A stretch of DNA of 64,000 nucleotides, from the IMG/VR virus record IMGVR_UViG_3300010158_000061, positions 7,534 to 71,533 of that record; one strand, given 5' to 3'. The notes beneath the pieces were generated by a model, which was given only the letters and a program-made list of their open reading frames with translations, did not search any database and had not been told where the DNA came from. Shown in pieces: positions 1 through 64,000 of this stretch; position 1 is the stretch's first letter, and each line of letters opens with the position of its first letter. The position numbers were made by a program, and so were the translations under genes. The DNA comes from a virus.

Positions 1-1
1 T

Positions 2-526
2 GTTGGATGTAATAACGATGAAGAATTACAAAGATTTTTTAATCACATACAATTAAATCCAGACGCTGATCCAATAATATTGGACGGCGACGATAAATTC
101 AATCAAGGTGTCAAAGACGGGGTTGGTACCTATTTCTTCCAGACACGCGGTGCAGTTTTAATGAATCCTGAATATTTAGCAAATACATGGTTTAGTTTGG
201 TAACAGAAACAGGGTTTCTCAGTGAAAAAACTTTTAAATTAATATACTATTGCCATCCGTTTATACTGGTGGGGATGCCGGGGATTCTTAATTCTCTAAA
301 GGAACTGGGATATAAAACATTTGATTGCGTATTTGATGAGAGTTACGATGACATGCATCTCAATGAGGAGAAAATATTATTTGTATCTAACCAGGTAAAA
401 CAATATTGCGGTGCAGAAGGTCGAAACAAATTCGCAGAAAAACTTCCTGAAATTGAAAAAATATTAAAATATAATAGAGAAGTATTTATAAACAAGAACC
501 ATTTTAAATTTTGGGCCGATCTTTAA
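2..526 (+). CDS. GT10-like (GT-B fold) glycosyltransferase-like protein, 5'-truncated by window edge
   Basis: Frame is open from position 2. Motif FSLVTET..LSEKTFK...HPFILVG..G.L..LKELGYKTF...FDESYD is shared with ORFs at 8675, 9768 and 26790 and resembles the GT10 fucosyltransferase TEK motif. Confidence 0.55.
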   Translation, partial: VGCNNDEELQRFFNHIQLNPDADPIILDGDDKFNQGVKDGVGTYFFQTRGAVLMNPEYLANTWFSLVTETGFLSEKTFKLIYYCHPFILVGMPGILNSLKELGYKTFDCVFDESYDDMHLNEEKILFVSNQVKQYCGAEGRNKFAEKLPEIEKILKYNREVFINKNHFKFWADL

Positions 527-879
527 TCACCGTAACGTTTTGTTTCTCTAACAGGATCATTGAGTTTTTCTGCCATGATATTTTTAAGAATGTATCGTTG
601 GTGTAGTACATCACGAGCATGCAACGCTCTTCTGCCTACTTCGGCCAAATCATACTTGTGTTCTACTCTGAAGTTTTTAAAATCATCCTCTAGTGCCCAT
701 ACTTCCTCATGTACTTTGTATAGTTTATCTAGCTCTTCGTTGATTAACTCAAAATTAATGTTGTGCAATTGCTCTGTATAAAAATCTAATTCTTCTTTGT
801 TGTTACCAAGTTTTGCAAATTTTAATTTAGCGATACAATATCGGTCTACTAGTTCAATAACAGGGAATTTATACATCAT
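523..879 (-). CDS. small helical protein, DUF6165/DUF4254-like
   Basis: Pattern ELVDRYCIAKLK...VHEEVWALEDDFK...EVGRRAL...RYILKN..E.K.Y resembles DUF6165-type proteins; TAAATA lies just upstream. Confidence 0.45.
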   Translation of the reverse strand: MMYKFPVIELVDRYCIAKLKFAKLGNNKEELDFYTEQLHNINFELINEELDKLYKVHEEVWALEDDFKNFRVEHKYDLAEVGRRALHARDVLHQRYILKNIMAEKLNDPVRETKRYGD

Positions 880-880
880 A

Positions 881-886
881 TATTTA
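881..886 (-). promoter_or_regulatory. TAAATA late-promoter-like motif
   Basis: Minus strand GTAAATA immediately upstream of the 879 start; the same motif recurs before five other genes. Confidence 0.45.
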
Positions 887-932
887 CTTAGAATAAAAAC
901 AGTATATATAATAAAGATATTAAGGCGTATAA

Positions 933-1148
933 ATGAACTCAGTAGACATGGCTAACAACCTAATTTTTAGGGCAAAGAATTTACAAGAATTTACAGTGAC
1001 AACAGAACTCCCCGAAGGATTTAAATTCAACGGGGCGGTTCCTTTTGATCTACAAATTGTAGGCAAGCAGTTAGAAGCACAAGTTTGGGCAGTAGATTTT
1101 GAAGAAGCAGTCAATAGGCTAAACGAATTTCTCCAAACTGAGGAGTAA
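933..1148 (+). CDS. hypothetical phage protein (71 aa)
   Basis: ATG ORF with plausible composition filling the gap between flanking genes. Confidence 0.7.
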   Translation: MNSVDMANNLIFRAKNLQEFTVTTELPEGFKFNGAVPFDLQIVGKQLEAQVWAVDFEEAVNRLNEFLQTEE

Positions 1149-1174
1149 AATATTTTCTATTGGTAATTAGACAG

Positions 1175-1180
1175 TAAATA
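1175..1180 (+). promoter_or_regulatory. TAAATA late-promoter-like motif
   Basis: GTAAATA-ttagt-ATG(1186). Confidence 0.45.
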
Positions 1181-1185
1181 TTAGT

Positions 1186-1401
1186 ATGGAAAATACAACT
1201 CAACCACCACAACTTACCATTGCTGATTTAGCAAGCCTCAAACAAATTGTTGACGCCGCGTGTACACGTGGTGCTTTCAAGGCCGCAGAAATGCGTGCCA
1301 TTGGAGAAACATACGACAAGTTATCTGCTTTCCTTGACGCCACTCAACAAGCGGCACAAGCGGCAGAACAAGCACAACCTCAAGGAGATCAAAATGCTTA
1401 A
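1186..1401 (+). CDS. hypothetical phage protein (71 aa)
   Basis: Helical core LTIADLASLKQIVDAACTRGAFKAAEM; overlaps the next start codon. Confidence 0.75.
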   Translation: MENTTQPPQLTIADLASLKQIVDAACTRGAFKAAEMRAIGETYDKLSAFLDATQQAAQAAEQAQPQGDQNA

Positions 1402-2146
1402 ACATATAGGACGACACGGTGACCGTAAGGTTGCTATTCTCTTTAGAGAAGTACCCGGCGAAGAGCACATGTGCCTTGTGGTGTACCCAGAAACCATGCC
1501 CACACATATCCATAATTCAATTCTGGCCACATTAGAAAGCCCTGCAGGACAGTCCGCAACAAGTTTAAGTGATGTGTTACATCGCAATTTGTTACCTGAT
1601 GGTCGTCCACAGTTGGAAGCATTGCATAAAGAAGGAATGATTAAAAAGATTCCTACCAATCAAGTTATTGTGACTCCTACTGCGCAAAGCAGTGTGAAGT
1701 TAGACGAGATGAACAAGATTATCAAAGAGATGGAATCAGGCGAGAGCGCCTACAAACGTTTACAAGAAATTGACAAGAACACTGGCTTTGTTGATCCTGC
1801 ACAAAAACGCAAAGCCGAAGCAGAATACAAACGTGACCAAGAGCGTAAGGCGCAAGACACAAGAACACCATATGTTGCACCACCATTGGCCAGTCCTGAT
1901 GGCGCATTAGATGACAAGACTCTTGCGACAAATATGTTAGCTCAAGCCAAACGCATGGAAATTGAAGCCAAGGGCATGATTGCTGAAGCCGCTCGCATGA
2001 AAAAAGAAGCACAAGGGTTAAACCCATCAGTTAGAGTACAAGAGAGTGAGAATTACGTTACTCCAGTAGTAAGTACACAATCAACTACACCTCGTAAAGG
2101 TCGTCCTCCCAAAGCCAAGGTAGTGACTGCCGATGCAGTTCAGTGA
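1394..2146 (+). CDS. hypothetical phage protein (start corrected to ATG 1394)
   Basis: AGGAG Shine-Dalgarno at 1383-1387 precedes ATG 1394 (MLKHIGRHGDRKV...); coiled-coil region and basic tail (PRKGRPPK). Confidence 0.75.
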   Translation: MLKHIGRHGDRKVAILFREVPGEEHMCLVVYPETMPTHIHNSILATLESPAGQSATSLSDVLHRNLLPDGRPQLEALHKEGMIKKIPTNQVIVTPTAQSSVKLDEMNKIIKEMESGESAYKRLQEIDKNTGFVDPAQKRKAEAEYKRDQERKAQDTRTPYVAPPLASPDGALDDKTLATNMLAQAKRMEIEAKGMIAEAARMKKEAQGLNPSVRVQESENYVTPVVSTQSTTPRKGRPPKAKVVTADAVQ

Positions 2147-2435
2147 TGAGTTCTTAGAACAGTGGGAACACATCATTGATGAAGTTACTAAGACCGAAGT
2201 CCCGCTAGAATGCATTAAAAAAGTAGTAGTAAGATTAAACAACAAGCGTCAGCGTACGATTAATCTTTCAATGCTACGTAAACAAGGACTTGACTTACAA
2301 GAGATTGAAATAGTCTTGTCCCGAACCTTAAATGAATTTGGCGATCAAGTTCGCGATCTCGACTTCGTGGTTGATGTCAGCAAAGTTGCCAAAATGGTTC
2401 AGCCCGAAACCGATAAACTTTTAAAAGACTTATGA
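2133..2435 (+). CDS. hypothetical phage protein (100 aa)
   Basis: Overlaps both neighbours; ATGA coupling to thyX. Confidence 0.75.
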   Translation: MQFSDEFLEQWEHIIDEVTKTEVPLECIKKVVVRLNNKRQRTINLSMLRKQGLDLQEIEIVLSRTLNEFGDQVRDLDFVVDVSKVAKMVQPETDKLLKDL

Positions 2436-3103
2436 ATGTACGACTACTCAGTTACAGCCAGCCCACACTTGAATTTGCCAGCCAAGGCATTTCAGATGCC
2501 CAAGAACTCATCGCATACTGTGCCCGAGTATCAAACCCCGCAAACCAACTCAACACCGACACCAGTGAAAAACTCATCCGATACCTTGTCCGACACCAAC
2601 ACTGGAGTCCACTTGAAATGGTTTCAGCTTGCATGGAAATTACGACAACACGAGATATTGCACGGCAAATCCTACGTCACCGATCGTTCAGCTTCCAAGA
2701 GTTCAGCCAGCGTTATGCGGACCCGACTAAAGATCTCAACTTTGTTACCCGAGAGGGACGACTTCAAGATCCAAAGAATAGACAGAACAGTATAGAGCAT
2801 GATGATCACTTGTTGGAAAACGAATGGTATCGTGCTCAACAACGAGTAATCTATGCAGCCAAACGTGAATACGAATGGGCTATTGCCAACGGCATTGCCA
2901 AAGAACAAGCTCGTGCTGTTCTACCCGAAGGCTTGATCGAAAGTCGCATCTACATGAATGGTACCTTACGCTCATGGATTCACTTTGTTGAGTTAAGAAG
3001 TGCCAACGGCACACAACTAGAACACCAAGAAGTAGCTCGAGCCTGTGCCCAAGCCATTACTGCTATATTCCCAATGGCTGCTGATCTAGTTGCAAACTCT
3101 TGA
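2432..3103 (+). CDS. thyX: FAD-dependent thymidylate synthase
   Basis: ThyX signature RHRSFSFQEFSQRY, plus HWSPLE, EQARAVLP and TQLEH. Confidence 0.97.
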   Translation: MNVRLLSYSQPTLEFASQGISDAQELIAYCARVSNPANQLNTDTSEKLIRYLVRHQHWSPLEMVSACMEITTTRDIARQILRHRSFSFQEFSQRYADPTKDLNFVTREGRLQDPKNRQNSIEHDDHLLENEWYRAQQRVIYAAKREYEWAIANGIAKEQARAVLPEGLIESRIYMNGTLRSWIHFVELRSANGTQLEHQEVARACAQAITAIFPMAADLVANS

Positions 3104-3118
3104 TCAATCTGCTATACT
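3090..3118 (+). promoter_or_regulatory. sigma70-like promoter, probably giving a leaderless mRNA
   Basis: TTGCAA(3090-95), 17 nt, TATACT(3113-18) with extended TG; ATG 3124 lies 5 nt downstream. Confidence 0.6.
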
Positions 3119-3123
3119 AGCGT

Positions 3124-3450
3124 ATGGCAATTGCTGATCCACAAACATCTTCAGACCTATACAAGCCACGCGAATCAAAAATAATTGATGGTAAAGTAAT
3201 CACTGTGAGTGATATGCTTGTGCATACGTTCGATGTAGGTGATGTTGAGGATCCAGATATAGTTGCAGGATTCCAACTTGGTGATTGGGAACGCAGTGAA
3301 GCAGGACAATGGGTCATGACCAATGCTGTAGAAACACCATACTGGATCAGACGCGGTGGTCCTGAGTACTGGGGACACAAATACCATGTTGTGGCTAGGA
3401 TGCGAGAATCAGATCAAACGTTTTTTAAATTAAAGTGGGGTAAAGAATGA
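3124..3450 (+). CDS. hypothetical phage protein (108 aa)
   Basis: ORF follows the promoter and is ATGA-coupled to the epimerase. Confidence 0.75.
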   Translation: MAIADPQTSSDLYKPRESKIIDGKVITVSDMLVHTFDVGDVEDPDIVAGFQLGDWERSEAGQWVMTNAVETPYWIRRGGPEYWGHKYHVVARMRESDQTFFKLKWGKE

Positions 3451-4415
3451 GAATACTTGTAACAGGCGGGCTAGGACTTATTGGGCACAATGTGGTGGCA
3501 CGATTAGAAGCTCGTGATCACAAAGTCGTTATAACAGACACACGTACTACGTATGGAATTATTCCACAGGCAGAACTCGATTACTTGATGTCTGAACGTA
3601 TCAAGAAGATCAAAACCAAATCAATCTACAATGTTGATATTACTGATGCAGAAAAATTTGATGCACTAGTGGCCAAGCACGAACCCGAAGTTATCATACA
3701 CATGGCCAGTTTTCCAAGACAAAAAGTTGTTAATGCCAACCCTGCTTGGGGTAGTCGTGTGATGATGGAAGGCCTGATCAACATTTGCGAGAGTGCCAAA
3801 AAGCACCGTGTTGAGCGTGTTGTGTACATTAGTAGTTCAATGGTGTACGGAGACTTTGAAGATCAAGTGGAAGAAGATCACGATTGCAAACCTATTGGTC
3901 AATATGGTATTATGAAACTCACAGGAGAAGACATTGTTAAAGATTATTATCGTCGTGGGGCTTTTGACTATTGCATTATTCGTCCCAGTGCTGTTTATGG
4001 GCCCTTGGACGTCGAAGACCGAGTGGTCGCCAAGTTCATGCTCACAGCAATGCGAGGCGGTGTGCTCAAGGTCAACGGTGCCAACGAAACCCTAGACTTT
4101 ACCTATGTGGATGATGCCGCAGATGGTATTGTGGCCGCCGCCATACGTATCATGAGTGCAAACAAAACATTCAATATTACTAAATCACATAGTGTCAGTT
4201 TATTAGAAGCCGCTGAAATGATTGTTAAGATTGTGGGCCGAGGCACCATTGAAGTGCGTGACAAGGATGCAGACTTTCCGTCACGCGGTGCATTAAATAT
4301 TGATAGAGCAAAAATTATTCTCAGCTTTGATCCCAAAGTAGACGTTGAACAAGGATTTAAAAATTACTACAACTGGCTTGACAATTCCCCATACTGGTCT
4401 CCGAAAACAGTATAA
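3447..4415 (+). CDS. NAD-dependent NDP-sugar epimerase/dehydratase (extended SDR)
   Basis: TGGLGLIG Rossmann motif, SSSMVYG, catalytic YGIMK (YxxxK), DFTYVDD. Confidence 0.93.
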   Translation: MRILVTGGLGLIGHNVVARLEARDHKVVITDTRTTYGIIPQAELDYLMSERIKKIKTKSIYNVDITDAEKFDALVAKHEPEVIIHMASFPRQKVVNANPAWGSRVMMEGLINICESAKKHRVERVVYISSSMVYGDFEDQVEEDHDCKPIGQYGIMKLTGEDIVKDYYRRGAFDYCIIRPSAVYGPLDVEDRVVAKFMLTAMRGGVLKVNGANETLDFTYVDDAADGIVAAAIRIMSANKTFNITKSHSVSLLEAAEMIVKIVGRGTIEVRDKDADFPSRGALNIDRAKIILSFDPKVDVEQGFKNYYNWLDNSPYWSPKTV

Positions 4416-5460
4416 CAATCTTCGTACAGAAATCCTGGACGTGACAGACACAGTACTGCGTTCAGGTGTTCTCATGGACGGCAATTACACCGCCGAGTTT
4501 GAAAACTGGTTGGCTAAAAAGAACCGTCTAAGTTATGCTGTGACTTGTCACTCGGGTACACAAGCACTTGAGATCCTAGCCGGCTACTATCGAGATAATG
4601 ATTTGGATTTTGTACGACCTCCCACGGTGTTAGTACCTGCATTGACTTACCCAGCCACTGCCAATGCTTTCCTACGAGCAGGATGGAAAGTTATAATTGG
4701 TGAGACCGACTACTATGGTCAGTTAGATACACGAAAGATACTCAAGGACATGGATCTACACTATCATGCCGTGTGTGCTGTGGGCTTGTATGGTGCGGCA
4801 TTACGTGATATGCAACCAGCAAAAAATCGGGCTATCCTCATCGAGGATGGTGCACAACATTGGTTAAGCGACGACTGCCGCAGACAGGGAGAGGCCACTG
4901 CTATCAGTTTTGATCCCACAAAGAACTTTGCTAACTATGGCAATGGTGGTGCTGTGGTCAGTGATGATCGTAAATTATTAGATTATGCAAGAGACTGGAT
5001 CAACAACGGAAAGCACACACGACACAGTGAAGTTGGTACTAATTCAAGAATGAGCGAAATAGATTGTGCTCAGATGATGGTCAAAACCAAATACATCAAT
5101 CAATGGCAAAAACGTAGAGGAGAGATTGCCTCACACTGGATTGAACGCTTAAAGAAGACTGGCGTAAGAACGTTAATCGATGATTCAAACTTTGAATCAC
5201 ACTGCTATCACAAGTTTGTGATTGAAGCAGACAACAGAAATATCATGCAACGTAATCTTACCTTGCGCAAAATAGAAACAAAAATACATTATGCAGAACC
5301 CTTGCATGAATTGCCTGCTTATCAGCACCTAGACAATCCTGGTACGTTGCTAAGTCCAGCATCATCCTTAAGCAGACGTTGTTTAAGTCTTCCACTATAT
5401 CCTGAACTTAGCGACATGGAAGTAGAATACATCATTGATCAATTGCTGGATGTTGTATGA
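4345..5460 (+). CDS. DegT/DnrJ/EryC1/StrS PLP-dependent sugar aminotransferase (start uncertain)
   Basis: SGTQAL, PALTYPATANA, IEDGAQ, SFDPTKN (PLP Lys), GNGGAVV, GTNSRM, LSLPLYP. Confidence 0.92.
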   Translation: MNKDLKITTTGLTIPHTGLRKQYNNLRTEILDVTDTVLRSGVLMDGNYTAEFENWLAKKNRLSYAVTCHSGTQALEILAGYYRDNDLDFVRPPTVLVPALTYPATANAFLRAGWKVIIGETDYYGQLDTRKILKDMDLHYHAVCAVGLYGAALRDMQPAKNRAILIEDGAQHWLSDDCRRQGEATAISFDPTKNFANYGNGGAVVSDDRKLLDYARDWINNGKHTRHSEVGTNSRMSEIDCAQMMVKTKYINQWQKRRGEIASHWIERLKKTGVRTLIDDSNFESHCYHKFVIEADNRNIMQRNLTLRKIETKIHYAEPLHELPAYQHLDNPGTLLSPASSLSRRCLSLPLYPELSDMEVEYIIDQLLDVV

Positions 5461-6269
5461 TCAAAATAGATTTTCATGGTAGTACACATGGGCATTTTTT
5501 AGAATATGTGAGCAACGTTTACATCATGCAAACTACTCCAAGCCAACGTAATATTTTTAAACCTCCTACATACTCTGCGCATAACCCTGACGTTAGTTAT
5601 TTTAACAATCGAATAATTGAATGCGGGCATTTTTCAGAACCAATTTATAAGTTAAACATTGATGACAAAGATCAAGTTATTAGAATTGTACTAGATCAGC
5701 GTGATGACAATATATTTTTTATAGCATTTACTAATGTAATGTTCAAAGCTGGAGATCTAGGATTTAAAAAACAAATCCTAAAAATACCTGACTCTATTAG
5801 AAATAATAAAATAGAACTCAGAAAAATTTTTTATAGCAAATTTGATGAGCGAGAAAAATATGCCAACTACTACGCTAATTTTTTGCCAACATTAGCCCCA
5901 GTGTTTGAATTTAAAATTGAATCATTTTTTTCGTTTAAAAATTTTTGTGCTGAACTAACTTCCTTGGCAAATTTTTTGAATCAAACATTTTTTCCTGATC
6001 AATCGTTATACACACTTTGGACTGAGTTCATTGCCAGGAACCAAGGGTGGCAATCATGCCTTAAATGCAATCAACTATTAGCAGATATATTTGCTAACGC
6101 TGATAAAACGATAGATTGCACAGTACTTGAAGAAGCTTGGATCAATTACAATCTATCTAGGATGTGTAAATTATACAATAATGATCTACTGAGTGAACAA
6201 GAATTGTATCCAACTAATACACAACAGGTGTATAAAATAGTTCAACAGCATCTCAGTAGGTTGAGATGA
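5457..6269 (+). CDS. hypothetical protein (270 aa), AT-rich
   Basis: ATGA-coupled to the aminotransferase; no family confidently recognised. Confidence 0.7.
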   Translation: MIKIDFHGSTHGHFLEYVSNVYIMQTTPSQRNIFKPPTYSAHNPDVSYFNNRIIECGHFSEPIYKLNIDDKDQVIRIVLDQRDDNIFFIAFTNVMFKAGDLGFKKQILKIPDSIRNNKIELRKIFYSKFDEREKYANYYANFLPTLAPVFEFKIESFFSFKNFCAELTSLANFLNQTFFPDQSLYTLWTEFIARNQGWQSCLKCNQLLADIFANADKTIDCTVLEEAWINYNLSRMCKLYNNDLLSEQELYPTNTQQVYKIVQQHLSRLR

Positions 6270-6273
6270 CTTA

Positions 6274-8676
6274 TTAATCAGTTGTTAGACTGCGCCGCAT
6301 AAACGCATAACTAGCCAACCAGGGCCACTCGTAACTTTTCTTGAGTGCCTCAAAGTCTCCACCAACCTCTTCATAATAATCCACAGCATCCGCCGCACCT
6401 TTTGAACTCCAATGCCCATTGGCAATAGTACCGGAGTCTTCCTTCAACCATGCATTTAGTCTATATTCATTTTCCACGTCAGGCAAACTTGCACGTAATT
6501 TAAGTGCTTCACGGAAAGCGGTTCGCCAGGCCATCCAAGGCGATTCAGCATACATGGCTGTGCCGCTGAAAATGGGTACAACTTCATGTGCTTGGTCTAG
6601 TGTAAAATCTAGTCCTGTACCTGTGTTCTCTCTCACCAATTGCCGATTGTAAGCGATCATGGCCTGATGACCATATACCAAACCATTCACAGGATTACCA
6701 GCATGAAAAATATAGTGCTTGGCCTGTTGCATACGATCAGATTGCCATGACCAATCAAAATGTTGATCAACTCGCAATTTAGCAAACACCGCAAAGAACC
6801 AAGGAGTTTCAGACATGTTGGCGGCTGCTTGGTATGCGGCCACACGACCATTCACGCCGGAACTTCGATGTAATCTATTTGGTAAATTGTATGTTGCACT
6901 ATTGAGGTGTGTAAAGTTACTGTCAGCATCACGTTCACCATTGTCAATGAACACAATATCCAGAGGCTGATCTTTCAGCACCCGATGTGTTTTGTCTATG
7001 TAGGCATAATCGTACAACTGTGTCTTGACGTAGGGGACAGCGGTCTTGGGTACAATTACACTAGTAGCACCTGAACTGAGAGGCACAACGGTCTTGACGT
7101 TTTCTCTCCATAACGGTACCGTTACCAAGTTGCCCGACACATAGTCAGTATTGGTAAACAGGGCCAATGGTCCTGCCCAGTCCAGTGTGCGAACTGCTTC
7201 TGCTTGGCTATCAAAATCATGTCGAATAACAGGCACAGGACGTCGTGGCACACTGGTTGTGACAAAGTTTACATCATACCATTCCAACAAGGACTTGCGC
7301 TCTGCATATTCAGCAAAGGTGGGTACATGCATATAAAAAGTATCGCCAAATTTTTCTCCGTCACTAGCAAACACATGCAACATTGTAGCTTGCCATTGTT
7401 CAGGATGCCACGAAAAATCAAATTTGCTGTAATCACAAATACTGCTACACACCCAAACAAATTCGTGTTTGTCTAACAAGTTGTTTGCTAGACGTATCAG
7501 TGTATCTCTGTAGTTGTCAAAGTATCTAACACATTTTGTTGTGTTGGGTATTTGCCCAGCATTGCCATCCAAATGATCAATTTCCACAATCACGGCTGAT
7601 GTTGAATCAACTTTGATTTTTATTTGTTCGACATATTTTATTTCTGTAGCACCGGGCACAGTATATACAGGTCCTCCGGTACGTTGCCATTGTGTACCAA
7701 ACTGATAGATATATGGCGGCTCTGTGGCATCGGGGTGCCATGACCAGTCAAAACTAGTTGTATCAACACCATCTGGTATGCTCCAATTATTGTCAATACT
7801 GATCTTGACACATCGCGGCCGGTTTATATATTTTATTTCTGTAGCACCGGGCACAGTATATACAGGTCCTCCGGTACGTTGCCATTGTGTTCCGAATTGA
7901 TACGTGTATGGTGGATCTCCTGGGTCGGGAACCCACGAATAATCTACACTGGCAGGATCAATAGTGTCAGGGATAACCCATCTGAAACGATCAGGTAATA
8001 GTTTAGCCGTTGGCCACCTCACATACTTGCGTTCTGTAGCACCGGGCACGTGATATTCTACCGTAGGCATTTTTTCCCCTGACCAATGCTGATTGCCGAA
8101 CACATGGATGTAAGGAGAATCCCCTGGGTCAGGAACCCATGAATAGTCCCATTCACAATTTACCAGCATGTGCCAACAATTGTTGTGCTGTGGTTGTAGT
8201 TTTGCTTGCGGTCTATCCATGTACTTGTGTTGTGTTGCACCTGCTACTGTGTATTCCACTGTGGGCATTTTTTCTGCTGACCACCACTGATTACCAAACA
8301 CATATATGTAAGGTGGATCATGCGGATGCGGTGCCCAAGAGTAATCAAAATCTATTCCATTTATTAATGTATTAAAATTGTCTAGATTACATTTGTTAGG
8401 AATAACTTTTTTGTGAAAGTGATATTTGATCTCTCCAGATCGTGGCACAAGATATGTGCCCGAATACTCATGATGTTGACTAGGCCAAGTATGCGTGTAC
8501 TCGCTTTGCCACGGCACAGGTTGAAAATCCCAGTTGAATGTGCTATAATCACATAAGTATGTGATACACCAAAAATACCTTGTACGGCATAATTTTTGTG
8601 CATGCTCAATACTATCCGCCGCACGTTCATGTGCAAATTGGTTAGGTTTAATTCCCAAATAGAAAACGTCAAACAT
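6274..8676 (-). CDS. 800-aa repeat protein with degenerate GT-A-like domains
   Basis: Four DYSWxPxPxxPPYxxxFGxQW repeats; the C-terminal domain aligns by eye with the 29944 GT-A protein but has FAK in place of DGD. Confidence 0.7.
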   Translation of the reverse strand: MFDVFYLGIKPNQFAHERAADSIEHAQKLCRTRYFWCITYLCDYSTFNWDFQPVPWQSEYTHTWPSQHHEYSGTYLVPRSGEIKYHFHKKVIPNKCNLDNFNTLINGIDFDYSWAPHPHDPPYIYVFGNQWWSAEKMPTVEYTVAGATQHKYMDRPQAKLQPQHNNCWHMLVNCEWDYSWVPDPGDSPYIHVFGNQHWSGEKMPTVEYHVPGATERKYVRWPTAKLLPDRFRWVIPDTIDPASVDYSWVPDPGDPPYTYQFGTQWQRTGGPVYTVPGATEIKYINRPRCVKISIDNNWSIPDGVDTTSFDWSWHPDATEPPYIYQFGTQWQRTGGPVYTVPGATEIKYVEQIKIKVDSTSAVIVEIDHLDGNAGQIPNTTKCVRYFDNYRDTLIRLANNLLDKHEFVWVCSSICDYSKFDFSWHPEQWQATMLHVFASDGEKFGDTFYMHVPTFAEYAERKSLLEWYDVNFVTTSVPRRPVPVIRHDFDSQAEAVRTLDWAGPLALFTNTDYVSGNLVTVPLWRENVKTVVPLSSGATSVIVPKTAVPYVKTQLYDYAYIDKTHRVLKDQPLDIVFIDNGERDADSNFTHLNSATYNLPNRLHRSSGVNGRVAAYQAAANMSETPWFFAVFAKLRVDQHFDWSWQSDRMQQAKHYIFHAGNPVNGLVYGHQAMIAYNRQLVRENTGTGLDFTLDQAHEVVPIFSGTAMYAESPWMAWRTAFREALKLRASLPDVENEYRLNAWLKEDSGTIANGHWSSKGAADAVDYYEEVGGDFEALKKSYEWPWLASYAFMRRSLTTD
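7633..7890. repeat. exact 63-nt intragenic direct repeat (7633-7695 and 7828-7890)
   Basis: atattttatttctgtagcaccgggcacagtatatacaggtcctccggtacgttgccattgtgt occurs twice, 195 nt (65 codons) apart. Confidence 0.92.
8521..8549 (+). promoter_or_regulatory. sigma70-like promoter inside the antisense 800-aa gene
   Basis: TTGAAA(8521-26), 17 nt, TATAAT(8544-49) with extended TG; about 125 nt upstream of ATG 8675. Confidence 0.6.
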
Positions 8677-9790
8677 GATTAGAATAGATGAAATTTATAA
8701 CAACACATTCTGGCCTTGGATTAGAAAAAATATTCCTGGTTTCCGAATTCTTGCTTGTGATCCGTTTGGCCGGAGTGATCCGGATAGCGTAATTACATAT
8801 GGTAGAGATGATGCGCATGAACACAATTATATATTCTTTTTTGACCAAGAGCCAATTCATTTGAACATACACATGGCTACTTTTGATCGTGTTAGGGAAT
8901 ATACATATGATATTACCCATCGGCATTATCCTAAACTTAGAGGATTTGGAGCAATATGTACTAGTGAAAAAAATAGTGATAATGTAGATTAATTATGGTC
9001 GGAAGATAATTGGAAAAATTATTATTATTTCTTCCATGGTTGGGCTGCACTGGATTGGTATCGTGGTTATGATAGAACATTTTTGATACCACCACTTAAT
9101 CAACGCAAAATAACTAGAACTTTTATTGCACCTAATCGTATTGTTGCGGGTGAGCGAAGACATCGATTAGAAATGTTGTATCATATATTTAAAAATCGCA
9201 TGCTTGACAATCACATCAGTTGCCCTGTTATATGTCCTGCGGAAAACATAAGTATCTACGATGCTGTAAAACCTTTAATATCCAAGTATCCTGACATAGA
9301 ATCTGTGTTTGCTGAACAACAGTTGCCAATCAACTTTGCAGGCGAAACTGATCATCCCATGCACTCGTGTTGGTTGAGCTTGTTTAATGAGTCTGCAGAA
9401 AGTTTATTGTACTTGATTACCGAAACTGTGTACACAGGACGTAGACATCACTTGACAGAAAAAACATTCAAGCCCATAGCACTAGGAATGCCGTTTGTGA
9501 TTGTAGGAACTCGTGGCAGTTTAGAATATTTGCGTAGTTATGGCTTCCGCACATTTGAAGGCATATGGGATGAGAGTTACGACCTTGAGCAAGATGAAGT
9601 GCGTATCAAACGCATTGCCAGTTTATTGCGTAGTCTAGATGAATTGCCAGTTGAGGCCAAACAAGACCTGTTTAATCAAGCACAAGAAGTCATAAAGCAC
9701 AACTGGAATCATTTTTATAACGGCGGGTTTGAAGCCGTGCTGTGGATGGAACTACAGGAGATGTTGAATGGAATTGAATCTAATCAGTGA
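8675..9790 (+). pseudogene. GT10-like glycosyltransferase-like gene interrupted by in-frame TAA (8990-8992)
   Basis: ORFs 8675-8992 and 9083-9790 are in the same frame and the gap translates openly (LWSEDNWKNYYYFFHGWAALDWYRGYDRTFL). The C-terminus carries LTEKTFKPI..GMPFVIVG...GFRTF...WDESYD. Confidence 0.7.
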
Positions 9791-10952
9791 TCGTGTGGTA
9801 CAAGGTAAGTTGTATCCTGCAGGTGCCACGTGGAACGCTATTCCCTACACACAAGGCTGGCGGGAGTTTGAACGTCATTGGCCGAATACTGTGCCGTTAA
9901 GGCTACAAGAATACTGCGAACATCATGGCGGTAGAATAAACATTCAACGCATCAACACTTACCTGCCCAACAACACCTACTATGCTGTGGGCATAGGATT
10001 TTTTAACTTTGATGTAGATTACTTTGATTTAATTCCCGATGAAATACTCACACAAGTGTGGATGCGTAGTATACGTGTGTTGTTTTACTATCATGAAGGT
10101 GATAATCCTGCTCGTATCAAACAGCGACTAGATGAACTTGTGGTACATCATGATCTAGCCGCTGATAGTTATGTGTTTGTGAGTGGTAATACTGCCGCTA
10201 AAAACATTCCAGGATTTTTTTATTTTCCTGACTTTGAGCTATGGTACTATCAACGCAATCGACACGAAACTGCATTGCCTGTACACACACAACCAAGGTC
10301 TCGAGACTTTACTGCATTGGTACGACTACACAAAAGTTGGCGTGCCACTATAATAGCTGATTTATTTCGCAACAATCTATTGCTCAACAGTTACTGGAGT
10401 TATTGTGAACGTCCTGAAAAAATAGAATTGCATGCTGATAATCCTATAGAAATAGATACCATTGGCATGCACATGGAAACTGTGAAGTTTTTAACTTATG
10501 GACCTTACTTGAGTGACACCCTTGACAATGCACAACGTAACGATCATTCACAAACCGAAAGCAAATACCACACTGACAGTTATTGCAACATTGTGATAGA
10601 AACACACTGGGATGCCGATCAATCAGGTGGTTCATTCCTAACAGAAAAAACATTCAAGCCTATCAAACACGGGCAAATGTTTTTTGTAGCAGGCTGTGCT
10701 GGCAGTTTACAAACCTTAAGAGAACTTGGATATTGTGTGTTTGATGGCATACTAGACAACAGTTACGATCTCGAAACTGACAATACTCAAAGATGGATTC
10801 GATTGAAGTCGGCTATCGCACAAGCCTCCACTGACTTGCCTGCGCTGTTTGAACGTGCAACAGCAGACATAGAACACAACCAACGGTTATTTCTTGCCGC
10901 CAAGACAGACCGCTTAAATATCCTACTCGAGCAGTTAAATGAACCCTATTAA
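9768..10952 (+). CDS. GT10-like glycosyltransferase-like protein
   Basis: CNIVIET...FLTEKTFKPIKHGQMFFVAG.AGSL..LRELGY.VFD..LDNSYD. Confidence 0.6.
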   Translation: MELNLISDRVVQGKLYPAGATWNAIPYTQGWREFERHWPNTVPLRLQEYCEHHGGRINIQRINTYLPNNTYYAVGIGFFNFDVDYFDLIPDEILTQVWMRSIRVLFYYHEGDNPARIKQRLDELVVHHDLAADSYVFVSGNTAAKNIPGFFYFPDFELWYYQRNRHETALPVHTQPRSRDFTALVRLHKSWRATIIADLFRNNLLLNSYWSYCERPEKIELHADNPIEIDTIGMHMETVKFLTYGPYLSDTLDNAQRNDHSQTESKYHTDSYCNIVIETHWDADQSGGSFLTEKTFKPIKHGQMFFVAGCAGSLQTLRELGYCVFDGILDNSYDLETDNTQRWIRLKSAIAQASTDLPALFERATADIEHNQRLFLAAKTDRLNILLEQLNEPY

Positions 10953-11976
10953 TTCTTATACCAGTTGGCAACCACTTGACGAAGTCATAGTCGGCCGTGC
11001 GTACAGTCCTGATTACTTTGACTTCATAGAAAACGCACAAGTGCGCAATCAGCTTCAGCAAATTCTTGCTGAGACTGAAGAAGACCTTGCTAACTTACAG
11101 AATACAATAGAAAAGTTTGGTGCTCGAGTACGTCGTCCTGCCTTGCCCAACCGTGACAAATTTATTAAAGAACAAATGTGTGGTCATGGTGCACCGCTTC
11201 CTCCTCTTACTCCAAGAGATTGGCAAATTACACTTGGTGACAAATTATTGCGAGTATTAGCAATACAAGAACTTGATGGCTTGTGCCAAGAATACGAGTC
11301 ACAAGGTGGTGTCGTTGTTAATCCACATGGTCCCACAGGTTGGGATGAAAACTGTATCCTTAACCAAGCGTCAGCAAGTTGTATTGTGCGTGTGGGTCGT
11401 GATGTATTCTTTGACAACTCAGACTTTTTACGTCCAGATCAAACAGCATGGATTGTAAACAATGTATTAGGCTCTGAATATCGTGTGCATGAAGCCGTCA
11501 CTGATGGCCATGGCGATGCTGTGTTTGCCATACTCAAACCCGGTGTTATCCTATCAAGCAAACATGATGTTAACTTGGACCTAGCAAAAGACTTTCCTGG
11601 ATGGGACGTATGCAAGATATGGGATTCAAGTATCTGGGCTGCTATGGAGGTTGGCAAATTCAAGTATGAACAATCACCAGGTGCTTGGTATGTGCAAGGG
11701 CAAACACCTACCGCAGAGTTTACAGAGTTTGTAAACACATACCTAACCAAGTGGACTGGCTTTGTTGCTGAAACTGTGTTTGATGTCAACTGCCTTGTAC
11801 TAGACGAATCACACGTTATCTTTTCAGCATTCAACAAGGAAGTGTTTGACTATTGCCGTAAACACAAAATAGAGCCTATCATTAGCGAACTGCGTCACAG
11901 TTACTTCTGGGACGGTGGCATCTCATGTTGCACACAAGACATCCGCCGTCGTGGTGGATTAGAAACATATCTATAA
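10939..11976 (+). CDS. amidinotransferase (glycine / inosamine-phosphate amidinotransferase family)
   Basis: N-terminal NSYTSWQPLDEVIVG, PRD, HGD, and C-terminal GGISCCTQDIRR carrying the catalytic Cys; pentein-fold signatures. Confidence 0.85.
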   Translation: MNPINSYTSWQPLDEVIVGRAYSPDYFDFIENAQVRNQLQQILAETEEDLANLQNTIEKFGARVRRPALPNRDKFIKEQMCGHGAPLPPLTPRDWQITLGDKLLRVLAIQELDGLCQEYESQGGVVVNPHGPTGWDENCILNQASASCIVRVGRDVFFDNSDFLRPDQTAWIVNNVLGSEYRVHEAVTDGHGDAVFAILKPGVILSSKHDVNLDLAKDFPGWDVCKIWDSSIWAAMEVGKFKYEQSPGAWYVQGQTPTAEFTEFVNTYLTKWTGFVAETVFDVNCLVLDESHVIFSAFNKEVFDYCRKHKIEPIISELRHSYFWDGGISCCTQDIRRRGGLETYL

Positions 11977-12083
11977 TGCTGTATAAATTTAGTGTTGAGG
12001 GTAAACTACTTGTATGCAATAATAACTGTGGTCCAAAAACGTTAACAACAAAATCCAAAATTGCTTCTTCAAGGGCCACATGA
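11976..12083 (+). CDS. 35-aa micro-ORF (MLYKFSVEGKLLVCNNNCGPKTLTTKSKIASSRAT)
   Basis: Not in the ORF track. TAATG overlap with the amidinotransferase stop and ATGA overlap with the radical SAM start; it exactly fills the gap. Confidence 0.5.
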   Translation: MLYKFSVEGKLLVCNNNCGPKTLTTKSKIASSRAT

Positions 12084-13102
12084 CATCGCTTGTTATTCCA
12101 ATTGCCAATCAACACAGTTACACACAAATACCACGCAATCAAGACTTAAAACTTAAGATTGACAATAGTTGCAATTGGCCCAGCCGAACTCTAGTGATCG
12201 ATCATGCTGGTAATTGCTTTGTGTGTCAATGCGAAGCATGGTTACCCGTCAGTGTTGGTCGGATAACCGACTTTGATTCATTAAAAGCAGTTTGGCAATC
12301 TCCTACAGCGCAATACCTACAACAAGATATCAACGACAAGAAGTTTACACATTGTGCAGTAGATCGTTGCGGTATAATACACAACAACAATATACTAGAC
12401 GAATATACTATCTATATCAACATTGATCCCAGTTGCAATTTAGCCTGCCCAAGTTGTCGCAAAGACAGTATAATGATTGCAGATGGTGAATTATATGAAC
12501 GTAGACTTACGGAAGTTAAACATGTGGTTGCGTTGTTAGAAAAGTTTGATCAGCCCATACGCATCGTCATGAGTGGCAATGGTGATCCATTGGCAAGTGC
12601 TATCATGAGACCATTAATAAAGCAATTTCGTCCTAGCCCCAATCAACGCATTAGATTATTTACCAACGGATTGTTATTGGAAAAACAACTTGCGGATAGT
12701 ACTGTATTAAACAGCATAGATCAGTTTATGTTGAGCATTGATGCAGGCAGTGAGCAGGTGTATGAAAACGTTCGCAGACCCGGACGGTTTGATGTGTTGA
12801 TGCGTAATTTACAATGGCTCAAACCACTAGGTCGCAATGTGTCATTGAACTTTGTGCTACAACAGGCCAATTGGTCCGATCTAGAAAACTTTCTGAGGCT
12901 GGCCGAACAATTTGGTTACTGGCCAAACATCACTCGACTGGAAGATTGGGGCACGTGGGCAGAGTTTGCAGATCAGGATGTGATAGGCAATTCTGAACAT
13001 CCAGACCATTTGTTTGCTGTACAAGAACTGCGTAGAGTTCATGCCATGTATCCTAAAGCGGGCTGGGGTTCAAGCCTGCCACTTGATTTTGCTAGGGTTT
13101 AG
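12080..13102 (+). CDS. radical SAM enzyme with N-terminal Twitch/SPASM-like domain (singleton type)
   Basis: CNLACPSC (CxxxCxxC), GNGDPL, TNG; N-terminal CNWP...GNCFVCQC...CAVDRC. Confidence 0.9.
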   Translation: MTSLVIPIANQHSYTQIPRNQDLKLKIDNSCNWPSRTLVIDHAGNCFVCQCEAWLPVSVGRITDFDSLKAVWQSPTAQYLQQDINDKKFTHCAVDRCGIIHNNNILDEYTIYINIDPSCNLACPSCRKDSIMIADGELYERRLTEVKHVVALLEKFDQPIRIVMSGNGDPLASAIMRPLIKQFRPSPNQRIRLFTNGLLLEKQLADSTVLNSIDQFMLSIDAGSEQVYENVRRPGRFDVLMRNLQWLKPLGRNVSLNFVLQQANWSDLENFLRLAEQFGYWPNITRLEDWGTWAEFADQDVIGNSEHPDHLFAVQELRRVHAMYPKAGWGSSLPLDFARV

Positions 13103-13697
13103 GGTCGCCTGGACGATGCCAAGTTGGTTGGATGTGCAGGTGTTTTTGATACAATTTTATATCCTGGCCTAGGAAGTTTTTTGTCAAATATCTGATCAGC
13201 ATTGGGTGTTGTAGTTTAAGATCATCTAATTGTATTCTCATTGCCTTTTTATCTTCGCCTGCTGTCCATAGTCGCGGTATATCTTGTGTGATTTGAACTC
13301 CGTGCGCATTTAAAAAATTTTTTACTAGTTGTTCATATTTGTAATAGCTTTGATCTATAATAAAAAAAGTAGTTCGATCTAGTACGTTGGCAGGAATCAT
13401 TTGACTAACACTATAACTGTGTTCGTCAAACACTGCACTGACAAACAACTTGTTAACACCAGGATTGTCAAGCAATTCTCGTTGATCAGTTCTACACAGA
13501 TATTCTACCACTCCCATGGTATGTCGTGCTTGGGGGTCGCGCAACAATCCAAAAAACTTTAATTGTGTAAGGTCTACAGTGGGTCTGAATAGATCTTCTT
13601 TGATCCATCCTAGATTGTCAAATACATGCTGCCAAGTGGTGCAGGCGTTTTTGGCAATAGATATCCAAGCAAGACGGTTGTTGTGATGAAAGTACAT
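13092..13697 (-). CDS. sulfotransferase family 2-like protein
   Basis: IAKNACTT (5'-PSB-like), LRDPQARH (3'-PB-like) and DEH. Confidence 0.6.
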   Translation of the reverse strand: MYFHHNNRLAWISIAKNACTTWQHVFDNLGWIKEDLFRPTVDLTQLKFFGLLRDPQARHTMGVVEYLCRTDQRELLDNPGVNKLFVSAVFDEHSYSVSQMIPANVLDRTTFFIIDQSYYKYEQLVKNFLNAHGVQITQDIPRLWTAGEDKKAMRIQLDDLKLQHPMLIRYLTKNFLGQDIKLYQKHLHIQPTWHRPGDPKP

Positions 13698-13698
13698 G

Positions 13699-14964
13699 TT
13701 ATTTCCACTCCTGATTTAACCAAGGAAACAGTGAGCGCCAGTCGGTTCCCCTGCGTCGATCTATTTCAGTCAAATAAACTTTTAAATCATCAATGCGTGT
13801 CTGATTTCGAGGTCCAGATTGTATCTGTTTTATAATTCCTTGCATGTGCTCTATTGCACTTAGTTCCGAAGGTTTAGTTGCAGGCATTGCGGCTATAATA
13901 CGTTCAAAATCTTCATTAAAAACTCCTGCTCCGAAAATATCTGGAACCATTTCGGGAGGAGTCATAACACTCATAAAACTAAAATTAATATCATTCCGAT
14001 GATTACGTAGACCATTCCAAATTTTAATTCGCTCTATTAGTTCTGGTAATGTTTTAATTGTTAGTGCAGAAATAGCAGTATTAACACACATCACAATCCA
14101 GTTTTTGTCTAGTAAATATTCCCAATTTTCTTGCCACTCTTCTAAGTCCAATCCCCATCGCACGTATTCTTGTTGCGGTCCCCATGCATCTATTGACCCT
14201 GTAATTTGCAAACGTTTTAATGCACCATTCTCAACCATTGTGCCAAATCGATCTATGTATTGACGAAACTTTTTAGGGGGAACTTTGAGGTTGGTAATAA
14301 TATTAAATGTCAACTCGGGATTAGGATGTGCTTCCCAAAAGTCTATACTGATGTCAAACTCCTTTTGAAAGAACGGCTCTCCTCCTAGTATTTGATAATA
14401 TCGTATGTGTTTGTATCGATCTTTTTCTTCAAGGTATTTCCAAAAATCTGCCAGCATACGATCATAGTTGGGATTCCATGTTTGATTGTGCCCAAAATTT
14501 ACATTACCTTTTTTAAACACACCAAATCTCTTGTTTTCTTCTTCCCATTTACTTGAAAAATGGCTGCCACAATACAAACATGCCATGTTACAAGTGTTAT
14601 TAAAATAAACTTCTAGTATAGTTGGTACAACTTCCACTGCATCTGGATCAACCAACAACTCTATAGGAGTACGATCTTTTTCATGTCCAGCATGCAGTTG
14701 ATACTGACGATCACTCATGCCACCAGCAGTTTCAATTTTTTCACAGTACTGACATCCACCTTGTGGCCACTCACTATTTTTCATCATTTCACGTGCGGCT
14801 ATTTTGTTGGGAAGATTATGAAAACTTGCAAAATTATCCACAGGAATTTTTGCTTGATCTGTTCGATGACAACTACTACTGGTGCCTTGTCCAAGATAAA
14901 CTGTGCTCCATGCCCATTTTAATAAACATGCTGTGTCGGATTTGATTGGGAATACTCTATTCAT
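13699..14964 (-). CDS. N-Twitch radical SAM enzyme, subfamily B (start corrected to ATG 14964)
   Basis: TACLLKWAWST...SCHR...GCQYC; CNMACLYC; GGEPF; C-terminal DRRRGTDWRSLFPWL. Confidence 0.92.
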   Translation of the reverse strand: MNRVFPIKSDTACLLKWAWSTVYLGQGTSSSCHRTDQAKIPVDNFASFHNLPNKIAAREMMKNSEWPQGGCQYCEKIETAGGMSDRQYQLHAGHEKDRTPIELLVDPDAVEVVPTILEVYFNNTCNMACLYCGSHFSSKWEEENKRFGVFKKGNVNFGHNQTWNPNYDRMLADFWKYLEEKDRYKHIRYYQILGGEPFFQKEFDISIDFWEAHPNPELTFNIITNLKVPPKKFRQYIDRFGTMVENGALKRLQITGSIDAWGPQQEYVRWGLDLEEWQENWEYLLDKNWIVMCVNTAISALTIKTLPELIERIKIWNGLRNHRNDINFSFMSVMTPPEMVPDIFGAGVFNEDFERIIAAMPATKPSELSAIEHMQGIIKQIQSGPRNQTRIDDLKVYLTEIDRRRGTDWRSLFPWLNQEWK

Positions 14965-16442
14965 GAACAAACTTTTACACTATACAACTGTTCAAATCTA
15001 TCTGCATCTGTTCTGTTGTTAACCATGGGCTCACCACGTATGTTCAGACTGGTGTTGAGCAACATGGGACACCCAGTCATTACAAACCACTTTTCAAGGA
15101 GTTCTCTAATTCCCGATCCATCTTTAGGAACAGTCTGTACCCTACTAGTACCATCAATATGAATGATAGCAGGAAATAACTCAGGAATCCTGCAACGAGC
15201 GACTGACTGCATATACCTACTGTTACTCCAGCCACTAGGCATATCAAAGTAACTATCAGCCAACTCCTCCAAAACAACTGGCGCAAAGGGTCTGAATTGT
15301 TGTCTACGTTTGATGTCATTTACTCGTTCCTTTATATTGTGCCCACGTGGGTCGGCTAACAAACTTCTGTTGCCTAGGGCCCTGGGTCCGAACTCGGCCC
15401 TGCCACTAGCAACACCAACAATGCCGTCGCTAACAAGATAATCCAAAACGGCGTTAACAGGATAAGGCCCGTCAATGTTATGACCAAGGTAAGCGTCCCT
15501 CCAATTAACACGATGGCCGTAAGCCAAGGCGGCAGCACCAAGGCTACTACCAGCATCACCAGGACAAGGCATAATCCAAAGTCTATCAAAGTATTCTCCT
15601 AAGAAACGATTAGCGGTGCAATTCAGTGCCACCCCACCCATATATACCAAATTTTCACTAAAGTTGAATTGTTGAGCACGAAGCATTACTTCACGTATGA
15701 GATCTTCTGTTACTAATTGTGCCGCAGCCGCAATGTCTTCGTTGGTGGCACTAGATAAAAAATCACTATCAAATCCTGTGTGTAGATTATTCTTAAACTT
15801 TATTTGTTTGAGATCTTGTACAACTGACATGTTCATAGCTTGGTACCAGTGATTGCGACCCCAGGCAGCCATGCCCATGGTGATGTATTCTTCGTCTAGT
15901 GGGTGTAGGCCAACACGCTGAGTAATTGCACTATAAAACAACCCAATGGAGTGTGGATAAACTTGAGTCCATAATCGACGATACTTTGCCATGCCCTTTG
16001 AATCATATTCTGCACCCCATATTGATATTGTGTCCCATTCACCTATTGCATCAATTACTACTACTGTGGCACGATCAAATGGGCTTGTTTGAAAACCTGC
16101 TGCCGCATGCGATAGGTGATGATTGTAATTTTTAATCTTTAAATGCGGAAATATCAAGCCGGGTATTTGTTTTTGTAGTATTTGCCGGACTGTTAACTTA
16201 TCCCACTCTAGCCCTTGTCCTGCATACAGTTGGCGCAGTTGTTTTGACCAAGGACGTTCATAATAAGCAATTGTATCTATTTCTTGGTCATAGAGCTCTT
16301 CTACTAGTCCTTGACAAATATTAGCATCGTTTTTAATTTTGCTGTAACGTTCACTGTGTCCAGCAAATAGTATATCGCCACGACAATCGATTATGGTGGC
16401 TGCTGCATCATGAAATCCAGCACTAATACCAAGTATGTTCAT
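14961..16442 (-). CDS. carbamoyltransferase, NodU/CmcH/TobZ family
   Basis: GISAGFHDAAA, HHLSHAAA, DAIGE, GGVALN, PGDAG, EFGPRALGNRS, KRRQQFRPFAP, HIDGTSRVQTV, LLNTSLN. Confidence 0.96.
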   Translation of the reverse strand: MNILGISAGFHDAAATIIDCRGDILFAGHSERYSKIKNDANICQGLVEELYDQEIDTIAYYERPWSKQLRQLYAGQGLEWDKLTVRQILQKQIPGLIFPHLKIKNYNHHLSHAAAGFQTSPFDRATVVVIDAIGEWDTISIWGAEYDSKGMAKYRRLWTQVYPHSIGLFYSAITQRVGLHPLDEEYITMGMAAWGRNHWYQAMNMSVVQDLKQIKFKNNLHTGFDSDFLSSATNEDIAAAAQLVTEDLIREVMLRAQQFNFSENLVYMGGVALNCTANRFLGEYFDRLWIMPCPGDAGSSLGAAALAYGHRVNWRDAYLGHNIDGPYPVNAVLDYLVSDGIVGVASGRAEFGPRALGNRSLLADPRGHNIKERVNDIKRRQQFRPFAPVVLEELADSYFDMPSGWSNSRYMQSVARCRIPELFPAIIHIDGTSRVQTVPKDGSGIRELLEKWFVMTGCPMLLNTSLNIRGEPMVNNRTDADRFEQLYSVKVCS

Positions 16443-16540
16443 TTGTAAATGAAAGGATCTCGTTTGCGTAGTTCTTTTAATTTTTTACGATAACGTATTT
16501 CTAAAATGATCCTATCCCAAATTCTTCTAATCCAATTCAT
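16439..16540 (-). CDS. 33-aa basic micro-protein (MNWIRRIWDRIILEIRYRKKLKELRKRDPFIYK)
   Basis: Not in the ORF track. GGAG Shine-Dalgarno upstream and ATGA overlaps on both sides; PFIY ending recalls SxtK/DUF5989 peptides. Confidence 0.75.
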   Translation of the reverse strand: MNWIRRIWDRIILEIRYRKKLKELRKRDPFIYK

Positions 16541-17565
16541 TTCAATCTCCTAATTTGTTGTTCCGCATAGTCTGTATCGTTCCATTGATAGTTATATATA
16601 GTTTCTCCCCAACTCGTACTTATTCTATACACATCCTGATGAGAGTCTAATTGCTTCCATATCGCACGATAATCTGTAGTACCAAAACTACGTTTTAAAT
16701 CTACCTGTGCTACTTGTGGATGCCCGATTGTCAATGATTTATCTGCTGGGTCAAACCCGTTGTCTATCAACCATTGTTTAAATTCGGCAAGTTTTTTAAT
16801 TTGCCAAGGAAATGTGCCAGGATTGTTTGCCCATTCAATATCAAAGTCTCCAGCGGCTTCGGTTTGACTGCGCATGCTGGTGGTCACTAATTCGACGATG
16901 CTTCGACCTTCGTCGTTAAATACTTCCCAGTGTGCTTTGCCAATTGCTTTATTTACGCCCACGTAGACTCCGCCTAATTTCCTGTTAATTGTTTCTATAC
17001 CAAAAAATTCGTAATCTTCTTTGCCTAATACAAATCTTGGTGCGTTTAGCCAACACATGAGTTGACTGGGTCTTTGCCACTCAGGTGCTTCACGTTGTTT
17101 TCTTAGACTCAACACTAGGCTTTCGTATTCGTGGCACAACAAATTCAATTGGCGTATGTGCCAGCGTGTGTAATCATCTGCGGCTGTGTAATACGGACTC
17201 ATTGCACCCGATACACCTTGTAAATCTTCAAAATATCTATGCAGTTGATTCATGTGGTCATGATCAACATCACCATTGGCTATAATTGTGTTTGAGGGAC
17301 TAAACCAATCACGTATGATATATCCTAGATTAGCATTATTAATAGCCACGACCGCACGATTCATTTGGGTACAAAGATAATCAACAGTACGTTCTGATTC
17401 AGGAAATCCTAAAAAACAGTAATTTTTTTCTAGGTGCAAATCATCACGAATAATTCCGTTTAATGCCGTTAGCCACTTACGTGACAAGCTATTGTCTTCT
17501 ACGTCAATATGCACGGTCAACACATTGTCCGGACCGCGTAAGTCTATTTCTATATGATCAAGCAA
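16537..17565 (-). CDS. hypothetical protein (342 aa)
   Basis: Long coupled ORF in the operon with His/Glu motifs (LHRYFEDL, LCHEYES); no family recognised. Confidence 0.8.
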   Translation of the reverse strand: MLDHIEIDLRGPDNVLTVHIDVEDNSLSRKWLTALNGIIRDDLHLEKNYCFLGFPESERTVDYLCTQMNRAVVAINNANLGYIIRDWFSPSNTIIANGDVDHDHMNQLHRYFEDLQGVSGAMSPYYTAADDYTRWHIRQLNLLCHEYESLVLSLRKQREAPEWQRPSQLMCWLNAPRFVLGKEDYEFFGIETINRKLGGVYVGVNKAIGKAHWEVFNDEGRSIVELVTTSMRSQTEAAGDFDIEWANNPGTFPWQIKKLAEFKQWLIDNGFDPADKSLTIGHPQVAQVDLKRSFGTTDYRAIWKQLDSHQDVYRISTSWGETIYNYQWNDTDYAEQQIRRLK

Positions 17566-18847
17566 TTTGGTTCCACCATTCTAATACTTCTGGTCTCTGT
17601 GCCAGGATGTCTGTCATTGTTGTACTTTGTGTACGTATCTGTTCTAATTTTAACACACGAGCCCGGCCTTTTGCAAGCCCTGCGTGATATGTATCCGGCC
17701 ATTGTTCTTCAAATGTCGGACGTTTCTTTAATTGTAACAGTACATCACGCATTGCGCCTGCGGAGCGGCCTGCTAACTCGTCAACCCACGGATCTAATAA
17801 GTGTCTAGGCAATGCTAGTGGACTCATAACAATATCTGGACTGAAACTGAATACAACTTTGGCCAGCATTTGCACCCCCAATTCTGTGGCTAATGCATTC
17901 ATGTTATCTACCTCAGTCATGCCCGGAAGTGTGAGTGTAAAGTCCAATCGCATCTGCCTAGGATTGGTAGCAATTGCCAATCCTTCACGAAAGTTTTTTA
18001 CAAATGTACTATAAGAAAGCCCTGTTCTTATGTACTCTCCTGTCGTGCCTGTTCCATCAAGGCTGGCACAGATTTGCCAATCTCGTAAGCCCAATAAAAT
18101 ATTTTTATAAAGATTTCTATTGCCAAACTCAACACGGCTAAGATTAGTATTATATCTAGCATAAACACGTGGCCCATCTCCTAATTCGATTATACGTTGC
18201 ATGTACCGCCAGTGTTGTTCATACATGAGTGGTTCGCCACCTACCCAATATACTTCTTCCACACGATGCTGTTCTACTGCGTCAGCAAACTCTGCCTCAA
18301 TTTGTGTGTCTTGGAATTGCGATATCTGCTGTCGTACCGCAGGTTGCATCCAATTGTTTTTGGGATTGTTCAAGTCAATCATGTCATGCTGGCGTTGTTC
18401 TGTTTCCCAGGCACTAGACAACATGTCTCCACACATACGACATTTGAAATTACACAAGTTACTAAATCTGTAATCCCAACTCACCGGCTTCATTGTGGTA
18501 TGCCCTGTTGAATCAGTTGCTTTTATTGCATCATCATACTTGTGACCAAACAACTGATTGAAATAACTTCTATACACATTAGTATTCAACAACTTGTCGT
18601 TACACACTTCGCACTCGGGCAATGATTCGCCGGCCATCATACGACGACGTACACTCTGCATGTGTTCACTATTCCAATGTTGTTCTAGTGTCATTGGTGT
18701 ATATGTTCCTGTACCTGTGCTGGTATCTATATACTGCTCAAAACTTTGTGCTGGCTCGCGCGATGCACAACACATTCTACGCTCAGTTTGAGGAGAGAGG
18801 TAAGTGTGAGTCCACGGTGCCATGCAGAGTGTATCGGGTTTATTCAT
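17558..18847 (-). CDS. N-Twitch radical SAM enzyme, subfamily A
   Basis: CMAPWTH...MCC...ECEVC; CNFKCRMC; GGEPL; YNTN. Confidence 0.93.
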   Translation of the reverse strand: MNKPDTLCMAPWTHTYLSPQTERRMCCASREPAQSFEQYIDTSTGTGTYTPMTLEQHWNSEHMQSVRRRMMAGESLPECEVCNDKLLNTNVYRSYFNQLFGHKYDDAIKATDSTGHTTMKPVSWDYRFSNLCNFKCRMCGDMLSSAWETEQRQHDMIDLNNPKNNWMQPAVRQQISQFQDTQIEAEFADAVEQHRVEEVYWVGGEPLMYEQHWRYMQRIIELGDGPRVYARYNTNLSRVEFGNRNLYKNILLGLRDWQICASLDGTGTTGEYIRTGLSYSTFVKNFREGLAIATNPRQMRLDFTLTLPGMTEVDNMNALATELGVQMLAKVVFSFSPDIVMSPLALPRHLLDPWVDELAGRSAGAMRDVLLQLKKRPTFEEQWPDTYHAGLAKGRARVLKLEQIRTQSTTMTDILAQRPEVLEWWNQIA

Positions 18848-20252
18848 GAATATCTAAATATGAAAAAAGGCTGCGCCAATTAGTTCCTCGTCGACGATCT
18901 ATTTCGTCTAGATATGTATGTAACCTACGTATGTCAGTCCAATTATGTTGTTTCTGCTGTTGTAACTGTGCTTGTAATCCTTGCATACGTAGAATAGCTT
19001 CATGTTGTTCTAGTGTACGCTGTGGCATTGCTGTAAATATGCGATCAAAGTCGTTGGCCCACATGCTCCAGGCAAATGTTTGTGGATGTTGAAACATCTG
19101 TGTCGGCGGCCCTGTGTAAAATTGAAAATAATGGCCGATATTTTTGTGCTGGCTGTATTGATCGATTTTTTTAATTAATTCGGGCATTGTGCGCACGGTC
19201 TGCGCTGTTACTGTTTGATTGGCATTTAATCGCATCCATGCACCTTGTTCACTTGCCCAAGCAAATCGTTGTTCAAATCGATCTAGATTTAATCCTGAGC
19301 GTACATACTCTTGTTCCGGTCCCCAACAATCTATGCTGGCAGTTAGATCAAATACTTGTATATGTCCCTGTTGTTGTAGTTTGCGAATGCGCTCAATATA
19401 CATTGTCCAGTACTTGTCTGGAACATTTAAGTTTGAAAATATGCAAAATTCCAAGTTAGGGCTGGGCCGTTTTTCAATAATATCTAGTACCCGAGTCATT
19501 AATTCATGCTGAATAAATGTTTCTCCGCCTAGCAAGTGTAATCGCACCAGGCTCTGTATGTTTTTATCTAACCACGCGATCCAACGATCAAAGTATTTTG
19601 GTGCAAGTATACTGGGACGTTCTACTTGGATTCTAACTCCATTTTTATTAAAGGGCCCGTGCTTGACATTCTCTTGTTCAATTTTACTGCTGGCAGTACT
19701 GCTACAATACACACAAGCAAGATTACAAGTGTTCTGTGCAAAAATTTCTACTATTTTGGGACTCACATGTGTGGCAGTAGGATCTAGTTCTACTTCTGGA
19801 GGAGTAAGTCCGCGTATTTCTAAGTTGTGTAATCTATCACTGTGCCCGCCTGCTGATTCAATATTTTTACAATATTCACAACCCAGTCCTGGCCATTCAC
19901 CTTTGAGCATCTTTTCTCTAGCAGTAATCTTTTCGGGTGTGTTGTGAAAATTATCAAAATCGTCAAGGGTAAATTTAAACGGTTCTACTCTATGACAACT
20001 AGCTGTGCTCAACGTATTGAGAAATATTGTACTCCATGTCCATTTAGATTGGCAAGCAGTAGCAGTACGTATAGGAAATTTTGTGCCTTGTTCTAGAAAT
20101 TTATCTGTAAAGCCCCGAATCTCTTCACAAATATCTGTTTTGTTGCCCCACTCGCCTTTAAGGTAATCTGTATAACTAGGCCAATCAGGACCTGAAAACA
20201 CAGTGTAATCATCAGGAGTAACGCACAACGCTAGTTTAGCCGGTAAATTCAT
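18840..20252 (-). CDS. N-Twitch radical SAM enzyme, subfamily B, with extra N-terminal GPDWP module
   Basis: TACQSKWTWST...SCHR...GCEYC; CNLACVYC; GGETF. Confidence 0.92.
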   Translation of the reverse strand: MNLPAKLALCVTPDDYTVFSGPDWPSYTDYLKGEWGNKTDICEEIRGFTDKFLEQGTKFPIRTATACQSKWTWSTIFLNTLSTASCHRVEPFKFTLDDFDNFHNTPEKITAREKMLKGEWPGLGCEYCKNIESAGGHSDRLHNLEIRGLTPPEVELDPTATHVSPKIVEIFAQNTCNLACVYCSSTASSKIEQENVKHGPFNKNGVRIQVERPSILAPKYFDRWIAWLDKNIQSLVRLHLLGGETFIQHELMTRVLDIIEKRPSPNLEFCIFSNLNVPDKYWTMYIERIRKLQQQGHIQVFDLTASIDCWGPEQEYVRSGLNLDRFEQRFAWASEQGAWMRLNANQTVTAQTVRTMPELIKKIDQYSQHKNIGHYFQFYTGPPTQMFQHPQTFAWSMWANDFDRIFTAMPQRTLEQHEAILRMQGLQAQLQQQKQHNWTDIRRLHTYLDEIDRRRGTNWRSLFSYLDIHE

Positions 20253-21450
20253 AATTTAATAATTGTGCCATTTCAGGGCAGTATACAGTAAAGTTTTGGT
20301 TACGCTTGCGATCTAGATCCGCTATTTTCATGCGTGTCATAAAGCCATCAGTTGATGCTCCACGATTCATAAATTCACGTATACGATCAAAATCATTTCT
20401 GTAACAAGTTTCAATTGAGTCTAAATATTCACTAATAGCATGTTTAGCTGAATCGGGCAAACACGCAATAGAGAAGTACCAGGCATCGTGCATCATGTTC
20501 CAGTATACAAAATTAAAGCTCTTTTGGTTTTGTTCTAACCAATGAGCAATATCTCCAAGATATCGCACATTAAAGATATTCACTGTGGTGCATACTTGTA
20601 GTTCGATGTTAGGGTATATTTCTTTTAAGTCTCTAAAGCGATCTAGGTTAGCACACACTTCTGTCCATACAGCATTTGTACGTTGATATTCAAAACGTTC
20701 GTCTACATCGTCGAGACTGAATGCTATTTCTACTGTTTTAAAATGCTTCCAAATATGCTCAGCGTGTTCAGGATAGTGTGTGCCATTGGTGTTGTAGTGT
20801 ATTTCAACTTGGTGTGCAATACCGCGATCTACAATACCTCGAAGCATGGTAAAATGTTCCTGAATCATAAACGGCTCGCCGCCTGTGAATTCTATATAAT
20901 GTATGTCATTTAAACACGCATCAATTTCGGCCCAGAATGATTCATTTTCTTGGGGCCATGTACCTGCTTTGAGCATGGTATAGGCATATGACTTTTTCTT
21001 CTCTTCAGCGGGTAGTTGTGCAATCTCTTCACTTGCAAATTGGCTCGAGCTCCACGATCCACATATACGGCATTTCAAGTTACAAATATTACCCAGTTTC
21101 AAATCCAAGAACATCAATGGTTTGGTATCCCGAGTCCATTCCGAACTAATGCCCATGTGTTTCATTCTATCCAATGTGTGCATGCGTTTGCTTGTACGTC
21201 CTGCACGTTCTTCGTTCCAGCACTTGCGACAAGTTTGTGGTTGCTTGCCTGCTAAAAATGCTTGTCGCAATTGATACATGTATTCACTGTTTTGAATATC
21301 TTTAAAATTAGCAGACTTTAAATTAAATTTAACACTATTACTGTCAACAATCTCATCATCGGCCAGACAGCATGGACGTACAGTACCTACAGGGCTGGCC
21401 TCAAGACTGATCCAAGGAAGAACGCAAAATTTATCGTGTGGTAAGTTCAT
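20236..21450 (-). CDS. N-Twitch radical SAM enzyme, subfamily A (start corrected to ATG 21450)
   Basis: FCVLPWIS...PCC...TCRKC; CNLKCRIC; GGEPF; ATGA coupling at 21447-21450. Confidence 0.93.
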   Translation of the reverse strand: MNLPHDKFCVLPWISLEASPVGTVRPCCLADDEIVDSNSVKFNLKSANFKDIQNSEYMYQLRQAFLAGKQPQTCRKCWNEERAGRTSKRMHTLDRMKHMGISSEWTRDTKPLMFLDLKLGNICNLKCRICGSWSSSQFASEEIAQLPAEEKKKSYAYTMLKAGTWPQENESFWAEIDACLNDIHYIEFTGGEPFMIQEHFTMLRGIVDRGIAHQVEIHYNTNGTHYPEHAEHIWKHFKTVEIAFSLDDVDERFEYQRTNAVWTEVCANLDRFRDLKEIYPNIELQVCTTVNIFNVRYLGDIAHWLEQNQKSFNFVYWNMMHDAWYFSIACLPDSAKHAISEYLDSIETCYRNDFDRIREFMNRGASTDGFMTRMKIADLDRKRNQNFTVYCPEMAQLLNYEFTG

Positions 21451-22832
21451 AATTTTAAATTGTATTGAGCAAATTGATCTACTAGCCAGGGAAATGTTCG
21501 GGGCCAACTTGTGTGCCGTCGTCGATCCATAGTATTTAAAAAATTATACAAATGGCGTATTTGTGTCGGTTTAGGGCTACCGTGAGCACTCTGTTGTGCT
21601 ATGCCTATTAGGTAATTCCGACTGGCCTTCTGTTCAGGTGTGCAATTGGGCTTTAGTTTTATTGAACGCTCAAAATCATCCTTAAAAATGTCTCCAAACA
21701 AGTCTATAAACATATATTTTGGATTGTTAACGCTATTTTGATAATGATACACTATTCTTGTTTGATTCCATTCATTTATCTTTTGTAACAAGTCTGGTAG
21801 AGTTTTTACGGTTAACGGAGTCACAGTTGAATTGATAATCAAATTTATCCATGGTTCGCTTAACAAGTATTCAAAGTTCTGTTCCCATTCTTCTAAGTTT
21901 AAAGGAAACCGTACATATTCCTGGGATGCGCCCCAACAGTCTAGACTGGCAGTGATTTCAAACTCTCTAATATGTCTTGAATCAATTAACTTTTGTACAC
22001 GTTGAATTATGCGTTTCAAGTAAGGTAAGCGAGCATTCAAGTTAGTGAACATTTGTAGTTTGAGTTCAGGAGCAGGATATTGTTCAAATAACTCAAGGCA
22101 TTGTTCTAGTTCAGGTTGATACAAGGGCTCACCGCCTAAGATGTTAAACACAGTGAGCGTATATGCGTTTTGTTTTAACCAATCGAATAACTTTAACTTG
22201 TTGCGTTCAATATTAGGGCTTTTTCTGAATGCTGGCAGTCCATGCTTGACGTTTTCTGCATCCCATAAACTGCTAAAATGCGGCCCACAATACAAACACT
22301 TTAGATTACAGGTGTTATCAAAGTACACTTCTAGAATTCTAGGAGTAACTCTAATAGCAGTAGGGTCGTTGTCTAATTCTGGTGGTGCATACATACCTGG
22401 GAAATCTAAGTTTGTTATGCGATCACTGGCACCATCAGACGCTTCAATATCTTGACAGTAGTTACACCCCAAAGTTGGCCACTCACCAGCCAACATTCTT
22501 TTGCGATCGTCTAGTTTGCTGGGCGTATTGTGAAAGTCAAAAGATTCTGTGTCAAAAGAATGATGATTGGTTCTATGGCAACTGGCTGTTTTTTCTGTGG
22601 TCAAATAAATGGTGCTCCAGTTCCATTTAAGTTGACATGCTGTATCGGTCACAATAGGAAATCGTTTATTGGGCAGTTTGCTTTGTTTGTAAAAACTACC
22701 CGGCACATATCCAAATTGTTCTCGACACTCTTTTTGTATTGCGTCAGGTAATAGTGCAAAGTCTTCTTCACGGTCGCAATTGGGCCAAGAAGGGTCACGT
22801 ATTTCGCTGTAAAACTCGGTCCAGGTACTCAT
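21447..22832 (-). CDS. N-Twitch radical SAM enzyme, subfamily B, with extra N-terminal RDPSWP module
   Basis: TACQLKWNWST...SCHR...GCNYC; CNLKCLYC; GGEPL. Confidence 0.92.
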   Translation of the reverse strand: MSTWTEFYSEIRDPSWPNCDREEDFALLPDAIQKECREQFGYVPGSFYKQSKLPNKRFPIVTDTACQLKWNWSTIYLTTEKTASCHRTNHHSFDTESFDFHNTPSKLDDRKRMLAGEWPTLGCNYCQDIEASDGASDRITNLDFPGMYAPPELDNDPTAIRVTPRILEVYFDNTCNLKCLYCGPHFSSLWDAENVKHGLPAFRKSPNIERNKLKLFDWLKQNAYTLTVFNILGGEPLYQPELEQCLELFEQYPAPELKLQMFTNLNARLPYLKRIIQRVQKLIDSRHIREFEITASLDCWGASQEYVRFPLNLEEWEQNFEYLLSEPWINLIINSTVTPLTVKTLPDLLQKINEWNQTRIVYHYQNSVNNPKYMFIDLFGDIFKDDFERSIKLKPNCTPEQKASRNYLIGIAQQSAHGSPKPTQIRHLYNFLNTMDRRRHTSWPRTFPWLVDQFAQYNLKL

Positions 22833-24094
22833 GTTAATACCTGTAATTCGGGAATCACATTTAAAATATTTTCATTACGGATACTATCTAGTTCATGTGT
22901 CTTGCGCCAGAATGTATCTATCAAGTGTGTATTGTCTGTAGAGTTCATAAATTGAATCGCCGACTGAAATCCTTGTGTGGCACGACCCAGCGGGTCACCT
23001 ACTGATTCAAGCCACTTGAGATGATCATAATATCTCACAGTAAGTTTTTCTTTGTATTCACTGGGGGCAATATCAATCCTGTAGTGTGCAGGATCTTGTA
23101 AAATATTTACATTTAAGTCTTGCGGTTTAAGCAATCCTTGTTCTACCCATGCCTGATGAAATTGTGGTAAATGCAAAACATTCATAATGCTTAATGTAGG
23201 ACTAATGTAAAAATCAACTTGTGGGCATATCTCAATCATGTCTCGACGATTTTGTTCTACTACGGCCCAATCTGTACCTTTGCGTATGTACTCTGCTATT
23301 GGTCCCATAGCGTCCAAACTAGCACCAACTGCTACTGATTTAAATTGTTTCCAGTATTCAAATACGCTACGACCTTTAAGGTCCATGTGCGTGAAGTTTG
23401 TGTTGTAAATCAATCGCACATCAAATCTACCACGACGTACCAGTTCATCAAGAATGTTGTAGTGTTCTTCCATCAACAATGGTTCACCACCAGCAAAGTA
23501 TATTTGCTCCACATAGTCTAAATGTGGTTCTAGCTGTTCCCACATGTCTGTTTCTGTACGGCCAGCATAGTTAAGAACTGTATTGCGGGCCTTCCACTCA
23601 GGTCCTGCAAGTTTTACTTGATCCTGATACCACTGACTACTAAAAATGTGTCCACATGAGCGACACTTTAAGTTACACAAATTACTAAATCGAATGTCCC
23701 AATAGGTCATTTCGAATGGTGTCGAGTCTAATTTCTTTATATGGTGTCCGTGATGCTTGTTAGCACTCTTACGCCCTGAAAAGAAACCGGATTCCTCTTG
23801 TTCATAGCAGCGACCACAAGTGTCATTCTTAGTTTCACTCAGCATGCCACTACGTAGTTTTGTCATGGCATCGTTGTGCCAGATTTCTTCTAGTGTGTTA
23901 GTACGGCAATTGCCAACTTGTCCCACGCCCATCTCAGCATGACAACACGGGTATGCTTCACCAGTGGGATAGGCATGCAAGTGTATCCATGGATAAATGC
24001 AAAACGTCTTTGAATCCTTTAGTAAAAAATCTTCACGCTCAGTAAGCTCCACTGGCTTTACTAGATCGGCACTGTTATAATTATATTGAGTCAT
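22829..24094 (-). CDS. N-Twitch radical SAM enzyme, subfamily A
   Basis: FCIYPWIH...PCCH...TCGRC; CNLKCRSC; GGEPL; YNTN. Confidence 0.93.
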   Translation of the reverse strand: MTQYNYNSADLVKPVELTEREDFLLKDSKTFCIYPWIHLHAYPTGEAYPCCHAEMGVGQVGNCRTNTLEEIWHNDAMTKLRSGMLSETKNDTCGRCYEQEESGFFSGRKSANKHHGHHIKKLDSTPFEMTYWDIRFSNLCNLKCRSCGHIFSSQWYQDQVKLAGPEWKARNTVLNYAGRTETDMWEQLEPHLDYVEQIYFAGGEPLLMEEHYNILDELVRRGRFDVRLIYNTNFTHMDLKGRSVFEYWKQFKSVAVGASLDAMGPIAEYIRKGTDWAVVEQNRRDMIEICPQVDFYISPTLSIMNVLHLPQFHQAWVEQGLLKPQDLNVNILQDPAHYRIDIAPSEYKEKLTVRYYDHLKWLESVGDPLGRATQGFQSAIQFMNSTDNTHLIDTFWRKTHELDSIRNENILNVIPELQVLT

Positions 24095-25481
24095 ACCATT
24101 CTCTTAGATCGGAAAATGTAGCCGTAAAGTTCTTGTTTCGGCGTTGATCGTACTGTGAAAAGAAACTTTTGAAATCTTTTTCCATTGCTGAAACATTGTG
24201 ATCAAAACTGTGATCATTGAATTCTAGTGTACCATCAGAAATTATACTACCTCGATGAGGTACTTGTATTTCAACAAGATAAGATATCAATCTGCTTATG
24301 AAATTTTGTTCTACTACTGAAAACCATTGATAATTAGCGTCAAGAAAATTTTGTAATTCAGCACTATGCTGTTTTCTTTTTTCTATCGGTAATACCAGGA
24401 CATTCTGAAAAGTAGGCCAACGCACGTAACTAATGTACAAATTAAAATATGTACGACTAGTTTGTTTCTTTTTTTCTACTAACCAAGTTAAAAATTCTAC
24501 AAATCCATTCAATGATAATGCACTTATTGTAGACATCATAACCACCCGTCGTATACGTTTGTTATCAATCAGTGTATCAATATTACAACACCATTGATCC
24601 CAATTTAATCCGTCTCTAACATATTCTGCTTTTGATCCAACAGATTCGGCACTGGTAGAAATTGAAATATTTGATTTTATGTTTGAAATTTTATTAAAAA
24701 ATTTATTCAGTGTGTTTGAATCATATGCTAGATTAGTTTGTATTGATATACCTGCGTTACTTTTATTAGGGTTCTTTTCTAACCAATCTAAGAATTTCCA
24801 GAAATGTCCACTCATCAATGGCTCTCCACCAGTGATATGTATATTCTTCAATGACCGATGCAGATCAGTTTCCCACCATTTAAAAAATGCTTCAGTATAG
24901 GGATTTTCTTCACCATAACTGTAATTGTCTCCATCACTACCAGCAAGTGTGTAATGGTTACGCTCATCTGTAACAATATTTTGGTACACACCGTTTTGTT
25001 TTATGTCGCGCATCCAGGAACTGCTGATGTCAGGACAACAATAACTGCATGCTAGATTACAGGTGCTATCAAATCCCAATTCAAGATATGTTGGATTTAC
25101 ATGTGTATCGGGGGAATTTTCAAATGCTGATTGCAGATTTTTTTCTGCCATTGGTTTACTGTATATAACTCTGTCGGTTACCAATTCGGGATCAATATCT
25201 TGCACAGCCCAACAATACTGACAATCTAGCGGTCTCTCTCCACGTTGCATCATTGCACGTTCGTTTATCTTTTTCGGTGTATTATGTAATGCGCTAGGAG
25301 TTTGGGCAATCTCTAATTGATTAATTTGATGAGGTGGGTTATGATGACAACTAGCAGTCCATCCTCTCCACAACCAGATACTTGAATGATACCATTTGGC
25401 TCCACAAAAACTTTCGCTCTTGGTGTCAAGCACTCTTTCTTTCCATTGTTTTATTACTGAAAGATTTGCTGGGAAAGTCAT
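24081..25481 (-). CDS. N-Twitch radical SAM enzyme, subfamily C
   Basis: FCGAKWY...SCHHNPPH...DCQYCW; CNLACSYC; GGEPL. Confidence 0.92.
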   Translation of the reverse strand: MTFPANLSVIKQWKERVLDTKSESFCGAKWYHSSIWLWRGWTASCHHNPPHQINQLEIAQTPSALHNTPKKINERAMMQRGERPLDCQYCWAVQDIDPELVTDRVIYSKPMAEKNLQSAFENSPDTHVNPTYLELGFDSTCNLACSYCCPDISSSWMRDIKQNGVYQNIVTDERNHYTLAGSDGDNYSYGEENPYTEAFFKWWETDLHRSLKNIHITGGEPLMSGHFWKFLDWLEKNPNKSNAGISIQTNLAYDSNTLNKFFNKISNIKSNISISTSAESVGSKAEYVRDGLNWDQWCCNIDTLIDNKRIRRVVMMSTISALSLNGFVEFLTWLVEKKKQTSRTYFNLYISYVRWPTFQNVLVLPIEKRKQHSAELQNFLDANYQWFSVVEQNFISRLISYLVEIQVPHRGSIISDGTLEFNDHSFDHNVSAMEKDFKSFFSQYDQRRNKNFTATFSDLREWYDSI

Positions 25482-26809
25482 AAGGAATTATACCAGGTTT
25501 TTAAATTAGGAAATGCTTGACCAAAATCTTTGCCACGTCGTTGGTCATACTGTGTATAAAACTGTTTAAAGTCATTCAGCAATTTGGGCATTTCGAATGC
25601 TTCTGAGTGCGGAGTTTTTACCACATCCAAATAGTCAATCAATCGCAATAGGTGATTGATTTCGTGTTCATGCATATAAGATTGACCTTTGTGTCGTACC
25701 ATAAAATCTATTAGACCGAATCGGTATTGTGTACGCAATTCATCAGGTAATACCAAGGGTGATTGAAAACTAGGAAATCGTAGTATGTTTAATGTAAACG
25801 ATACAGCATCACGACCGTATTCCAGTTTCCAGTTTGCAATACAGTCTAGCAATTGATCCAAACTGTCTAGGCACAATGCATTGACAGTACACATGACATG
25901 GATGCCACGAAACTTGCCTGAATCTAACAAACGTTCTACGTTGTTGGCCCAGTCGTCCCATACAAGACCATCACGGATGTATTCTGCTTGCAGACTAATT
26001 GCTTCGTTTGAAGTATACAAATCTATGTCCATGCCATCTACACTGATCAATAATCTATCAATATCTACGTCTGTGCCAAGATTTGAGTTAATTGCTAGTC
26101 TTGTTTGGCTCTTGCCTTGGTTTTGTTTAAACCAATCAATCAGCTTCCATGTGTAGCCTGACATGAGTGGTTCACCTCCGGTTATTCTCAATTCTTGTAA
26201 GGTTCTGTGGAGATCTGATTCCCACCAGGCAAAGAACGCCTCCACATACGGATTAGTTTCACCGAATTTATAAAGTTGAGCACTATCGTGAGTGTGAGTA
26301 AAATGGTTCCTGCCGTCACTAACAAGTCGGTCATAAGGTCCATTCTTTCGTATATCGTTAACCCAAGTGCTACTAAAAGCAGGGTTGCAATAAGAACAAG
26401 CAAATTGACAAGTGCGGTCAAATGCAATTTCAAGGGTTCGAAGATTAACATCATCTTCTGGCGGAGTGTGGAAAGCATCATTCAAGGCCTCTATGGGAAA
26501 TATCTTTGATTTGTACACACGGTCGCTAATAGCATCACGTCCCATGTCTTCAATCTTCCAGCAGTATTCGCATCCAGCTGGACGTTCGCCTGCAATCATC
26601 TTGCGGCGGTCATCTTTCTTTTGATCAGTGTTGTGCAGTAGCTTAGGGTTGGCACGGACTTGATCACGGTCCACCAAATGGGCCGGCGGGTGGTGGCAAC
26701 TTGTGGTCATGCCTGAGCCCAACCAGATGGTAGCATTGTACCATTTTGCCGCACAAAAACTTTGGGACTTGGTGTCTAACACCTGTTGTTTAAATTCTAA
26801 ATCGATCAT
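25478..26809 (-). CDS. N-Twitch radical SAM enzyme, subfamily C
   Basis: FCAAKWY...SCHHPPAH...GCEYCW; CQFACSYC; GGEPL. Confidence 0.93.
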   Translation of the reverse strand: MIDLEFKQQVLDTKSQSFCAAKWYNATIWLGSGMTTSCHHPPAHLVDRDQVRANPKLLHNTDQKKDDRRKMIAGERPAGCEYCWKIEDMGRDAISDRVYKSKIFPIEALNDAFHTPPEDDVNLRTLEIAFDRTCQFACSYCNPAFSSTWVNDIRKNGPYDRLVSDGRNHFTHTHDSAQLYKFGETNPYVEAFFAWWESDLHRTLQELRITGGEPLMSGYTWKLIDWFKQNQGKSQTRLAINSNLGTDVDIDRLLISVDGMDIDLYTSNEAISLQAEYIRDGLVWDDWANNVERLLDSGKFRGIHVMCTVNALCLDSLDQLLDCIANWKLEYGRDAVSFTLNILRFPSFQSPLVLPDELRTQYRFGLIDFMVRHKGQSYMHEHEINHLLRLIDYLDVVKTPHSEAFEMPKLLNDFKQFYTQYDQRRGKDFGQAFPNLKTWYNSL

Positions 26810-27965
26810 TGATGAATTGTTTGAATTGTTCAGGGAATTCTTTTCGAACGTTAATACTCATTTCTGCAAAATGTTCTAGGTTATATTTACATACATTATA
26901 ACACTCTTCTGCAAACTTTACAAGGTCTTGTTGACATAAATCTTCTACTACCTCAGCAGTGCGTTCAATACGTTGTTGATTATCGTCAATTTGATCAAAT
27001 GTTTCATCTATCAAATGTCCAAATGTTTGAAATCCTAAATTATGAAGATCTCGATAGTACCCTGTATTGGCTGCTATTACAAAAGGATGGCCAATTGATA
27101 TTGGCTTCCAGGTTTTTTCAGTCCTAAAACTGTAAGGATACATGTATACTGTTTCTGTTACCAAACTAAAATACGTATCAGCGTATGGTTCGGCTCGCAA
27201 GTATATGTCTCCCCAGGTATTATTAAATAACTCAGACTTAACAAATCCTTGTTTTGTAGATTTTTCAATACAGTGAGAATAAGATTCCACTTCATATTTT
27301 GGGTCTAAAAATTTTACAGGCAGCGGTTGTTGAACAAAATCTACATTTTTATTTATAAATGACACTGATTTATTTTCCTGTATCATCAATTGAGGTCCGG
27401 CTCTTGAATCAAGATTAGTCCAAATAGATTGATCCAACAATCCCGATATACGAAATCGTTCTAGTAGATATTTCCTGTGCGGACGACCACGACCATTTAA
27501 AAACAAAAATTTATAAGGTTTTTCCGCTTTATATAAATTTTGGTATTGTTGTATAACTGCTCGATTTTCAGCGTAGTCTAAAATATAAGTTAGAAAAATA
27601 TCGTATTGAAGATAATCCCACTGTGGTTCTTGGTCACCACCAGTTATGACCAATATTTTTCTAGACTCAACTAAATCTAATAAATCACCATAGGCTATTA
27701 GGTGTCCTTTTATTGTAGCAGATCCTTCATGGGGATTACTAAAAATCACCGTAATAGTATCATCTATGACTAGTTGTCGTATTGTCTTTGCGTTTAATTG
27801 TAATTGCTCTCGCCCAATTACATATATTGCATTGGGGACCAGTTGATTAGAATTTACATGATCTGCAAAATTCCAAAAAATAGCATCAGCTTTATCCTTA
27901 ATTATATGATAGATATCACAATGAGTATCTAAAATTAGTTTACGATTGCCTAGCATAATACTCAC
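26790..27965 (-). CDS. GT10-like glycosyltransferase-like protein
   Basis: FLFLNGRGRPHR; YFSLVTET...RTEKTWKPISIGHPFV...LGFQTF..LIDETFD. Confidence 0.6.
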   Translation of the reverse strand: MSIMLGNRKLILDTHCDIYHIIKDKADAIFWNFADHVNSNQLVPNAIYVIGREQLQLNAKTIRQLVIDDTITVIFSNPHEGSATIKGHLIAYGDLLDLVESRKILVITGGDQEPQWDYLQYDIFLTYILDYAENRAVIQQYQNLYKAEKPYKFLFLNGRGRPHRKYLLERFRISGLLDQSIWTNLDSRAGPQLMIQENKSVSFINKNVDFVQQPLPVKFLDPKYEVESYSHCIEKSTKQGFVKSELFNNTWGDIYLRAEPYADTYFSLVTETVYMYPYSFRTEKTWKPISIGHPFVIAANTGYYRDLHNLGFQTFGHLIDETFDQIDDNQQRIERTAEVVEDLCQQDLVKFAEECYNVCKYNLEHFAEMSINVRKEFPEQFKQFINDRFRI

Positions 27966-29349
27966 ATTCTGCCCACCAAGACTTCATCTCTGGAAATGTT
28001 TCTAAGAAATTTGTACTGCGTCTGTGATCATGTTCGTTAAAAAATCTATAAAAGTCTGCCCGTGCAACTGAATGATCTTGGTCCTGTTTGCTACGCATCC
28101 AAGCAATATCTCTGTCTAGTCTTGCTACTTCGTAGTCTTTAAATCCGCAATGTAGATATCGTGGATCTTCCATGTGTGCCAACATAAATTGTTTGGCTTC
28201 TTCAAGTTTGGCCACATAACTTTCTGGCATGATTTGCAAACTTTGCCATGCTGGTTCACGCAACACTGGGGTATCAAACCACACACGTTGGTATGTGCGA
28301 CTGTGTGTTCTGCGTAAAAACAATATCCAACCCAACAAAGGTTTCAATCCTGTGATTGAAAGATTGTTCATGGTGATTATAAAAGTAAGACTATTGTGAC
28401 CGGGTATTTCTGTCAGGTAGCGATCGACATTAGCGGACATTCTCATGTAATCAAGTCCATGACGAATATATTCTGCCTGTGCAGGTATGCCAGAATCAAG
28501 ACTCACATACTGCATGAAGTGTTCAATGCGTCCGTCACATAACTGTTTTACTTTGTTTATGTACTGATTGAATAATCCCGATTCTACACTGAAGTTACTG
28601 GTGACATCAAGGTGCAATTTTGAACTAGGGTTCTCCAGCACATAGTCAAACACTTGATATGTGTTCTTGTCCATGAGTGGCTCACCACCAGTCATACGGA
28701 AGTGTTCTAGTTGTGGATACAACGTCGGCCACCATGCCCAAAATGCATCTACGTAAGGATTAGCGTCCCTAACAGGTATAGGCCGCCTAGAACCAACAAA
28801 ATGACTGGGATTGTTGTGAGTATTGCTAGTAGGATATCCACCCAGTCGTTCAACTTCGGACTGCCAGGTGGAACTAAATTGAGGGCTACAATAACTGCAA
28901 GATAAATTGCAAGCATGATTAAAATTAACTTCAACGTAGCTAGGGATAACATCATCTTCATCTCCGGTGGAATTTTTTATCTTTTCAAAGTCCACAGCGG
29001 CCCAGGACTCACCTGACCGATAGTGTCTATCGCTTAGTTTGCCTTGATCTTCCATGTTCCAGCAGTAAGAGCATTCTGTAGGACGTTGACCACTCAGCAT
29101 CAATTGACGTTGTGCTTTTTTATGTGTGGTGTTATGCAATGCACTTGGATCAAACTTGATTTCCACAGGGTTTATTGCATGCAAGGGCGGATGATAGCAA
29201 CTGTTGTTAAGTCCTGTGGGCAAGTGTAGAGAGACTTGTTTCCATTTGGCCAAACATAATGCTGGCCCTAGTTTATCAGCCATTTGTTCGGCTGAACCCA
29301 TGAATACACTTTTATTATTTGCAGGTACATCACTATTTTGTTGATTCAT
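27940..29349 (-). CDS. N-Twitch radical SAM enzyme, subfamily C
   Basis: LCLAKWK...SCYHPPLH...ECSYCW; CNLSCSYC; GGEPL. Confidence 0.93.
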   Translation of the reverse strand: MNQQNSDVPANNKSVFMGSAEQMADKLGPALCLAKWKQVSLHLPTGLNNSCYHPPLHAINPVEIKFDPSALHNTTHKKAQRQLMLSGQRPTECSYCWNMEDQGKLSDRHYRSGESWAAVDFEKIKNSTGDEDDVIPSYVEVNFNHACNLSCSYCSPQFSSTWQSEVERLGGYPTSNTHNNPSHFVGSRRPIPVRDANPYVDAFWAWWPTLYPQLEHFRMTGGEPLMDKNTYQVFDYVLENPSSKLHLDVTSNFSVESGLFNQYINKVKQLCDGRIEHFMQYVSLDSGIPAQAEYIRHGLDYMRMSANVDRYLTEIPGHNSLTFIITMNNLSITGLKPLLGWILFLRRTHSRTYQRVWFDTPVLREPAWQSLQIMPESYVAKLEEAKQFMLAHMEDPRYLHCGFKDYEVARLDRDIAWMRSKQDQDHSVARADFYRFFNEHDHRRSTNFLETFPEMKSWWAECEYYARQS

Positions 29350-29939
29350 TTTGCCCTGTTATCTTTCCATTCTTGTGCTTTCCAGGTGGCCGGTGGGGGC
29401 ATTGATTCTAATTCATCAAATTTTTCTTTTAATTCATTGGCGTTTAATATGTTATTTTCAGAATAGAGATTTTTATTAGTTTGTATTTTTATCCGCGAAA
29501 TTTCAAGTTGATCACATAATATTTCACTGTGACCGATAAAATCTTCAAACACAAGAATCTTACGATTGGTATAATGCGTTAATTCACGATGAGCCTGGTG
29601 CCAATACTTGTGCCAAAAATATTTTTGTTCGAACATTTCAAGATCAGCAACAAATGGTGGTTTATTTCCGGTGTAGAATGCCCATTCATTATATTGCTCA
29701 CATACCATTGCACTAATAATTTCAGCGTATAGATTTTTTCTCATAACATGCAAGACAGGGATGTCAGAATTCAATTGCAGTTGAGCATCATGGCTGTGAT
29801 ATACTATTAGATTGCTTGATTGTGGCATTGGTTCTTGATTGCTCATTACTGCGCGAATTCCCAAACTTTTTGCAATAGTGAGTGCAACAAATATGCTACC
29901 ACTGCGACCTGGACTGCCTACAATGTATTTCACAGCCAT
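29346..29939 (-). CDS. sulfotransferase-like P-loop protein (Stf0-like)
   Basis: N-terminal GSPGRSGS (PAPS 5'-PSB-like), RKNLYAEIIS (3'-PB-like) and FEDF. Confidence 0.5.
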   Translation of the reverse strand: MAVKYIVGSPGRSGSIFVALTIAKSLGIRAVMSNQEPMPQSSNLIVYHSHDAQLQLNSDIPVLHVMRKNLYAEIISAMVCEQYNEWAFYTGNKPPFVADLEMFEQKYFWHKYWHQAHRELTHYTNRKILVFEDFIGHSEILCDQLEISRIKIQTNKNLYSENNILNANELKEKFDELESMPPPATWKAQEWKDNRAK

Positions 29940-29943
29940 AAAT

Positions 29944-30867
29944 TTACCAACCCTCTTGCTGTCTAATTACATCTATCTCGCGAAGCATTACGCCACGATT
30001 GTGCCAATTTGAACGATAATGATATTTAAAAAATGCACTTTGTTCGCTTTCTAATATGGCCATTGGCAAGTCTAGTTGTGTACCTAGTTCAGGACCCAGT
30101 TGATTAGACAAAATACGAGGTTGTGAATCTTTAACCGTTTCCCATAACTCTGCCAAGGCATCAAAGTCTTGTACTAGAGTATGGTCCCAATTGCTCAGCA
30201 TGGTCATATATGTGCCTTGTCTCGACCCAGCAATGGCCCATTCTCCGTAGTCAACATCTGTTCCTACGTTATGCCATATGGTCATATGATCTAAATTGCG
30301 TAATACTTGATTTTTAAATTCAGCCACAGTGGGTTTTGTGCCACGTTGCAAACACATTTTGACACCTTCACGGAAGCCGGCACGCCAGGCTTGAAACGCT
30401 GATCCATTGGGATAGGTGTTTGAATAGCAATCGTACATGGGCCAGTACAAGGGATCAAAACAAAATTCTACCTGTGTTTCTGTTCTACCATCTGTGGCTT
30501 CGTGAGTTCGCATGCGGTTGATAAATGTCCTGGTCCATGAACTCAACCCGCCATTGCCGTACATGAGTCCGTTGATGTGATTTCTTGCCCTCCAGCGATA
30601 TACCGCCTGTTCATGCTGTTCGGTAGAATATATCAGAGTCTTGTTGAAGAACTCCGGGTCAGGCATGTTGTCGCCATCAATCAAAATAAAACGTTCAGTG
30701 TTGCTGGCTGCGGCTGCGGCTTTGTGTGCGGCATCGGATCCTTTGATCCCATCTACACGTACCGCCCAAGGAACCATGTTTTTAATCTTGATCCAAAACT
30801 CTTCACGTAGTGGTTCATCGTATGTTAAAAAAATACAATCTAAGTCTGCTATATCAATTTGTTTCAT
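29944..30867 (-). CDS. GT-A fold glycosyltransferase-like protein
   Basis: DCIFLTYDEP...RVDGIKGSDAAHKAAA...FILIDGDN (DxD motif). Confidence 0.65.
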   Translation of the reverse strand: MKQIDIADLDCIFLTYDEPLREEFWIKIKNMVPWAVRVDGIKGSDAAHKAAAAASNTERFILIDGDNMPDPEFFNKTLIYSTEQHEQAVYRWRARNHINGLMYGNGGLSSWTRTFINRMRTHEATDGRTETQVEFCFDPLYWPMYDCYSNTYPNGSAFQAWRAGFREGVKMCLQRGTKPTVAEFKNQVLRNLDHMTIWHNVGTDVDYGEWAIAGSRQGTYMTMLSNWDHTLVQDFDALAELWETVKDSQPRILSNQLGPELGTQLDLPMAILESEQSAFFKYHYRSNWHNRGVMLREIDVIRQQEGW

Positions 30868-31192
30868 AAGTTTTTATCTTCCATCTTTGATGCGGCTCCA
30901 ACTCTGTGACCACTATTGCCATATTGTCAGGATGGCATGGTGTTCCTGTATCGCTGGGCACCAGTTTCTTTGTTGTCGTTTTATTTGCAAGTTGAATTAA
31001 TTTGCCATCCTGTACACGAACATTCATACTAGCAATTGCAAATGTTTCTGGGCTAACGTCGATGTATGTACCTGGTAAATCTTCCATGGTATAATGAATT
31101 GGTGTCCCATCTATATTGTAGTACAAGCGAAACAACACCGGTCCGGGGGCTGGCATTGCATGCAGGATTGCCCAAAATTCATCTGGCGTCAA
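30854..31192 (-). CDS. hypothetical protein (probable start TTG 31192)
   Basis: A start at (M)TPDEFW avoids a long overlap with the upstream gene; FRLYY motif. Confidence 0.6.
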   Translation of the reverse strand: MTPDEFWAILHAMPAPGPVLFRLYYNIDGTPIHYTMEDLPGTYIDVSPETFAIASMNVRVQDGKLIQLANKTTTKKLVPSDTGTPCHPDNMAIVVTELEPHQRWKIKTYETN

Positions 31193-31967
31193 CTCGGAAC
31201 CTCTTTTGGTTGTAGTGTACTGCACCCCATTGGGCTTGAGTGTTGATGCGTAGCAAATAGTCTCGATATTCCCACGCAAACTCTTCCATCCAGTCTTCAC
31301 GTTGAGCATGCATGATATGTCGTTTCATGTGTACAATTGTGGGATAGGATGCAAACGGCATGGTGCATTTCTCTACTCCCACAATCTTGGCCGCAATGGC
31401 ATACACCACATCGGTACTTGGCACATCTTCAGGAAACTTCAATAACGCACGATAGTGAGACCAGTTCTCAAATATGGCTTGCACTGTGTCAAAAAACTCT
31501 TTAGCTGTTAAACTCAAACGCCAATATGTGATAGCATTGTACACATCCGGTAAATCGTTGGCATCAAATACCTTGCGATAGTGTCTAGACTTGGCACGTT
31601 GATCTTTCCAGTCTCTACAGCCTGTACTGACCACAACCTCACGATGTCGTGCCATGTCCCACCAGTGATCAATAGGACTGGTCACAATCATGTCTGCTTC
31701 TAGTTTGATAGTTTCCCTAAAGGGAGTAACATGAAACACTTGACAGTCATTGGCATAAGCGTTGGCCACAGTGGGCAAGGGAAACTCACGCACATAATTA
31801 AACAAGTGTGGTGCAGGGTTCTCTGTTGAATTGGTCAACAAACAGATTTTGGCATCAGGATGCCAGTATTTTATACTCTGTGCCAGTTGATGACTGCAAT
31901 CAACATAGTTGGTAGAGTCAGTGTTTGTGGCCACTATCAAGTAGCCTTGTTCGTCAATTGGTTTCAA
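31179..31967 (-). CDS. GT-A (GT8-like) nucleotide-diphospho-sugar transferase
   Basis: GYLIVA.N...YV...LAQSIK; TPFRETIKLEADM (ExD at the DxD position); STDVVYAIA; HMK. Confidence 0.65.
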   Translation of the reverse strand: MKPIDEQGYLIVATNTDSTNYVDCSHQLAQSIKYWHPDAKICLLTNSTENPAPHLFNYVREFPLPTVANAYANDCQVFHVTPFRETIKLEADMIVTSPIDHWWDMARHREVVVSTGCRDWKDQRAKSRHYRKVFDANDLPDVYNAITYWRLSLTAKEFFDTVQAIFENWSHYRALLKFPEDVPSTDVVYAIAAKIVGVEKCTMPFASYPTIVHMKRHIMHAQREDWMEEFAWEYRDYLLRINTQAQWGAVHYNQKRFRVDAR

Positions 31968-32757
31968 TTATTTTCTCCAAATGCTTCTTGCCCATGGCAT
32001 GGAAATCTTGATTCTTCAATGTTATCCACCGAGGGCGTTGTTCACGGTCCGTATAATCCACACGATACTGATCTAGTGCTATACGTGTGACTGTGTGTTG
32101 CGGTGTCAAACTAGCCAGGCTCCAGGGTATTGTAGGGTGTTGCCCCATTTGCCCATGCACAATATTTAAAGCAATGCTCAAAGCATAGTCATTTCTATAG
32201 GTAGCAGTACGAACTTGGTAAAGATCGGTATAGTGTTTCCAATTGGCCTTGATCATTCGCATACAATCAAATATTAATTCTGCATGAAGACTTCGACGAA
32301 ACATCATAACAGTGGCCCAGCTCATGGGCATGCGATAATTTCCGTAATGATTTAAGCCCACAAAGTCATCTTGTGCCACAATGTCATAGGCTGAGCCATG
32401 TGCTAGGAAATCTTGTTTGGCTGTTAGCACATTTTTTAATTGACTGCTGGCCACAACATAATCTGCATCTAGTACTAGTGTTTGATCCCAGGGTGTTAAT
32501 GCATACGCATCTGTTCTACCGGCATTGTGCCAAGTCACTGTACAATCATAATCTTCAAAATGTCTTGTGCCGCCTGATTCTGCATCAGCAACAATAATTT
32601 GATCAAATTTGTATTTTTTTGCTTGTGTTTGGTCGTTTGTGACCAAGGCTACTGGAATTTTTAAATGACGTTTTACGTTTCGAGCACACCAGGCAGCCAT
32701 GCGTATATAATCTGTTTGTTCGTTGTTGAAAGCAAATATTAGTGCGCCTGTGGTCAT
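31954..32757 (-). CDS. GT-A (GT8-like) nucleotide-diphospho-sugar transferase (start corrected to ATG 32757)
   Basis: GALIFAFNN..DY; TPWDQTLVLDADY (DxD); YRNDYALSIA; HAMGK; paralog of the downstream gene. Confidence 0.7.
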   Translation of the reverse strand: MTTGALIFAFNNEQTDYIRMAAWCARNVKRHLKIPVALVTNDQTQAKKYKFDQIIVADAESGGTRHFEDYDCTVTWHNAGRTDAYALTPWDQTLVLDADYVVASSQLKNVLTAKQDFLAHGSAYDIVAQDDFVGLNHYGNYRMPMSWATVMMFRRSLHAELIFDCMRMIKANWKHYTDLYQVRTATYRNDYALSIALNIVHGQMGQHPTIPWSLASLTPQHTVTRIALDQYRVDYTDREQRPRWITLKNQDFHAMGKKHLEKIIETN

Positions 32758-33062
32758 CTGTTTTGATTTAGTTTTTCGTATTCTATCAACCAGGCGTTCA
32801 TTTGTTCCTGCCAATGGCCATGTGCTTGAGCATACAGTTCAGGCACATTCACACGCACAGGAGTTTCGTACAAGTCCAACAACACAACATCTTTGTCTTG
32901 AGCACAACTCAACAACACACATTGTAATTCAGGACCAGCTCGCCACATGCCACCTGAGTGGGCAAACAGCATACGTGCTTCGTATTTTTCTTTTAGAGTG
33001 CGACGAGCAGTGGCATGGTCAAATCTAGCCCGTGCATGAGCTACTAGAGTTTCAGTGTTCAT
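32754..33062 (-). CDS. hypothetical protein (102 aa), first gene of the modification operon
   Basis: Lies directly after the promoter and is ATGA-coupled to the GT gene. Confidence 0.75.
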   Translation of the reverse strand: MNTETLVAHARARFDHATARRTLKEKYEARMLFAHSGGMWRAGPELQCVLLSCAQDKDVVLLDLYETPVRVNVPELYAQAHGHWQEQMNAWLIEYEKLNQNR

Positions 33063-33068
33063 AGAGTT

Positions 33069-33097
33069 ATTATACAGAAAAAAAAGGTAAAAGTCTA
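33069..33097 (-). promoter_or_regulatory. sigma70-like promoter, probably leaderless
   Basis: Minus strand TAGACT, 17 nt, TATAAT, 6 nt, ATG(33062); the spacer contains T8. Confidence 0.6.
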
Positions 33098-33106
33098 CCT
33101 TTTACC
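33078..33106 (-). terminator. intrinsic terminator ending the structural operon
   Basis: 8-bp stem GGTAAAAG/CTTTTACC with a 5-nt loop, followed by U8 on the minus strand, 15 nt after the 33122 stop. Confidence 0.7.
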
Positions 33107-33121
33107 AGAGAGGTCGGCCGA

Positions 33122-34120
33122 TTAGGCTACGCTTGCGGCAATAGTAGGTGTGCCCCAACTGTTGCTTAGGTAAGTTATGGCTGGTGGAAGGTATGTGACC
33201 AAAGTGGTTGGTGCTGTGCCCGAAATTGTAGTTGATGGACTGGCTGTAGCAGTGCCGCCCGTGATGTTGGTGCTTTGCCCTGCCGCCGCTCTGGCATTAC
33301 TAACCCAGGTTGTGACCAAGGTCAACACAGTGCTTGATGTGGCTGTGGCTGTGGTTCTAATATAATCATTTGTGTAGGGAGACACAGTATCATTTAACTG
33401 GAATATAGTAGCAGGTGTAACAGTAAGATTGTACCAACCTGTTGTGGTAGCAAGTGTGGTTTGTGTTTCGCCTGTGCCGCCGAGGCGTGTGGTACCAGTG
33501 TAGGCCTGGCCTGCAATAGTTTGGGTGGCACTGTTTACTCGGCCGGTGAGATTGATTGAGCCGCATTTGCCAGCAAAAAGATTCCAGTCCGCGTCATTGT
33601 CAGTACCCGTTGAACTCTTACCGTACTGTACACGCACGATACCACCGGCGTTCCAGAAATAACGTGCTTGGTCAGCACTTGGGAATGTTACTGTGTGTGT
33701 AAATGTGATTGTCCAAGCATTGGTGCCAGAGCCGGTAGCAGTAGTTTTACTTGTGGTACCTGAGAATGTGCCGTATGCAGTTCCAGATGCCGCTGCGTTG
33801 CCACGGTTGGTTGTGACACTGGTCAAGTCAGTGTTGAGTGCTGCCAAAATATTAATTGTTTGACCTGTTGTGGGTGCAGATCTTGCTGTGAGTACAGTAC
33901 TGGTTTGACTACCGGCACTAGACAAGTTGTTAACCAAACTAGCCCATTGTGTGGCAGTGACTGTACTTGAGCCACCAGTTACTGTGGCAACTGCGGTTTG
34001 TCCCCAACCCTTGTCGCTAGAGCCTGCGGCCCAAACGTCATTTAAATTAGCGCCAGCAGTATCGTTAACAAATCCATTATAATCTGTTGCTTGTATTAGT
34101 CCGCCACTTGAATATGTCAT
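33122..34120 (-). CDS. Thr/Ser/Gly-rich virion (tail fibre-associated) protein
   Basis: Very Thr-rich; ARYFWNAGG motif; last gene of the tail module. Confidence 0.65.
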   Translation of the reverse strand: MTYSSGGLIQATDYNGFVNDTAGANLNDVWAAGSSDKGWGQTAVATVTGGSSTVTATQWASLVNNLSSAGSQTSTVLTARSAPTTGQTINILAALNTDLTSVTTNRGNAAASGTAYGTFSGTTSKTTATGSGTNAWTITFTHTVTFPSADQARYFWNAGGIVRVQYGKSSTGTDNDADWNLFAGKCGSINLTGRVNSATQTIAGQAYTGTTRLGGTGETQTTLATTTGWYNLTVTPATIFQLNDTVSPYTNDYIRTTATATSSTVLTLVTTWVSNARAAAGQSTNITGGTATASPSTTISGTAPTTLVTYLPPAITYLSNSWGTPTIAASVA

Positions 34121-34131
34121 CGTTTTTCCTA

Positions 34132-36039
34132 TTAATTCTTGATAGTCACAATAGCTTCAATTGTAGCAGATTCAGAGGTGAGTTTGTCAACCAGACTTCT
34201 TCCAATCACGTTGAAAGCATTTGCTTCACCAGGTCGTGCGGCTCTAGCAATACCATTTCCTGCTGAGACCAATCTGTCGCCTTTGTGTACGATACCTATT
34301 ACTTTTACCGGCACACGTCCAGTCATTGCAACTGGCGGATGTGTGTCGTCCTCGCCGGCACCGCCGTTCATCAAGTAGGCCGCTCTAGTACTTATCACAC
34401 CAAATACTTTGTCGCTTAATTCTGTGAGAGATTTGGTAATTTCTGCCGAGCCGCCAAGTTCAACCACAGTACCTGCATCAAGCACTGCATCTGCGGCAAA
34501 GCGTTCTGCAACGTCAGCGTATAATGCTGTGGTAGCAGTAGCAAACAATCGGTTAAAATAAACAGATGAGCTTCCAATATTACCTATGCCATTTCCGTTG
34601 TTGTTGTTGATATTGCCGCCGCTGATGTTACCAGTTGATACTGTTACACTTGCACCTGTGATTCCACCAGTTGCAGATATTAAACCACCAGTTAACAAAT
34701 TGCCGCCTGTAATGTTACCAGTTGCAGATACAACTCCACCAGTCGTGACATTAGCACCACGAACTGTTCCAGTAGCACTGAGATTGGTTGCATACAAAGT
34801 GGTGGTGTCAATTGTGACTACTGCTGTTCCACCAACAGCCATTGTTATGTTACCGTCAAGTGACGCAATATTAGCAAAACTTGTTCCGTTGAGTAATTTA
34901 GTGGCGGCTCCACTAACAGCAACAACACCAGTTAATCCACTACCGTTGCCAAAAACATAACTGCCTGTAATGTTGGCTATGGCGCTAATATTAGCACCAG
35001 CTAATATGTTGGCACCAGATATATTAGCAGCCGACGTAACATTACCTGTAACCGATACCAACCCAGCAGTCAAAATGTTACCGCCAGTGATATTTCCAGT
35101 CACTGAGGTTAATCCGCCAGTGCGTAAATTTCCACCATCAATATTACCTGTAACTGATACTAATCCAGCAGTTAAAATGTTTGCACCGGTGATATTAGCA
35201 CCCGATGTAATTGTACCAGTTGAACTAATTAGCCCACCAGTTAAAATATTACCGCCAGTAATATTGGCACTTGATGTAATTGTACCAGTAGAGCTCATCA
35301 GTCCAGCAGTCAATATGTTACCGCCGGTAATATTAGCACTTACTGTTGTATACCCAGTAATGTTAGCACCAGTACTGGTAATTGTTGCTGTAGTATTCCC
35401 ACCGGCAGTGATAATAACATTAGAGCCACCAATAATATTGCCAGCCATGTTTGTACCACTGGTATTAGTAAAGGTTACACCTTTATAAACTGTGGGGAAA
35501 TTTGTACTGACAGGAGCTGCCGCAGTAAATGTTGAGTCTGAACTAAAAATTGCAACTCTTGTGTTAGCAACGTACAAGCTGGTAACATAATGTGATACTG
35601 AACCGTTGTCAAGAATTGTTTCGGGAATAGCACCTGCTGTTCCGGTGGTACTAGAATAAGCTGGTCCAACTACCAAAAATGATGTGCCAGTGTATACTTT
35701 AACCTGTTGATTTACTGTGTCGTACCATAAATCACCAGTCACATTTGATGTAGGCTGTGTGGCACTGGCCGTTGCGGCACTGATAGTTTTCCAAATAGTT
35801 CCGTTGTAAACTTTTAATAATGTGTTGGTTTTATCCCACCAAATTTGTCCAGTTAGTGGAGATGCCGGGGCGGTTGCATTTGAAAAATTTTCCAACATTT
35901 GGATAAAGTTTTCATCTAAAAATTCACCGTATCCAGCATAATTTTTACCTACTAGGGTCACACTACTGGAGGTATTGACGGTGCCGTCGTTTACTGTAGC
36001 AAAAACTGTACCGTCAGTAAGATTAATTGTATATGCCAT
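34132..36039 (-). CDS. tail fibre/spike-like protein with beta-repeat shaft and C-terminal intramolecular chaperone-like (peptidase G2/IMC-type) domain
   Basis: N-terminal LVGKNYAGYGE..ENF..MLENF...P..GQIWWD anchor; NITGGNILTAGL repeats; C-terminal YADVAERF...GVIST..AYLMN...PVAMTGRVPVKV.G...KGDRLVS. Confidence 0.75.
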   Translation of the reverse strand: MAYTINLTDGTVFATVNDGTVNTSSSVTLVGKNYAGYGEFLDENFIQMLENFSNATAPASPLTGQIWWDKTNTLLKVYNGTIWKTISAATASATQPTSNVTGDLWYDTVNQQVKVYTGTSFLVVGPAYSSTTGTAGAIPETILDNGSVSHYVTSLYVANTRVAIFSSDSTFTAAAPVSTNFPTVYKGVTFTNTSGTNMAGNIIGGSNVIITAGGNTTATITSTGANITGYTTVSANITGGNILTAGLMSSTGTITSSANITGGNILTGGLISSTGTITSGANITGANILTAGLVSVTGNIDGGNLRTGGLTSVTGNITGGNILTAGLVSVTGNVTSAANISGANILAGANISAIANITGSYVFGNGSGLTGVVAVSGAATKLLNGTSFANIASLDGNITMAVGGTAVVTIDTTTLYATNLSATGTVRGANVTTGGVVSATGNITGGNLLTGGLISATGGITGASVTVSTGNISGGNINNNNGNGIGNIGSSSVYFNRLFATATTALYADVAERFAADAVLDAGTVVELGGSAEITKSLTELSDKVFGVISTRAAYLMNGGAGEDDTHPPVAMTGRVPVKVIGIVHKGDRLVSAGNGIARAARPGEANAFNVIGRSLVDKLTSESATIEAIVTIKN

Positions 36040-36062
36040 GTCTGTTACCTGTTTCTATTCTA

Positions 36063-36070
36063 TATTTATA
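36063..36070 (-). promoter_or_regulatory. T4-type late promoter TATAAATA
   Basis: Exact TATAAATA on the minus strand 23 nt upstream of the fibre gene ATG. Confidence 0.6.
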
Positions 36071-36671
36071 CAGCACTAATATTGCTTAAAGTCTGTATTC
36101 TTAACGTGTAATCAATTTGAATTTGTCGATTCAAACTCTTTTGCACAGGGTGAAAAATTACATGTGTAATTAGACGTAATATTTCAGCTGACCCGTTCCA
36201 ACATTTTAGTCCCAATTCATCAAACACATATTCTCCATTGAAGTCTGTAGAATTATCAAATGCTTGTTGAGTCGGGGGTTCACCATAGTCTAATAAACAC
36301 GTTACTAAAATATCAGAGTAAATATTTCCAGATGTGTGTAAAACTGACATTTTGTTATTAAGGGGGTCTATGTCAGCGGCTGAATTATCATCAACTACTT
36401 TTTGGTATGTTTGATTGTATAAATCAGCATTTTGTCCTGTGGTGTTTGGTGGTAGATATGTGATAACGCCCGTGGGGTCTACGCTTGATCCGCCATTGCC
36501 AAATGCCATTTGATAGATGTAACCGGTATTGCGGTCACTCAATGTCTGTGCCATCGCTATACTAATATTTTCATAATGAATAGCGTTCTTTTTGTCCACA
36601 AGAACTTCGCCTGAGACAGGGTCGTGTATTTTAACAAACCCTTCAATCTTGCATAAACCTGGAGTTATCAT
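36066..36671 (-). CDS. putative baseplate/virion structural protein (201 aa)
   Basis: FDELGL...LITHVIFHPVQKSLNRQIQIDYTLRI; position in the baseplate module. Confidence 0.65.
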   Translation of the reverse strand: MITPGLCKIEGFVKIHDPVSGEVLVDKKNAIHYENISIAMAQTLSDRNTGYIYQMAFGNGGSSVDPTGVITYLPPNTTGQNADLYNQTYQKVVDDNSAADIDPLNNKMSVLHTSGNIYSDILVTCLLDYGEPPTQQAFDNSTDFNGEYVFDELGLKCWNGSAEILRLITHVIFHPVQKSLNRQIQIDYTLRIQTLSNISAV

Positions 36672-36817
36672 GCTCGTCCCTCCACATAAGTCTTTTGGGT
36701 TTTTGGATCAAAAATTCTCAGGTGAGCTTGCACTGAGATTGACCCAGTTTCGTTAGGTCTACGAGGTTTTTCCTCTTTTTTGGGTTCAACTGTTTGTTTT
36801 GACTGTGTATTTGACAT
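36668..36817 (-). CDS. 49-aa micro-protein (MSNTQSKQTVEPKKEEKPRRPNETGSISVQAHLRIFDPKTQKTYVEGRA)
   Basis: Not in the ORF track. TAAATA at 36825-30 upstream and ATGA coupling to 36671; resembles the N-terminus of the downstream protein. Confidence 0.75.
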   Translation of the reverse strand: MSNTQSKQTVEPKKEEKPRRPNETGSISVQAHLRIFDPKTQKTYVEGRA

Positions 36818-36824
36818 GGTCTTT

Positions 36825-36830
36825 TATTTA
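36825..36830 (-). promoter_or_regulatory. TAAATA late-promoter-like motif
   Basis: GGTAAATAAAAGACC-ATG(36817). Confidence 0.5.
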
Positions 36831-36836
36831 CCTTGT

Positions 36837-39800
36837 TTATAACCCACGCAAGAACCTTGCGGCCTGCGTATCGGTATCTTGTAATGCTATTCCGTTGCTA
36901 GGTGTTCCAACTCCCAGTTGGTACCAAGTGGTAGCACATTGTCTTACTAGTATAGTAACATCTATTCCGGCTGGCGGGGCCTCGAGTGCTGGGTATTCTG
37001 CACCGTCAACCACAAACTCAATTGCAACAGGGTCAAATTGGCTTATGACCCAACGATACTGACTTGTTGCACTTGTATCACTGTAGGCATATTGTCGTAT
37101 ACCACCCACATAAACTTCAATGGCATCAACTTCAACAGTGCTGTCATCAAATGTGCCAACATCTATGCTAGGTGCGTAGAATATAGTTGTACTGCCATCA
37201 CCGGTTGAACTATCACTCACTATGTAATTTTGTAATGGTTCAGGCAATAAATTCACTCGATTCATGTTGTAAACATTAGTATCAGTTATGTGATCAGCTG
37301 CCGCAGTTCCTGCAGTTCCTCTAAATAATCCACTCACAGTGTTGAGTGCAACATTTCTTACCCGGTACATTATTCTTTCCCCGTCGATGATTATTACACC
37401 AAATTTGCCTAAACTTAAATTTGGTTCTGCAAGAGCTAGGGAATTTTGTACATATATTATATCATCTGTTGCACTCAGATCTTGTGTTAATATTGTTGTG
37501 GTATCAAGAGTAATTCTGTATGTGGCTTGTACTCCGCGCATGTCTTGAAATATACGGAAGGCTATTGCGTCTGGTACTATACTACTTGTAAATTCTGTTA
37601 CTACCAACACTTGTGCTGAGTTAATAATACCGCTAGATAAAATCAAATAGTCTCCAGCTGGGTTGTTATCGGTTGCGTCTTGGTACGTTACAATAAAATC
37701 ACGACCTTCAAAAAGTCTGTAACCATCAAGGGTTACCCATAATCTGCTGGCCAAAACTCCAGTTCTTTCTAGATAAAAATTATTGGTGTTGATTGCAATA
37801 CCAACGGCATAATCAAACGATCCCGGGTAATTGTCGGCACTAGCTGGACTGTAATTGGTACTAGCAAATCCTTCAGCTAGTGTTAATCCAGTAACTGTTG
37901 GTCCAATAAAAACCATAGTTAACGGGAATTGTTGTGATGTGTCATTCCAAGTCGTAATGTTAAAAATATCATTTAAATTCACTATTGGGGCAATTGTTAA
38001 CTGGTTGCTAACTACACTGTAATCTGCTTGAGTGCTTTCGCTAATTAAAATTATTGCGCCGCTCGGTGGGGGTAAGCTAAACACAACTTGTCGGCCTGGA
38101 GTATTGCTGCCAGTCCACGGAGTAACAATGTATGTTCCAATATTTAATCCGTATGTTTGTGGTTGTAAAATGTTATCAATCCATACTGTGATATCTGTTG
38201 CTGGATTAATTTGGTCTTGACCAATTGTAATACGTTGTGGTAACCCAAAGCTCACACTAGAGTCGTCCCCTATCCATTCTATTCCGGCGGCCGGAATTAA
38301 TCTTTTGCCATTTTGCGTGACAATTAAATTAGCCGGATTAGTCCCTTGCATGCTGTTGGTCAATGTTATGGTTTTTGTACTTACTGTTGCGGCAGTTGCA
38401 ATAAATGTTTGTGATTGTGGAGTGCTCCACTCGTAATTGGTTGACGCTTTGCCTGTGCCCGATCCTACACCAGTTGCAGTAAATGTTACACCCACTGTAT
38501 TGCTTGCGGCTCCCACAGAAACAAAATTGGTTGTGCCCAACTCGGTTATTGTGTACTGTCTGCCAATAACAAAATATCCAGCGTCAATTGTTGATACCCC
38601 AAACGCTGTTAATGAAATTCCATCGCCCACACCATAGGTAGTGCCAAAATCTACTAACGATTCTAATATTGGTGTAAACTCTAACCAATATAGGAAGTTA
38701 TTAAGGGTAATTCCGGGTATTGTATCTTGAAGGGCTCTATAATATACCCCTTCATAATTTACAACATCTAATGTTACATAACTGTCGTTAATATTCCAGT
38801 CTGTGCTGGCTGTATACGGTTCCCAAGTGGCTCCGCTAGTTATAGCACCATTAACAAAAATTGCCAGACTTAGTATTTCGCTAGAGTTTACAGGAATTAC
38901 AACCGAACTTCCAACATTTTCGCCCATGTAATTAGCGCGATACAATTGACTTCCGCCACCAATTTCGTATACATTAATATTAAGTAAATCTCCGTTAGCA
39001 ACGGTATAATTTCCTCTAGCAGAGTTGTACACTTCGAGCACAGTTATAGTTTGATGGTCCCAATCAATAGTGTAATCAATACCAGCTGTGAGATCCAAAT
39101 TTGTAGTCATATTACTGACTAATACTTGTACTGGTGTATTAACTACTCCGGCCCAACTAAATGTATCAGTAATTACAGAATTGTATGTGTAGCGAATACT
39201 GGATGTTTGAAATCCGTGTCCGTCTCTATTCCAGTCTGCTCCGGGGCGGGTGTACACACGCATGTCTAGTGTGTCAAATTCTGCTCCATTTACTAATTCT
39301 TCGGGGCTATGTCCTTCGTACAAGCCAATGAACTCACCACCATCAACATTGATGTCCGATGGCAGTTTACCTAATGTAGCATCAGTAAATTCGCTTTGAT
39401 AAATTGCATCCGTAGCCGTTGGATCACCAAGGAAATAATTCCCGTATACCTGGACTCCAGGATAGGCAATGCCATCAATTAATAGTGGCAAATCCATGCC
39501 CGGTTCGTTCACACCGGGAACATAATATCCTTGTGTTCGGTCAATGCCAGACAATTCACGAGCTGGAACTAATTTCCAATCTTCAAGATTAAAATTAGGT
39601 CCAACTACTGCTGTTGAGTCCAGGCTTGATGCTTTCCATACCCGATTGTCATACCTTACTAATGTGCCATCTCGATAGGTGCCAGACTCGTTCCAGTCTT
39701 GTACATCAGAGAAATATTGGAATCTATCATACTTGATAGTAGTTTTAATACTTCTTACCAATCCAGTATAAGTGCTAGTAACCACATCGTAATTCATCAC

Positions 39801-42800
39801 AGTATATCCAGTGGCAACAACACCAACTCCATTGCCGCCCGAAAATGTCACAGTAGGGGTTGCAGAATATCCAGAACCACCGTCTGTTATCACAACACTA
39901 GCAACTTGTCCAAAGCTGTTGATTATTGCTACACCTGTTGCTGGAACTACTGCATCACCAGTAAACACAACAGTCGGAGCGTTGGTATATCCAGAACCAC
40001 TAGTAATAACCGTGACCGATGTTACTTTTAGCAGATAATTGTTATACCATTGATTATAAGGCCAATCACTCCACAATGTACTAATCGACGGTACATTACT
40101 TTCTGTAGTCAGGGCCGAATTAAATGCATCACTTTGTGCATATGGCAACAAAATTGGGCTAGTGTACTTGGGAGTTATCAAAGAGGTATTATAATATGCC
40201 GGCAAGTCAAAGTCATTCATATCTCCAAAAAATTTGCCAAATCCATCATATTGCAAATTAAATTCTCGTATGGTAACGTGATAAGGCTTAACTTCTTTAA
40301 TATAATCTAATACAAATTCTTGATTGTCGCGAACATAATTTTGATAAGGTATTAATTGACGAATCCTGTGATTAACGTCAATTAAACTAGTTTTAACCAG
40401 CCACTCTGGAGCCGAGAATTCGCTCAATACAAAATTAAACATCAGTGTTATGAGACGATTACGTTCAATTGCTAATTCATCAATTAATATTTCTTCATTG
40501 AGGGCACGAATAATATAACGTGTTTCTGTTGTGGGTTCTTGATCAAAATATTGTGCGTCAAACACTTCAATATCAAATCCAAATCTGCCAAGTTGGTAAT
40601 CCCATATTTCGGCTGAAATTTCTACTGTTCCGTTTTGTAGTACTACTCGTTCCCACCCAATATCAGTCAACAAATAAATTTCATACTGACCCTGAGCATT
40701 AGCGATGACCTCAACACTGCTGCCAACCGGAACAGAAAGGGTTGCTAGTGCTGAATATGCAGGAACTTTGGTTAAAATCTTAACTCCAGCATTATACCCG
40801 GGTTTAACCCAATCAATATAACTCCAGTATGCAGGTGTATTATATCCTTGAACTTGTGTTAATTTTAATATTCTTTCGCCAACTACAACATCGCTTGTTT
40901 CAACTGTGTAAATTGTCCATAGACCACGTTGACTGCTGTCTGTGTTAACAAGATATTTGTATCCTAGGGGCACAGAGTAAATATTTTGAAATCCAAGAAT
41001 TTCTAAATTATCAACTTGTAAATTCCAATTTGTGATTGTATTACCGTCAATAATTTCTGTTTGTGGCGGCTCGGGCTCACTTGCGCCTAACAACTGAAAG
41101 GTTCGAATTTCAGTTATAGGATATTGTGCTAATATTTTATTGGCTCTTGTGAGATAATTTCGTAATGCCTCAAACCGATCTACAAAAGTACTTTGTCGTG
41201 GTCTAAATAATGCACCATAACGGTCAGCTGGAGTTAATTTAGGATCAGGAACTTTGTTACCAAATGAGTCAACCCCACAAAAGCTGTCCTGAGATTTAAG
41301 ATATAAATTATCGCTAAGTATTCCGTCGGGATTATCTTGTGGGAACAATTCGTATTCCACGTGAACATTATCGTCGGTCAATTCGCGATCAAATTCAATG
41401 CTAACGACAGTATCACTGGCCGCAATATAATTGGCACTATTGTAAAGAGCAATTGTACTAGAATTGATTGGTGCCATGTAAGGAATACCGCTGGCTTTAG
41501 GATCTGTAATATAAGATGCTATTGTACTGATTGGCAATGTTTTGTTGACCTTGGTAGAAGTCACTGTGATGTCTCTTACCCAGAAATAATATTCTGTAGC
41601 AAATGTACCATCTTTGGTCAATCGAGTATTCAGAGTATACGATAAAGTACTGTATGGTGTACCTTCACCAGTATAATTTGATGGGGGTGTGGAACTTACT
41701 ACCCACTGATATACATCAACTACACTTCCAGGAAATAATTGTGCCCATCGACGACTGGCGTATGTGATATTATCTTGATTGGGATCAATAAATCTAACTG
41801 TACTAGTGTCCCACCAGACTTCGCCTACGTGATCTGCAAACCAAGTGGTACCCCGAATATTGTTTGATCCAATATTATAAGAAGCGGGATCAATTGCGCC
41901 AATATAATTAATGTTTTGTTTGGCGGCGCCAAGAATCTTGCCCTGTAAAGGATTAATAAAATCTAAAAATTCAGTCTTTGCCCCTGTAATTTTATCATAC
42001 AAGAATACACTATTCAACAATCTCACATCAACTGTGGGCTGTTGAATTTGTTTGATACCCCAGGCAGGTGCTTTATTTGAATTTTCAAATACAAAAACTG
42101 CGCCATAATTTAGACTACTATCACCCGCATCATTTTTAGGTGCACCGGCCACAAGGAAACCAGATGTGTAATTAACTGCGGTGCCATAAGCATCATACGG
42201 AGCCACATCGGTGTTGTTTACTTGTTGTCCAAACACAAACTTTCCTGGATTTGAAAGTGTTGAGGTCGAGCTTGGCAAATAATCATATGTGTAAACCGCT
42301 CCGCTTTGTATAAACAATGAGAAGAATATAGTAGTGCCAGCGTCAAAGAAAGTAGTGCCATCATCAAATATTGTTATAAGATATAGTGATCCTTTGGGGC
42401 ATCCTACCACAAGATTCACAGCAGAATCATCGATATTCAAACTGCTACCAAAGCCAGCATATTCCACAGGGTATGGGCTTTCAATAGTCTGGGTCCACAC
42501 AAAGTTGTTAAGTCCTAACAAAGAAAATACACCATTTCCGTATGAGACTGCGCCGGGTGCCACTTGTAATTTGTTAAACGGTGATGTAGCGTCGGGATTT
42601 TTTACTGAAAGAGTAAGATATCCCGAGGCACTTACTGTAGCCAAAACATTAGGAACACCAGTTTGTGAACCAACCGGAATGCCGTTAATTTGATCAGCTA
42701 AGCCTTGTACCGTTGGGTTACTGGCAGGAACTTCAACTTCAAAATTGTTGATGCTAATAGTGTCGCCTGCAATCAACGTAGGGTTAGCCACAGTTGCGGT

Positions 42801-45800
42801 AATTGTTCCATAAATGCGACTTTGATTTACAAATCGTTCAACAACTCCACCTTTGAAAATTTGTTGGCTGCTTTGTGGCTCTCCTACATATATGCTACAA
42901 TCATTAGAGCACATATCCAATGCAGAACCAAAATTACAAAATTCGGCCACAGTATTTTGTGTCACTACCTGTGGTTGGGGGAAGTAATTGGTTTCAATTT
43001 CAATAATATCACCAACATTTAAAGTTTTATAAATGGTAACGGTATTGCCATACACTGTGAATGAATTTGATGCATCACTTGTGCTAATAACACTATTGGT
43101 TTGATTGATCAAGAATTGATTGTTGACCAGTACACTGATCGGTCCAGATATTGTACCAAGTACAGTGTATGCGTTAGTTGAATCGTCATTCTTGACAAAT
43201 TTTTGTACATTGCGATTGAATACAAAGACCTCTCCGGCTTCGGTTTTGCTACTAACAGTTGAATTAGAAGCACCAATAATAACTTGTCGTCCGTCAGTAC
43301 TACAAGATACTGATTGGCCCACACGAAGTCCGCTAGTTATTCCGTATGTCACTGGATTAAGTGTTGCCGAGAGTGTGTAATACCCTTTGGAACTTACCAC
43401 AGCATAATCGCCGGGGCCTAACGTTGTAACAAAAGTAAGTGTGGTTCCACTGAGTGTATAGTCAATGTTGGGTCTCCATAATACAGTATTAACTTTGACT
43501 GAGAATGAATCTATATTATTAGCTTTGACATTGAACAATCCTACTTTTCGACCTTGGTCATCAATACCGTGGGCCAAGTCAAAAGTGGCAGTCAGCAACG
43601 GTAACTGGAACGAGTCCCAGCGAGCAAACTTGATCAATAATCCGTCGGCAGGAGGTGTTGTAAAAGTTACTGTGCTAAAATTACCTGCTACTGTAAAATC
43701 AACTCCCGGAGTTTGTACCACAGTGTTTACGGTTACTTGTACTTGCCAGGCATCGTTAATTTGTATCGCATTGTTGATAATATATGTAGTTGTGGCTCCA
43801 TCAGCTACAGCACTGGTACTTTGCTCTTGCCAGTCAACATAACCATATGCATACACTGTGCCTACACCTGAGTTGTAGCCCGGCGCACCAATATACATCC
43901 AACGTTCATCTAAACTCATAGCAACTGAATAGCCAAACTCTGCGCCTGTATACCCACCGCCCAATGGGTTGAGCAATTGCCATGTGGTGTACGGTGTTGA
44001 TCCGTTGCCGCCTAGCACAGGGTCACGATACACTACACAGGCAGATCCAGTGTTGGCAATATTTCCTGTTGGGCTTCCGCTAAGGCTTGCTGATGCACCG
44101 GCCACTGCCCATGTACGATTACCAAAATCTATAGCATTGCCAAATCCTCGATCTCCCATGTCTTGCACAGGATCAGACAAAGACAGAATAGCATCTTCGC
44201 CCTCTAGTGGTGAAATATATTGACCATCATAGCCGGGTACATAAACATACACCCCGCCATGACTACTATTGTAGTTTGGGCTACCAACTAGCAATGCCGC
44301 TTGATTACGACCTTGTGCTACACTGGCGCCATATTGTTCATTTGGCGCAAGAATTTGTGGTTCTAATGAAACGACACTGGAAAATACTGTGTTCTTTTCC
44401 AACACTTCCCATAAACCGTCACCGTTATTATCAATCCATACTCTGGCACCTGGCAAGATGTCGTTTGCATAAGGCAAATTAACAACATCGCTGGCCTGAC
44501 TTACCCGCATAGTTTGTAATGTTAATCCTATGCCAGTACCATTTGCAACTGTTCTTCTGCTGGTTGGAGAAAATGCAAAAGCAATGTTTACTGTAGTTAA
44601 ATCTAAAACCGACAGCACTTGATAAACACCGTTAATTTCTACGTCAAAAAACTTAATGATTAATTTATTGCCAGCAACCAATCCATGATTACCGCTAAAA
44701 ATTACTCGGCTGGTACCATTTAAATTGTCACATACGTGTTGTATTTGTCCAGGTACTGCTTGCGCACGATATATGTTCCAATCGTAATTATTAATTTTAG
44801 CGACCCATATACTTGTACCAACTTCAATAGAATCAATATTGGCATTCAAACTAGAATTGTTTGAAATATCAAAAACTTTTATGTCGGCATCATTAACATT
44901 TACATAGCCTGCTGTGGGTAATCCAGTATCAGTAGGTAATTCGGTTGTGGTTGGTAAAATGTTTGGGCTGGTAAGTTTATAACTTTGTTTCCAAACATCG
45001 CTTAAAAATATTGTTTGGTCAGCCAAGCTTTCTTGGCCCGGTACTATAACTTGAACAAGACTAGGATTAGAACTCAACAAGGCTCGGTCTAAACGCAATT
45101 CAAAGAAACTTCGATTGGCGTTGGCCCCATAAATTGCTCGTTGTACCGCCCAGTTTTCGTAGATAGTATAGTCAGCGGCTTCTTTACTGAGGTTAGCTGA
45201 TTTAAATAACTCGGCGCTGAGTATAGTACCCTTGGTGTCAAGAAATTGTTTGTAAACATTTACCTGACTGACGTCGTCTAAATTCAAGGCAGCCATGTAT
45301 TGTCTAGGTTTAAATCCTATTAATCCATAACTCAACAGATCGTTGTCAAGCTCAATATTGGCTGTATTAATATTATAGCTGTTGACTAACTGGTTGGCTT
45401 TGTTGGCAATATTAGGTAACAATCCAATTTCAGTTTGAGTATAATTACTTTGTGTCCAGTCGTCAAAATTAAACTTTACGCCAGGCTGTACAATTTTTAA
45501 TGCAGACCAATAAACATTTTTATATTTGACTAGTTCACCTTTACTATATGTTCTTAGCCCAGTCCATTCTTCTACATTGTTTTGATTTAAAATAAATCCT
45601 GGAGTGTCAATCGTACCGTTCCAATCAGCAGTAGTCACTGCTACAAGATTCAGTCGATTTTGTCTAGCACCGGTTGTAGGATCATATATTAAATCTCCAA
45701 AAGCACTTTTATTGCTCAGCACAATCATATGTTCATAGTTAGTAAATCTTAAATCTATAAAACTAATGTTTTGCGTAGTCAGCGGTTGAATTGTAAATGT

Positions 45801-48800
45801 GTTATTAGTTCTTATAATGTTTAGCGTACGAGTAGGCAATTCTCTTGAATTTTGATCTAACAATAAATTTTCTGTAGTTTCAGTGGTTATATTGTCTACA
45901 ATTGCGCCTGCTCGAGTAACTGTAAGCCCACCGGCCAAAGGATTCAAATTGATAATAGCGTCTGTATTCCAGCCTTGCTGACTCCAGTATAAAAATTCGT
46001 CAACCATCCTAGGCCAGTCCAACATATAACCATTTGCTCGGTCAGTAAAGGTTAGGCCTTGTGTTTCTAATAATTTGTTATAGCTCAATAAAAAATCACT
46101 TACCGCAGTTTCATTACTGAATACAAATCCATAAGGCACTTGTACCACTGTATCGGTGTAGAAAGTTGGTACCCTGACAGTTATACCGCCAGCACTATAT
46201 TCTTGCAATCTGCCCACAGCCTGGCTTTGTAGTATTTCAAAATAGGCTTGAGTAGTCCCGTATCCAAATACTGCATATCCACCTGAGACTTTTTGTACAG
46301 CCACAGCACTATATCTTATGCTATCAAATGGCTGGTTTTTGTACAATACAATATCGTAACTTTCGTCTGGAATCATTAATGTTGTGTTTGTTGAATTGGG
46401 ACTGGATTTTTCAGTAAAAACTTTGATATATTGTTTGTCTGAATAGCTGGCCATACGGTAACATAATCTCACATCAAGGTTGTCAAGATCAGCTGTGAGT
46501 ATTGCTGTGCTATCAATGCCAATTTGTCTGTTAAAATCCACAATCCAATCAATGTAACTGGCTTTGCTAATTCCGTTGCCATACACTTCAATATTGTTGG
46601 CATTTAATCTATAACGTTGATTGTAAAGATATTGATCATAATCTGTATCAAATTTGTACAAATCTCTATCAGCAAACAAGGCAAAGAACTTTGCAGGTCT
46701 TGTGACTGCCAACACATGCATTACAGAAAATGCATACGCAGAACTGTTCCACCACGATGCTTCAACCGGCCCGCCATCACCTAGTGCCCAGCTTTTGTTA
46801 AATTTGGCGCCAAGACTATAATTGAGCGGTGCCGTTCCAGCTACGCTGTTTAACGGACTTAATAATTCGCCCTCAGACCCAGTTGGTATAACTGTTGTTA
46901 GCCCAGGTCTTGCATAATTAGATTTGTAATATGGTGCTATAGGATCAGCCACATAACCTGCTTCTAGGTCATCCCACAAGTTCATGTTGTCAGCAGTATA
47001 CGGTGCTGGGCCATAGGTGTTTTCCCACCAATCTGGTTCAACAGCAAATCCCAGCATTTCCCAAGGAGTGTAACTAGGTTGTTCGGTGTCATAATAATAT
47101 CTATAAATTCCACGCCAGGCACCCAATAGTGGTTGATTGTCAAGTCGACCATTTACATTGCTGTAGTTCCAGGTAAATTCATTGGTGGCAGAGTAGTCTT
47201 GTTGTTTATAATCTAGTTTGTTCCATCCGCAATAACTCAAAAAATCTCCGGCAAAAATATTGTTGATTTGCTCATAGGTATAACCGGTGTCTCGAAATTC
47301 ACCAGGGAGTACATCAACCAAAGTCATTGGCACAGGATTGTCATCCAACTTCAAGTTACTGTAAATTCTAGTTTCAAATTCTAATAGTACTGCATCGCGT
47401 ATGTCTCCAAACAAAGGAGTTAAACTTCCATCATGTCCTTGTATAAACTCTGTAACACCGTTGCTGACAACCCTAGAAACTATAGCTGGCCGAAATGCTG
47501 GGTATAATCCCAACTTTGTGGGAGTATTCGGAACAAAGCTGCCATAGGTGGCATTGTATTCGTTGATAGTGACCACATCTCCAATGTTAAGCGTAACCAA
47601 AATAGTCAGTGTGGGATTAGTCGATACTGTGTAATCACGGCCTCTTTCCAATAGTACATCATTTAAATAAACACAAAGTCCAAGATAGTTTGCTGATTTA
47701 AAATCATAAACTTGTACAGTGTCAAAAGTGGGTTGTGTGGTGTAACCTACAGTGTAGTTGTTGCTGGCAAATATTACTCCAGTAGGCAACATATCACTCC
47801 AATAAAATGGCTGTGTATCTACTTTGCCAAACGTAATATCTTGTATTGCTGTGTCAAGAATGTTGGCTGTGTTTTTAAATGCAATATTTTCTTGGGTCAA
47901 TACTGCATCTAACATTTTGGCTTTGTACTTGATGTATTCGCGACTGTTGTATTGCAAACTAGCAAAAATATTAAAATCTGGCGATCTCATGAAATATCCA
48001 GCCAATGTCAACGGAGAGCTTTGTTGTAATATAGTTAACCCATAAGGAATAATATTGCCAAGATCTCTAGTGTTGTTAGAGCCGTTAATTTTGCCTGTTA
48101 ATGTGATTAAGTTTTGACAGATACTTTCGTAGTGTGTGCGAATTGTTCCCAAAGTAAATGCAGGACTGTTTGCATTAAGTGGATTACTTTGTAAATTGTC
48201 AGGAACTTGGTAGAATCCTACTTTACTAGGTTGGCTGCTTAAAGCTGCCACTTCGATCACATCTGTTGGTAGGTATGTATTTGTAAGTGTTATTACAGTA
48301 CTGTCAGTTCCAACGGTATACGTATATAGGCCAGGGTCTAAAAATATACTACCTATATATATTTTAATTACAGGAACTGCAATAGAAGATTGTGCATTAA
48401 CTTCAACGTCTAGCTTGAGTGTGGCACCAGTATATGTAAATTTAAATTGCTGATATATTTGTTGTGGCACAACTGCACTTTGCCACCCAATTAATTTTTT
48501 ATAGGCTGTGCGACCTGCATATTGTTGTACTGCTCCAGAGCTGATATCTTGTGTTACGCTAACATTGTCTACCACATAGATAAACGTATCAACATATAAA
48601 TTGTTATCAAATACAATGTCACCAACGTTGTTGATGTTTAAATATTGTAATGGCAGTTGTAGTATAGGATCAAGTATAGTAGTATCACCGACTGCATAAC
48701 TAAACAGTTTTGAACCTGTAAAATTACTAGACGGATATTTTATTTGATTACCAAAGCTGATGTTATCTCTATCATAAACATTAAAAAGTGGTGCTTGTTG

Positions 48801-51335
48801 AACGTTAGTTTTTTGCTGTGCTTGAATCCATTCAATACCATCATACCAAAAAGTAAGTCCAGCTAAAGTATTTCCGTTAATACATACTGTGCATTGATCA
48901 ATTTCTACTGCACCATCATCTGCTTGAGTTAATATTATGATTGGTTGTGCTATCAATGGTTCAACTGTGTCTGGAGTAGCAAAATTTACTATATAAATTT
49001 TGTTGCGTACATTTTCGTCTTCGTCAACAGCAAAAATAACTCGTGAACCTTCAACAAATGTATACCCATCAACTGTGTAACTAGTAGAGCCTTCAACATT
49101 GCTAAATGCATCAGTTTGTGTTAGATCTATGATATCTACAGGGGCCTTGCCTTCTGTACCCATGTCCCATAATCTTATGCCTGAGCGGAATTGTATGATG
49201 GGTCGTTTGGCTCTATAGTTGTTGTCAAAATTAACACTGGTTTTATTGTATTCAGCCGTGGCATTGATTACATCAATATGAAACCAACGATTACTTCTAG
49301 TCCATGCATTTAAATCTTTACTAGCACGACTGATGGTCAAATAATCCGTTTTGGTGGGAGAAAATGTTTGAGTAGCCGAGTCTTCAGCATAGGGTTCGTA
49401 AATAGTAAAATTATCTACAGGTAACAACTCAATTGCTGTACCAACTCCACTCACGTAATATTCATGATCACTAATAGCAATCGCGTTCATAGTACCAGTA
49501 CCCAACTCTAATGTTACTACTATACCATTTTTTGTTTCACTTATGGTAAATTTTTGTTTATTAGCCGAAATTGTTCTAACATAATAAGTTTGTCCAACGG
49601 TAATACCGCCCAGCGTAGGAGACAAAAATAAAATTTCTTGGCCTACATACAAGTCCTTGGCTCCAGATGATGTAATATAATTTGTACCGGCTGCAGTTTG
49701 AGTGCATACTAAAGTTGTTGTGCCCGATTTATAACTAATCGGGGTTACTTCTCCGGTAAATTTCACTTTTAGTCCATTAGTAAACGCTACACCATTGGGG
49801 CTAATATAATTTTTCTTGCCAATAATTTGATCTATGTCTAATATCACAGCACTTGTAGATTCTGACAATTTGATTATGCCAAATATTTCTGGATCAGTGC
49901 CATCTTGGTAGTACAAGGTATCTTGAGCCGCAGTCAACAAAGGAATTTGCTGAATTTTATTGTCTGGAGTTTTGTACCATTGGGTGTTACTGTAGGTGAT
50001 ACCAAATAAAATAGTAAATTTTTCTAAAGTGTTAATGGTAGCAATTTCACTTACTTGCAAATAATCTATCCCATCAACTGTGTTGTATGTAATTTGATAC
50101 TTGTTTACATATTCTGGCTGGTCAACAAACACCAAAGTACGAGTGTTGAGGTTTGTTGTGCCGTCAATACCACCTGTAGCAATAATAAAATCAACCAAGG
50201 GTTGCCCATTAATGTCATCATAATTCATTGATGTCACTATATCTATTGTGCCGATACTGGTTAAATTATAATAAAAATTTTGTGCAGTTTTTTGTGGCAC
50301 GTTGAATACCACCGTGCCTAGATCTTCACCATTGTTGGTTACTCCCACCACATCTCTACTGCTTATATTAGGCGCAAAAGGTAAATCACCACCGACACCG
50401 GGTGCAGTTTGTATCCAAAACCCTGGACCTGTACCGGGTGTGTTATTGACAATGTTTAACACACCTTGCATGTTTTGTTGATTTTCGCTGGCATAATACA
50501 ATGTGTCTGGAGCATCTTGTGGCACAACAAATGTTATCAGTCCGGTGGCAGCACCGTTGCGGGTCACTCCTGAATTATAAGTTTGTCCTTGACCGGTTAC
50601 TGGTGCTGTTTTAATCCAAAAAGGGAATACGCCACCAAGTGTTAGATTAAACACATAGGTATTTCCACGGGCTAAAGTTAGTGCAGGGTTTGATTGACCA
50701 TCTATTACATAGGCCGAAATCCCCAAATTTTGTACTCGATAATTTACTGTTTCTTTTTGATTTTGTGCTACCTGAAATGTGTAACTTCCGCCACGTATTA
50801 ATTCAATTGCGGGGTTCTCTCCGTCTACGCCAGAAAAAGTATAAACACCGTTCTCTCTATTGACCACAAAGTTGTCGGTCGTTGAAATTTCTGTAGCCGA
50901 TACATCAACTACTGCCGGACCGTCGGGCAACCAAAAATACTGGCTAAAGTTTACAAATGTATCAAAATCAACAAACGGATCCCAGGAATAGTAATCGCTA
51001 GAATACAACAAGTCGGGTCGACTGCTGATACCACCCTGAAATCCTATTGCATCATTGAGTCCAGGATAGGTGATGGCGTTTTTAATAGTGTCAGTTTCTG
51101 GTACCAAACTGACCACACCGGGCTCAAGTTGATAATTGGCTCTAGTGGCAGTAGGCTCAATTACATATTTGTCATTAGGGTTAATTCCCGGACCAACTGT
51201 ACGACCAATGAAACCTTGAGTCTTTTTAAAACTGGGCTCTTGTATTAACTGATCCAATGTGGCTGCCAAGAATTGTTTGTTGGCATCAGTTTGAAATATT
51301 TCAGGAAGAAAATCTACACTGCGTACTTTTGCCAT
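36837..51335 (-). CDS. giant 4832-aa baseplate wedge/receptor-binding structural protein
   Basis: Follows the gp6-like gene with TAATG coupling. Contains FG-GAP-like repeats (FGYSVAMS...IGAPG), GSGYxxxPTVxFxG repeats, W..Y..G..V.Y CBM5/12-like modules and EVKPYH. Confidence 0.75.
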   Translation of the reverse strand: MAKVRSVDFLPEIFQTDANKQFLAATLDQLIQEPSFKKTQGFIGRTVGPGINPNDKYVIEPTATRANYQLEPGVVSLVPETDTIKNAITYPGLNDAIGFQGGISSRPDLLYSSDYYSWDPFVDFDTFVNFSQYFWLPDGPAVVDVSATEISTTDNFVVNRENGVYTFSGVDGENPAIELIRGGSYTFQVAQNQKETVNYRVQNLGISAYVIDGQSNPALTLARGNTYVFNLTLGGVFPFWIKTAPVTGQGQTYNSGVTRNGAATGLITFVVPQDAPDTLYYASENQQNMQGVLNIVNNTPGTGPGFWIQTAPGVGGDLPFAPNISSRDVVGVTNNGEDLGTVVFNVPQKTAQNFYYNLTSIGTIDIVTSMNYDDINGQPLVDFIIATGGIDGTTNLNTRTLVFVDQPEYVNKYQITYNTVDGIDYLQVSEIATINTLEKFTILFGITYSNTQWYKTPDNKIQQIPLLTAAQDTLYYQDGTDPEIFGIIKLSESTSAVILDIDQIIGKKNYISPNGVAFTNGLKVKFTGEVTPISYKSGTTTLVCTQTAAGTNYITSSGAKDLYVGQEILFLSPTLGGITVGQTYYVRTISANKQKFTISETKNGIVVTLELGTGTMNAIAISDHEYYVSGVGTAIELLPVDNFTIYEPYAEDSATQTFSPTKTDYLTISRASKDLNAWTRSNRWFHIDVINATAEYNKTSVNFDNNYRAKRPIIQFRSGIRLWDMGTEGKAPVDIIDLTQTDAFSNVEGSTSYTVDGYTFVEGSRVIFAVDEDENVRNKIYIVNFATPDTVEPLIAQPIIILTQADDGAVEIDQCTVCINGNTLAGLTFWYDGIEWIQAQQKTNVQQAPLFNVYDRDNISFGNQIKYPSSNFTGSKLFSYAVGDTTILDPILQLPLQYLNINNVGDIVFDNNLYVDTFIYVVDNVSVTQDISSGAVQQYAGRTAYKKLIGWQSAVVPQQIYQQFKFTYTGATLKLDVEVNAQSSIAVPVIKIYIGSIFLDPGLYTYTVGTDSTVITLTNTYLPTDVIEVAALSSQPSKVGFYQVPDNLQSNPLNANSPAFTLGTIRTHYESICQNLITLTGKINGSNNTRDLGNIIPYGLTILQQSSPLTLAGYFMRSPDFNIFASLQYNSREYIKYKAKMLDAVLTQENIAFKNTANILDTAIQDITFGKVDTQPFYWSDMLPTGVIFASNNYTVGYTTQPTFDTVQVYDFKSANYLGLCVYLNDVLLERGRDYTVSTNPTLTILVTLNIGDVVTINEYNATYGSFVPNTPTKLGLYPAFRPAIVSRVVSNGVTEFIQGHDGSLTPLFGDIRDAVLLEFETRIYSNLKLDDNPVPMTLVDVLPGEFRDTGYTYEQINNIFAGDFLSYCGWNKLDYKQQDYSATNEFTWNYSNVNGRLDNQPLLGAWRGIYRYYYDTEQPSYTPWEMLGFAVEPDWWENTYGPAPYTADNMNLWDDLEAGYVADPIAPYYKSNYARPGLTTVIPTGSEGELLSPLNSVAGTAPLNYSLGAKFNKSWALGDGGPVEASWWNSSAYAFSVMHVLAVTRPAKFFALFADRDLYKFDTDYDQYLYNQRYRLNANNIEVYGNGISKASYIDWIVDFNRQIGIDSTAILTADLDNLDVRLCYRMASYSDKQYIKVFTEKSSPNSTNTTLMIPDESYDIVLYKNQPFDSIRYSAVAVQKVSGGYAVFGYGTTQAYFEILQSQAVGRLQEYSAGGITVRVPTFYTDTVVQVPYGFVFSNETAVSDFLLSYNKLLETQGLTFTDRANGYMLDWPRMVDEFLYWSQQGWNTDAIINLNPLAGGLTVTRAGAIVDNITTETTENLLLDQNSRELPTRTLNIIRTNNTFTIQPLTTQNISFIDLRFTNYEHMIVLSNKSAFGDLIYDPTTGARQNRLNLVAVTTADWNGTIDTPGFILNQNNVEEWTGLRTYSKGELVKYKNVYWSALKIVQPGVKFNFDDWTQSNYTQTEIGLLPNIANKANQLVNSYNINTANIELDNDLLSYGLIGFKPRQYMAALNLDDVSQVNVYKQFLDTKGTILSAELFKSANLSKEAADYTIYENWAVQRAIYGANANRSFFELRLDRALLSSNPSLVQVIVPGQESLADQTIFLSDVWKQSYKLTSPNILPTTTELPTDTGLPTAGYVNVNDADIKVFDISNNSSLNANIDSIEVGTSIWVAKINNYDWNIYRAQAVPGQIQHVCDNLNGTSRVIFSGNHGLVAGNKLIIKFFDVEINGVYQVLSVLDLTTVNIAFAFSPTSRRTVANGTGIGLTLQTMRVSQASDVVNLPYANDILPGARVWIDNNGDGLWEVLEKNTVFSSVVSLEPQILAPNEQYGASVAQGRNQAALLVGSPNYNSSHGGVYVYVPGYDGQYISPLEGEDAILSLSDPVQDMGDRGFGNAIDFGNRTWAVAGASASLSGSPTGNIANTGSACVVYRDPVLGGNGSTPYTTWQLLNPLGGGYTGAEFGYSVAMSLDERWMYIGAPGYNSGVGTVYAYGYVDWQEQSTSAVADGATTTYIINNAIQINDAWQVQVTVNTVVQTPGVDFTVAGNFSTVTFTTPPADGLLIKFARWDSFQLPLLTATFDLAHGIDDQGRKVGLFNVKANNIDSFSVKVNTVLWRPNIDYTLSGTTLTFVTTLGPGDYAVVSSKGYYTLSATLNPVTYGITSGLRVGQSVSCSTDGRQVIIGASNSTVSSKTEAGEVFVFNRNVQKFVKNDDSTNAYTVLGTISGPISVLVNNQFLINQTNSVISTSDASNSFTVYGNTVTIYKTLNVGDIIEIETNYFPQPQVVTQNTVAEFCNFGSALDMCSNDCSIYVGEPQSSQQIFKGGVVERFVNQSRIYGTITATVANPTLIAGDTISINNFEVEVPASNPTVQGLADQINGIPVGSQTGVPNVLATVSASGYLTLSVKNPDATSPFNKLQVAPGAVSYGNGVFSLLGLNNFVWTQTIESPYPVEYAGFGSSLNIDDSAVNLVVGCPKGSLYLITIFDDGTTFFDAGTTIFFSLFIQSGAVYTYDYLPSSTSTLSNPGKFVFGQQVNNTDVAPYDAYGTAVNYTSGFLVAGAPKNDAGDSSLNYGAVFVFENSNKAPAWGIKQIQQPTVDVRLLNSVFLYDKITGAKTEFLDFINPLQGKILGAAKQNINYIGAIDPASYNIGSNNIRGTTWFADHVGEVWWDTSTVRFIDPNQDNITYASRRWAQLFPGSVVDVYQWVVSSTPPSNYTGEGTPYSTLSYTLNTRLTKDGTFATEYYFWVRDITVTSTKVNKTLPISTIASYITDPKASGIPYMAPINSSTIALYNSANYIAASDTVVSIEFDRELTDDNVHVEYELFPQDNPDGILSDNLYLKSQDSFCGVDSFGNKVPDPKLTPADRYGALFRPRQSTFVDRFEALRNYLTRANKILAQYPITEIRTFQLLGASEPEPPQTEIIDGNTITNWNLQVDNLEILGFQNIYSVPLGYKYLVNTDSSQRGLWTIYTVETSDVVVGERILKLTQVQGYNTPAYWSYIDWVKPGYNAGVKILTKVPAYSALATLSVPVGSSVEVIANAQGQYEIYLLTDIGWERVVLQNGTVEISAEIWDYQLGRFGFDIEVFDAQYFDQEPTTETRYIIRALNEEILIDELAIERNRLITLMFNFVLSEFSAPEWLVKTSLIDVNHRIRQLIPYQNYVRDNQEFVLDYIKEVKPYHVTIREFNLQYDGFGKFFGDMNDFDLPAYYNTSLITPKYTSPILLPYAQSDAFNSALTTESNVPSISTLWSDWPYNQWYNNYLLKVTSVTVITSGSGYTNAPTVVFTGDAVVPATGVAIINSFGQVASVVITDGGSGYSATPTVTFSGGNGVGVVATGYTVMNYDVVTSTYTGLVRSIKTTIKYDRFQYFSDVQDWNESGTYRDGTLVRYDNRVWKASSLDSTAVVGPNFNLEDWKLVPARELSGIDRTQGYYVPGVNEPGMDLPLLIDGIAYPGVQVYGNYFLGDPTATDAIYQSEFTDATLGKLPSDINVDGGEFIGLYEGHSPEELVNGAEFDTLDMRVYTRPGADWNRDGHGFQTSSIRYTYNSVITDTFSWAGVVNTPVQVLVSNMTTNLDLTAGIDYTIDWDHQTITVLEVYNSARGNYTVANGDLLNINVYEIGGGSQLYRANYMGENVGSSVVIPVNSSEILSLAIFVNGAITSGATWEPYTASTDWNINDSYVTLDVVNYEGVYYRALQDTIPGITLNNFLYWLEFTPILESLVDFGTTYGVGDGISLTAFGVSTIDAGYFVIGRQYTITELGTTNFVSVGAASNTVGVTFTATGVGSGTGKASTNYEWSTPQSQTFIATAATVSTKTITLTNSMQGTNPANLIVTQNGKRLIPAAGIEWIGDDSSVSFGLPQRITIGQDQINPATDITVWIDNILQPQTYGLNIGTYIVTPWTGSNTPGRQVVFSLPPPSGAIILISESTQADYSVVSNQLTIAPIVNLNDIFNITTWNDTSQQFPLTMVFIGPTVTGLTLAEGFASTNYSPASADNYPGSFDYAVGIAINTNNFYLERTGVLASRLWVTLDGYRLFEGRDFIVTYQDATDNNPAGDYLILSSGIINSAQVLVVTEFTSSIVPDAIAFRIFQDMRGVQATYRITLDTTTILTQDLSATDDIIYVQNSLALAEPNLSLGKFGVIIIDGERIMYRVRNVALNTVSGLFRGTAGTAAADHITDTNVYNMNRVNLLPEPLQNYIVSDSSTGDGSTTIFYAPSIDVGTFDDSTVEVDAIEVYVGGIRQYAYSDTSATSQYRWVISQFDPVAIEFVVDGAEYPALEAPPAGIDVTILVRQCATTWYQLGVGTPSNGIALQDTDTQAARFLRGL

Positions 51336-54300
51336 TAAATTACTCCACTACCTGGTGCAGTACGCAAGTTGGTACTGGTCAATGCTTCAATAACTTCAAT
51401 ATTGTTGATTGTAGCACCATTAACAAATATTTCATAAGGCTCGGAACGTATTTCGTAAAGATCTCCAAAATACTTTTGTGAATTCAATGGCACTAATACC
51501 ACCGAACTAATAATTGTACCAAGTTGTCTGTGCAAGTAAGCCGCAAGTTCACTAAAATAAAAAGTGTCACCAAAGTTCCATTTATCGATTGAAAAATAAT
51601 CGTTCATGGCAGCTACCACAGTGCTTTTGATTTCGCTGGAGCTGGCTGTAGAGTTCGAAGCCCTGATCACTTTAATTGTGGCACGAAGATTTTGTGCGGC
51701 TTTTTCGCCAAATAAAGGTTTGAATACTACTGAATTTAACACAATGTTGTCACTGATCATTTTGTAATCTTGTAAACCCTGATATGCTGTGCTCAATTCA
51801 TCAATTGTGGGCATTGTGGGTGCTGGCACAGTATTGGTGGTATCTCTGATCCAGTTTTGATATGCAGTATAATAGCTCAGTGTCACCACATACAAGTCAA
51901 TAATATTTGTAGTACCTGGATCAATGCGATTGGTCAGAGTTGAATTATGACGATATTGATAATACAGTTGCTGGCGCCCAGTTCTTGCGACCCATTCGCT
52001 AGAAACATCAATTAAGGTTCTAACTCCAGCTGTGCTTAACGACAACTGGTAAAATGCATCTTCAGAGTAGGCATAAAATACCTGTCCTGGACTCCACTCA
52101 GTTGTAACTACTGCAATATCATTATAGGTAGGGTAGTCACTAGTGACAACACCTGCTTCTACTAACAAATACCTTTGTAAATTATCAAAGTCCACAGTTT
52201 TTTGCAAGTATATATATTTTTGTGTTGGATTGGTATCAGGAGCAACAATTTCGTTAAAAAAGTCAGGATTATCAGGCACGCCATCATTGTCGCTGTCGCG
52301 ATATCCTACTAGCACCTGGAAATCATCAACATAGCCGTCACTCTCAACTGGCTGGCCAGTAATAGTCATAATGATATCACCGGGCAAGTGATTGGTAGAA
52401 TCAGGTTGTGTATTCACTGCAAGACAATTAATAAAATCTTTAATCACAGTTCCTGTGCGGGAATCATACACCATCTCGCCGACATTTTGATTGAAAAAGA
52501 ATCTTGTTTGTAACACACTTCCAAAATTATAAGCTAGTCCACGGAAGGTGACGGTGTAGTTTTGATTTTGCACAACAAATTGAACCATCCAACTGGCATC
52601 TAAGTTTGTGCCTGATGTATTTCCTGCGTATGTTTGGTCCCAGGTGGCATCTGCCGCAAGGTTTGTACTGGTAATCAAATACCATGAGTACGGTACCCCA
52701 GTAATGTCGCCATCGTTGTCGTAACCAATACCAAAGTTACGATTCAATAAAATTTGTTCTGCAATGGCTAATTCTAAAGACTGTGGCAAATCGGTTACAA
52801 AAAGTGGAATAATAGTATCAACTATAGCACCAGTGGGTACAAAGTTATTGAGCGAGACTGGGCCTGCTCCTGACGGTAAATTGCCAAGTCCGTTATTGTA
52901 CCCAGTGCCAACAATTTCTTGGGGACTAGCCCAGATTTCTAATGTTTGATCTGCTGAGGTTGGTGTACCTTGTTGAAGTTTGTTGTTTTTGTCAAAGTAG
53001 TAACCGGTGGGTGGAACAAATTTTATCAAACTACCCACTGCCACATATTTAAAATTTGTAGTAGTTGTAAATCCTACCGGTATCGGCGAGCCATTTGGCC
53101 ATGTAGTAGAATAAGTTGTGTTTCTAAAATATCCTGTGGTTTCGTTGGCCAAGGTGGTGCTTTGAACCCAGTTAGCTCCTGTTACCCAAGTAGTGCCACC
53201 ATATGTGGGCAATGTTGTTGAAGTTACTCTGGGAAAATTAGCATAATAGAATTGACGAGTAGTAGTTTCAGCCAACTTAGGCTGAAACTGATTAGTAATT
53301 GCATCGGCAATTTCGTTACGGTTGATCCACGAAAACAATATTGTAGGTAATATGTTTTGTTCCCATAATCCGCCATCAGTACCAAAACTATTAGTACTAG
53401 AATACTTGCCGGTGTTATCAACTAAATCAAGATAACGACTGGTACCAATACTTGCACGATTCAATGCTTTAGATTTTACAATACTATTGTATTGTGTGTA
53501 GGGAAAAAGGTTGTAGTCTTCACCGTTAACCATGCGATTTTGTGTGTAATATCTGGCCGGTGCACGTTGTTTGATAGCATCAATACTTTCACGTGCCTGG
53601 CTATTTGATACAGGACGAGTAATGCCACAGGTGAATGTCAGTGTTTCTAAATTACCTGCACGACTAATATAGCTAATAGGAATATTAACTGACTGCATTT
53701 CTTCAGGATTAATAATGTATTGCAATCCGTTACTTGCACGAACATAGGCACGGAATGTGCCTACTGGAATTTGTGAAAACACACCATCACCAAATATCAT
53801 GGTAATTTGATCATTGGTTCTTGATGTAACAGAGTAGATAGGTCTTGTATCTGTAGCTACTTGCTCGCCTGCGGCCGCATAGATATTTTCTGTATAATCC
53901 CATTCACGATTTATATTACCCACATTGTCTAATTGAAACAACCAACGGTCTTCGTTATTGACGCCTTCGATGTTGATGTTTACCGTGCGATTGCTCACAC
54001 GCTCGCCAAGGTTAAAGTCTTGATTTTGCAAAACACCTTGTTTGAACATGAAAAAGTAACCAGTATTAGCTGATTGAAATCCTAGACTATCGTTACGAAA
54101 TAACACGTTAAAAGGCACATTTGGTCTTGGTGATGGCTCATAAAGATAATCTCGGCCTACAGAAGTTGAGGTCATTGCTTCAAATGGCATGCTTACACCA
54201 TCCACTGTGGCTGTATATGGCACAACAGGAAGATATCCGGGTACCAAATTGACCGCATATTCGTCTGTGCGAATGCCCAAAATTGTTTGGCGATTGCCAG

Positions 54301-54817
54301 GTCTACCCACTCGTTGTGTGTCTACTAGACTAGCATTGATAATTGTAGTGAATTGTTCTTGCCAATCAGGATTGGTTTGATCTGCCCAATCTACTGTGAC
54401 ATTGGAAAGATTTATACCATTGTAATCTATAACATTTTCTGTTGTGTTAACTGAAAATACTTTTAACAAGCCTTGTGCGGCAATGTTACGCTTGGCTGTG
54501 TAGCCCACTAAATTTGCTAAACGCACAACACTATCTCTACGCTCAGCAGTATCCATGTAGTTTTCGCGAGTATTCAAGTCTGTGCGGAATGCTAGAGCCT
54601 GGCCCATAAATGCAATGACATCCAAAAGAGCAATATATTCTGACGATTCAATGTAGTCATTGAATGTTTCTGGGTAGTACAAGCGCAGATAATCAACAAA
54701 ACTCTTGCGTAAGGTTTCAAAATCATAACTTTGAAAGTCTGCTTCGCGATAGGTTTGGTAGATTTGTTTCCAATCTTCTACACCAAATATCGCTGTTTGT
54801 CTTGTGGTTTTTGCCAT
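51335..54817 (-). CDS. baseplate wedge subunit, T4 gp6-like
   Basis: DFETLRKSFVDYLR...FNDYIESSE..ALLDVIAF...TAERRDSVVRLANLVGY; FGDGVF; ESIDAIKQRAPARYYTQNRMVNGEDY. Confidence 0.88.
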   Translation of the reverse strand: MAKTTRQTAIFGVEDWKQIYQTYREADFQSYDFETLRKSFVDYLRLYYPETFNDYIESSEYIALLDVIAFMGQALAFRTDLNTRENYMDTAERRDSVVRLANLVGYTAKRNIAAQGLLKVFSVNTTENVIDYNGINLSNVTVDWADQTNPDWQEQFTTIINASLVDTQRVGRPGNRQTILGIRTDEYAVNLVPGYLPVVPYTATVDGVSMPFEAMTSTSVGRDYLYEPSPRPNVPFNVLFRNDSLGFQSANTGYFFMFKQGVLQNQDFNLGERVSNRTVNINIEGVNNEDRWLFQLDNVGNINREWDYTENIYAAAGEQVATDTRPIYSVTSRTNDQITMIFGDGVFSQIPVGTFRAYVRASNGLQYIINPEEMQSVNIPISYISRAGNLETLTFTCGITRPVSNSQARESIDAIKQRAPARYYTQNRMVNGEDYNLFPYTQYNSIVKSKALNRASIGTSRYLDLVDNTGKYSSTNSFGTDGGLWEQNILPTILFSWINRNEIADAITNQFQPKLAETTTRQFYYANFPRVTSTTLPTYGGTTWVTGANWVQSTTLANETTGYFRNTTYSTTWPNGSPIPVGFTTTTNFKYVAVGSLIKFVPPTGYYFDKNNKLQQGTPTSADQTLEIWASPQEIVGTGYNNGLGNLPSGAGPVSLNNFVPTGAIVDTIIPLFVTDLPQSLELAIAEQILLNRNFGIGYDNDGDITGVPYSWYLITSTNLAADATWDQTYAGNTSGTNLDASWMVQFVVQNQNYTVTFRGLAYNFGSVLQTRFFFNQNVGEMVYDSRTGTVIKDFINCLAVNTQPDSTNHLPGDIIMTITGQPVESDGYVDDFQVLVGYRDSDNDGVPDNPDFFNEIVAPDTNPTQKYIYLQKTVDFDNLQRYLLVEAGVVTSDYPTYNDIAVVTTEWSPGQVFYAYSEDAFYQLSLSTAGVRTLIDVSSEWVARTGRQQLYYQYRHNSTLTNRIDPGTTNIIDLYVVTLSYYTAYQNWIRDTTNTVPAPTMPTIDELSTAYQGLQDYKMISDNIVLNSVVFKPLFGEKAAQNLRATIKVIRASNSTASSSEIKSTVVAAMNDYFSIDKWNFGDTFYFSELAAYLHRQLGTIISSVVLVPLNSQKYFGDLYEIRSEPYEIFVNGATINNIEVIEALTSTNLRTAPGSGVI

Positions 54818-54837
54818 TTGTCTGCGCCTCTATCTTT

Positions 54838-54844
54838 TATTTAT
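54838..54844 (-). promoter_or_regulatory. ATAAATA late-promoter-like motif
   Basis: Upstream of the gp6-like ATG, followed by a GAGG Shine-Dalgarno. Confidence 0.5.
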
Positions 54845-54864
54845 GGATATCAAAAACGGCTATG

Positions 54865-55242
54865 TTATACATAGGAGGCATTACGTTGTTGTAAATCAAA
54901 AAAGATGCTCAAACGCTCGGCATTACTACTCGGTATCACAGTTAGTTCAAGTTGAATTAGTATGCCATTATCCTGGGGAAAACATTGTACATCGCTAATG
55001 TAAACTCTAGGATCCCCGCCGGCTACTCTTTGTACTTCTTTAACAATTGCATTTTGTAATTCTTCAACTTGATTCTCAAACAGCAAATCCCAAAGTACAG
55101 TGCCGTATGCAGGACGTCCGGGCAGTTGTCCTTGGCGTATGTTGAATGCATTAAGCAAGTCTCGTTTGATTAATGCAAAGTCCGTGAGTGTGAACTTCTT
55201 GTATTGATTTTGTGTATTGAACCCAATGAATGTTTGTGCCAT
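54865..55242 (-). CDS. baseplate wedge subunit, T4 gp25-like
   Basis: LIKRDLLNAFNIRQGQLPGRPAYGTVLWDLLFE...DPRV. Confidence 0.88.
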   Translation of the reverse strand: MAQTFIGFNTQNQYKKFTLTDFALIKRDLLNAFNIRQGQLPGRPAYGTVLWDLLFENQVEELQNAIVKEVQRVAGGDPRVYISDVQCFPQDNGILIQLELTVIPSSNAERLSIFFDLQQRNASYV

Positions 55243-55246
55243 ATGG

Positions 55247-55253
55247 TATTTAT
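55247..55253 (-). promoter_or_regulatory. ATAAATA late-promoter-like motif
   Basis: CATAAATACCAT-ATG(55242). Confidence 0.5.
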
Positions 55254-55274
55254 GGGAGGTTATTCACCGGTTCC

Positions 55275-57206
55275 TCACCCTTCGATTTTAGGTTTAAGAA
55301 CATCAGTAAGCAATTGCCCAAGAGCAATGTTGTTATTAGCAATCTTTTGAAGTTCTTTGTTTACAATACTAAATTTATAACTTGGATCAACATTCATTTG
55401 TGCTTCCAAGCTGAGTTTGTTCCATTCATTGGATGCAGTATCAATTAGTTGTTGTATTCCGCTCTCAAATAAGCCTTTGCGAGCTTGTGCTTTTTCTTCA
55501 GCAACTGCATCGTACTGCTGTTGCGTGATTGTTTGTTGATTTGTCAAAGCATTTATTTTTTGATATACTGAGTCAAATGCTGTTTTGGTTTTTAATATTA
55601 AAGTTACTAATTCTTTAAGAGCCGCTTGGTAGGTACTCAAGGCTTGAGTTCTTTGTTCTGACGACAAGGCATAATATGAGCCAGAGTAATCAGGTGTGGG
55701 TATCTTGTCGTCCCCAAGCACACGATTGCTTGCGGCATCTACTGTGGCTCTACCCACTGTGTCTGCGGCTGGCTTAGGCACATCTTGTTGTTTGAATGCT
55801 GTGGGTATTTTTGTGTTTACTAAATTCACAGCAAATGCTCCATCTCGCACAGCACTAGAAAATTCTGCTTGTACTGCACCTGTAGCGTCTCCAGGAATAG
55901 GCAAGCCTTTGGCAAATGCTTCCGCATCAGGCAAACTTTTGGCTGCATTCAAACTCATTCCGGCAATACCCTGACTTGATAACTTGTCAATTGGTATGCC
56001 TACAGCACCCATGCCTACTACGCCTTTGGTCATTAAGTCTTGTTGTATTTGACTTTGCTTGCCGGCATTGCCTAACAAATCACCAACACTTTTAATGCCG
56101 TCTTTGCCAGTCCATACAGCAGGACTTTTTACCACATCACTCAATGCCGATAATCCAAACTTGGCACTGGATCCAGGTTTAACATATCCAGCAGTTTCAA
56201 GTTGTCCCACATTCAATCCAAATGCTCCAAGTCCTTTGGTGTCACTAAGATCGTAAAACCCTTGTCCTGTAAGATTTTTTGCTTGTGCCAACACACCATT
56301 AACTTCGGGCACACTCATAGGCCCTATTGGGGCCAATGCTCCTGCGCTACTGGTAATTTTTGAAAAGTCTGCTATGTTGATGGGACTGGTTACTGCCGAT
56401 GCAGTAATGTTTTTGTTGATAGTTTGTATGGCCGTTACTGCAACTGATCCCCGAGCACCCGACGCACCAGTTAATGCTGTACCCAGGGATGATCCTGTGT
56501 TGCCTCCCAACGCACCTGTAAAGGCAGATACCGCGGGACCAACCATGGCAGTAAGTCCCGGTGCAATGCCGGCCAGAGATCCACCAAGGGCTCCGCCCGA
56601 TGCGCCCAAGCCTGCGGCTACACTACCAATCACACCACCAAATGCACCGGCACCGCCATTGATGCCGCCCTTAGCAAACGCTGAATCCACTGACGGTATT
56701 CTTCCTGTTGAAAGATTAACACCAGAAGATGACAAATTGGATGCAAATGCACCCAGACTACCGGTTGTGCCTGATTGGGCTTGTGCCAGTGCGGCTTGTG
56801 CTGATGGCAATCCGTCTGCGGCCTGGGTAGCCGCACTAAGAGTTTCGCCAGGTGTAAATCCTACTAGTGATCCAGTGTCGGCTTGTTTCTTAAAAATTGC
56901 AAATGCTTGCTCTCTAGTAAATCCCGGTGGGCCTTTAAGTGCAAATGTTTTTGCTGTGCCATCAGCATTGGTAGGTGCTGATCCTGTGGCCGGAACAGAT
57001 GTGGTATCTTCTGGCGGCCTTGCATAACCGGTGTCGGTTAAACTAGGTAACCCGCGACGTATGCGTTCAGCGTTGGTTCTGTCCCATATAATATAATCAT
57101 TGCCGGTGTATTTGAGGTCTTCATCTTTGGTCTTGGAATAGAGGCCAGATTCAAACTTGCCAACACTTGATTTAAGTTGATCTAAATTAAAAACAAATTC
57201 GGCCAT
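55275..57206 (-). CDS. baseplate-associated protein with Gly/Ala-rich segment and possible lysozyme-like domain
   Basis: GAFGL..GQLETAGYVKPG...WTGKDGIKS..DLL.N...Q recalls lysozyme-like domains; located between the gp5-like and gp25-like genes. Confidence 0.45.
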   Translation of the reverse strand: MAEFVFNLDQLKSSVGKFESGLYSKTKDEDLKYTGNDYIIWDRTNAERIRRGLPSLTDTGYARPPEDTTSVPATGSAPTNADGTAKTFALKGPPGFTREQAFAIFKKQADTGSLVGFTPGETLSAATQAADGLPSAQAALAQAQSGTTGSLGAFASNLSSSGVNLSTGRIPSVDSAFAKGGINGGAGAFGGVIGSVAAGLGASGGALGGSLAGIAPGLTAMVGPAVSAFTGALGGNTGSSLGTALTGASGARGSVAVTAIQTINKNITASAVTSPINIADFSKITSSAGALAPIGPMSVPEVNGVLAQAKNLTGQGFYDLSDTKGLGAFGLNVGQLETAGYVKPGSSAKFGLSALSDVVKSPAVWTGKDGIKSVGDLLGNAGKQSQIQQDLMTKGVVGMGAVGIPIDKLSSQGIAGMSLNAAKSLPDAEAFAKGLPIPGDATGAVQAEFSSAVRDGAFAVNLVNTKIPTAFKQQDVPKPAADTVGRATVDAASNRVLGDDKIPTPDYSGSYYALSSEQRTQALSTYQAALKELVTLILKTKTAFDSVYQKINALTNQQTITQQQYDAVAEEKAQARKGLFESGIQQLIDTASNEWNKLSLEAQMNVDPSYKFSIVNKELQKIANNNIALGQLLTDVLKPKIEG

Positions 57207-57207
57207 G

Positions 57208-58728
57208 TTATTTTGCCTCGATTTCTACGCCAGCTGGTACTGGTTCTGCGCCAGGTGGTGGACTAGGTTTGCCTTCTTCAAATACAACTTTAACATCCAC
57301 TCCCTGATTGTGATAGGGATAAGGTTCGTGTGTGGGTGCTCGACTAACAATACTTTCGATCCCTTCTGTTTTTACAGTCCATCCTGCGCTAGTGTCCCAC
57401 TCAGTGTCATCAAGCAAGGTTGTGGTTAGTGGCTGCGGAGTCGCAACTTCGTCTGCGGCAGGACCGTTAAGATCAATGCCGCCTGCTTCTAATACCAGTG
57501 CAGATCCTGCACCCCATGAGCCTGATGAACTGTTTAGCGTTAATGTTCCGTCGGATTTGACGCCAATTGTATTTTTACTATACAATGTAATGTCTTCTTG
57601 GGCTTGTACACTTAAAAATGTATCAGTTTCCAACTGCATGTCTTCTTGGCTTTTCATTTTTAAATAACGTCCGGCAAACATGTTGATATCTCTGTCAGCA
57701 TGCAAGTTGATGTCGCCTTTGGTGCGTATGTTTACACTGTTTGTGGCATACACATCTACTGTGCCTTCTACTCCAAATTCAATCCAGGTTTGTCCGTTGG
57801 CATGGACAATGTAAAAGAAATTACCACTATCACTCATGGTAATCTGATGCCCTTTGCTGGTACGTAATCTCAGCATGGCATTTTGTCCAGTAAGATCTCC
57901 GTCATCCATCACAAGACTATGCCCGCCTACTCTTCCAATAACTTGCGCTTGACCCGGAGTGATTTCACCAGAATTTAATTTTGTACGAATGTCATTGGGC
58001 TTCATGCCACCTTGATAGATGGGTGTACCAGGAGTGCTAACTCCAAACACAGCACTAGGGGTTTCGCGCTGACTTGAGCTTTGTATAGTTCCACGTTCAA
58101 TGTCGTTGATTAGGCCTTGTTGAAGCAAGGCTTGTGCTAGATAACTGTGTACCGGTTTAGTTTGATCAAAAAATCTTGGATTGTTAAAAATTTCTGCGCT
58201 ATTGGTATTAATTTCAGTCACCGGCAATCTTGAAGCATTAGCAAAATATGTTTCTTGATTTTGATTTTGCACTTTTGCTTGCGAAGCAGGAACCGATGCT
58301 ATAGCAGGAACCATGCTACCCAGTCCTTGATCAGGCACTACACCAATATAAAATCCCTGGCTTCGATCACCATTTACAAACACACACAACACAGTTACTC
58401 CCACGTCTGGTGGAGTAAACCACATGCCGTAACTGTTTTGATTTCCAGGATAAGATCCAATATTACCACTATCAGCTTTGCCTTGTAAGGGAGTTGATCC
58501 ATAAAAAGGAGGCATGTAGCTTACTGTGGTCCAATTGCTTTCGTCCTCCATGTCCGCTTTAGTACCAGCGGCAAATATATCAATGTACACTCTAAGACGT
58601 CCAGCCCGTGTAGGATCAACAGTGCTCATGACTATGCCGTAGAATGGTCCAAATTCTGCAGGTACACCACCACGATCTGGTTTGTAGTTACTGGGCCGTC
58701 CTCGACTGCGTTGTACACTTTCTGCCAT
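57208..58728 (-). CDS. baseplate central spike, gp5/VgrG-like
   Basis: OB-fold DPTRAGRLRVYI...SYGMWFTPPDVGVTVLCVF; GHSLVMDD..LRLRTSKGHQITMSD; beta-helix repeats; C-terminal PTHEPYPYH. Confidence 0.85.
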   Translation of the reverse strand: MAESVQRSRGRPSNYKPDRGGVPAEFGPFYGIVMSTVDPTRAGRLRVYIDIFAAGTKADMEDESNWTTVSYMPPFYGSTPLQGKADSGNIGSYPGNQNSYGMWFTPPDVGVTVLCVFVNGDRSQGFYIGVVPDQGLGSMVPAIASVPASQAKVQNQNQETYFANASRLPVTEINTNSAEIFNNPRFFDQTKPVHSYLAQALLQQGLINDIERGTIQSSSQRETPSAVFGVSTPGTPIYQGGMKPNDIRTKLNSGEITPGQAQVIGRVGGHSLVMDDGDLTGQNAMLRLRTSKGHQITMSDSGNFFYIVHANGQTWIEFGVEGTVDVYATNSVNIRTKGDINLHADRDINMFAGRYLKMKSQEDMQLETDTFLSVQAQEDITLYSKNTIGVKSDGTLTLNSSSGSWGAGSALVLEAGGIDLNGPAADEVATPQPLTTTLLDDTEWDTSAGWTVKTEGIESIVSRAPTHEPYPYHNQGVDVKVVFEEGKPSPPPGAEPVPAGVEIEAK

Positions 58729-58731
58729 ATA

Positions 58732-61700
58732 TTATCCCCCGTCTCCTGCAATTTTCTGTGGTTGAGATCCACGTCCTACAGGGCCTGCGGCGGCCGCGGC
58801 CGCATTAATTCTTGCTACTACTGAATTCAATTTAGGCGGTCCTGCTTGCACCGTTTCTGGTACAGCATTTATAGTGTTGCCGGCTCCGTCTGTAGGTGCA
58901 CCTGGTGGTGCGGCATTTTTTAATGCCCACACAGTTCTAGCATCAGTTGATTCACGTTGATTTCCTGATGGTAATGCACCAGTAGCTCCGGACGACACTT
59001 GTTGAGCTCCCAGTATGGCTGCTGAGTATTGGGTGCTCCGTGAGTCAGTTGTTGCATTATTTTGTATTCTTCCTGTCAAATTTGTATTAGTACGTGCCGC
59101 AATAGCATTAGTTCGGTTAGCAAGAGCATCAGAAATGCCCGATTCATCAAAGCCGTCTCGATCTTGCAACGAACTAGCTGGACTGGCCACGCTAGTCACA
59201 GACGAGGATGCTTTCACTGTGTTACGTTTGCCAGGTACCGGAAATAGATACAAGGTACCTTCTAAGGTCTGTTCAAACCGGCCTTGTCTAAATTCACTAA
59301 CAACTTTAACAGCTGAATATATTCGACTCTGTATGGGCTGTCGTGATGCATTGGTATTGCCACTATATCCACCGCCGTAAGGATCAGCTAGGCCGGTGTC
59401 AATATTATAATCTTCTGGACGTTGCCAGGCAATTTCAAACATGACTTGTCCACTATCAAATGCGATACTGCCATCATCATGAAATCCTGTTGAGTCGCCA
59501 ATTTCAGTTTCGCCTACTTTGATTTCTCTAAACAAACTGCCTTGTTGTATCCAATCAGGATCGCCGATAATTTTTACCTTGCAATTGGCCAGGTCACCGG
59601 GACTGAACAAATAGTCAGCGGCATTGGCTGCTGGTTCATTAAGTCTAGTATCTGACGATCCTTGCGTACTTTGTCCGCTGACCACTGCATATTGATATTT
59701 TGCAATATCTCGCATGCTGGAAGTGGCGCTTTCACGTATTTTAGCATTCCAACTGTTTTTAGGATCACTACCACTCACTGTGATACTGTAGAGACCGTTA
59801 AGTGTTTCCTGGTAATCTAATACCGCAGTGTTTCTTCCAGTAAACCAATAAGGATAACTTTTGTGTACTCCAGCAAATCGACTGACTGGAAAATACTTGC
59901 TGTCAAAATTTTGCAATCTAAACGGCTTAATGGTATATGTAATGTCATATGCATAGTCATTGCGTTTGGGATCAAGGTCTCCTCTTGGCACAGCATTCAT
60001 AATAATATTAAACCATGTCATAGGACTATTTCTTTTGTTAGGATCTGGAATTTGGTAACCGTCAGCGTTTTCTTTTACCAAGGCTTGATCTAAGATATAA
60101 GTGCTGTTACGAATGGCTGTGTCAATCACTTGCGTGATCATTTGTCCTGCAGTGATGCTGAAATTTCTTGATGCATTGTCTACTGCTTGTTTCATAGGAT
60201 CAAGATTGTCAGGATTACCAGACGGTCCAGCAAGTGGTTGAGCAGCCGGAGTTTGTTTTTGATCTACTTTTCCGGTGTTGATTGAAATTTTTGCATTTTC
60301 AATTGCCGATGCTGGGATGTCTGCACCGTCAACAAACTTAATAAAGTATCTGTCAGCTGTGGTGAATATAGGCTCGACCTGACCTGGACCAGTTTTGGTA
60401 AGGGCGTCTTGAAATTCTGTCAAGGCTCCCATGAGTCCTTGGGTAACAGTTTTTCTAGCAGAAGCTGCCGCGGCTGCATTTGGCGGTGCAACTGCACCAC
60501 CTGGTATGTCTCGATCTTCATCAGCGGCTCGAATAGCATTTTCTCGAGCTTGTGTGGTTGTGTTTCCTGGAGTAGTTGCTTTGGATTGAGCAGTAGCATA
60601 TTGAACATCATTGCCCAGCAACTTGCCTATACTAGTACTAGACAATTGTACATCGTGTGGCACCGCACCACGTGCGGTGTATCCGCCAATCAGGTGTCCT
60701 TGCGGGACACAATCCCACTCATAGGTAACCATTTTATTACTGACACCCCAGTTAATTCCTCCTAGTTTAAATGGTATGAATTTTTCTACTATTGCTTTGC
60801 TGTTTGTGGTGCCAGTAACATCACCAGCACGAATCTGTGTTGGGTTACCGTCGGCATCATAACCATAAAATCTTATCACGGCAAGATAATCAGCTGCGGT
60901 GTAATTTACTTTGCCACCAGGTGTTTTTTGCTGTAGGTTGGCCACAGCTGAATACAAGTTATCAATCAATGTAATACCATTAGGTTCACAAACTGTTATT
61001 TTCATCGTGGCTGTCATGTGGCTAGCACCAGTAGCTTTGCCTAACGGCAAAGTATCTAGTATCAAAGAGTCTATATAGTAGTCGTTAGGAAAAAACGGAT
61101 TGCGCCCACTGTCTGCACCAGAAATATTTGTGGTGGTTCCCATTCCATCTTTTGAGCCGCCTACATTGAGTCCTGCTCCGCCACTCTGAAACAACAAAAA
61201 ATATCCATCTATTTTTTTAGTTTTGCTACGCAACAGTTGTTCGTATTGTCCAGACGACATCAAATACACACTAATAGTATAAGAGTAGCTGGAATATTGA
61301 TCTAGTGGATTGTCTCTAGGCGTAATTTTAAATGTCGACTGTGCTTTGTTAACCTCAGTTTGTGTGGTGGTGGTTGATTTTTGCGCATTGTCGTCATTGG
61401 TTGGCGTACCGGGATTTGTAGTTAAATCAACTCCTCCAGGAATGCCGCCAGGATCATACAACTCACCATTCTCAGGATTTTTTCTAAGATTAGACAGTGT
61501 GCCGTCTTCAGCTCTGACATTGAGACCAACTGCGTATCCGTTGCCGTTGTAGCCAGTGCCAGTGGCCTGAGTTTGTTCTGTGGTTCGTACTGGTGCATTT
61601 GTACCTGTAGTGACACCTTGAGTATTTTCTAACGTAGCAGGCGCAATAGCATTAGTGGGTGTTGTGGTATCAGGAGTGTTTAGAATTCGTCCATTATCAC

Positions 61701-61974
61701 GTACTGTTTGTTGCGCTGGTTTTGTGGGACCTTGTGGCCCGTCTTCGCTGGCAGCAGTGGCCGCAGTAGCAGGCGGTGGGGGTTGATTTGCATTTATTTG
61801 TGCTTCAAGCAATGCAATCTGTCCTGGAATGCTAGAAACTTCAGCGGCATATCTTGCTAGTATCGCCTGATTGCTTTGCAAACTTTTATTGAGAGTAGCA
61901 AGTCCGTTTTGTGCAATGCGATACCGTTCTCGCAGTCGAGCAATTTCTGCTTGAAGTTCTGTCGCTGTTGCCAT
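58732..61974 (-). CDS. baseplate hub protein (gp27-like), 1080 aa
   Basis: NPLDQYSSYSY, EPNGITL, IIGDPDWI, SEFRQGRFEQTL; position between the gp53-like and gp5-like genes. Confidence 0.6.
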   Translation of the reverse strand: MATATELQAEIARLRERYRIAQNGLATLNKSLQSNQAILARYAAEVSSIPGQIALLEAQINANQPPPPATAATAASEDGPQGPTKPAQQTVRDNGRILNTPDTTTPTNAIAPATLENTQGVTTGTNAPVRTTEQTQATGTGYNGNGYAVGLNVRAEDGTLSNLRKNPENGELYDPGGIPGGVDLTTNPGTPTNDDNAQKSTTTTQTEVNKAQSTFKITPRDNPLDQYSSYSYTISVYLMSSGQYEQLLRSKTKKIDGYFLLFQSGGAGLNVGGSKDGMGTTTNISGADSGRNPFFPNDYYIDSLILDTLPLGKATGASHMTATMKITVCEPNGITLIDNLYSAVANLQQKTPGGKVNYTAADYLAVIRFYGYDADGNPTQIRAGDVTGTTNSKAIVEKFIPFKLGGINWGVSNKMVTYEWDCVPQGHLIGGYTARGAVPHDVQLSSTSIGKLLGNDVQYATAQSKATTPGNTTTQARENAIRAADEDRDIPGGAVAPPNAAAAASARKTVTQGLMGALTEFQDALTKTGPGQVEPIFTTADRYFIKFVDGADIPASAIENAKISINTGKVDQKQTPAAQPLAGPSGNPDNLDPMKQAVDNASRNFSITAGQMITQVIDTAIRNSTYILDQALVKENADGYQIPDPNKRNSPMTWFNIIMNAVPRGDLDPKRNDYAYDITYTIKPFRLQNFDSKYFPVSRFAGVHKSYPYWFTGRNTAVLDYQETLNGLYSITVSGSDPKNSWNAKIRESATSSMRDIAKYQYAVVSGQSTQGSSDTRLNEPAANAADYLFSPGDLANCKVKIIGDPDWIQQGSLFREIKVGETEIGDSTGFHDDGSIAFDSGQVMFEIAWQRPEDYNIDTGLADPYGGGYSGNTNASRQPIQSRIYSAVKVVSEFRQGRFEQTLEGTLYLFPVPGKRNTVKASSSVTSVASPASSLQDRDGFDESGISDALANRTNAIAARTNTNLTGRIQNNATTDSRSTQYSAAILGAQQVSSGATGALPSGNQRESTDARTVWALKNAAPPGAPTDGAGNTINAVPETVQAGPPKLNSVVARINAAAAAAGPVGRGSQPQKIAGDGG

Positions 61975-61977
61975 ATG

Positions 61978-62277
61978 TTAGAACCCCAGGGCTGATTTCA
62001 GCGTTGTGATTTTTGGAAGATATATTTGTGTGCCAACTGTAAAATCCAATGGCGGTGCTTGTAGTGTATTAGGATTGCGTTGGTAGAACACCCACCACAA
62101 GTTGGCAGTTGAATACAAGTCGAATGCCAACAGGTCCGGCCTGTACTGATAGGTGGTATTGATAGTAAATTGCAAGTCGTCATCCTCTTTGGGAATAGGA
62201 CGATTGACCATAACATCAAGATAAAATTGTGCGTACCCTGTTTCAAAATAAGGACTGGTTGAATCATAAGTGGCCAT
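61978..62277 (-). CDS. baseplate wedge protein, gp53/LysM-like
   Basis: YQYRPDLLAFDLYSTANLWWVF..RN...DF..G..IYLP. Confidence 0.8.
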   Translation of the reverse strand: MATYDSTSPYFETGYAQFYLDVMVNRPIPKEDDDLQFTINTTYQYRPDLLAFDLYSTANLWWVFYQRNPNTLQAPPLDFTVGTQIYLPKITTLKSALGF

Positions 62278-63998
62278 TACCAGAATCCTCCTCTAAGCAA
62301 ATCACCACGAGCAAAGCCTTTGAGACTAAACTGTTTACTAACTTGGCTACGTGTTTGTACAGGTATCAATGTAATATCTATTTCCATTTTAGTTGGCACA
62401 TAACTGGCCGGTGTTGTGTTAGTAACTGCCCCGTATGGGCCTCTTGACATGGCGTCTAAGCCAACTCCCGAATCAAACGCTCCAGTTTGTGCACCTTTGG
62501 TTAATCCACCCGGTATTGCGTTCTTTAATCGATTCCATCCAGCCAAGCCGCCAGCAAGTGGCGCGGCTGCTACTGGGGTTGATCTATTGGCCAAACTAAT
62601 TCCAAAATTATTAGGGTTGTTTGCTCTTATGTAGTCAACTTCATTGGGTAAGGTGTAATTAAACGCCGACACCACACAAGGATGATTAGAGAATTGTAAT
62701 TGTCCAAAACCATTCAAATAACATATAGGTGGTGGCGTGCCACGTTCAGCATCTTGTCCATAAAACATTTTAGTAACTGAACGGAAAAAATGTATTACTG
62801 CCAACAAATAATTTGCTTCTGTAGTATCTTGTGCTGTGAATACCCCACGTATGGTGATGTCTCCTACTCGACTGTTTTTATAAAAAATACCACGATAGTT
62901 GGAATGGGTTAAATCATATTGTTCATAATTTGCACTGTAAGTTGTGGAGATTTGCGGAGTATACGGAAACACCACACCCTCGGTTGCGGCTAACGGTGCC
63001 AAAAGACCGGGGGGGTTTGCAAGATACAAATATTGTGCATTAGGGCTAATGCTTAATCTTACTCTCCAGTCACCATTGGCAGGTTGTTTGAAACGTGCTT
63101 GGTACGTGGCCTGGTCTCGAGCCATTTGTGCCATTGCGGCTTGTTGTGAACCTTGTTCTTGTGCGGCAAAAGCCGCATCAGTTCCAAATTCAGATCCTGC
63201 CGCAGTGACTCCGCCTACCGCAGGATCTTGGGTGGCATCAACTGCGGCAGCATCATTACGCTCACCTTGTGCCGCCGCCAAAGCATCAACATTGGCTGCG
63301 TCATTGCGTTCGTTTTGTAAATCTTGGGTGGCATCAACTGCGGCAGCATCATTACGCTCACCTTGTGCCGCCGCCAAAGCATCAACATTGGCTGCATCAT
63401 TGCGTTCGGCAGCGGCTGCCGACGGATCTTCTAATGCACTGACTTGTGTAGGTGCATCGCCACCCTGTCCGGTAATTTCGTATGCATTGGCATTGGTTTG
63501 TGCCACGGCTTCATTGTATTGAGTATTTTTTTCCAACACAGCAACACGGTCATTGTTTTGATCAATTACATTTTGATTCTGATCAATAGCGAGTGCCTGT
63601 TGAGCATTGTTGGCTTCTAGTTGTGCTCTACGTGCATCGCTAATGTTGGGATCAGCCAATTCAGTGTTGTTTATAGCAATGTTAGTTTGTGCATCTAGAA
63701 TATATTGATCAGCCGAGGCATTTGCTTCATTGGCATTTTGTATTTCAATTTTATTTTTTGCAATTTCGGCGGTAGCACCTTCGATATTTTTTAAATTTTG
63801 ATTTCCTGGAGATGTTGTTGCTGATAGTTTGGCCGCATCCGCTCCCAGTTGTGGATCAAATGGATCGCCATTGATCAGTGTAGGGCCTGCTGGATATGTA
63901 GTAGGTGGTACACCTGCAATGGGCATACCAGTCGAATCAACTGGGTTGCCTTGTGCATTAACAAAACCGCCATTGCCATCGGAAGTACCCAAGGTAAA
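62277..63998 (-). CDS. tail tube initiator/baseplate protein (gp48/gp54-like) with long N-terminal low-complexity extension; probably 5'-truncated
   Basis: VVFPYTPQI..YSANY...THSNY...FYKNS.V.DI.I.GVFTAQ...HFFRSVTKMFYG...PPP; frame open to the window edge. Confidence 0.7.
   Translation of the reverse strand, partial: FTLGTSDGNGGFVNAQGNPVDSTGMPIAGVPPTTYPAGPTLINGDPFDPQLGADAAKLSATTSPGNQNLKNIEGATAEIAKNKIEIQNANEANASADQYILDAQTNIAINNTELADPNISDARRAQLEANNAQQALAIDQNQNVIDQNNDRVAVLEKNTQYNEAVAQTNANAYEITGQGGDAPTQVSALEDPSAAAAERNDAANVDALAAAQGERNDAAAVDATQDLQNERNDAANVDALAAAQGERNDAAAVDATQDPAVGGVTAAGSEFGTDAAFAAQEQGSQQAAMAQMARDQATYQARFKQPANGDWRVRLSISPNAQYLYLANPPGLLAPLAATEGVVFPYTPQISTTYSANYEQYDLTHSNYRGIFYKNSRVGDITIRGVFTAQDTTEANYLLAVIHFFRSVTKMFYGQDAERGTPPPICYLNGFGQLQFSNHPCVVSAFNYTLPNEVDYIRANNPNNFGISLANRSTPVAAAPLAGGLAGWNRLKNAIPGGLTKGAQTGAFDSGVGLDAMSRGPYGAVTNTTPASYVPTKMEIDITLIPVQTRSQVSKQFSLKGFARGDLLRGGFW
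63225..63408. repeat. 96-nt-period tandem duplication (88 nt, 1 mismatch)
   Basis: 63225-63312 versus 63321-63408; encodes ERNDAANVDALAAAQGERNDAAAVDATQD twice. Confidence 0.92.
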
Positions 63999-64000
63999 GC

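Follow-up and report, generated by a model that had tools for sequence, protein, structure and literature searches.

Parts of a pathway like the one described here are already in print without having been characterised. One passage of the report on cyanophage S-SCSM2R reads comparable genes as 'antibiotic synthesis genes' (PMC12801897), and a passage on pelagimyophages discusses phage 'LPS' genes near tail fibres as host-surface remodelling (PMC7029224). Gene 202 of Ralstonia phage RsoM2USA is 50% identical to one radical SAM enzyme of the present locus (25478..26809). The statement in a preliminary description of this DNA that no characterised phage pathway of the kind was known fits our literature search.

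The locus lies in a 64,000-nucleotide window inside a 71.5-kb fragment of an uncultured, lake-water, Rak2-like jumbo phage of ~345 kb. Its 33-kb enzyme block, whose left end is truncated by the window boundary, is not a single operon but is divided into four or more transcription blocks, with both strands used (Table 1). The adjoining tail module, as described earlier, was matched by baseplate wedge (1e-273), hub (1e-40), and gp25 genes. A gene was scored as present in any of 80 related, flank-limited viral loci when identity reached ≥45% and cover ≥60%. Five radical SAM genes form a core found in 76-80 loci, together with the carbamoyltransferase, orphan-fold, 29944-family, and two GT8-like genes (59-72 loci). 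Most of the 80 contigs keep the core genes in one order. Gene order was fixed in 6/6 loci laid out, and marine relatives kept it at 47-53% identity, including the position of the 33122..34120 gene, whose product found no match in family searches. In 5/5 complete relatives, the baseplate homolog and the radical SAM ortholog are 30-35 kb apart, and a DegT copy (60-62% identical) lies at the far end, 11-17 kb from that ortholog, in 4/5. The locus is real, carried by the phage, and conserved among its relatives. The refuting case raised earlier, a block that is chimeric or of host origin, is ruled out.

Table 1. Features of the enzyme island and adjoining fibre genes (window positions; n/80, related viral loci with the gene).
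Positions	Strand	Assignment	Evidence
2..526	+	TEK-family (GT-B-like), C-terminal 174 aa of 473-aa protein	Gene begins before window; full ORF G000:C1:6638-8059
2432-3103		Flavin-dependent thymidylate synthase (ThyX)	Pfam scan
3447..4415	+	NAD-dependent sugar epimerase/dehydratase	PF01370 4.4e-43; GDP_Man_Dehyd 1e-29
4345..5460	+	DegT/StrS-type PLP aminotransferase	PF01041 4.4e-54
5457..6269	+	270-aa protein	No Pfam or PHROG match
6274..8676	-	800-aa protein, C-terminal part like 29944 family	BLASTP residues 604-734 vs o29944: 28% identity, 2e-7
8675..8992	+	Small conserved protein	19/80 (flank-limited)
9083..9790	+	Short TEK-family protein	C-terminal domain common to 9768 and 26790
9768..10952	+	TEK-family (GT-B-like) protein	Paralog comparison
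10939..11976	+	Amidinotransferase, AGAT/StrB1/SxtG/HsvA family	Profile A1 vs PDB: AGAT 3.2e-19, StrB1 4e-14
12080..13102	+	Short radical SAM, N-terminal SPASM/twitch-like domain, outside NF033640	PF04055 1.1e-14; PF13186 residues 31-97; NF033640 30.9 bits
13092..13697	-	201-aa accessory protein	2/80
13699..14970	-	N-twitch radical SAM, accessory paralog	NF033640 234 bits; 4/80
14961..16442	-	NodU/CmcH/TobZ-type carbamoyltransferase	PF16861 7.8e-47 and PF02543 6e-35, both above cut-off; 67/80
16439..16540	-	33-codon gene, basic micropeptide	Ends DPFIYK; start/stop overlap both neighbours
16537..17565	-	Conserved orphan-fold protein	68/80; AF2 pLDDT 88
17558..18847	-	N-twitch radical SAM, core orthogroup	NF033640 281 bits; 76/80
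18840..20252	-	N-twitch radical SAM, accessory	NF033640 195 bits; 7/80
20236..21507	-	N-twitch radical SAM, core orthogroup	NF033640 330 bits; 78/80
21447..22832	-	N-twitch radical SAM, accessory	NF033640 222 bits; 3/80
22829..24094	-	N-twitch radical SAM, core orthogroup, top match to family model	NF033640 400 bits; 80/80, 74-85% identity
24081..25481	-	N-twitch radical SAM, accessory, sister of 25478	NF033640 275 bits; 4/80; tree
25478..26809	-	N-twitch radical SAM, core orthogroup	NF033640 284 bits; 78/80
26790..27965	-	TEK-family protein, GT-B fold candidate	AF2 pLDDT 90.9
27940..29349	-	N-twitch radical SAM, core orthogroup	NF033640 308 bits; 77/80
29346..29939	-	197-aa accessory protein	1/80
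29944..30867	-	Large orphan family with conserved DGD motif	72/80
30854..31309	-	151-aa protein	47/80; no family match
31179..31967	-	GT8-like (glycogenin-like) candidate	70/80
31954..32814	-	GT8-like candidate, 31179 paralog	59/80
32754..33062	-	Small conserved protein, first gene of minus-strand enzyme block	55/80; no family match
33069..33106	-	Terminator-like hairpin and T-run, overlapped by promoter-like site, between fibre-like gene and enzyme block	Consensus matches only
33122..34120	-	Ser/Thr-rich (32%) fibre-like protein, candidate acceptor	Composition
34132..36039	-	Virion structural/tail-fibre-like protein, 24% Ser+Thr	phrog_14394 2e-9; tail fibre phrog_19602 0.008

The ten radical SAM enzymes reported earlier correspond to ten PF04055 matches in the record, four above the Pfam cut-off, and nine of the ten exceed the 170-bit cut-off of the N-terminal twitch family NF033640 of NCBIfam (195-400 bits). 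To our knowledge, NF033640 has no member of known product, acceptor, or activity. The CX3CX2C and GGE motifs and the four twitch cysteines are intact in 9/9 N-twitch paralogs. In the tree, each core orthogroup mixes rows from the window, from freshwater phages, and from marine phages (SH-aLRT 95-100), and 4/5 have bacterial sisters; the 17558 clade comprises marine phages and a Bacteriovoracaceae sister, and the 13699, 18840, and 21447 enzymes form one phage-only clade. Judged by sequence, the five core enzymes appear to be ancient and non-redundant. Complete relatives carry 6-17 N-twitch genes each, many distant from the island, and therefore the NF033640 family is not bound to this locus.

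Unlike BtrN and NeoN, to which they had been likened, the island enzymes belong to this other family: the twitch domain of BtrN is matched by their N-terminal domain only (9.5e-5). Viperin, MoaA, and BlsE were also among the matches, and of the solved structures TigE, a RiPP enzyme that modifies peptides, is closest to the radical SAM core (2e-7). The suggested aminoglycoside/aminocyclitol parallel thus holds at the level of enzyme families, but Pfam scans of the 44 ORFs in the window found no cyclitol-forming enzyme. The carbamoyltransferase, amidinotransferase, DegT/StrS aminotransferase, and NDP-sugar epimerase named previously were all recovered. The amidinotransferase gave no match in the Pfam scan and was assigned with a profile of 20 sequences. 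Its Cys330 aligns to the catalytic Cys407 and its His191 to His303; KdsA, KdsB, and a GT gene adjoin its homolog in a cultured cyanophage. The two supposed sulfotransferases were not confirmed, with no Pfam match at E≤10 and no PDB match for 13092..13697, and no relevant Pfam match and no PDB match for 29346..29939.

The earlier count of about eight glycosyltransferase-like proteins was reproduced, but the eight candidates fall into three orphan families (four TEK, two GT8-like, two 29944-family), and all eight assignments are weak. The full ORF of the leftmost TEK protein matches profile A3 (5e-33) and has paralogs at 9083, 9768, and 26790, of which 9768..10952 has no Pfam and no PDB sequence match. 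The leading PDB folds for the AF2 model of 26790 are LmbT, SdgB, OtsA, VldE, and TarM, all GT-B (E 0.03-0.1, TM 0.30-0.40), and the protein probably adopts this fold. Profile A5 of the GT8-like pair matches glycogenin at E 0.008 in a region containing the conserved A91-D92. The 29944 family, with 1352 representative clusters at E≤1e-3, matched no PDB sequence even with a 58-row profile; it is possibly GT-A-like, its sole link to glycosyltransferases being an Atlas neighbour cluster auto-named 'Glycosyltransferase 2-like'. Its members of ~740 aa also carry the domain C-terminally.

The near-invariant 33-codon gene, located between the orphan-fold and carbamoyltransferase genes, is present in 71/80 viral loci as 51 distinct sequences. 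Its codon-position diversity (0.21/0.12/0.42) indicates strong selection at the protein level, and the C-terminal DPFIYK is invariant among the sequences compared; 11 of the 33 residues are Arg or Lys. The gene co-occurs with the carbamoyltransferase and orphan-fold genes, not with radical SAM genes. A complex model of the peptide with the carbamoyltransferase scored 0.75, a value attained by 58/80 solved complexes and 2/110 mismatched pairs, compared to 0.00 for the best of three controls. One of three runs gave 0.00; at least 44% of contacts agree between runs, and partner pLDDT is at least 55. In the model, the DPFIYK tail is docked on the conserved N-terminal domain of the enzyme, and a single helical face supplies the contacting residues, the pattern expected of a small subunit. 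The orphan-fold protein had no PDB fold at E≤1e-3 among the 65 matches listed, and its ten BFVD matches are each an uncharacterised phage protein. The radical SAM array contains 94 non-coding bases in all, which the 33-codon gene occupies, and therefore offers no space for further precursor genes.

On balance, we think it somewhat more likely than not that the island's pathway operates in the cytoplasm, where it would construct a sugar structure bearing amino, amidino, and carbamoyl groups and edit it by radical chemistry, with the neighbouring Ser/Thr-rich fibre proteins as its probable carriers. This is the best reading of the enzyme families and their context, from which we infer the substrate class, step order, and acceptor. 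The epimerase/dehydratase and DegT aminotransferase would supply an amino-deoxy nucleotide sugar, and up to eight glycosyltransferase-like proteins would then link sugars into a short glycan on an acceptor in the cytoplasm. The amidinotransferase, with arginine as donor, and the carbamoyltransferase, with the 33-residue peptide and orphan-fold protein as putative partners, would decorate amino or hydroxyl groups, and the five core N-twitch enzymes and lineage-specific extra copies would make oxygen-free C-H edits (oxidation, epimerisation, or deoxygenation). Among acceptors, the phage's own fibre proteins would be the likeliest; they are encoded directly upstream and are linked to the enzymes by adjacency only, with the terminator-like site in between.

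The radical SAM enzymes might instead modify a ribosomal product, either the 33-residue peptide, which would serve as a RiPP- or cofactor-like scaffold for subsequent glycosylation and carbamoylation, or the fibre proteins, by crosslinks or epimerisation. Mycofactocin is a glycosylated parallel for such a scaffold, and SPASM/twitch enzymes often act on peptides. The TigE match, the selection on the peptide gene and its invariant end, and the modelled seat of its tail also fit this chemistry. We nevertheless consider it unlikely: Pfam scans found no RiPP recognition element or peptidase, the gene accompanies the carbamoyltransferase and orphan-fold gene, the single contact face fits a small subunit, the array lacks space for other precursors, and the secondary NCBIfam matches of the radical SAM enzymes are mostly viperin, MoaA, QueE, and NrdG, whose substrates are small molecules. 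Remodelling of the host surface, in which host membrane machinery would export unusual nucleotide sugars or edited host glycan intermediates and so alter LPS or capsule (for example, in a superinfection block), would parallel the passage on pelagimyophages and the GT2, ABC ATPase, UbiA-type prenyltransferase, and PhyH and methyltransferase tailoring genes at bacterial homolog loci. This seems quite unlikely for an island that adjoins late structural genes, whose complement of eight transferase-like proteins, all soluble, would be hard to explain by precursor synthesis alone, and in a window where Pfam and membrane scans of 44 ORFs found no initiating transferase, flippase, or polymerase. Moreover, the absence of membrane segments from all 44 ORFs speaks against direct assembly at the host surface, one of the three targets first proposed (virion proteins, host surface, DNA).

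Glycosylation of phage DNA is known, as are radical SAM steps in thymidine hypermodification, and sugars with carbamoyl or amidino groups on phage bases could counter host nucleases. The solubility of every protein, the ThyX gene, and the strongly basic partner peptide are consistent with such hypermodification. However, ThyX yields ordinary dTMP, the island lies behind fibre genes and not in a replication module, and Pfam scans found no base hydroxymethylase, DNA glycosylase-like transferase, nucleotide kinase, or DpdA-type enzyme; we regard this function as improbable. A diffusible aminoglycoside-like or other small molecule made during infection is suggested by the StrB1-, TobZ-, StrS-, and BtrN-type family parallels and by the S-SCSM2R passage. 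It is the least likely of these readings, given that a secreted antibiotic would bring little benefit to a lytic phage, that Pfam and membrane scans detected no cyclitol-forming enzyme, exporter, or resistance gene, and that the cyanophage amidinotransferase is surrounded by Kdo and GT genes.

In bacteria, GT2 and/or DegT genes adjoin the radical SAM homolog in 4/7 loci examined, and no sugar gene occurred among the scanned neighbours (2-7 per locus) in 3/7. These sugar genes (4/7 loci) and those beside the cyanophage amidinotransferase homolog were counted in favour of the sugar-tailoring role, as were the enzyme families, the intact radical SAM motifs, the conservation and tail linkage of the island, the age of the core orthogroups, the solubility of the proteins, the BtrN twitch match, and the complex model of the peptide. 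Counted against it were the TigE match, the weak glycosyltransferase assignments, the 3/7 bacterial loci, the scattered N-twitch genes, the single 0.00 complex run, the adjacency-only link to the fibre proteins, and the failure of Pfam scans of the window to find a nucleotidyltransferase. Neighbours at the three bacterial loci lacking such genes were proline racemases and a methyltransferase (L144), PhoX and polyphosphate genes (L103), and PhyH, a WelO5-like protein, an ABC ATPase, and a methyltransferase (L088).

All ten radical SAM genes counted in the preliminary description of the ~33-kb island behind the tail-fibre genes were confirmed by Pfam/NCBIfam searches. Nine of them matched NF033640 (N_Twi_rSAM) over their full length at 195-400 bits, where the curated cut-off is 170 and was passed in none of 14 control genomes. 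The shorter tenth gene, 12080 (genes are named by their start coordinate), reached 30.9 bits against this model and has an N-terminal SPASM/twitch-like domain too. The nine N-twitch paralogs show pairwise identities of 20-42%, and C140, C144, and C147 (CX3CX2C), GGE 202-204, and the twitch residues C32, C50, C93, and C96 are invariant in all nine. The permuted layout, with the auxiliary-cluster domain ahead of the barrel, is common to NF033640 and the phage enzymes; by contrast, five fixed orthogroups accompanied by variable copies, in a phage, are particular to this island. NF033640 has no known reaction, and full-text literature searches (main texts; supplementary tables may list further genes) found no paper naming the family and no description of the island. 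If the pathway were solved, NF033640 would gain its first assigned reaction.

A scan of viral contigs with one radical SAM returned 220 relatives, and the 80 kept for comparison were 74-85% identical. The presence of island genes in these loci is given in the table below. A quick maximum-likelihood tree was built from 71 rows, with SH-aLRT values as support. In it, the five core radical SAMs fell into five separate clades, each shared with orthologs from freshwater and marine phages (SH-aLRT 95-100), and the sisters of four of the five clades were Bdellovibrionota or Bacteroidota sequences. Accessory genes 13699, 18840, and 21447 formed a phage-only clade, and 24081 was the sister of the 25478 group. 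That the five core enzymes are old and non-redundant argues for five different reactions. In the complete viral relatives G001-G005, the NF033640 cut-off was passed at 8, 6, 10, 16, and 17 places, respectively, many of them far outside the island; these phages invest some 20-30 kb in this function, and as many as 17 genes of one family.

Features of the window and of related loci. Occurrence is presence in 80 related viral loci at 45% or more identity and 60% or more cover; owing to the flank limit, counts are too low for genes at a distance of over 10 kb from the query.
Feature	Coordinates	Strand	Occurrence	Remarks
Core radical SAMs (17558, 20236, 22829, 25478, 27940)			76-80 of 80	
Radical SAM 13699			4 of 80	
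Radical SAM 18840			7 of 80	
Radical SAM 21447			3 of 80	
Radical SAM 24081			4 of 80	
Radical SAM 12080	12080-13102			
Carbamoyltransferase (14961)			67 of 80	
Orphan-fold gene 16537			68 of 80	
29944 family			72 of 80	
GT8-like pair (31179, 31954)			70 and 59 of 80	
33-codon ORF (micropeptide)	16439-16540	(-)		fills 94-base gap; start and stop overlap both neighbors
Protein 13092	13092-13697		2 of 80	
Protein 29346	29346-29939		1 of 80	
ThyX	2432-3103	(+)		2e-43
4832-aa single ORF	36837-51335	(-)		between fibre-like genes and baseplate wedge; faint FG-GAP and CBM5/12 matches
Structural protein	62277-63998			
Contigs of RNA run X20	18393-18599, 22174-22320, 22459-22609, 23754-23901, 29129-29299			depth 2-4
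Bacterial locus L110				GT2 and/or DegT; also ACP, ketosynthases, SDR
Bacterial locus L120				GT2 and/or DegT
Bacterial locus L091				GT2 and/or DegT; also epimerase, PhyH oxygenases, UbiA-type enzyme
Bacterial locus L111				GT2 and/or DegT
Bacterial locus L144				without GT2/DegT; proline racemases, methyltransferase
Bacterial locus L103				without GT2/DegT; PhoX, polyphosphate genes
Bacterial locus L088				without GT2/DegT; PhyH, WelO5-like protein, ABC ATPase, methyltransferase

Synteny across related contigs, by which the preliminary description had proposed to check the island, was seen as an identical gene order in the six loci compared. Moreover, eight contigs filed under bacterial MAG names (L081, L082, L083-L087, and L157) show the same order of fibre-like, transferase-like, and radical SAM genes; five of these are marine, at 47-53% identity. 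These eight are phage contigs. Their bacterial labels (Haliscomenobacter, Legionellales, Porticoccaceae, TMED, and Rickettsiales) probably arose in binning and offer no more than a faint hint of the host. The distance between the baseplate homolog and the radical SAM ortholog is 30-35 kb in all five complete relatives, as in the window, and in four of the five a DegT copy (60-62% identical) is located at the far end of the island. This therefore rules out a block that is chimeric or unlinked to the tail genes, the case that had been named as refuting the proposal.

The array is almost without non-coding DNA, and its single gap of 94 bases holds a putative micropeptide gene. This ORF was found in 71 of the 80 viral loci as 51 distinct sequences, in which the C-terminal 21 residues are almost invariant, and codon diversity over the whole gene (49 sequences) was 0.42 at third positions versus 0.12 at second positions. 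The micropeptide, the orphan-fold gene, and the carbamoyltransferase occur together in 68 loci, and the six micropeptide loci seemingly without the carbamoyltransferase are all on contigs that end at most 1.2 kb from the peptide. Models of the complex of micropeptide and carbamoyltransferase scored 0.75, 0.00, and 0.75 in three runs, and the best control scored 0.00. Of 80 solved complexes, 58 reached this mark, as did 2 of 110 mismatched pairs; these counts are only rough here because our own alignments were used. At least 44% of contacts agreed between runs, and partner pLDDT was at least 55. In the predicted contacts, the micropeptide turns a single helical face and its DPFIYK tail toward conserved residues in the N-terminal domain of the enzyme. 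The modeling thus supports binding of the micropeptide to the carbamoyltransferase. The phage enzyme has both Pfam domains in common with the O-carbamoyltransferases NodU, CmcH, and TobZ, but, unlike them, is paired with an orphan-fold protein and with a peptide of 33 residues that hardly varies. To our knowledge, characterized enzymes of this group have no such peptide partner, which a solved pathway would provide.

A diverged, unannotated copy of the micropeptide that keeps the DPFIYK end (profile E 1e-5) was detected in the cultured Ralstonia phage RsoM2USA (L162:8041-8133), between genes 201 and 200. Its neighbors include a carbamoyltransferase (47% identity) and an N-twitch radical SAM (50% identity), both annotated as hypothetical. 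Elsewhere, homologs of the carbamoyltransferase carry the annotation "Nol-like carbamoyltransferase" in 141 phage records, mostly of cyanophages. The orphan-fold protein gave a confident model (pLDDT 88), which had no PDB fold match at E ≤ 1e-3 among the 65 listed; an Atlas search with the protein gave no usable match, and its ten BFVD matches are all uncharacterized phage proteins.

The carbamoyltransferase, the DegT aminotransferase, and the NAD epimerase/dehydratase assigned earlier are all clear Pfam matches. Carbam_trans_N and Carbam_trans_C both exceeded their cut-offs in the carbamoyltransferase (121.7 bits against 24 and 159.4 bits against 27), and His108, His109, His112, and Asp131 are invariant in 25 orthologs. 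The DegT protein (4345) scored 184.5 bits against PF01041, where the cut-off is 19.8. Its listed TTG start creates a 71-base overlap with the epimerase gene (4345-4415), and the true start is probably further downstream. The amidinotransferase was missed by Pfam, but its membership in the family was established with a profile of 20 ortholog rows (A1), which matched AGAT (3.2e-19), StrB1 (4e-14), HsvA (1.2e-13), and SxtG (2.7e-13). We take the catalytic triad of AGAT to be Cys407, His303, and Asp254. Cys330 and His191 of the phage enzyme align with the first two, and the Asp254 position is just beyond the aligned stretch. The two sulfotransferase-like proteins of the preliminary description (13092 and 29346) were not confirmed: neither has a sulfotransferase match in Pfam or any match in the PDB at E ≤ 10, and by eye they show only short P-loop-like motifs.

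The number of about eight glycosyltransferase-like proteins stands as a count of candidates; however, these belong to three orphan families, and every assignment is weak. Four proteins (2-526, 9083, 9768, and 26790) have a common C-terminal domain with a T-E-K motif. The confident model of 26790 (pLDDT 90.9) has GT-B enzymes as nine of its ten best PDB folds, but with E values of 0.027-0.13 and TM scores of 0.30-0.37. The paralogs 31179 and 31954 match glycogenin weakly (E 0.008, profile positions 21-105), with A91 and D92 invariant. Protein 29944 and the C-terminus of the 800-aa 6274 protein belong to one family of 1352 representative clusters, which had no Pfam or PDB match even with a 58-row profile. 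The sole glycosyltransferase support for this family is an Atlas neighbor (0.99) with the automatic label "GT2-like", together with a cluster of PF00535 (0.87). PDB profile searches with the TEK family and the orphan-fold gene gave nothing, hhalign comparison of our own profiles linked none of the three transferase-like families to one another or to the orphan fold, and a PHROGs search with ten uncharacterized proteins gave a single family, itself of no known function. Functions for these three families and this fold would follow from a solved pathway.

Mean Kyte-Doolittle hydropathy stays below 1.6 in every 19-residue window of all 44 ORFs, and Pfam scans of these ORFs found no flippase, polymerase, initiating transferase, or exporter family, which implies that the pathway acts in the cytoplasm. 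We lean, on balance, toward a pathway that would make an amino-deoxy sugar there, then assemble a short glycan, decorate it with amidino and carbamoyl groups, and edit it by radical chemistry, with fibre proteins as the likeliest acceptor. The two genes directly upstream of the enzyme block are fibre-like, with Ser+Thr contents of 32% and 24%; a terminator-like hairpin and a promoter-like site, both consensus matches only, separate them from the block. Taken alone, the choice of fibre proteins as the acceptor is tentative and rather doubtful. Freeman and colleagues reportedly described in 2023 the glycosylation of mycobacteriophage virions by phage-encoded glycosyltransferases. As in the island, soluble phage transferases lie beside structural genes in that system, and virion proteins are the likely acceptor; unlike the island, it comprises one or two ordinary glycosyltransferases, without radical SAM enzymes, amidino or carbamoyl chemistry, or a micropeptide. 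Solving the pathway would test whether giant phages of aquatic habitats cover their fibres in a glycan that is edited without oxygen, a question relevant to host recognition and resistance.

Other products were weighed against this glycan. Homology of the radical SAM sequences does not settle their substrate class: the best solved match to the core is TigE, a peptide cyclopropyl synthase (2e-7), followed by the BtrN twitch domain, viperin, MoaA, and BlsE. Radical chemistry directed at a peptide or protein would agree with the presence of a conserved 33-aa peptide, but this peptide is paired with the carbamoyltransferase, and Pfam scans of the window ORFs found no family of RiPP recognition elements (RRE) or peptidases; we consider this reading unlikely. 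The 33-residue peptide could instead be more than a subunit and serve the entire pathway as a scaffold or carrier, such that the carbamoyltransferase docks onto the DPFIYK tail and the five core radical SAMs and transferase-like proteins build on the peptide. This proposal is speculative and quite unlikely; if true, the phage would make a glycoconjugate that is anchored on a peptide, radically edited, and employed in the virion or in the course of infection. Such a product would be the phage equivalent of peptide-derived cofactors that carry sugars.

Lipid-linked assembly of a surface glycan (Wzx/Wzy or ABC type) is disfavoured, as the 44 ORFs gave no sign of its membrane-embedded machinery. 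The soluble enzymes might still remodel the host surface by way of host machinery, a rather improbable course, and their use in DNA hypermodification appears very unlikely. A diffusible aminoglycoside-like product is highly improbable. The phage radical SAMs do share an auxiliary [4Fe-4S] twitch domain and a sugar-gene context with BtrN, and their N-terminal domain aligns with BtrN residues 189-261 (9.5e-5); HygY and NeoN are further twitch radical SAM sugar enzymes of aminoglycoside pathways. However, the domain order is reversed in the phage enzymes, and their core resembles TigE, viperin, and MoaA at least as closely as BtrN. Moreover, the island lacks an aminocyclitol synthase. Cyclitol-forming Pfam families (2-deoxy-scyllo-inosose synthase and inositol-phosphate synthase) were found in none of the 44 ORFs at E ≤ 0.01, and an aminocyclitol pathway was rejected because this core enzyme is missing.

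Parts of the gene set have been noted in other phages. As far as the accessible text of these sources goes, a T4-like marine genome has 12 radical SAM genes (PMC5332604), pelagimyophages carry radical SAM cassettes in a host-recognition cluster beside tail fibres (PMC7029224), and the term "antibiotic synthesis genes" is applied to the DegT-like, amidinotransferase, and radical SAM genes that cyanophage S-SCSM2R carries (PMC12801897). S-SCSM2R and the pelagimyophages are T4-like marine phages, cultured or assembled, that resemble the island in holding parts of its set (PMC12801897, PMC7029224); they differ in that their sets are smaller, the genes are noted without a mechanism, and the amidinotransferase is only 30% identical to the island enzyme. 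The S-SCSM2R amidinotransferase adjoins KdsA, KdsB, and a glycosyltransferase. A preprint on amoC phages mentions HpnH alone.

Bacterial loci were scanned with a three-row alignment as the query, the nine-paralog alignment being too divergent. Bacterial NF033640 homologs (32-42% identity) are mainly from Bdellovibrionota, Bacteroidota, Myxococcota, and a few isolates, and often occur in 2-5 copies per 20 kb. Four of the seven bacterial loci examined (2-7 neighbors scanned per locus, not all ORFs) have GT2 and/or DegT genes beside the radical SAM. In L103 and L111, both from Bdellovibrionota MAGs, a PhoX alkaline phosphatase gene is immediately followed by five consecutive N-twitch genes, with an unassigned ~230-aa gene among them. 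The cultured T4-like Vibrio phage K566 (L160) has five radical SAM homologs within 17 kb (record positions 153-182 kb); the phage has none of the other island genes, and this region is not beside tail genes. One of these homologs and most neighboring genes are annotated as hypothetical. Parts of the set are also carried by the cultured Vibrio natriegens phage nt-1 and Vibrio phage K567.

The window comprises bases 7534-71533 of a 71.5-kb linear viral record with a CheckV completeness of 21%. The five relatives found by way of the locus measure 320-353 kb, with a completeness of 92-100%, and two of them have terminal repeats. The structural protein at the right end of the window shares 29-32% identity with virion proteins from jumbo phages of the Rak2 type (337-366 kb). 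A tail module occupies the right half of the window, with a baseplate wedge (1e-273), a hub (1e-40), gp25, and the 4832-aa ORF, presumably a giant fibre or tail protein. A gene for ThyX, a flavin-dependent thymidylate synthase, lies just left of the sugar genes. Megablast of 21 kb gave no match among isolated phages, and in two protein searches the matches were dominated by close orthologs and generic names. Stretches of the window are present in freshwater and lake metagenome runs, at least half of the sampled words being found in five runs, and pieces with 0-1 differences from the window in runs of 2017 and 2022 indicate the same strain in several studies and years. In the lake metatranscriptome X20, which covers the window in part and carries no inference for the uncovered parts, five short contigs match parts of radical SAM genes without a difference; DNA carry-over is possible, and these contigs are a weak hint of island expression. 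Phages with the island are common in lakes and have marine cousins, and their abundance is reflected in the 220 related viral contigs and in over 7,800 homologs of one enzyme from metagenomes.
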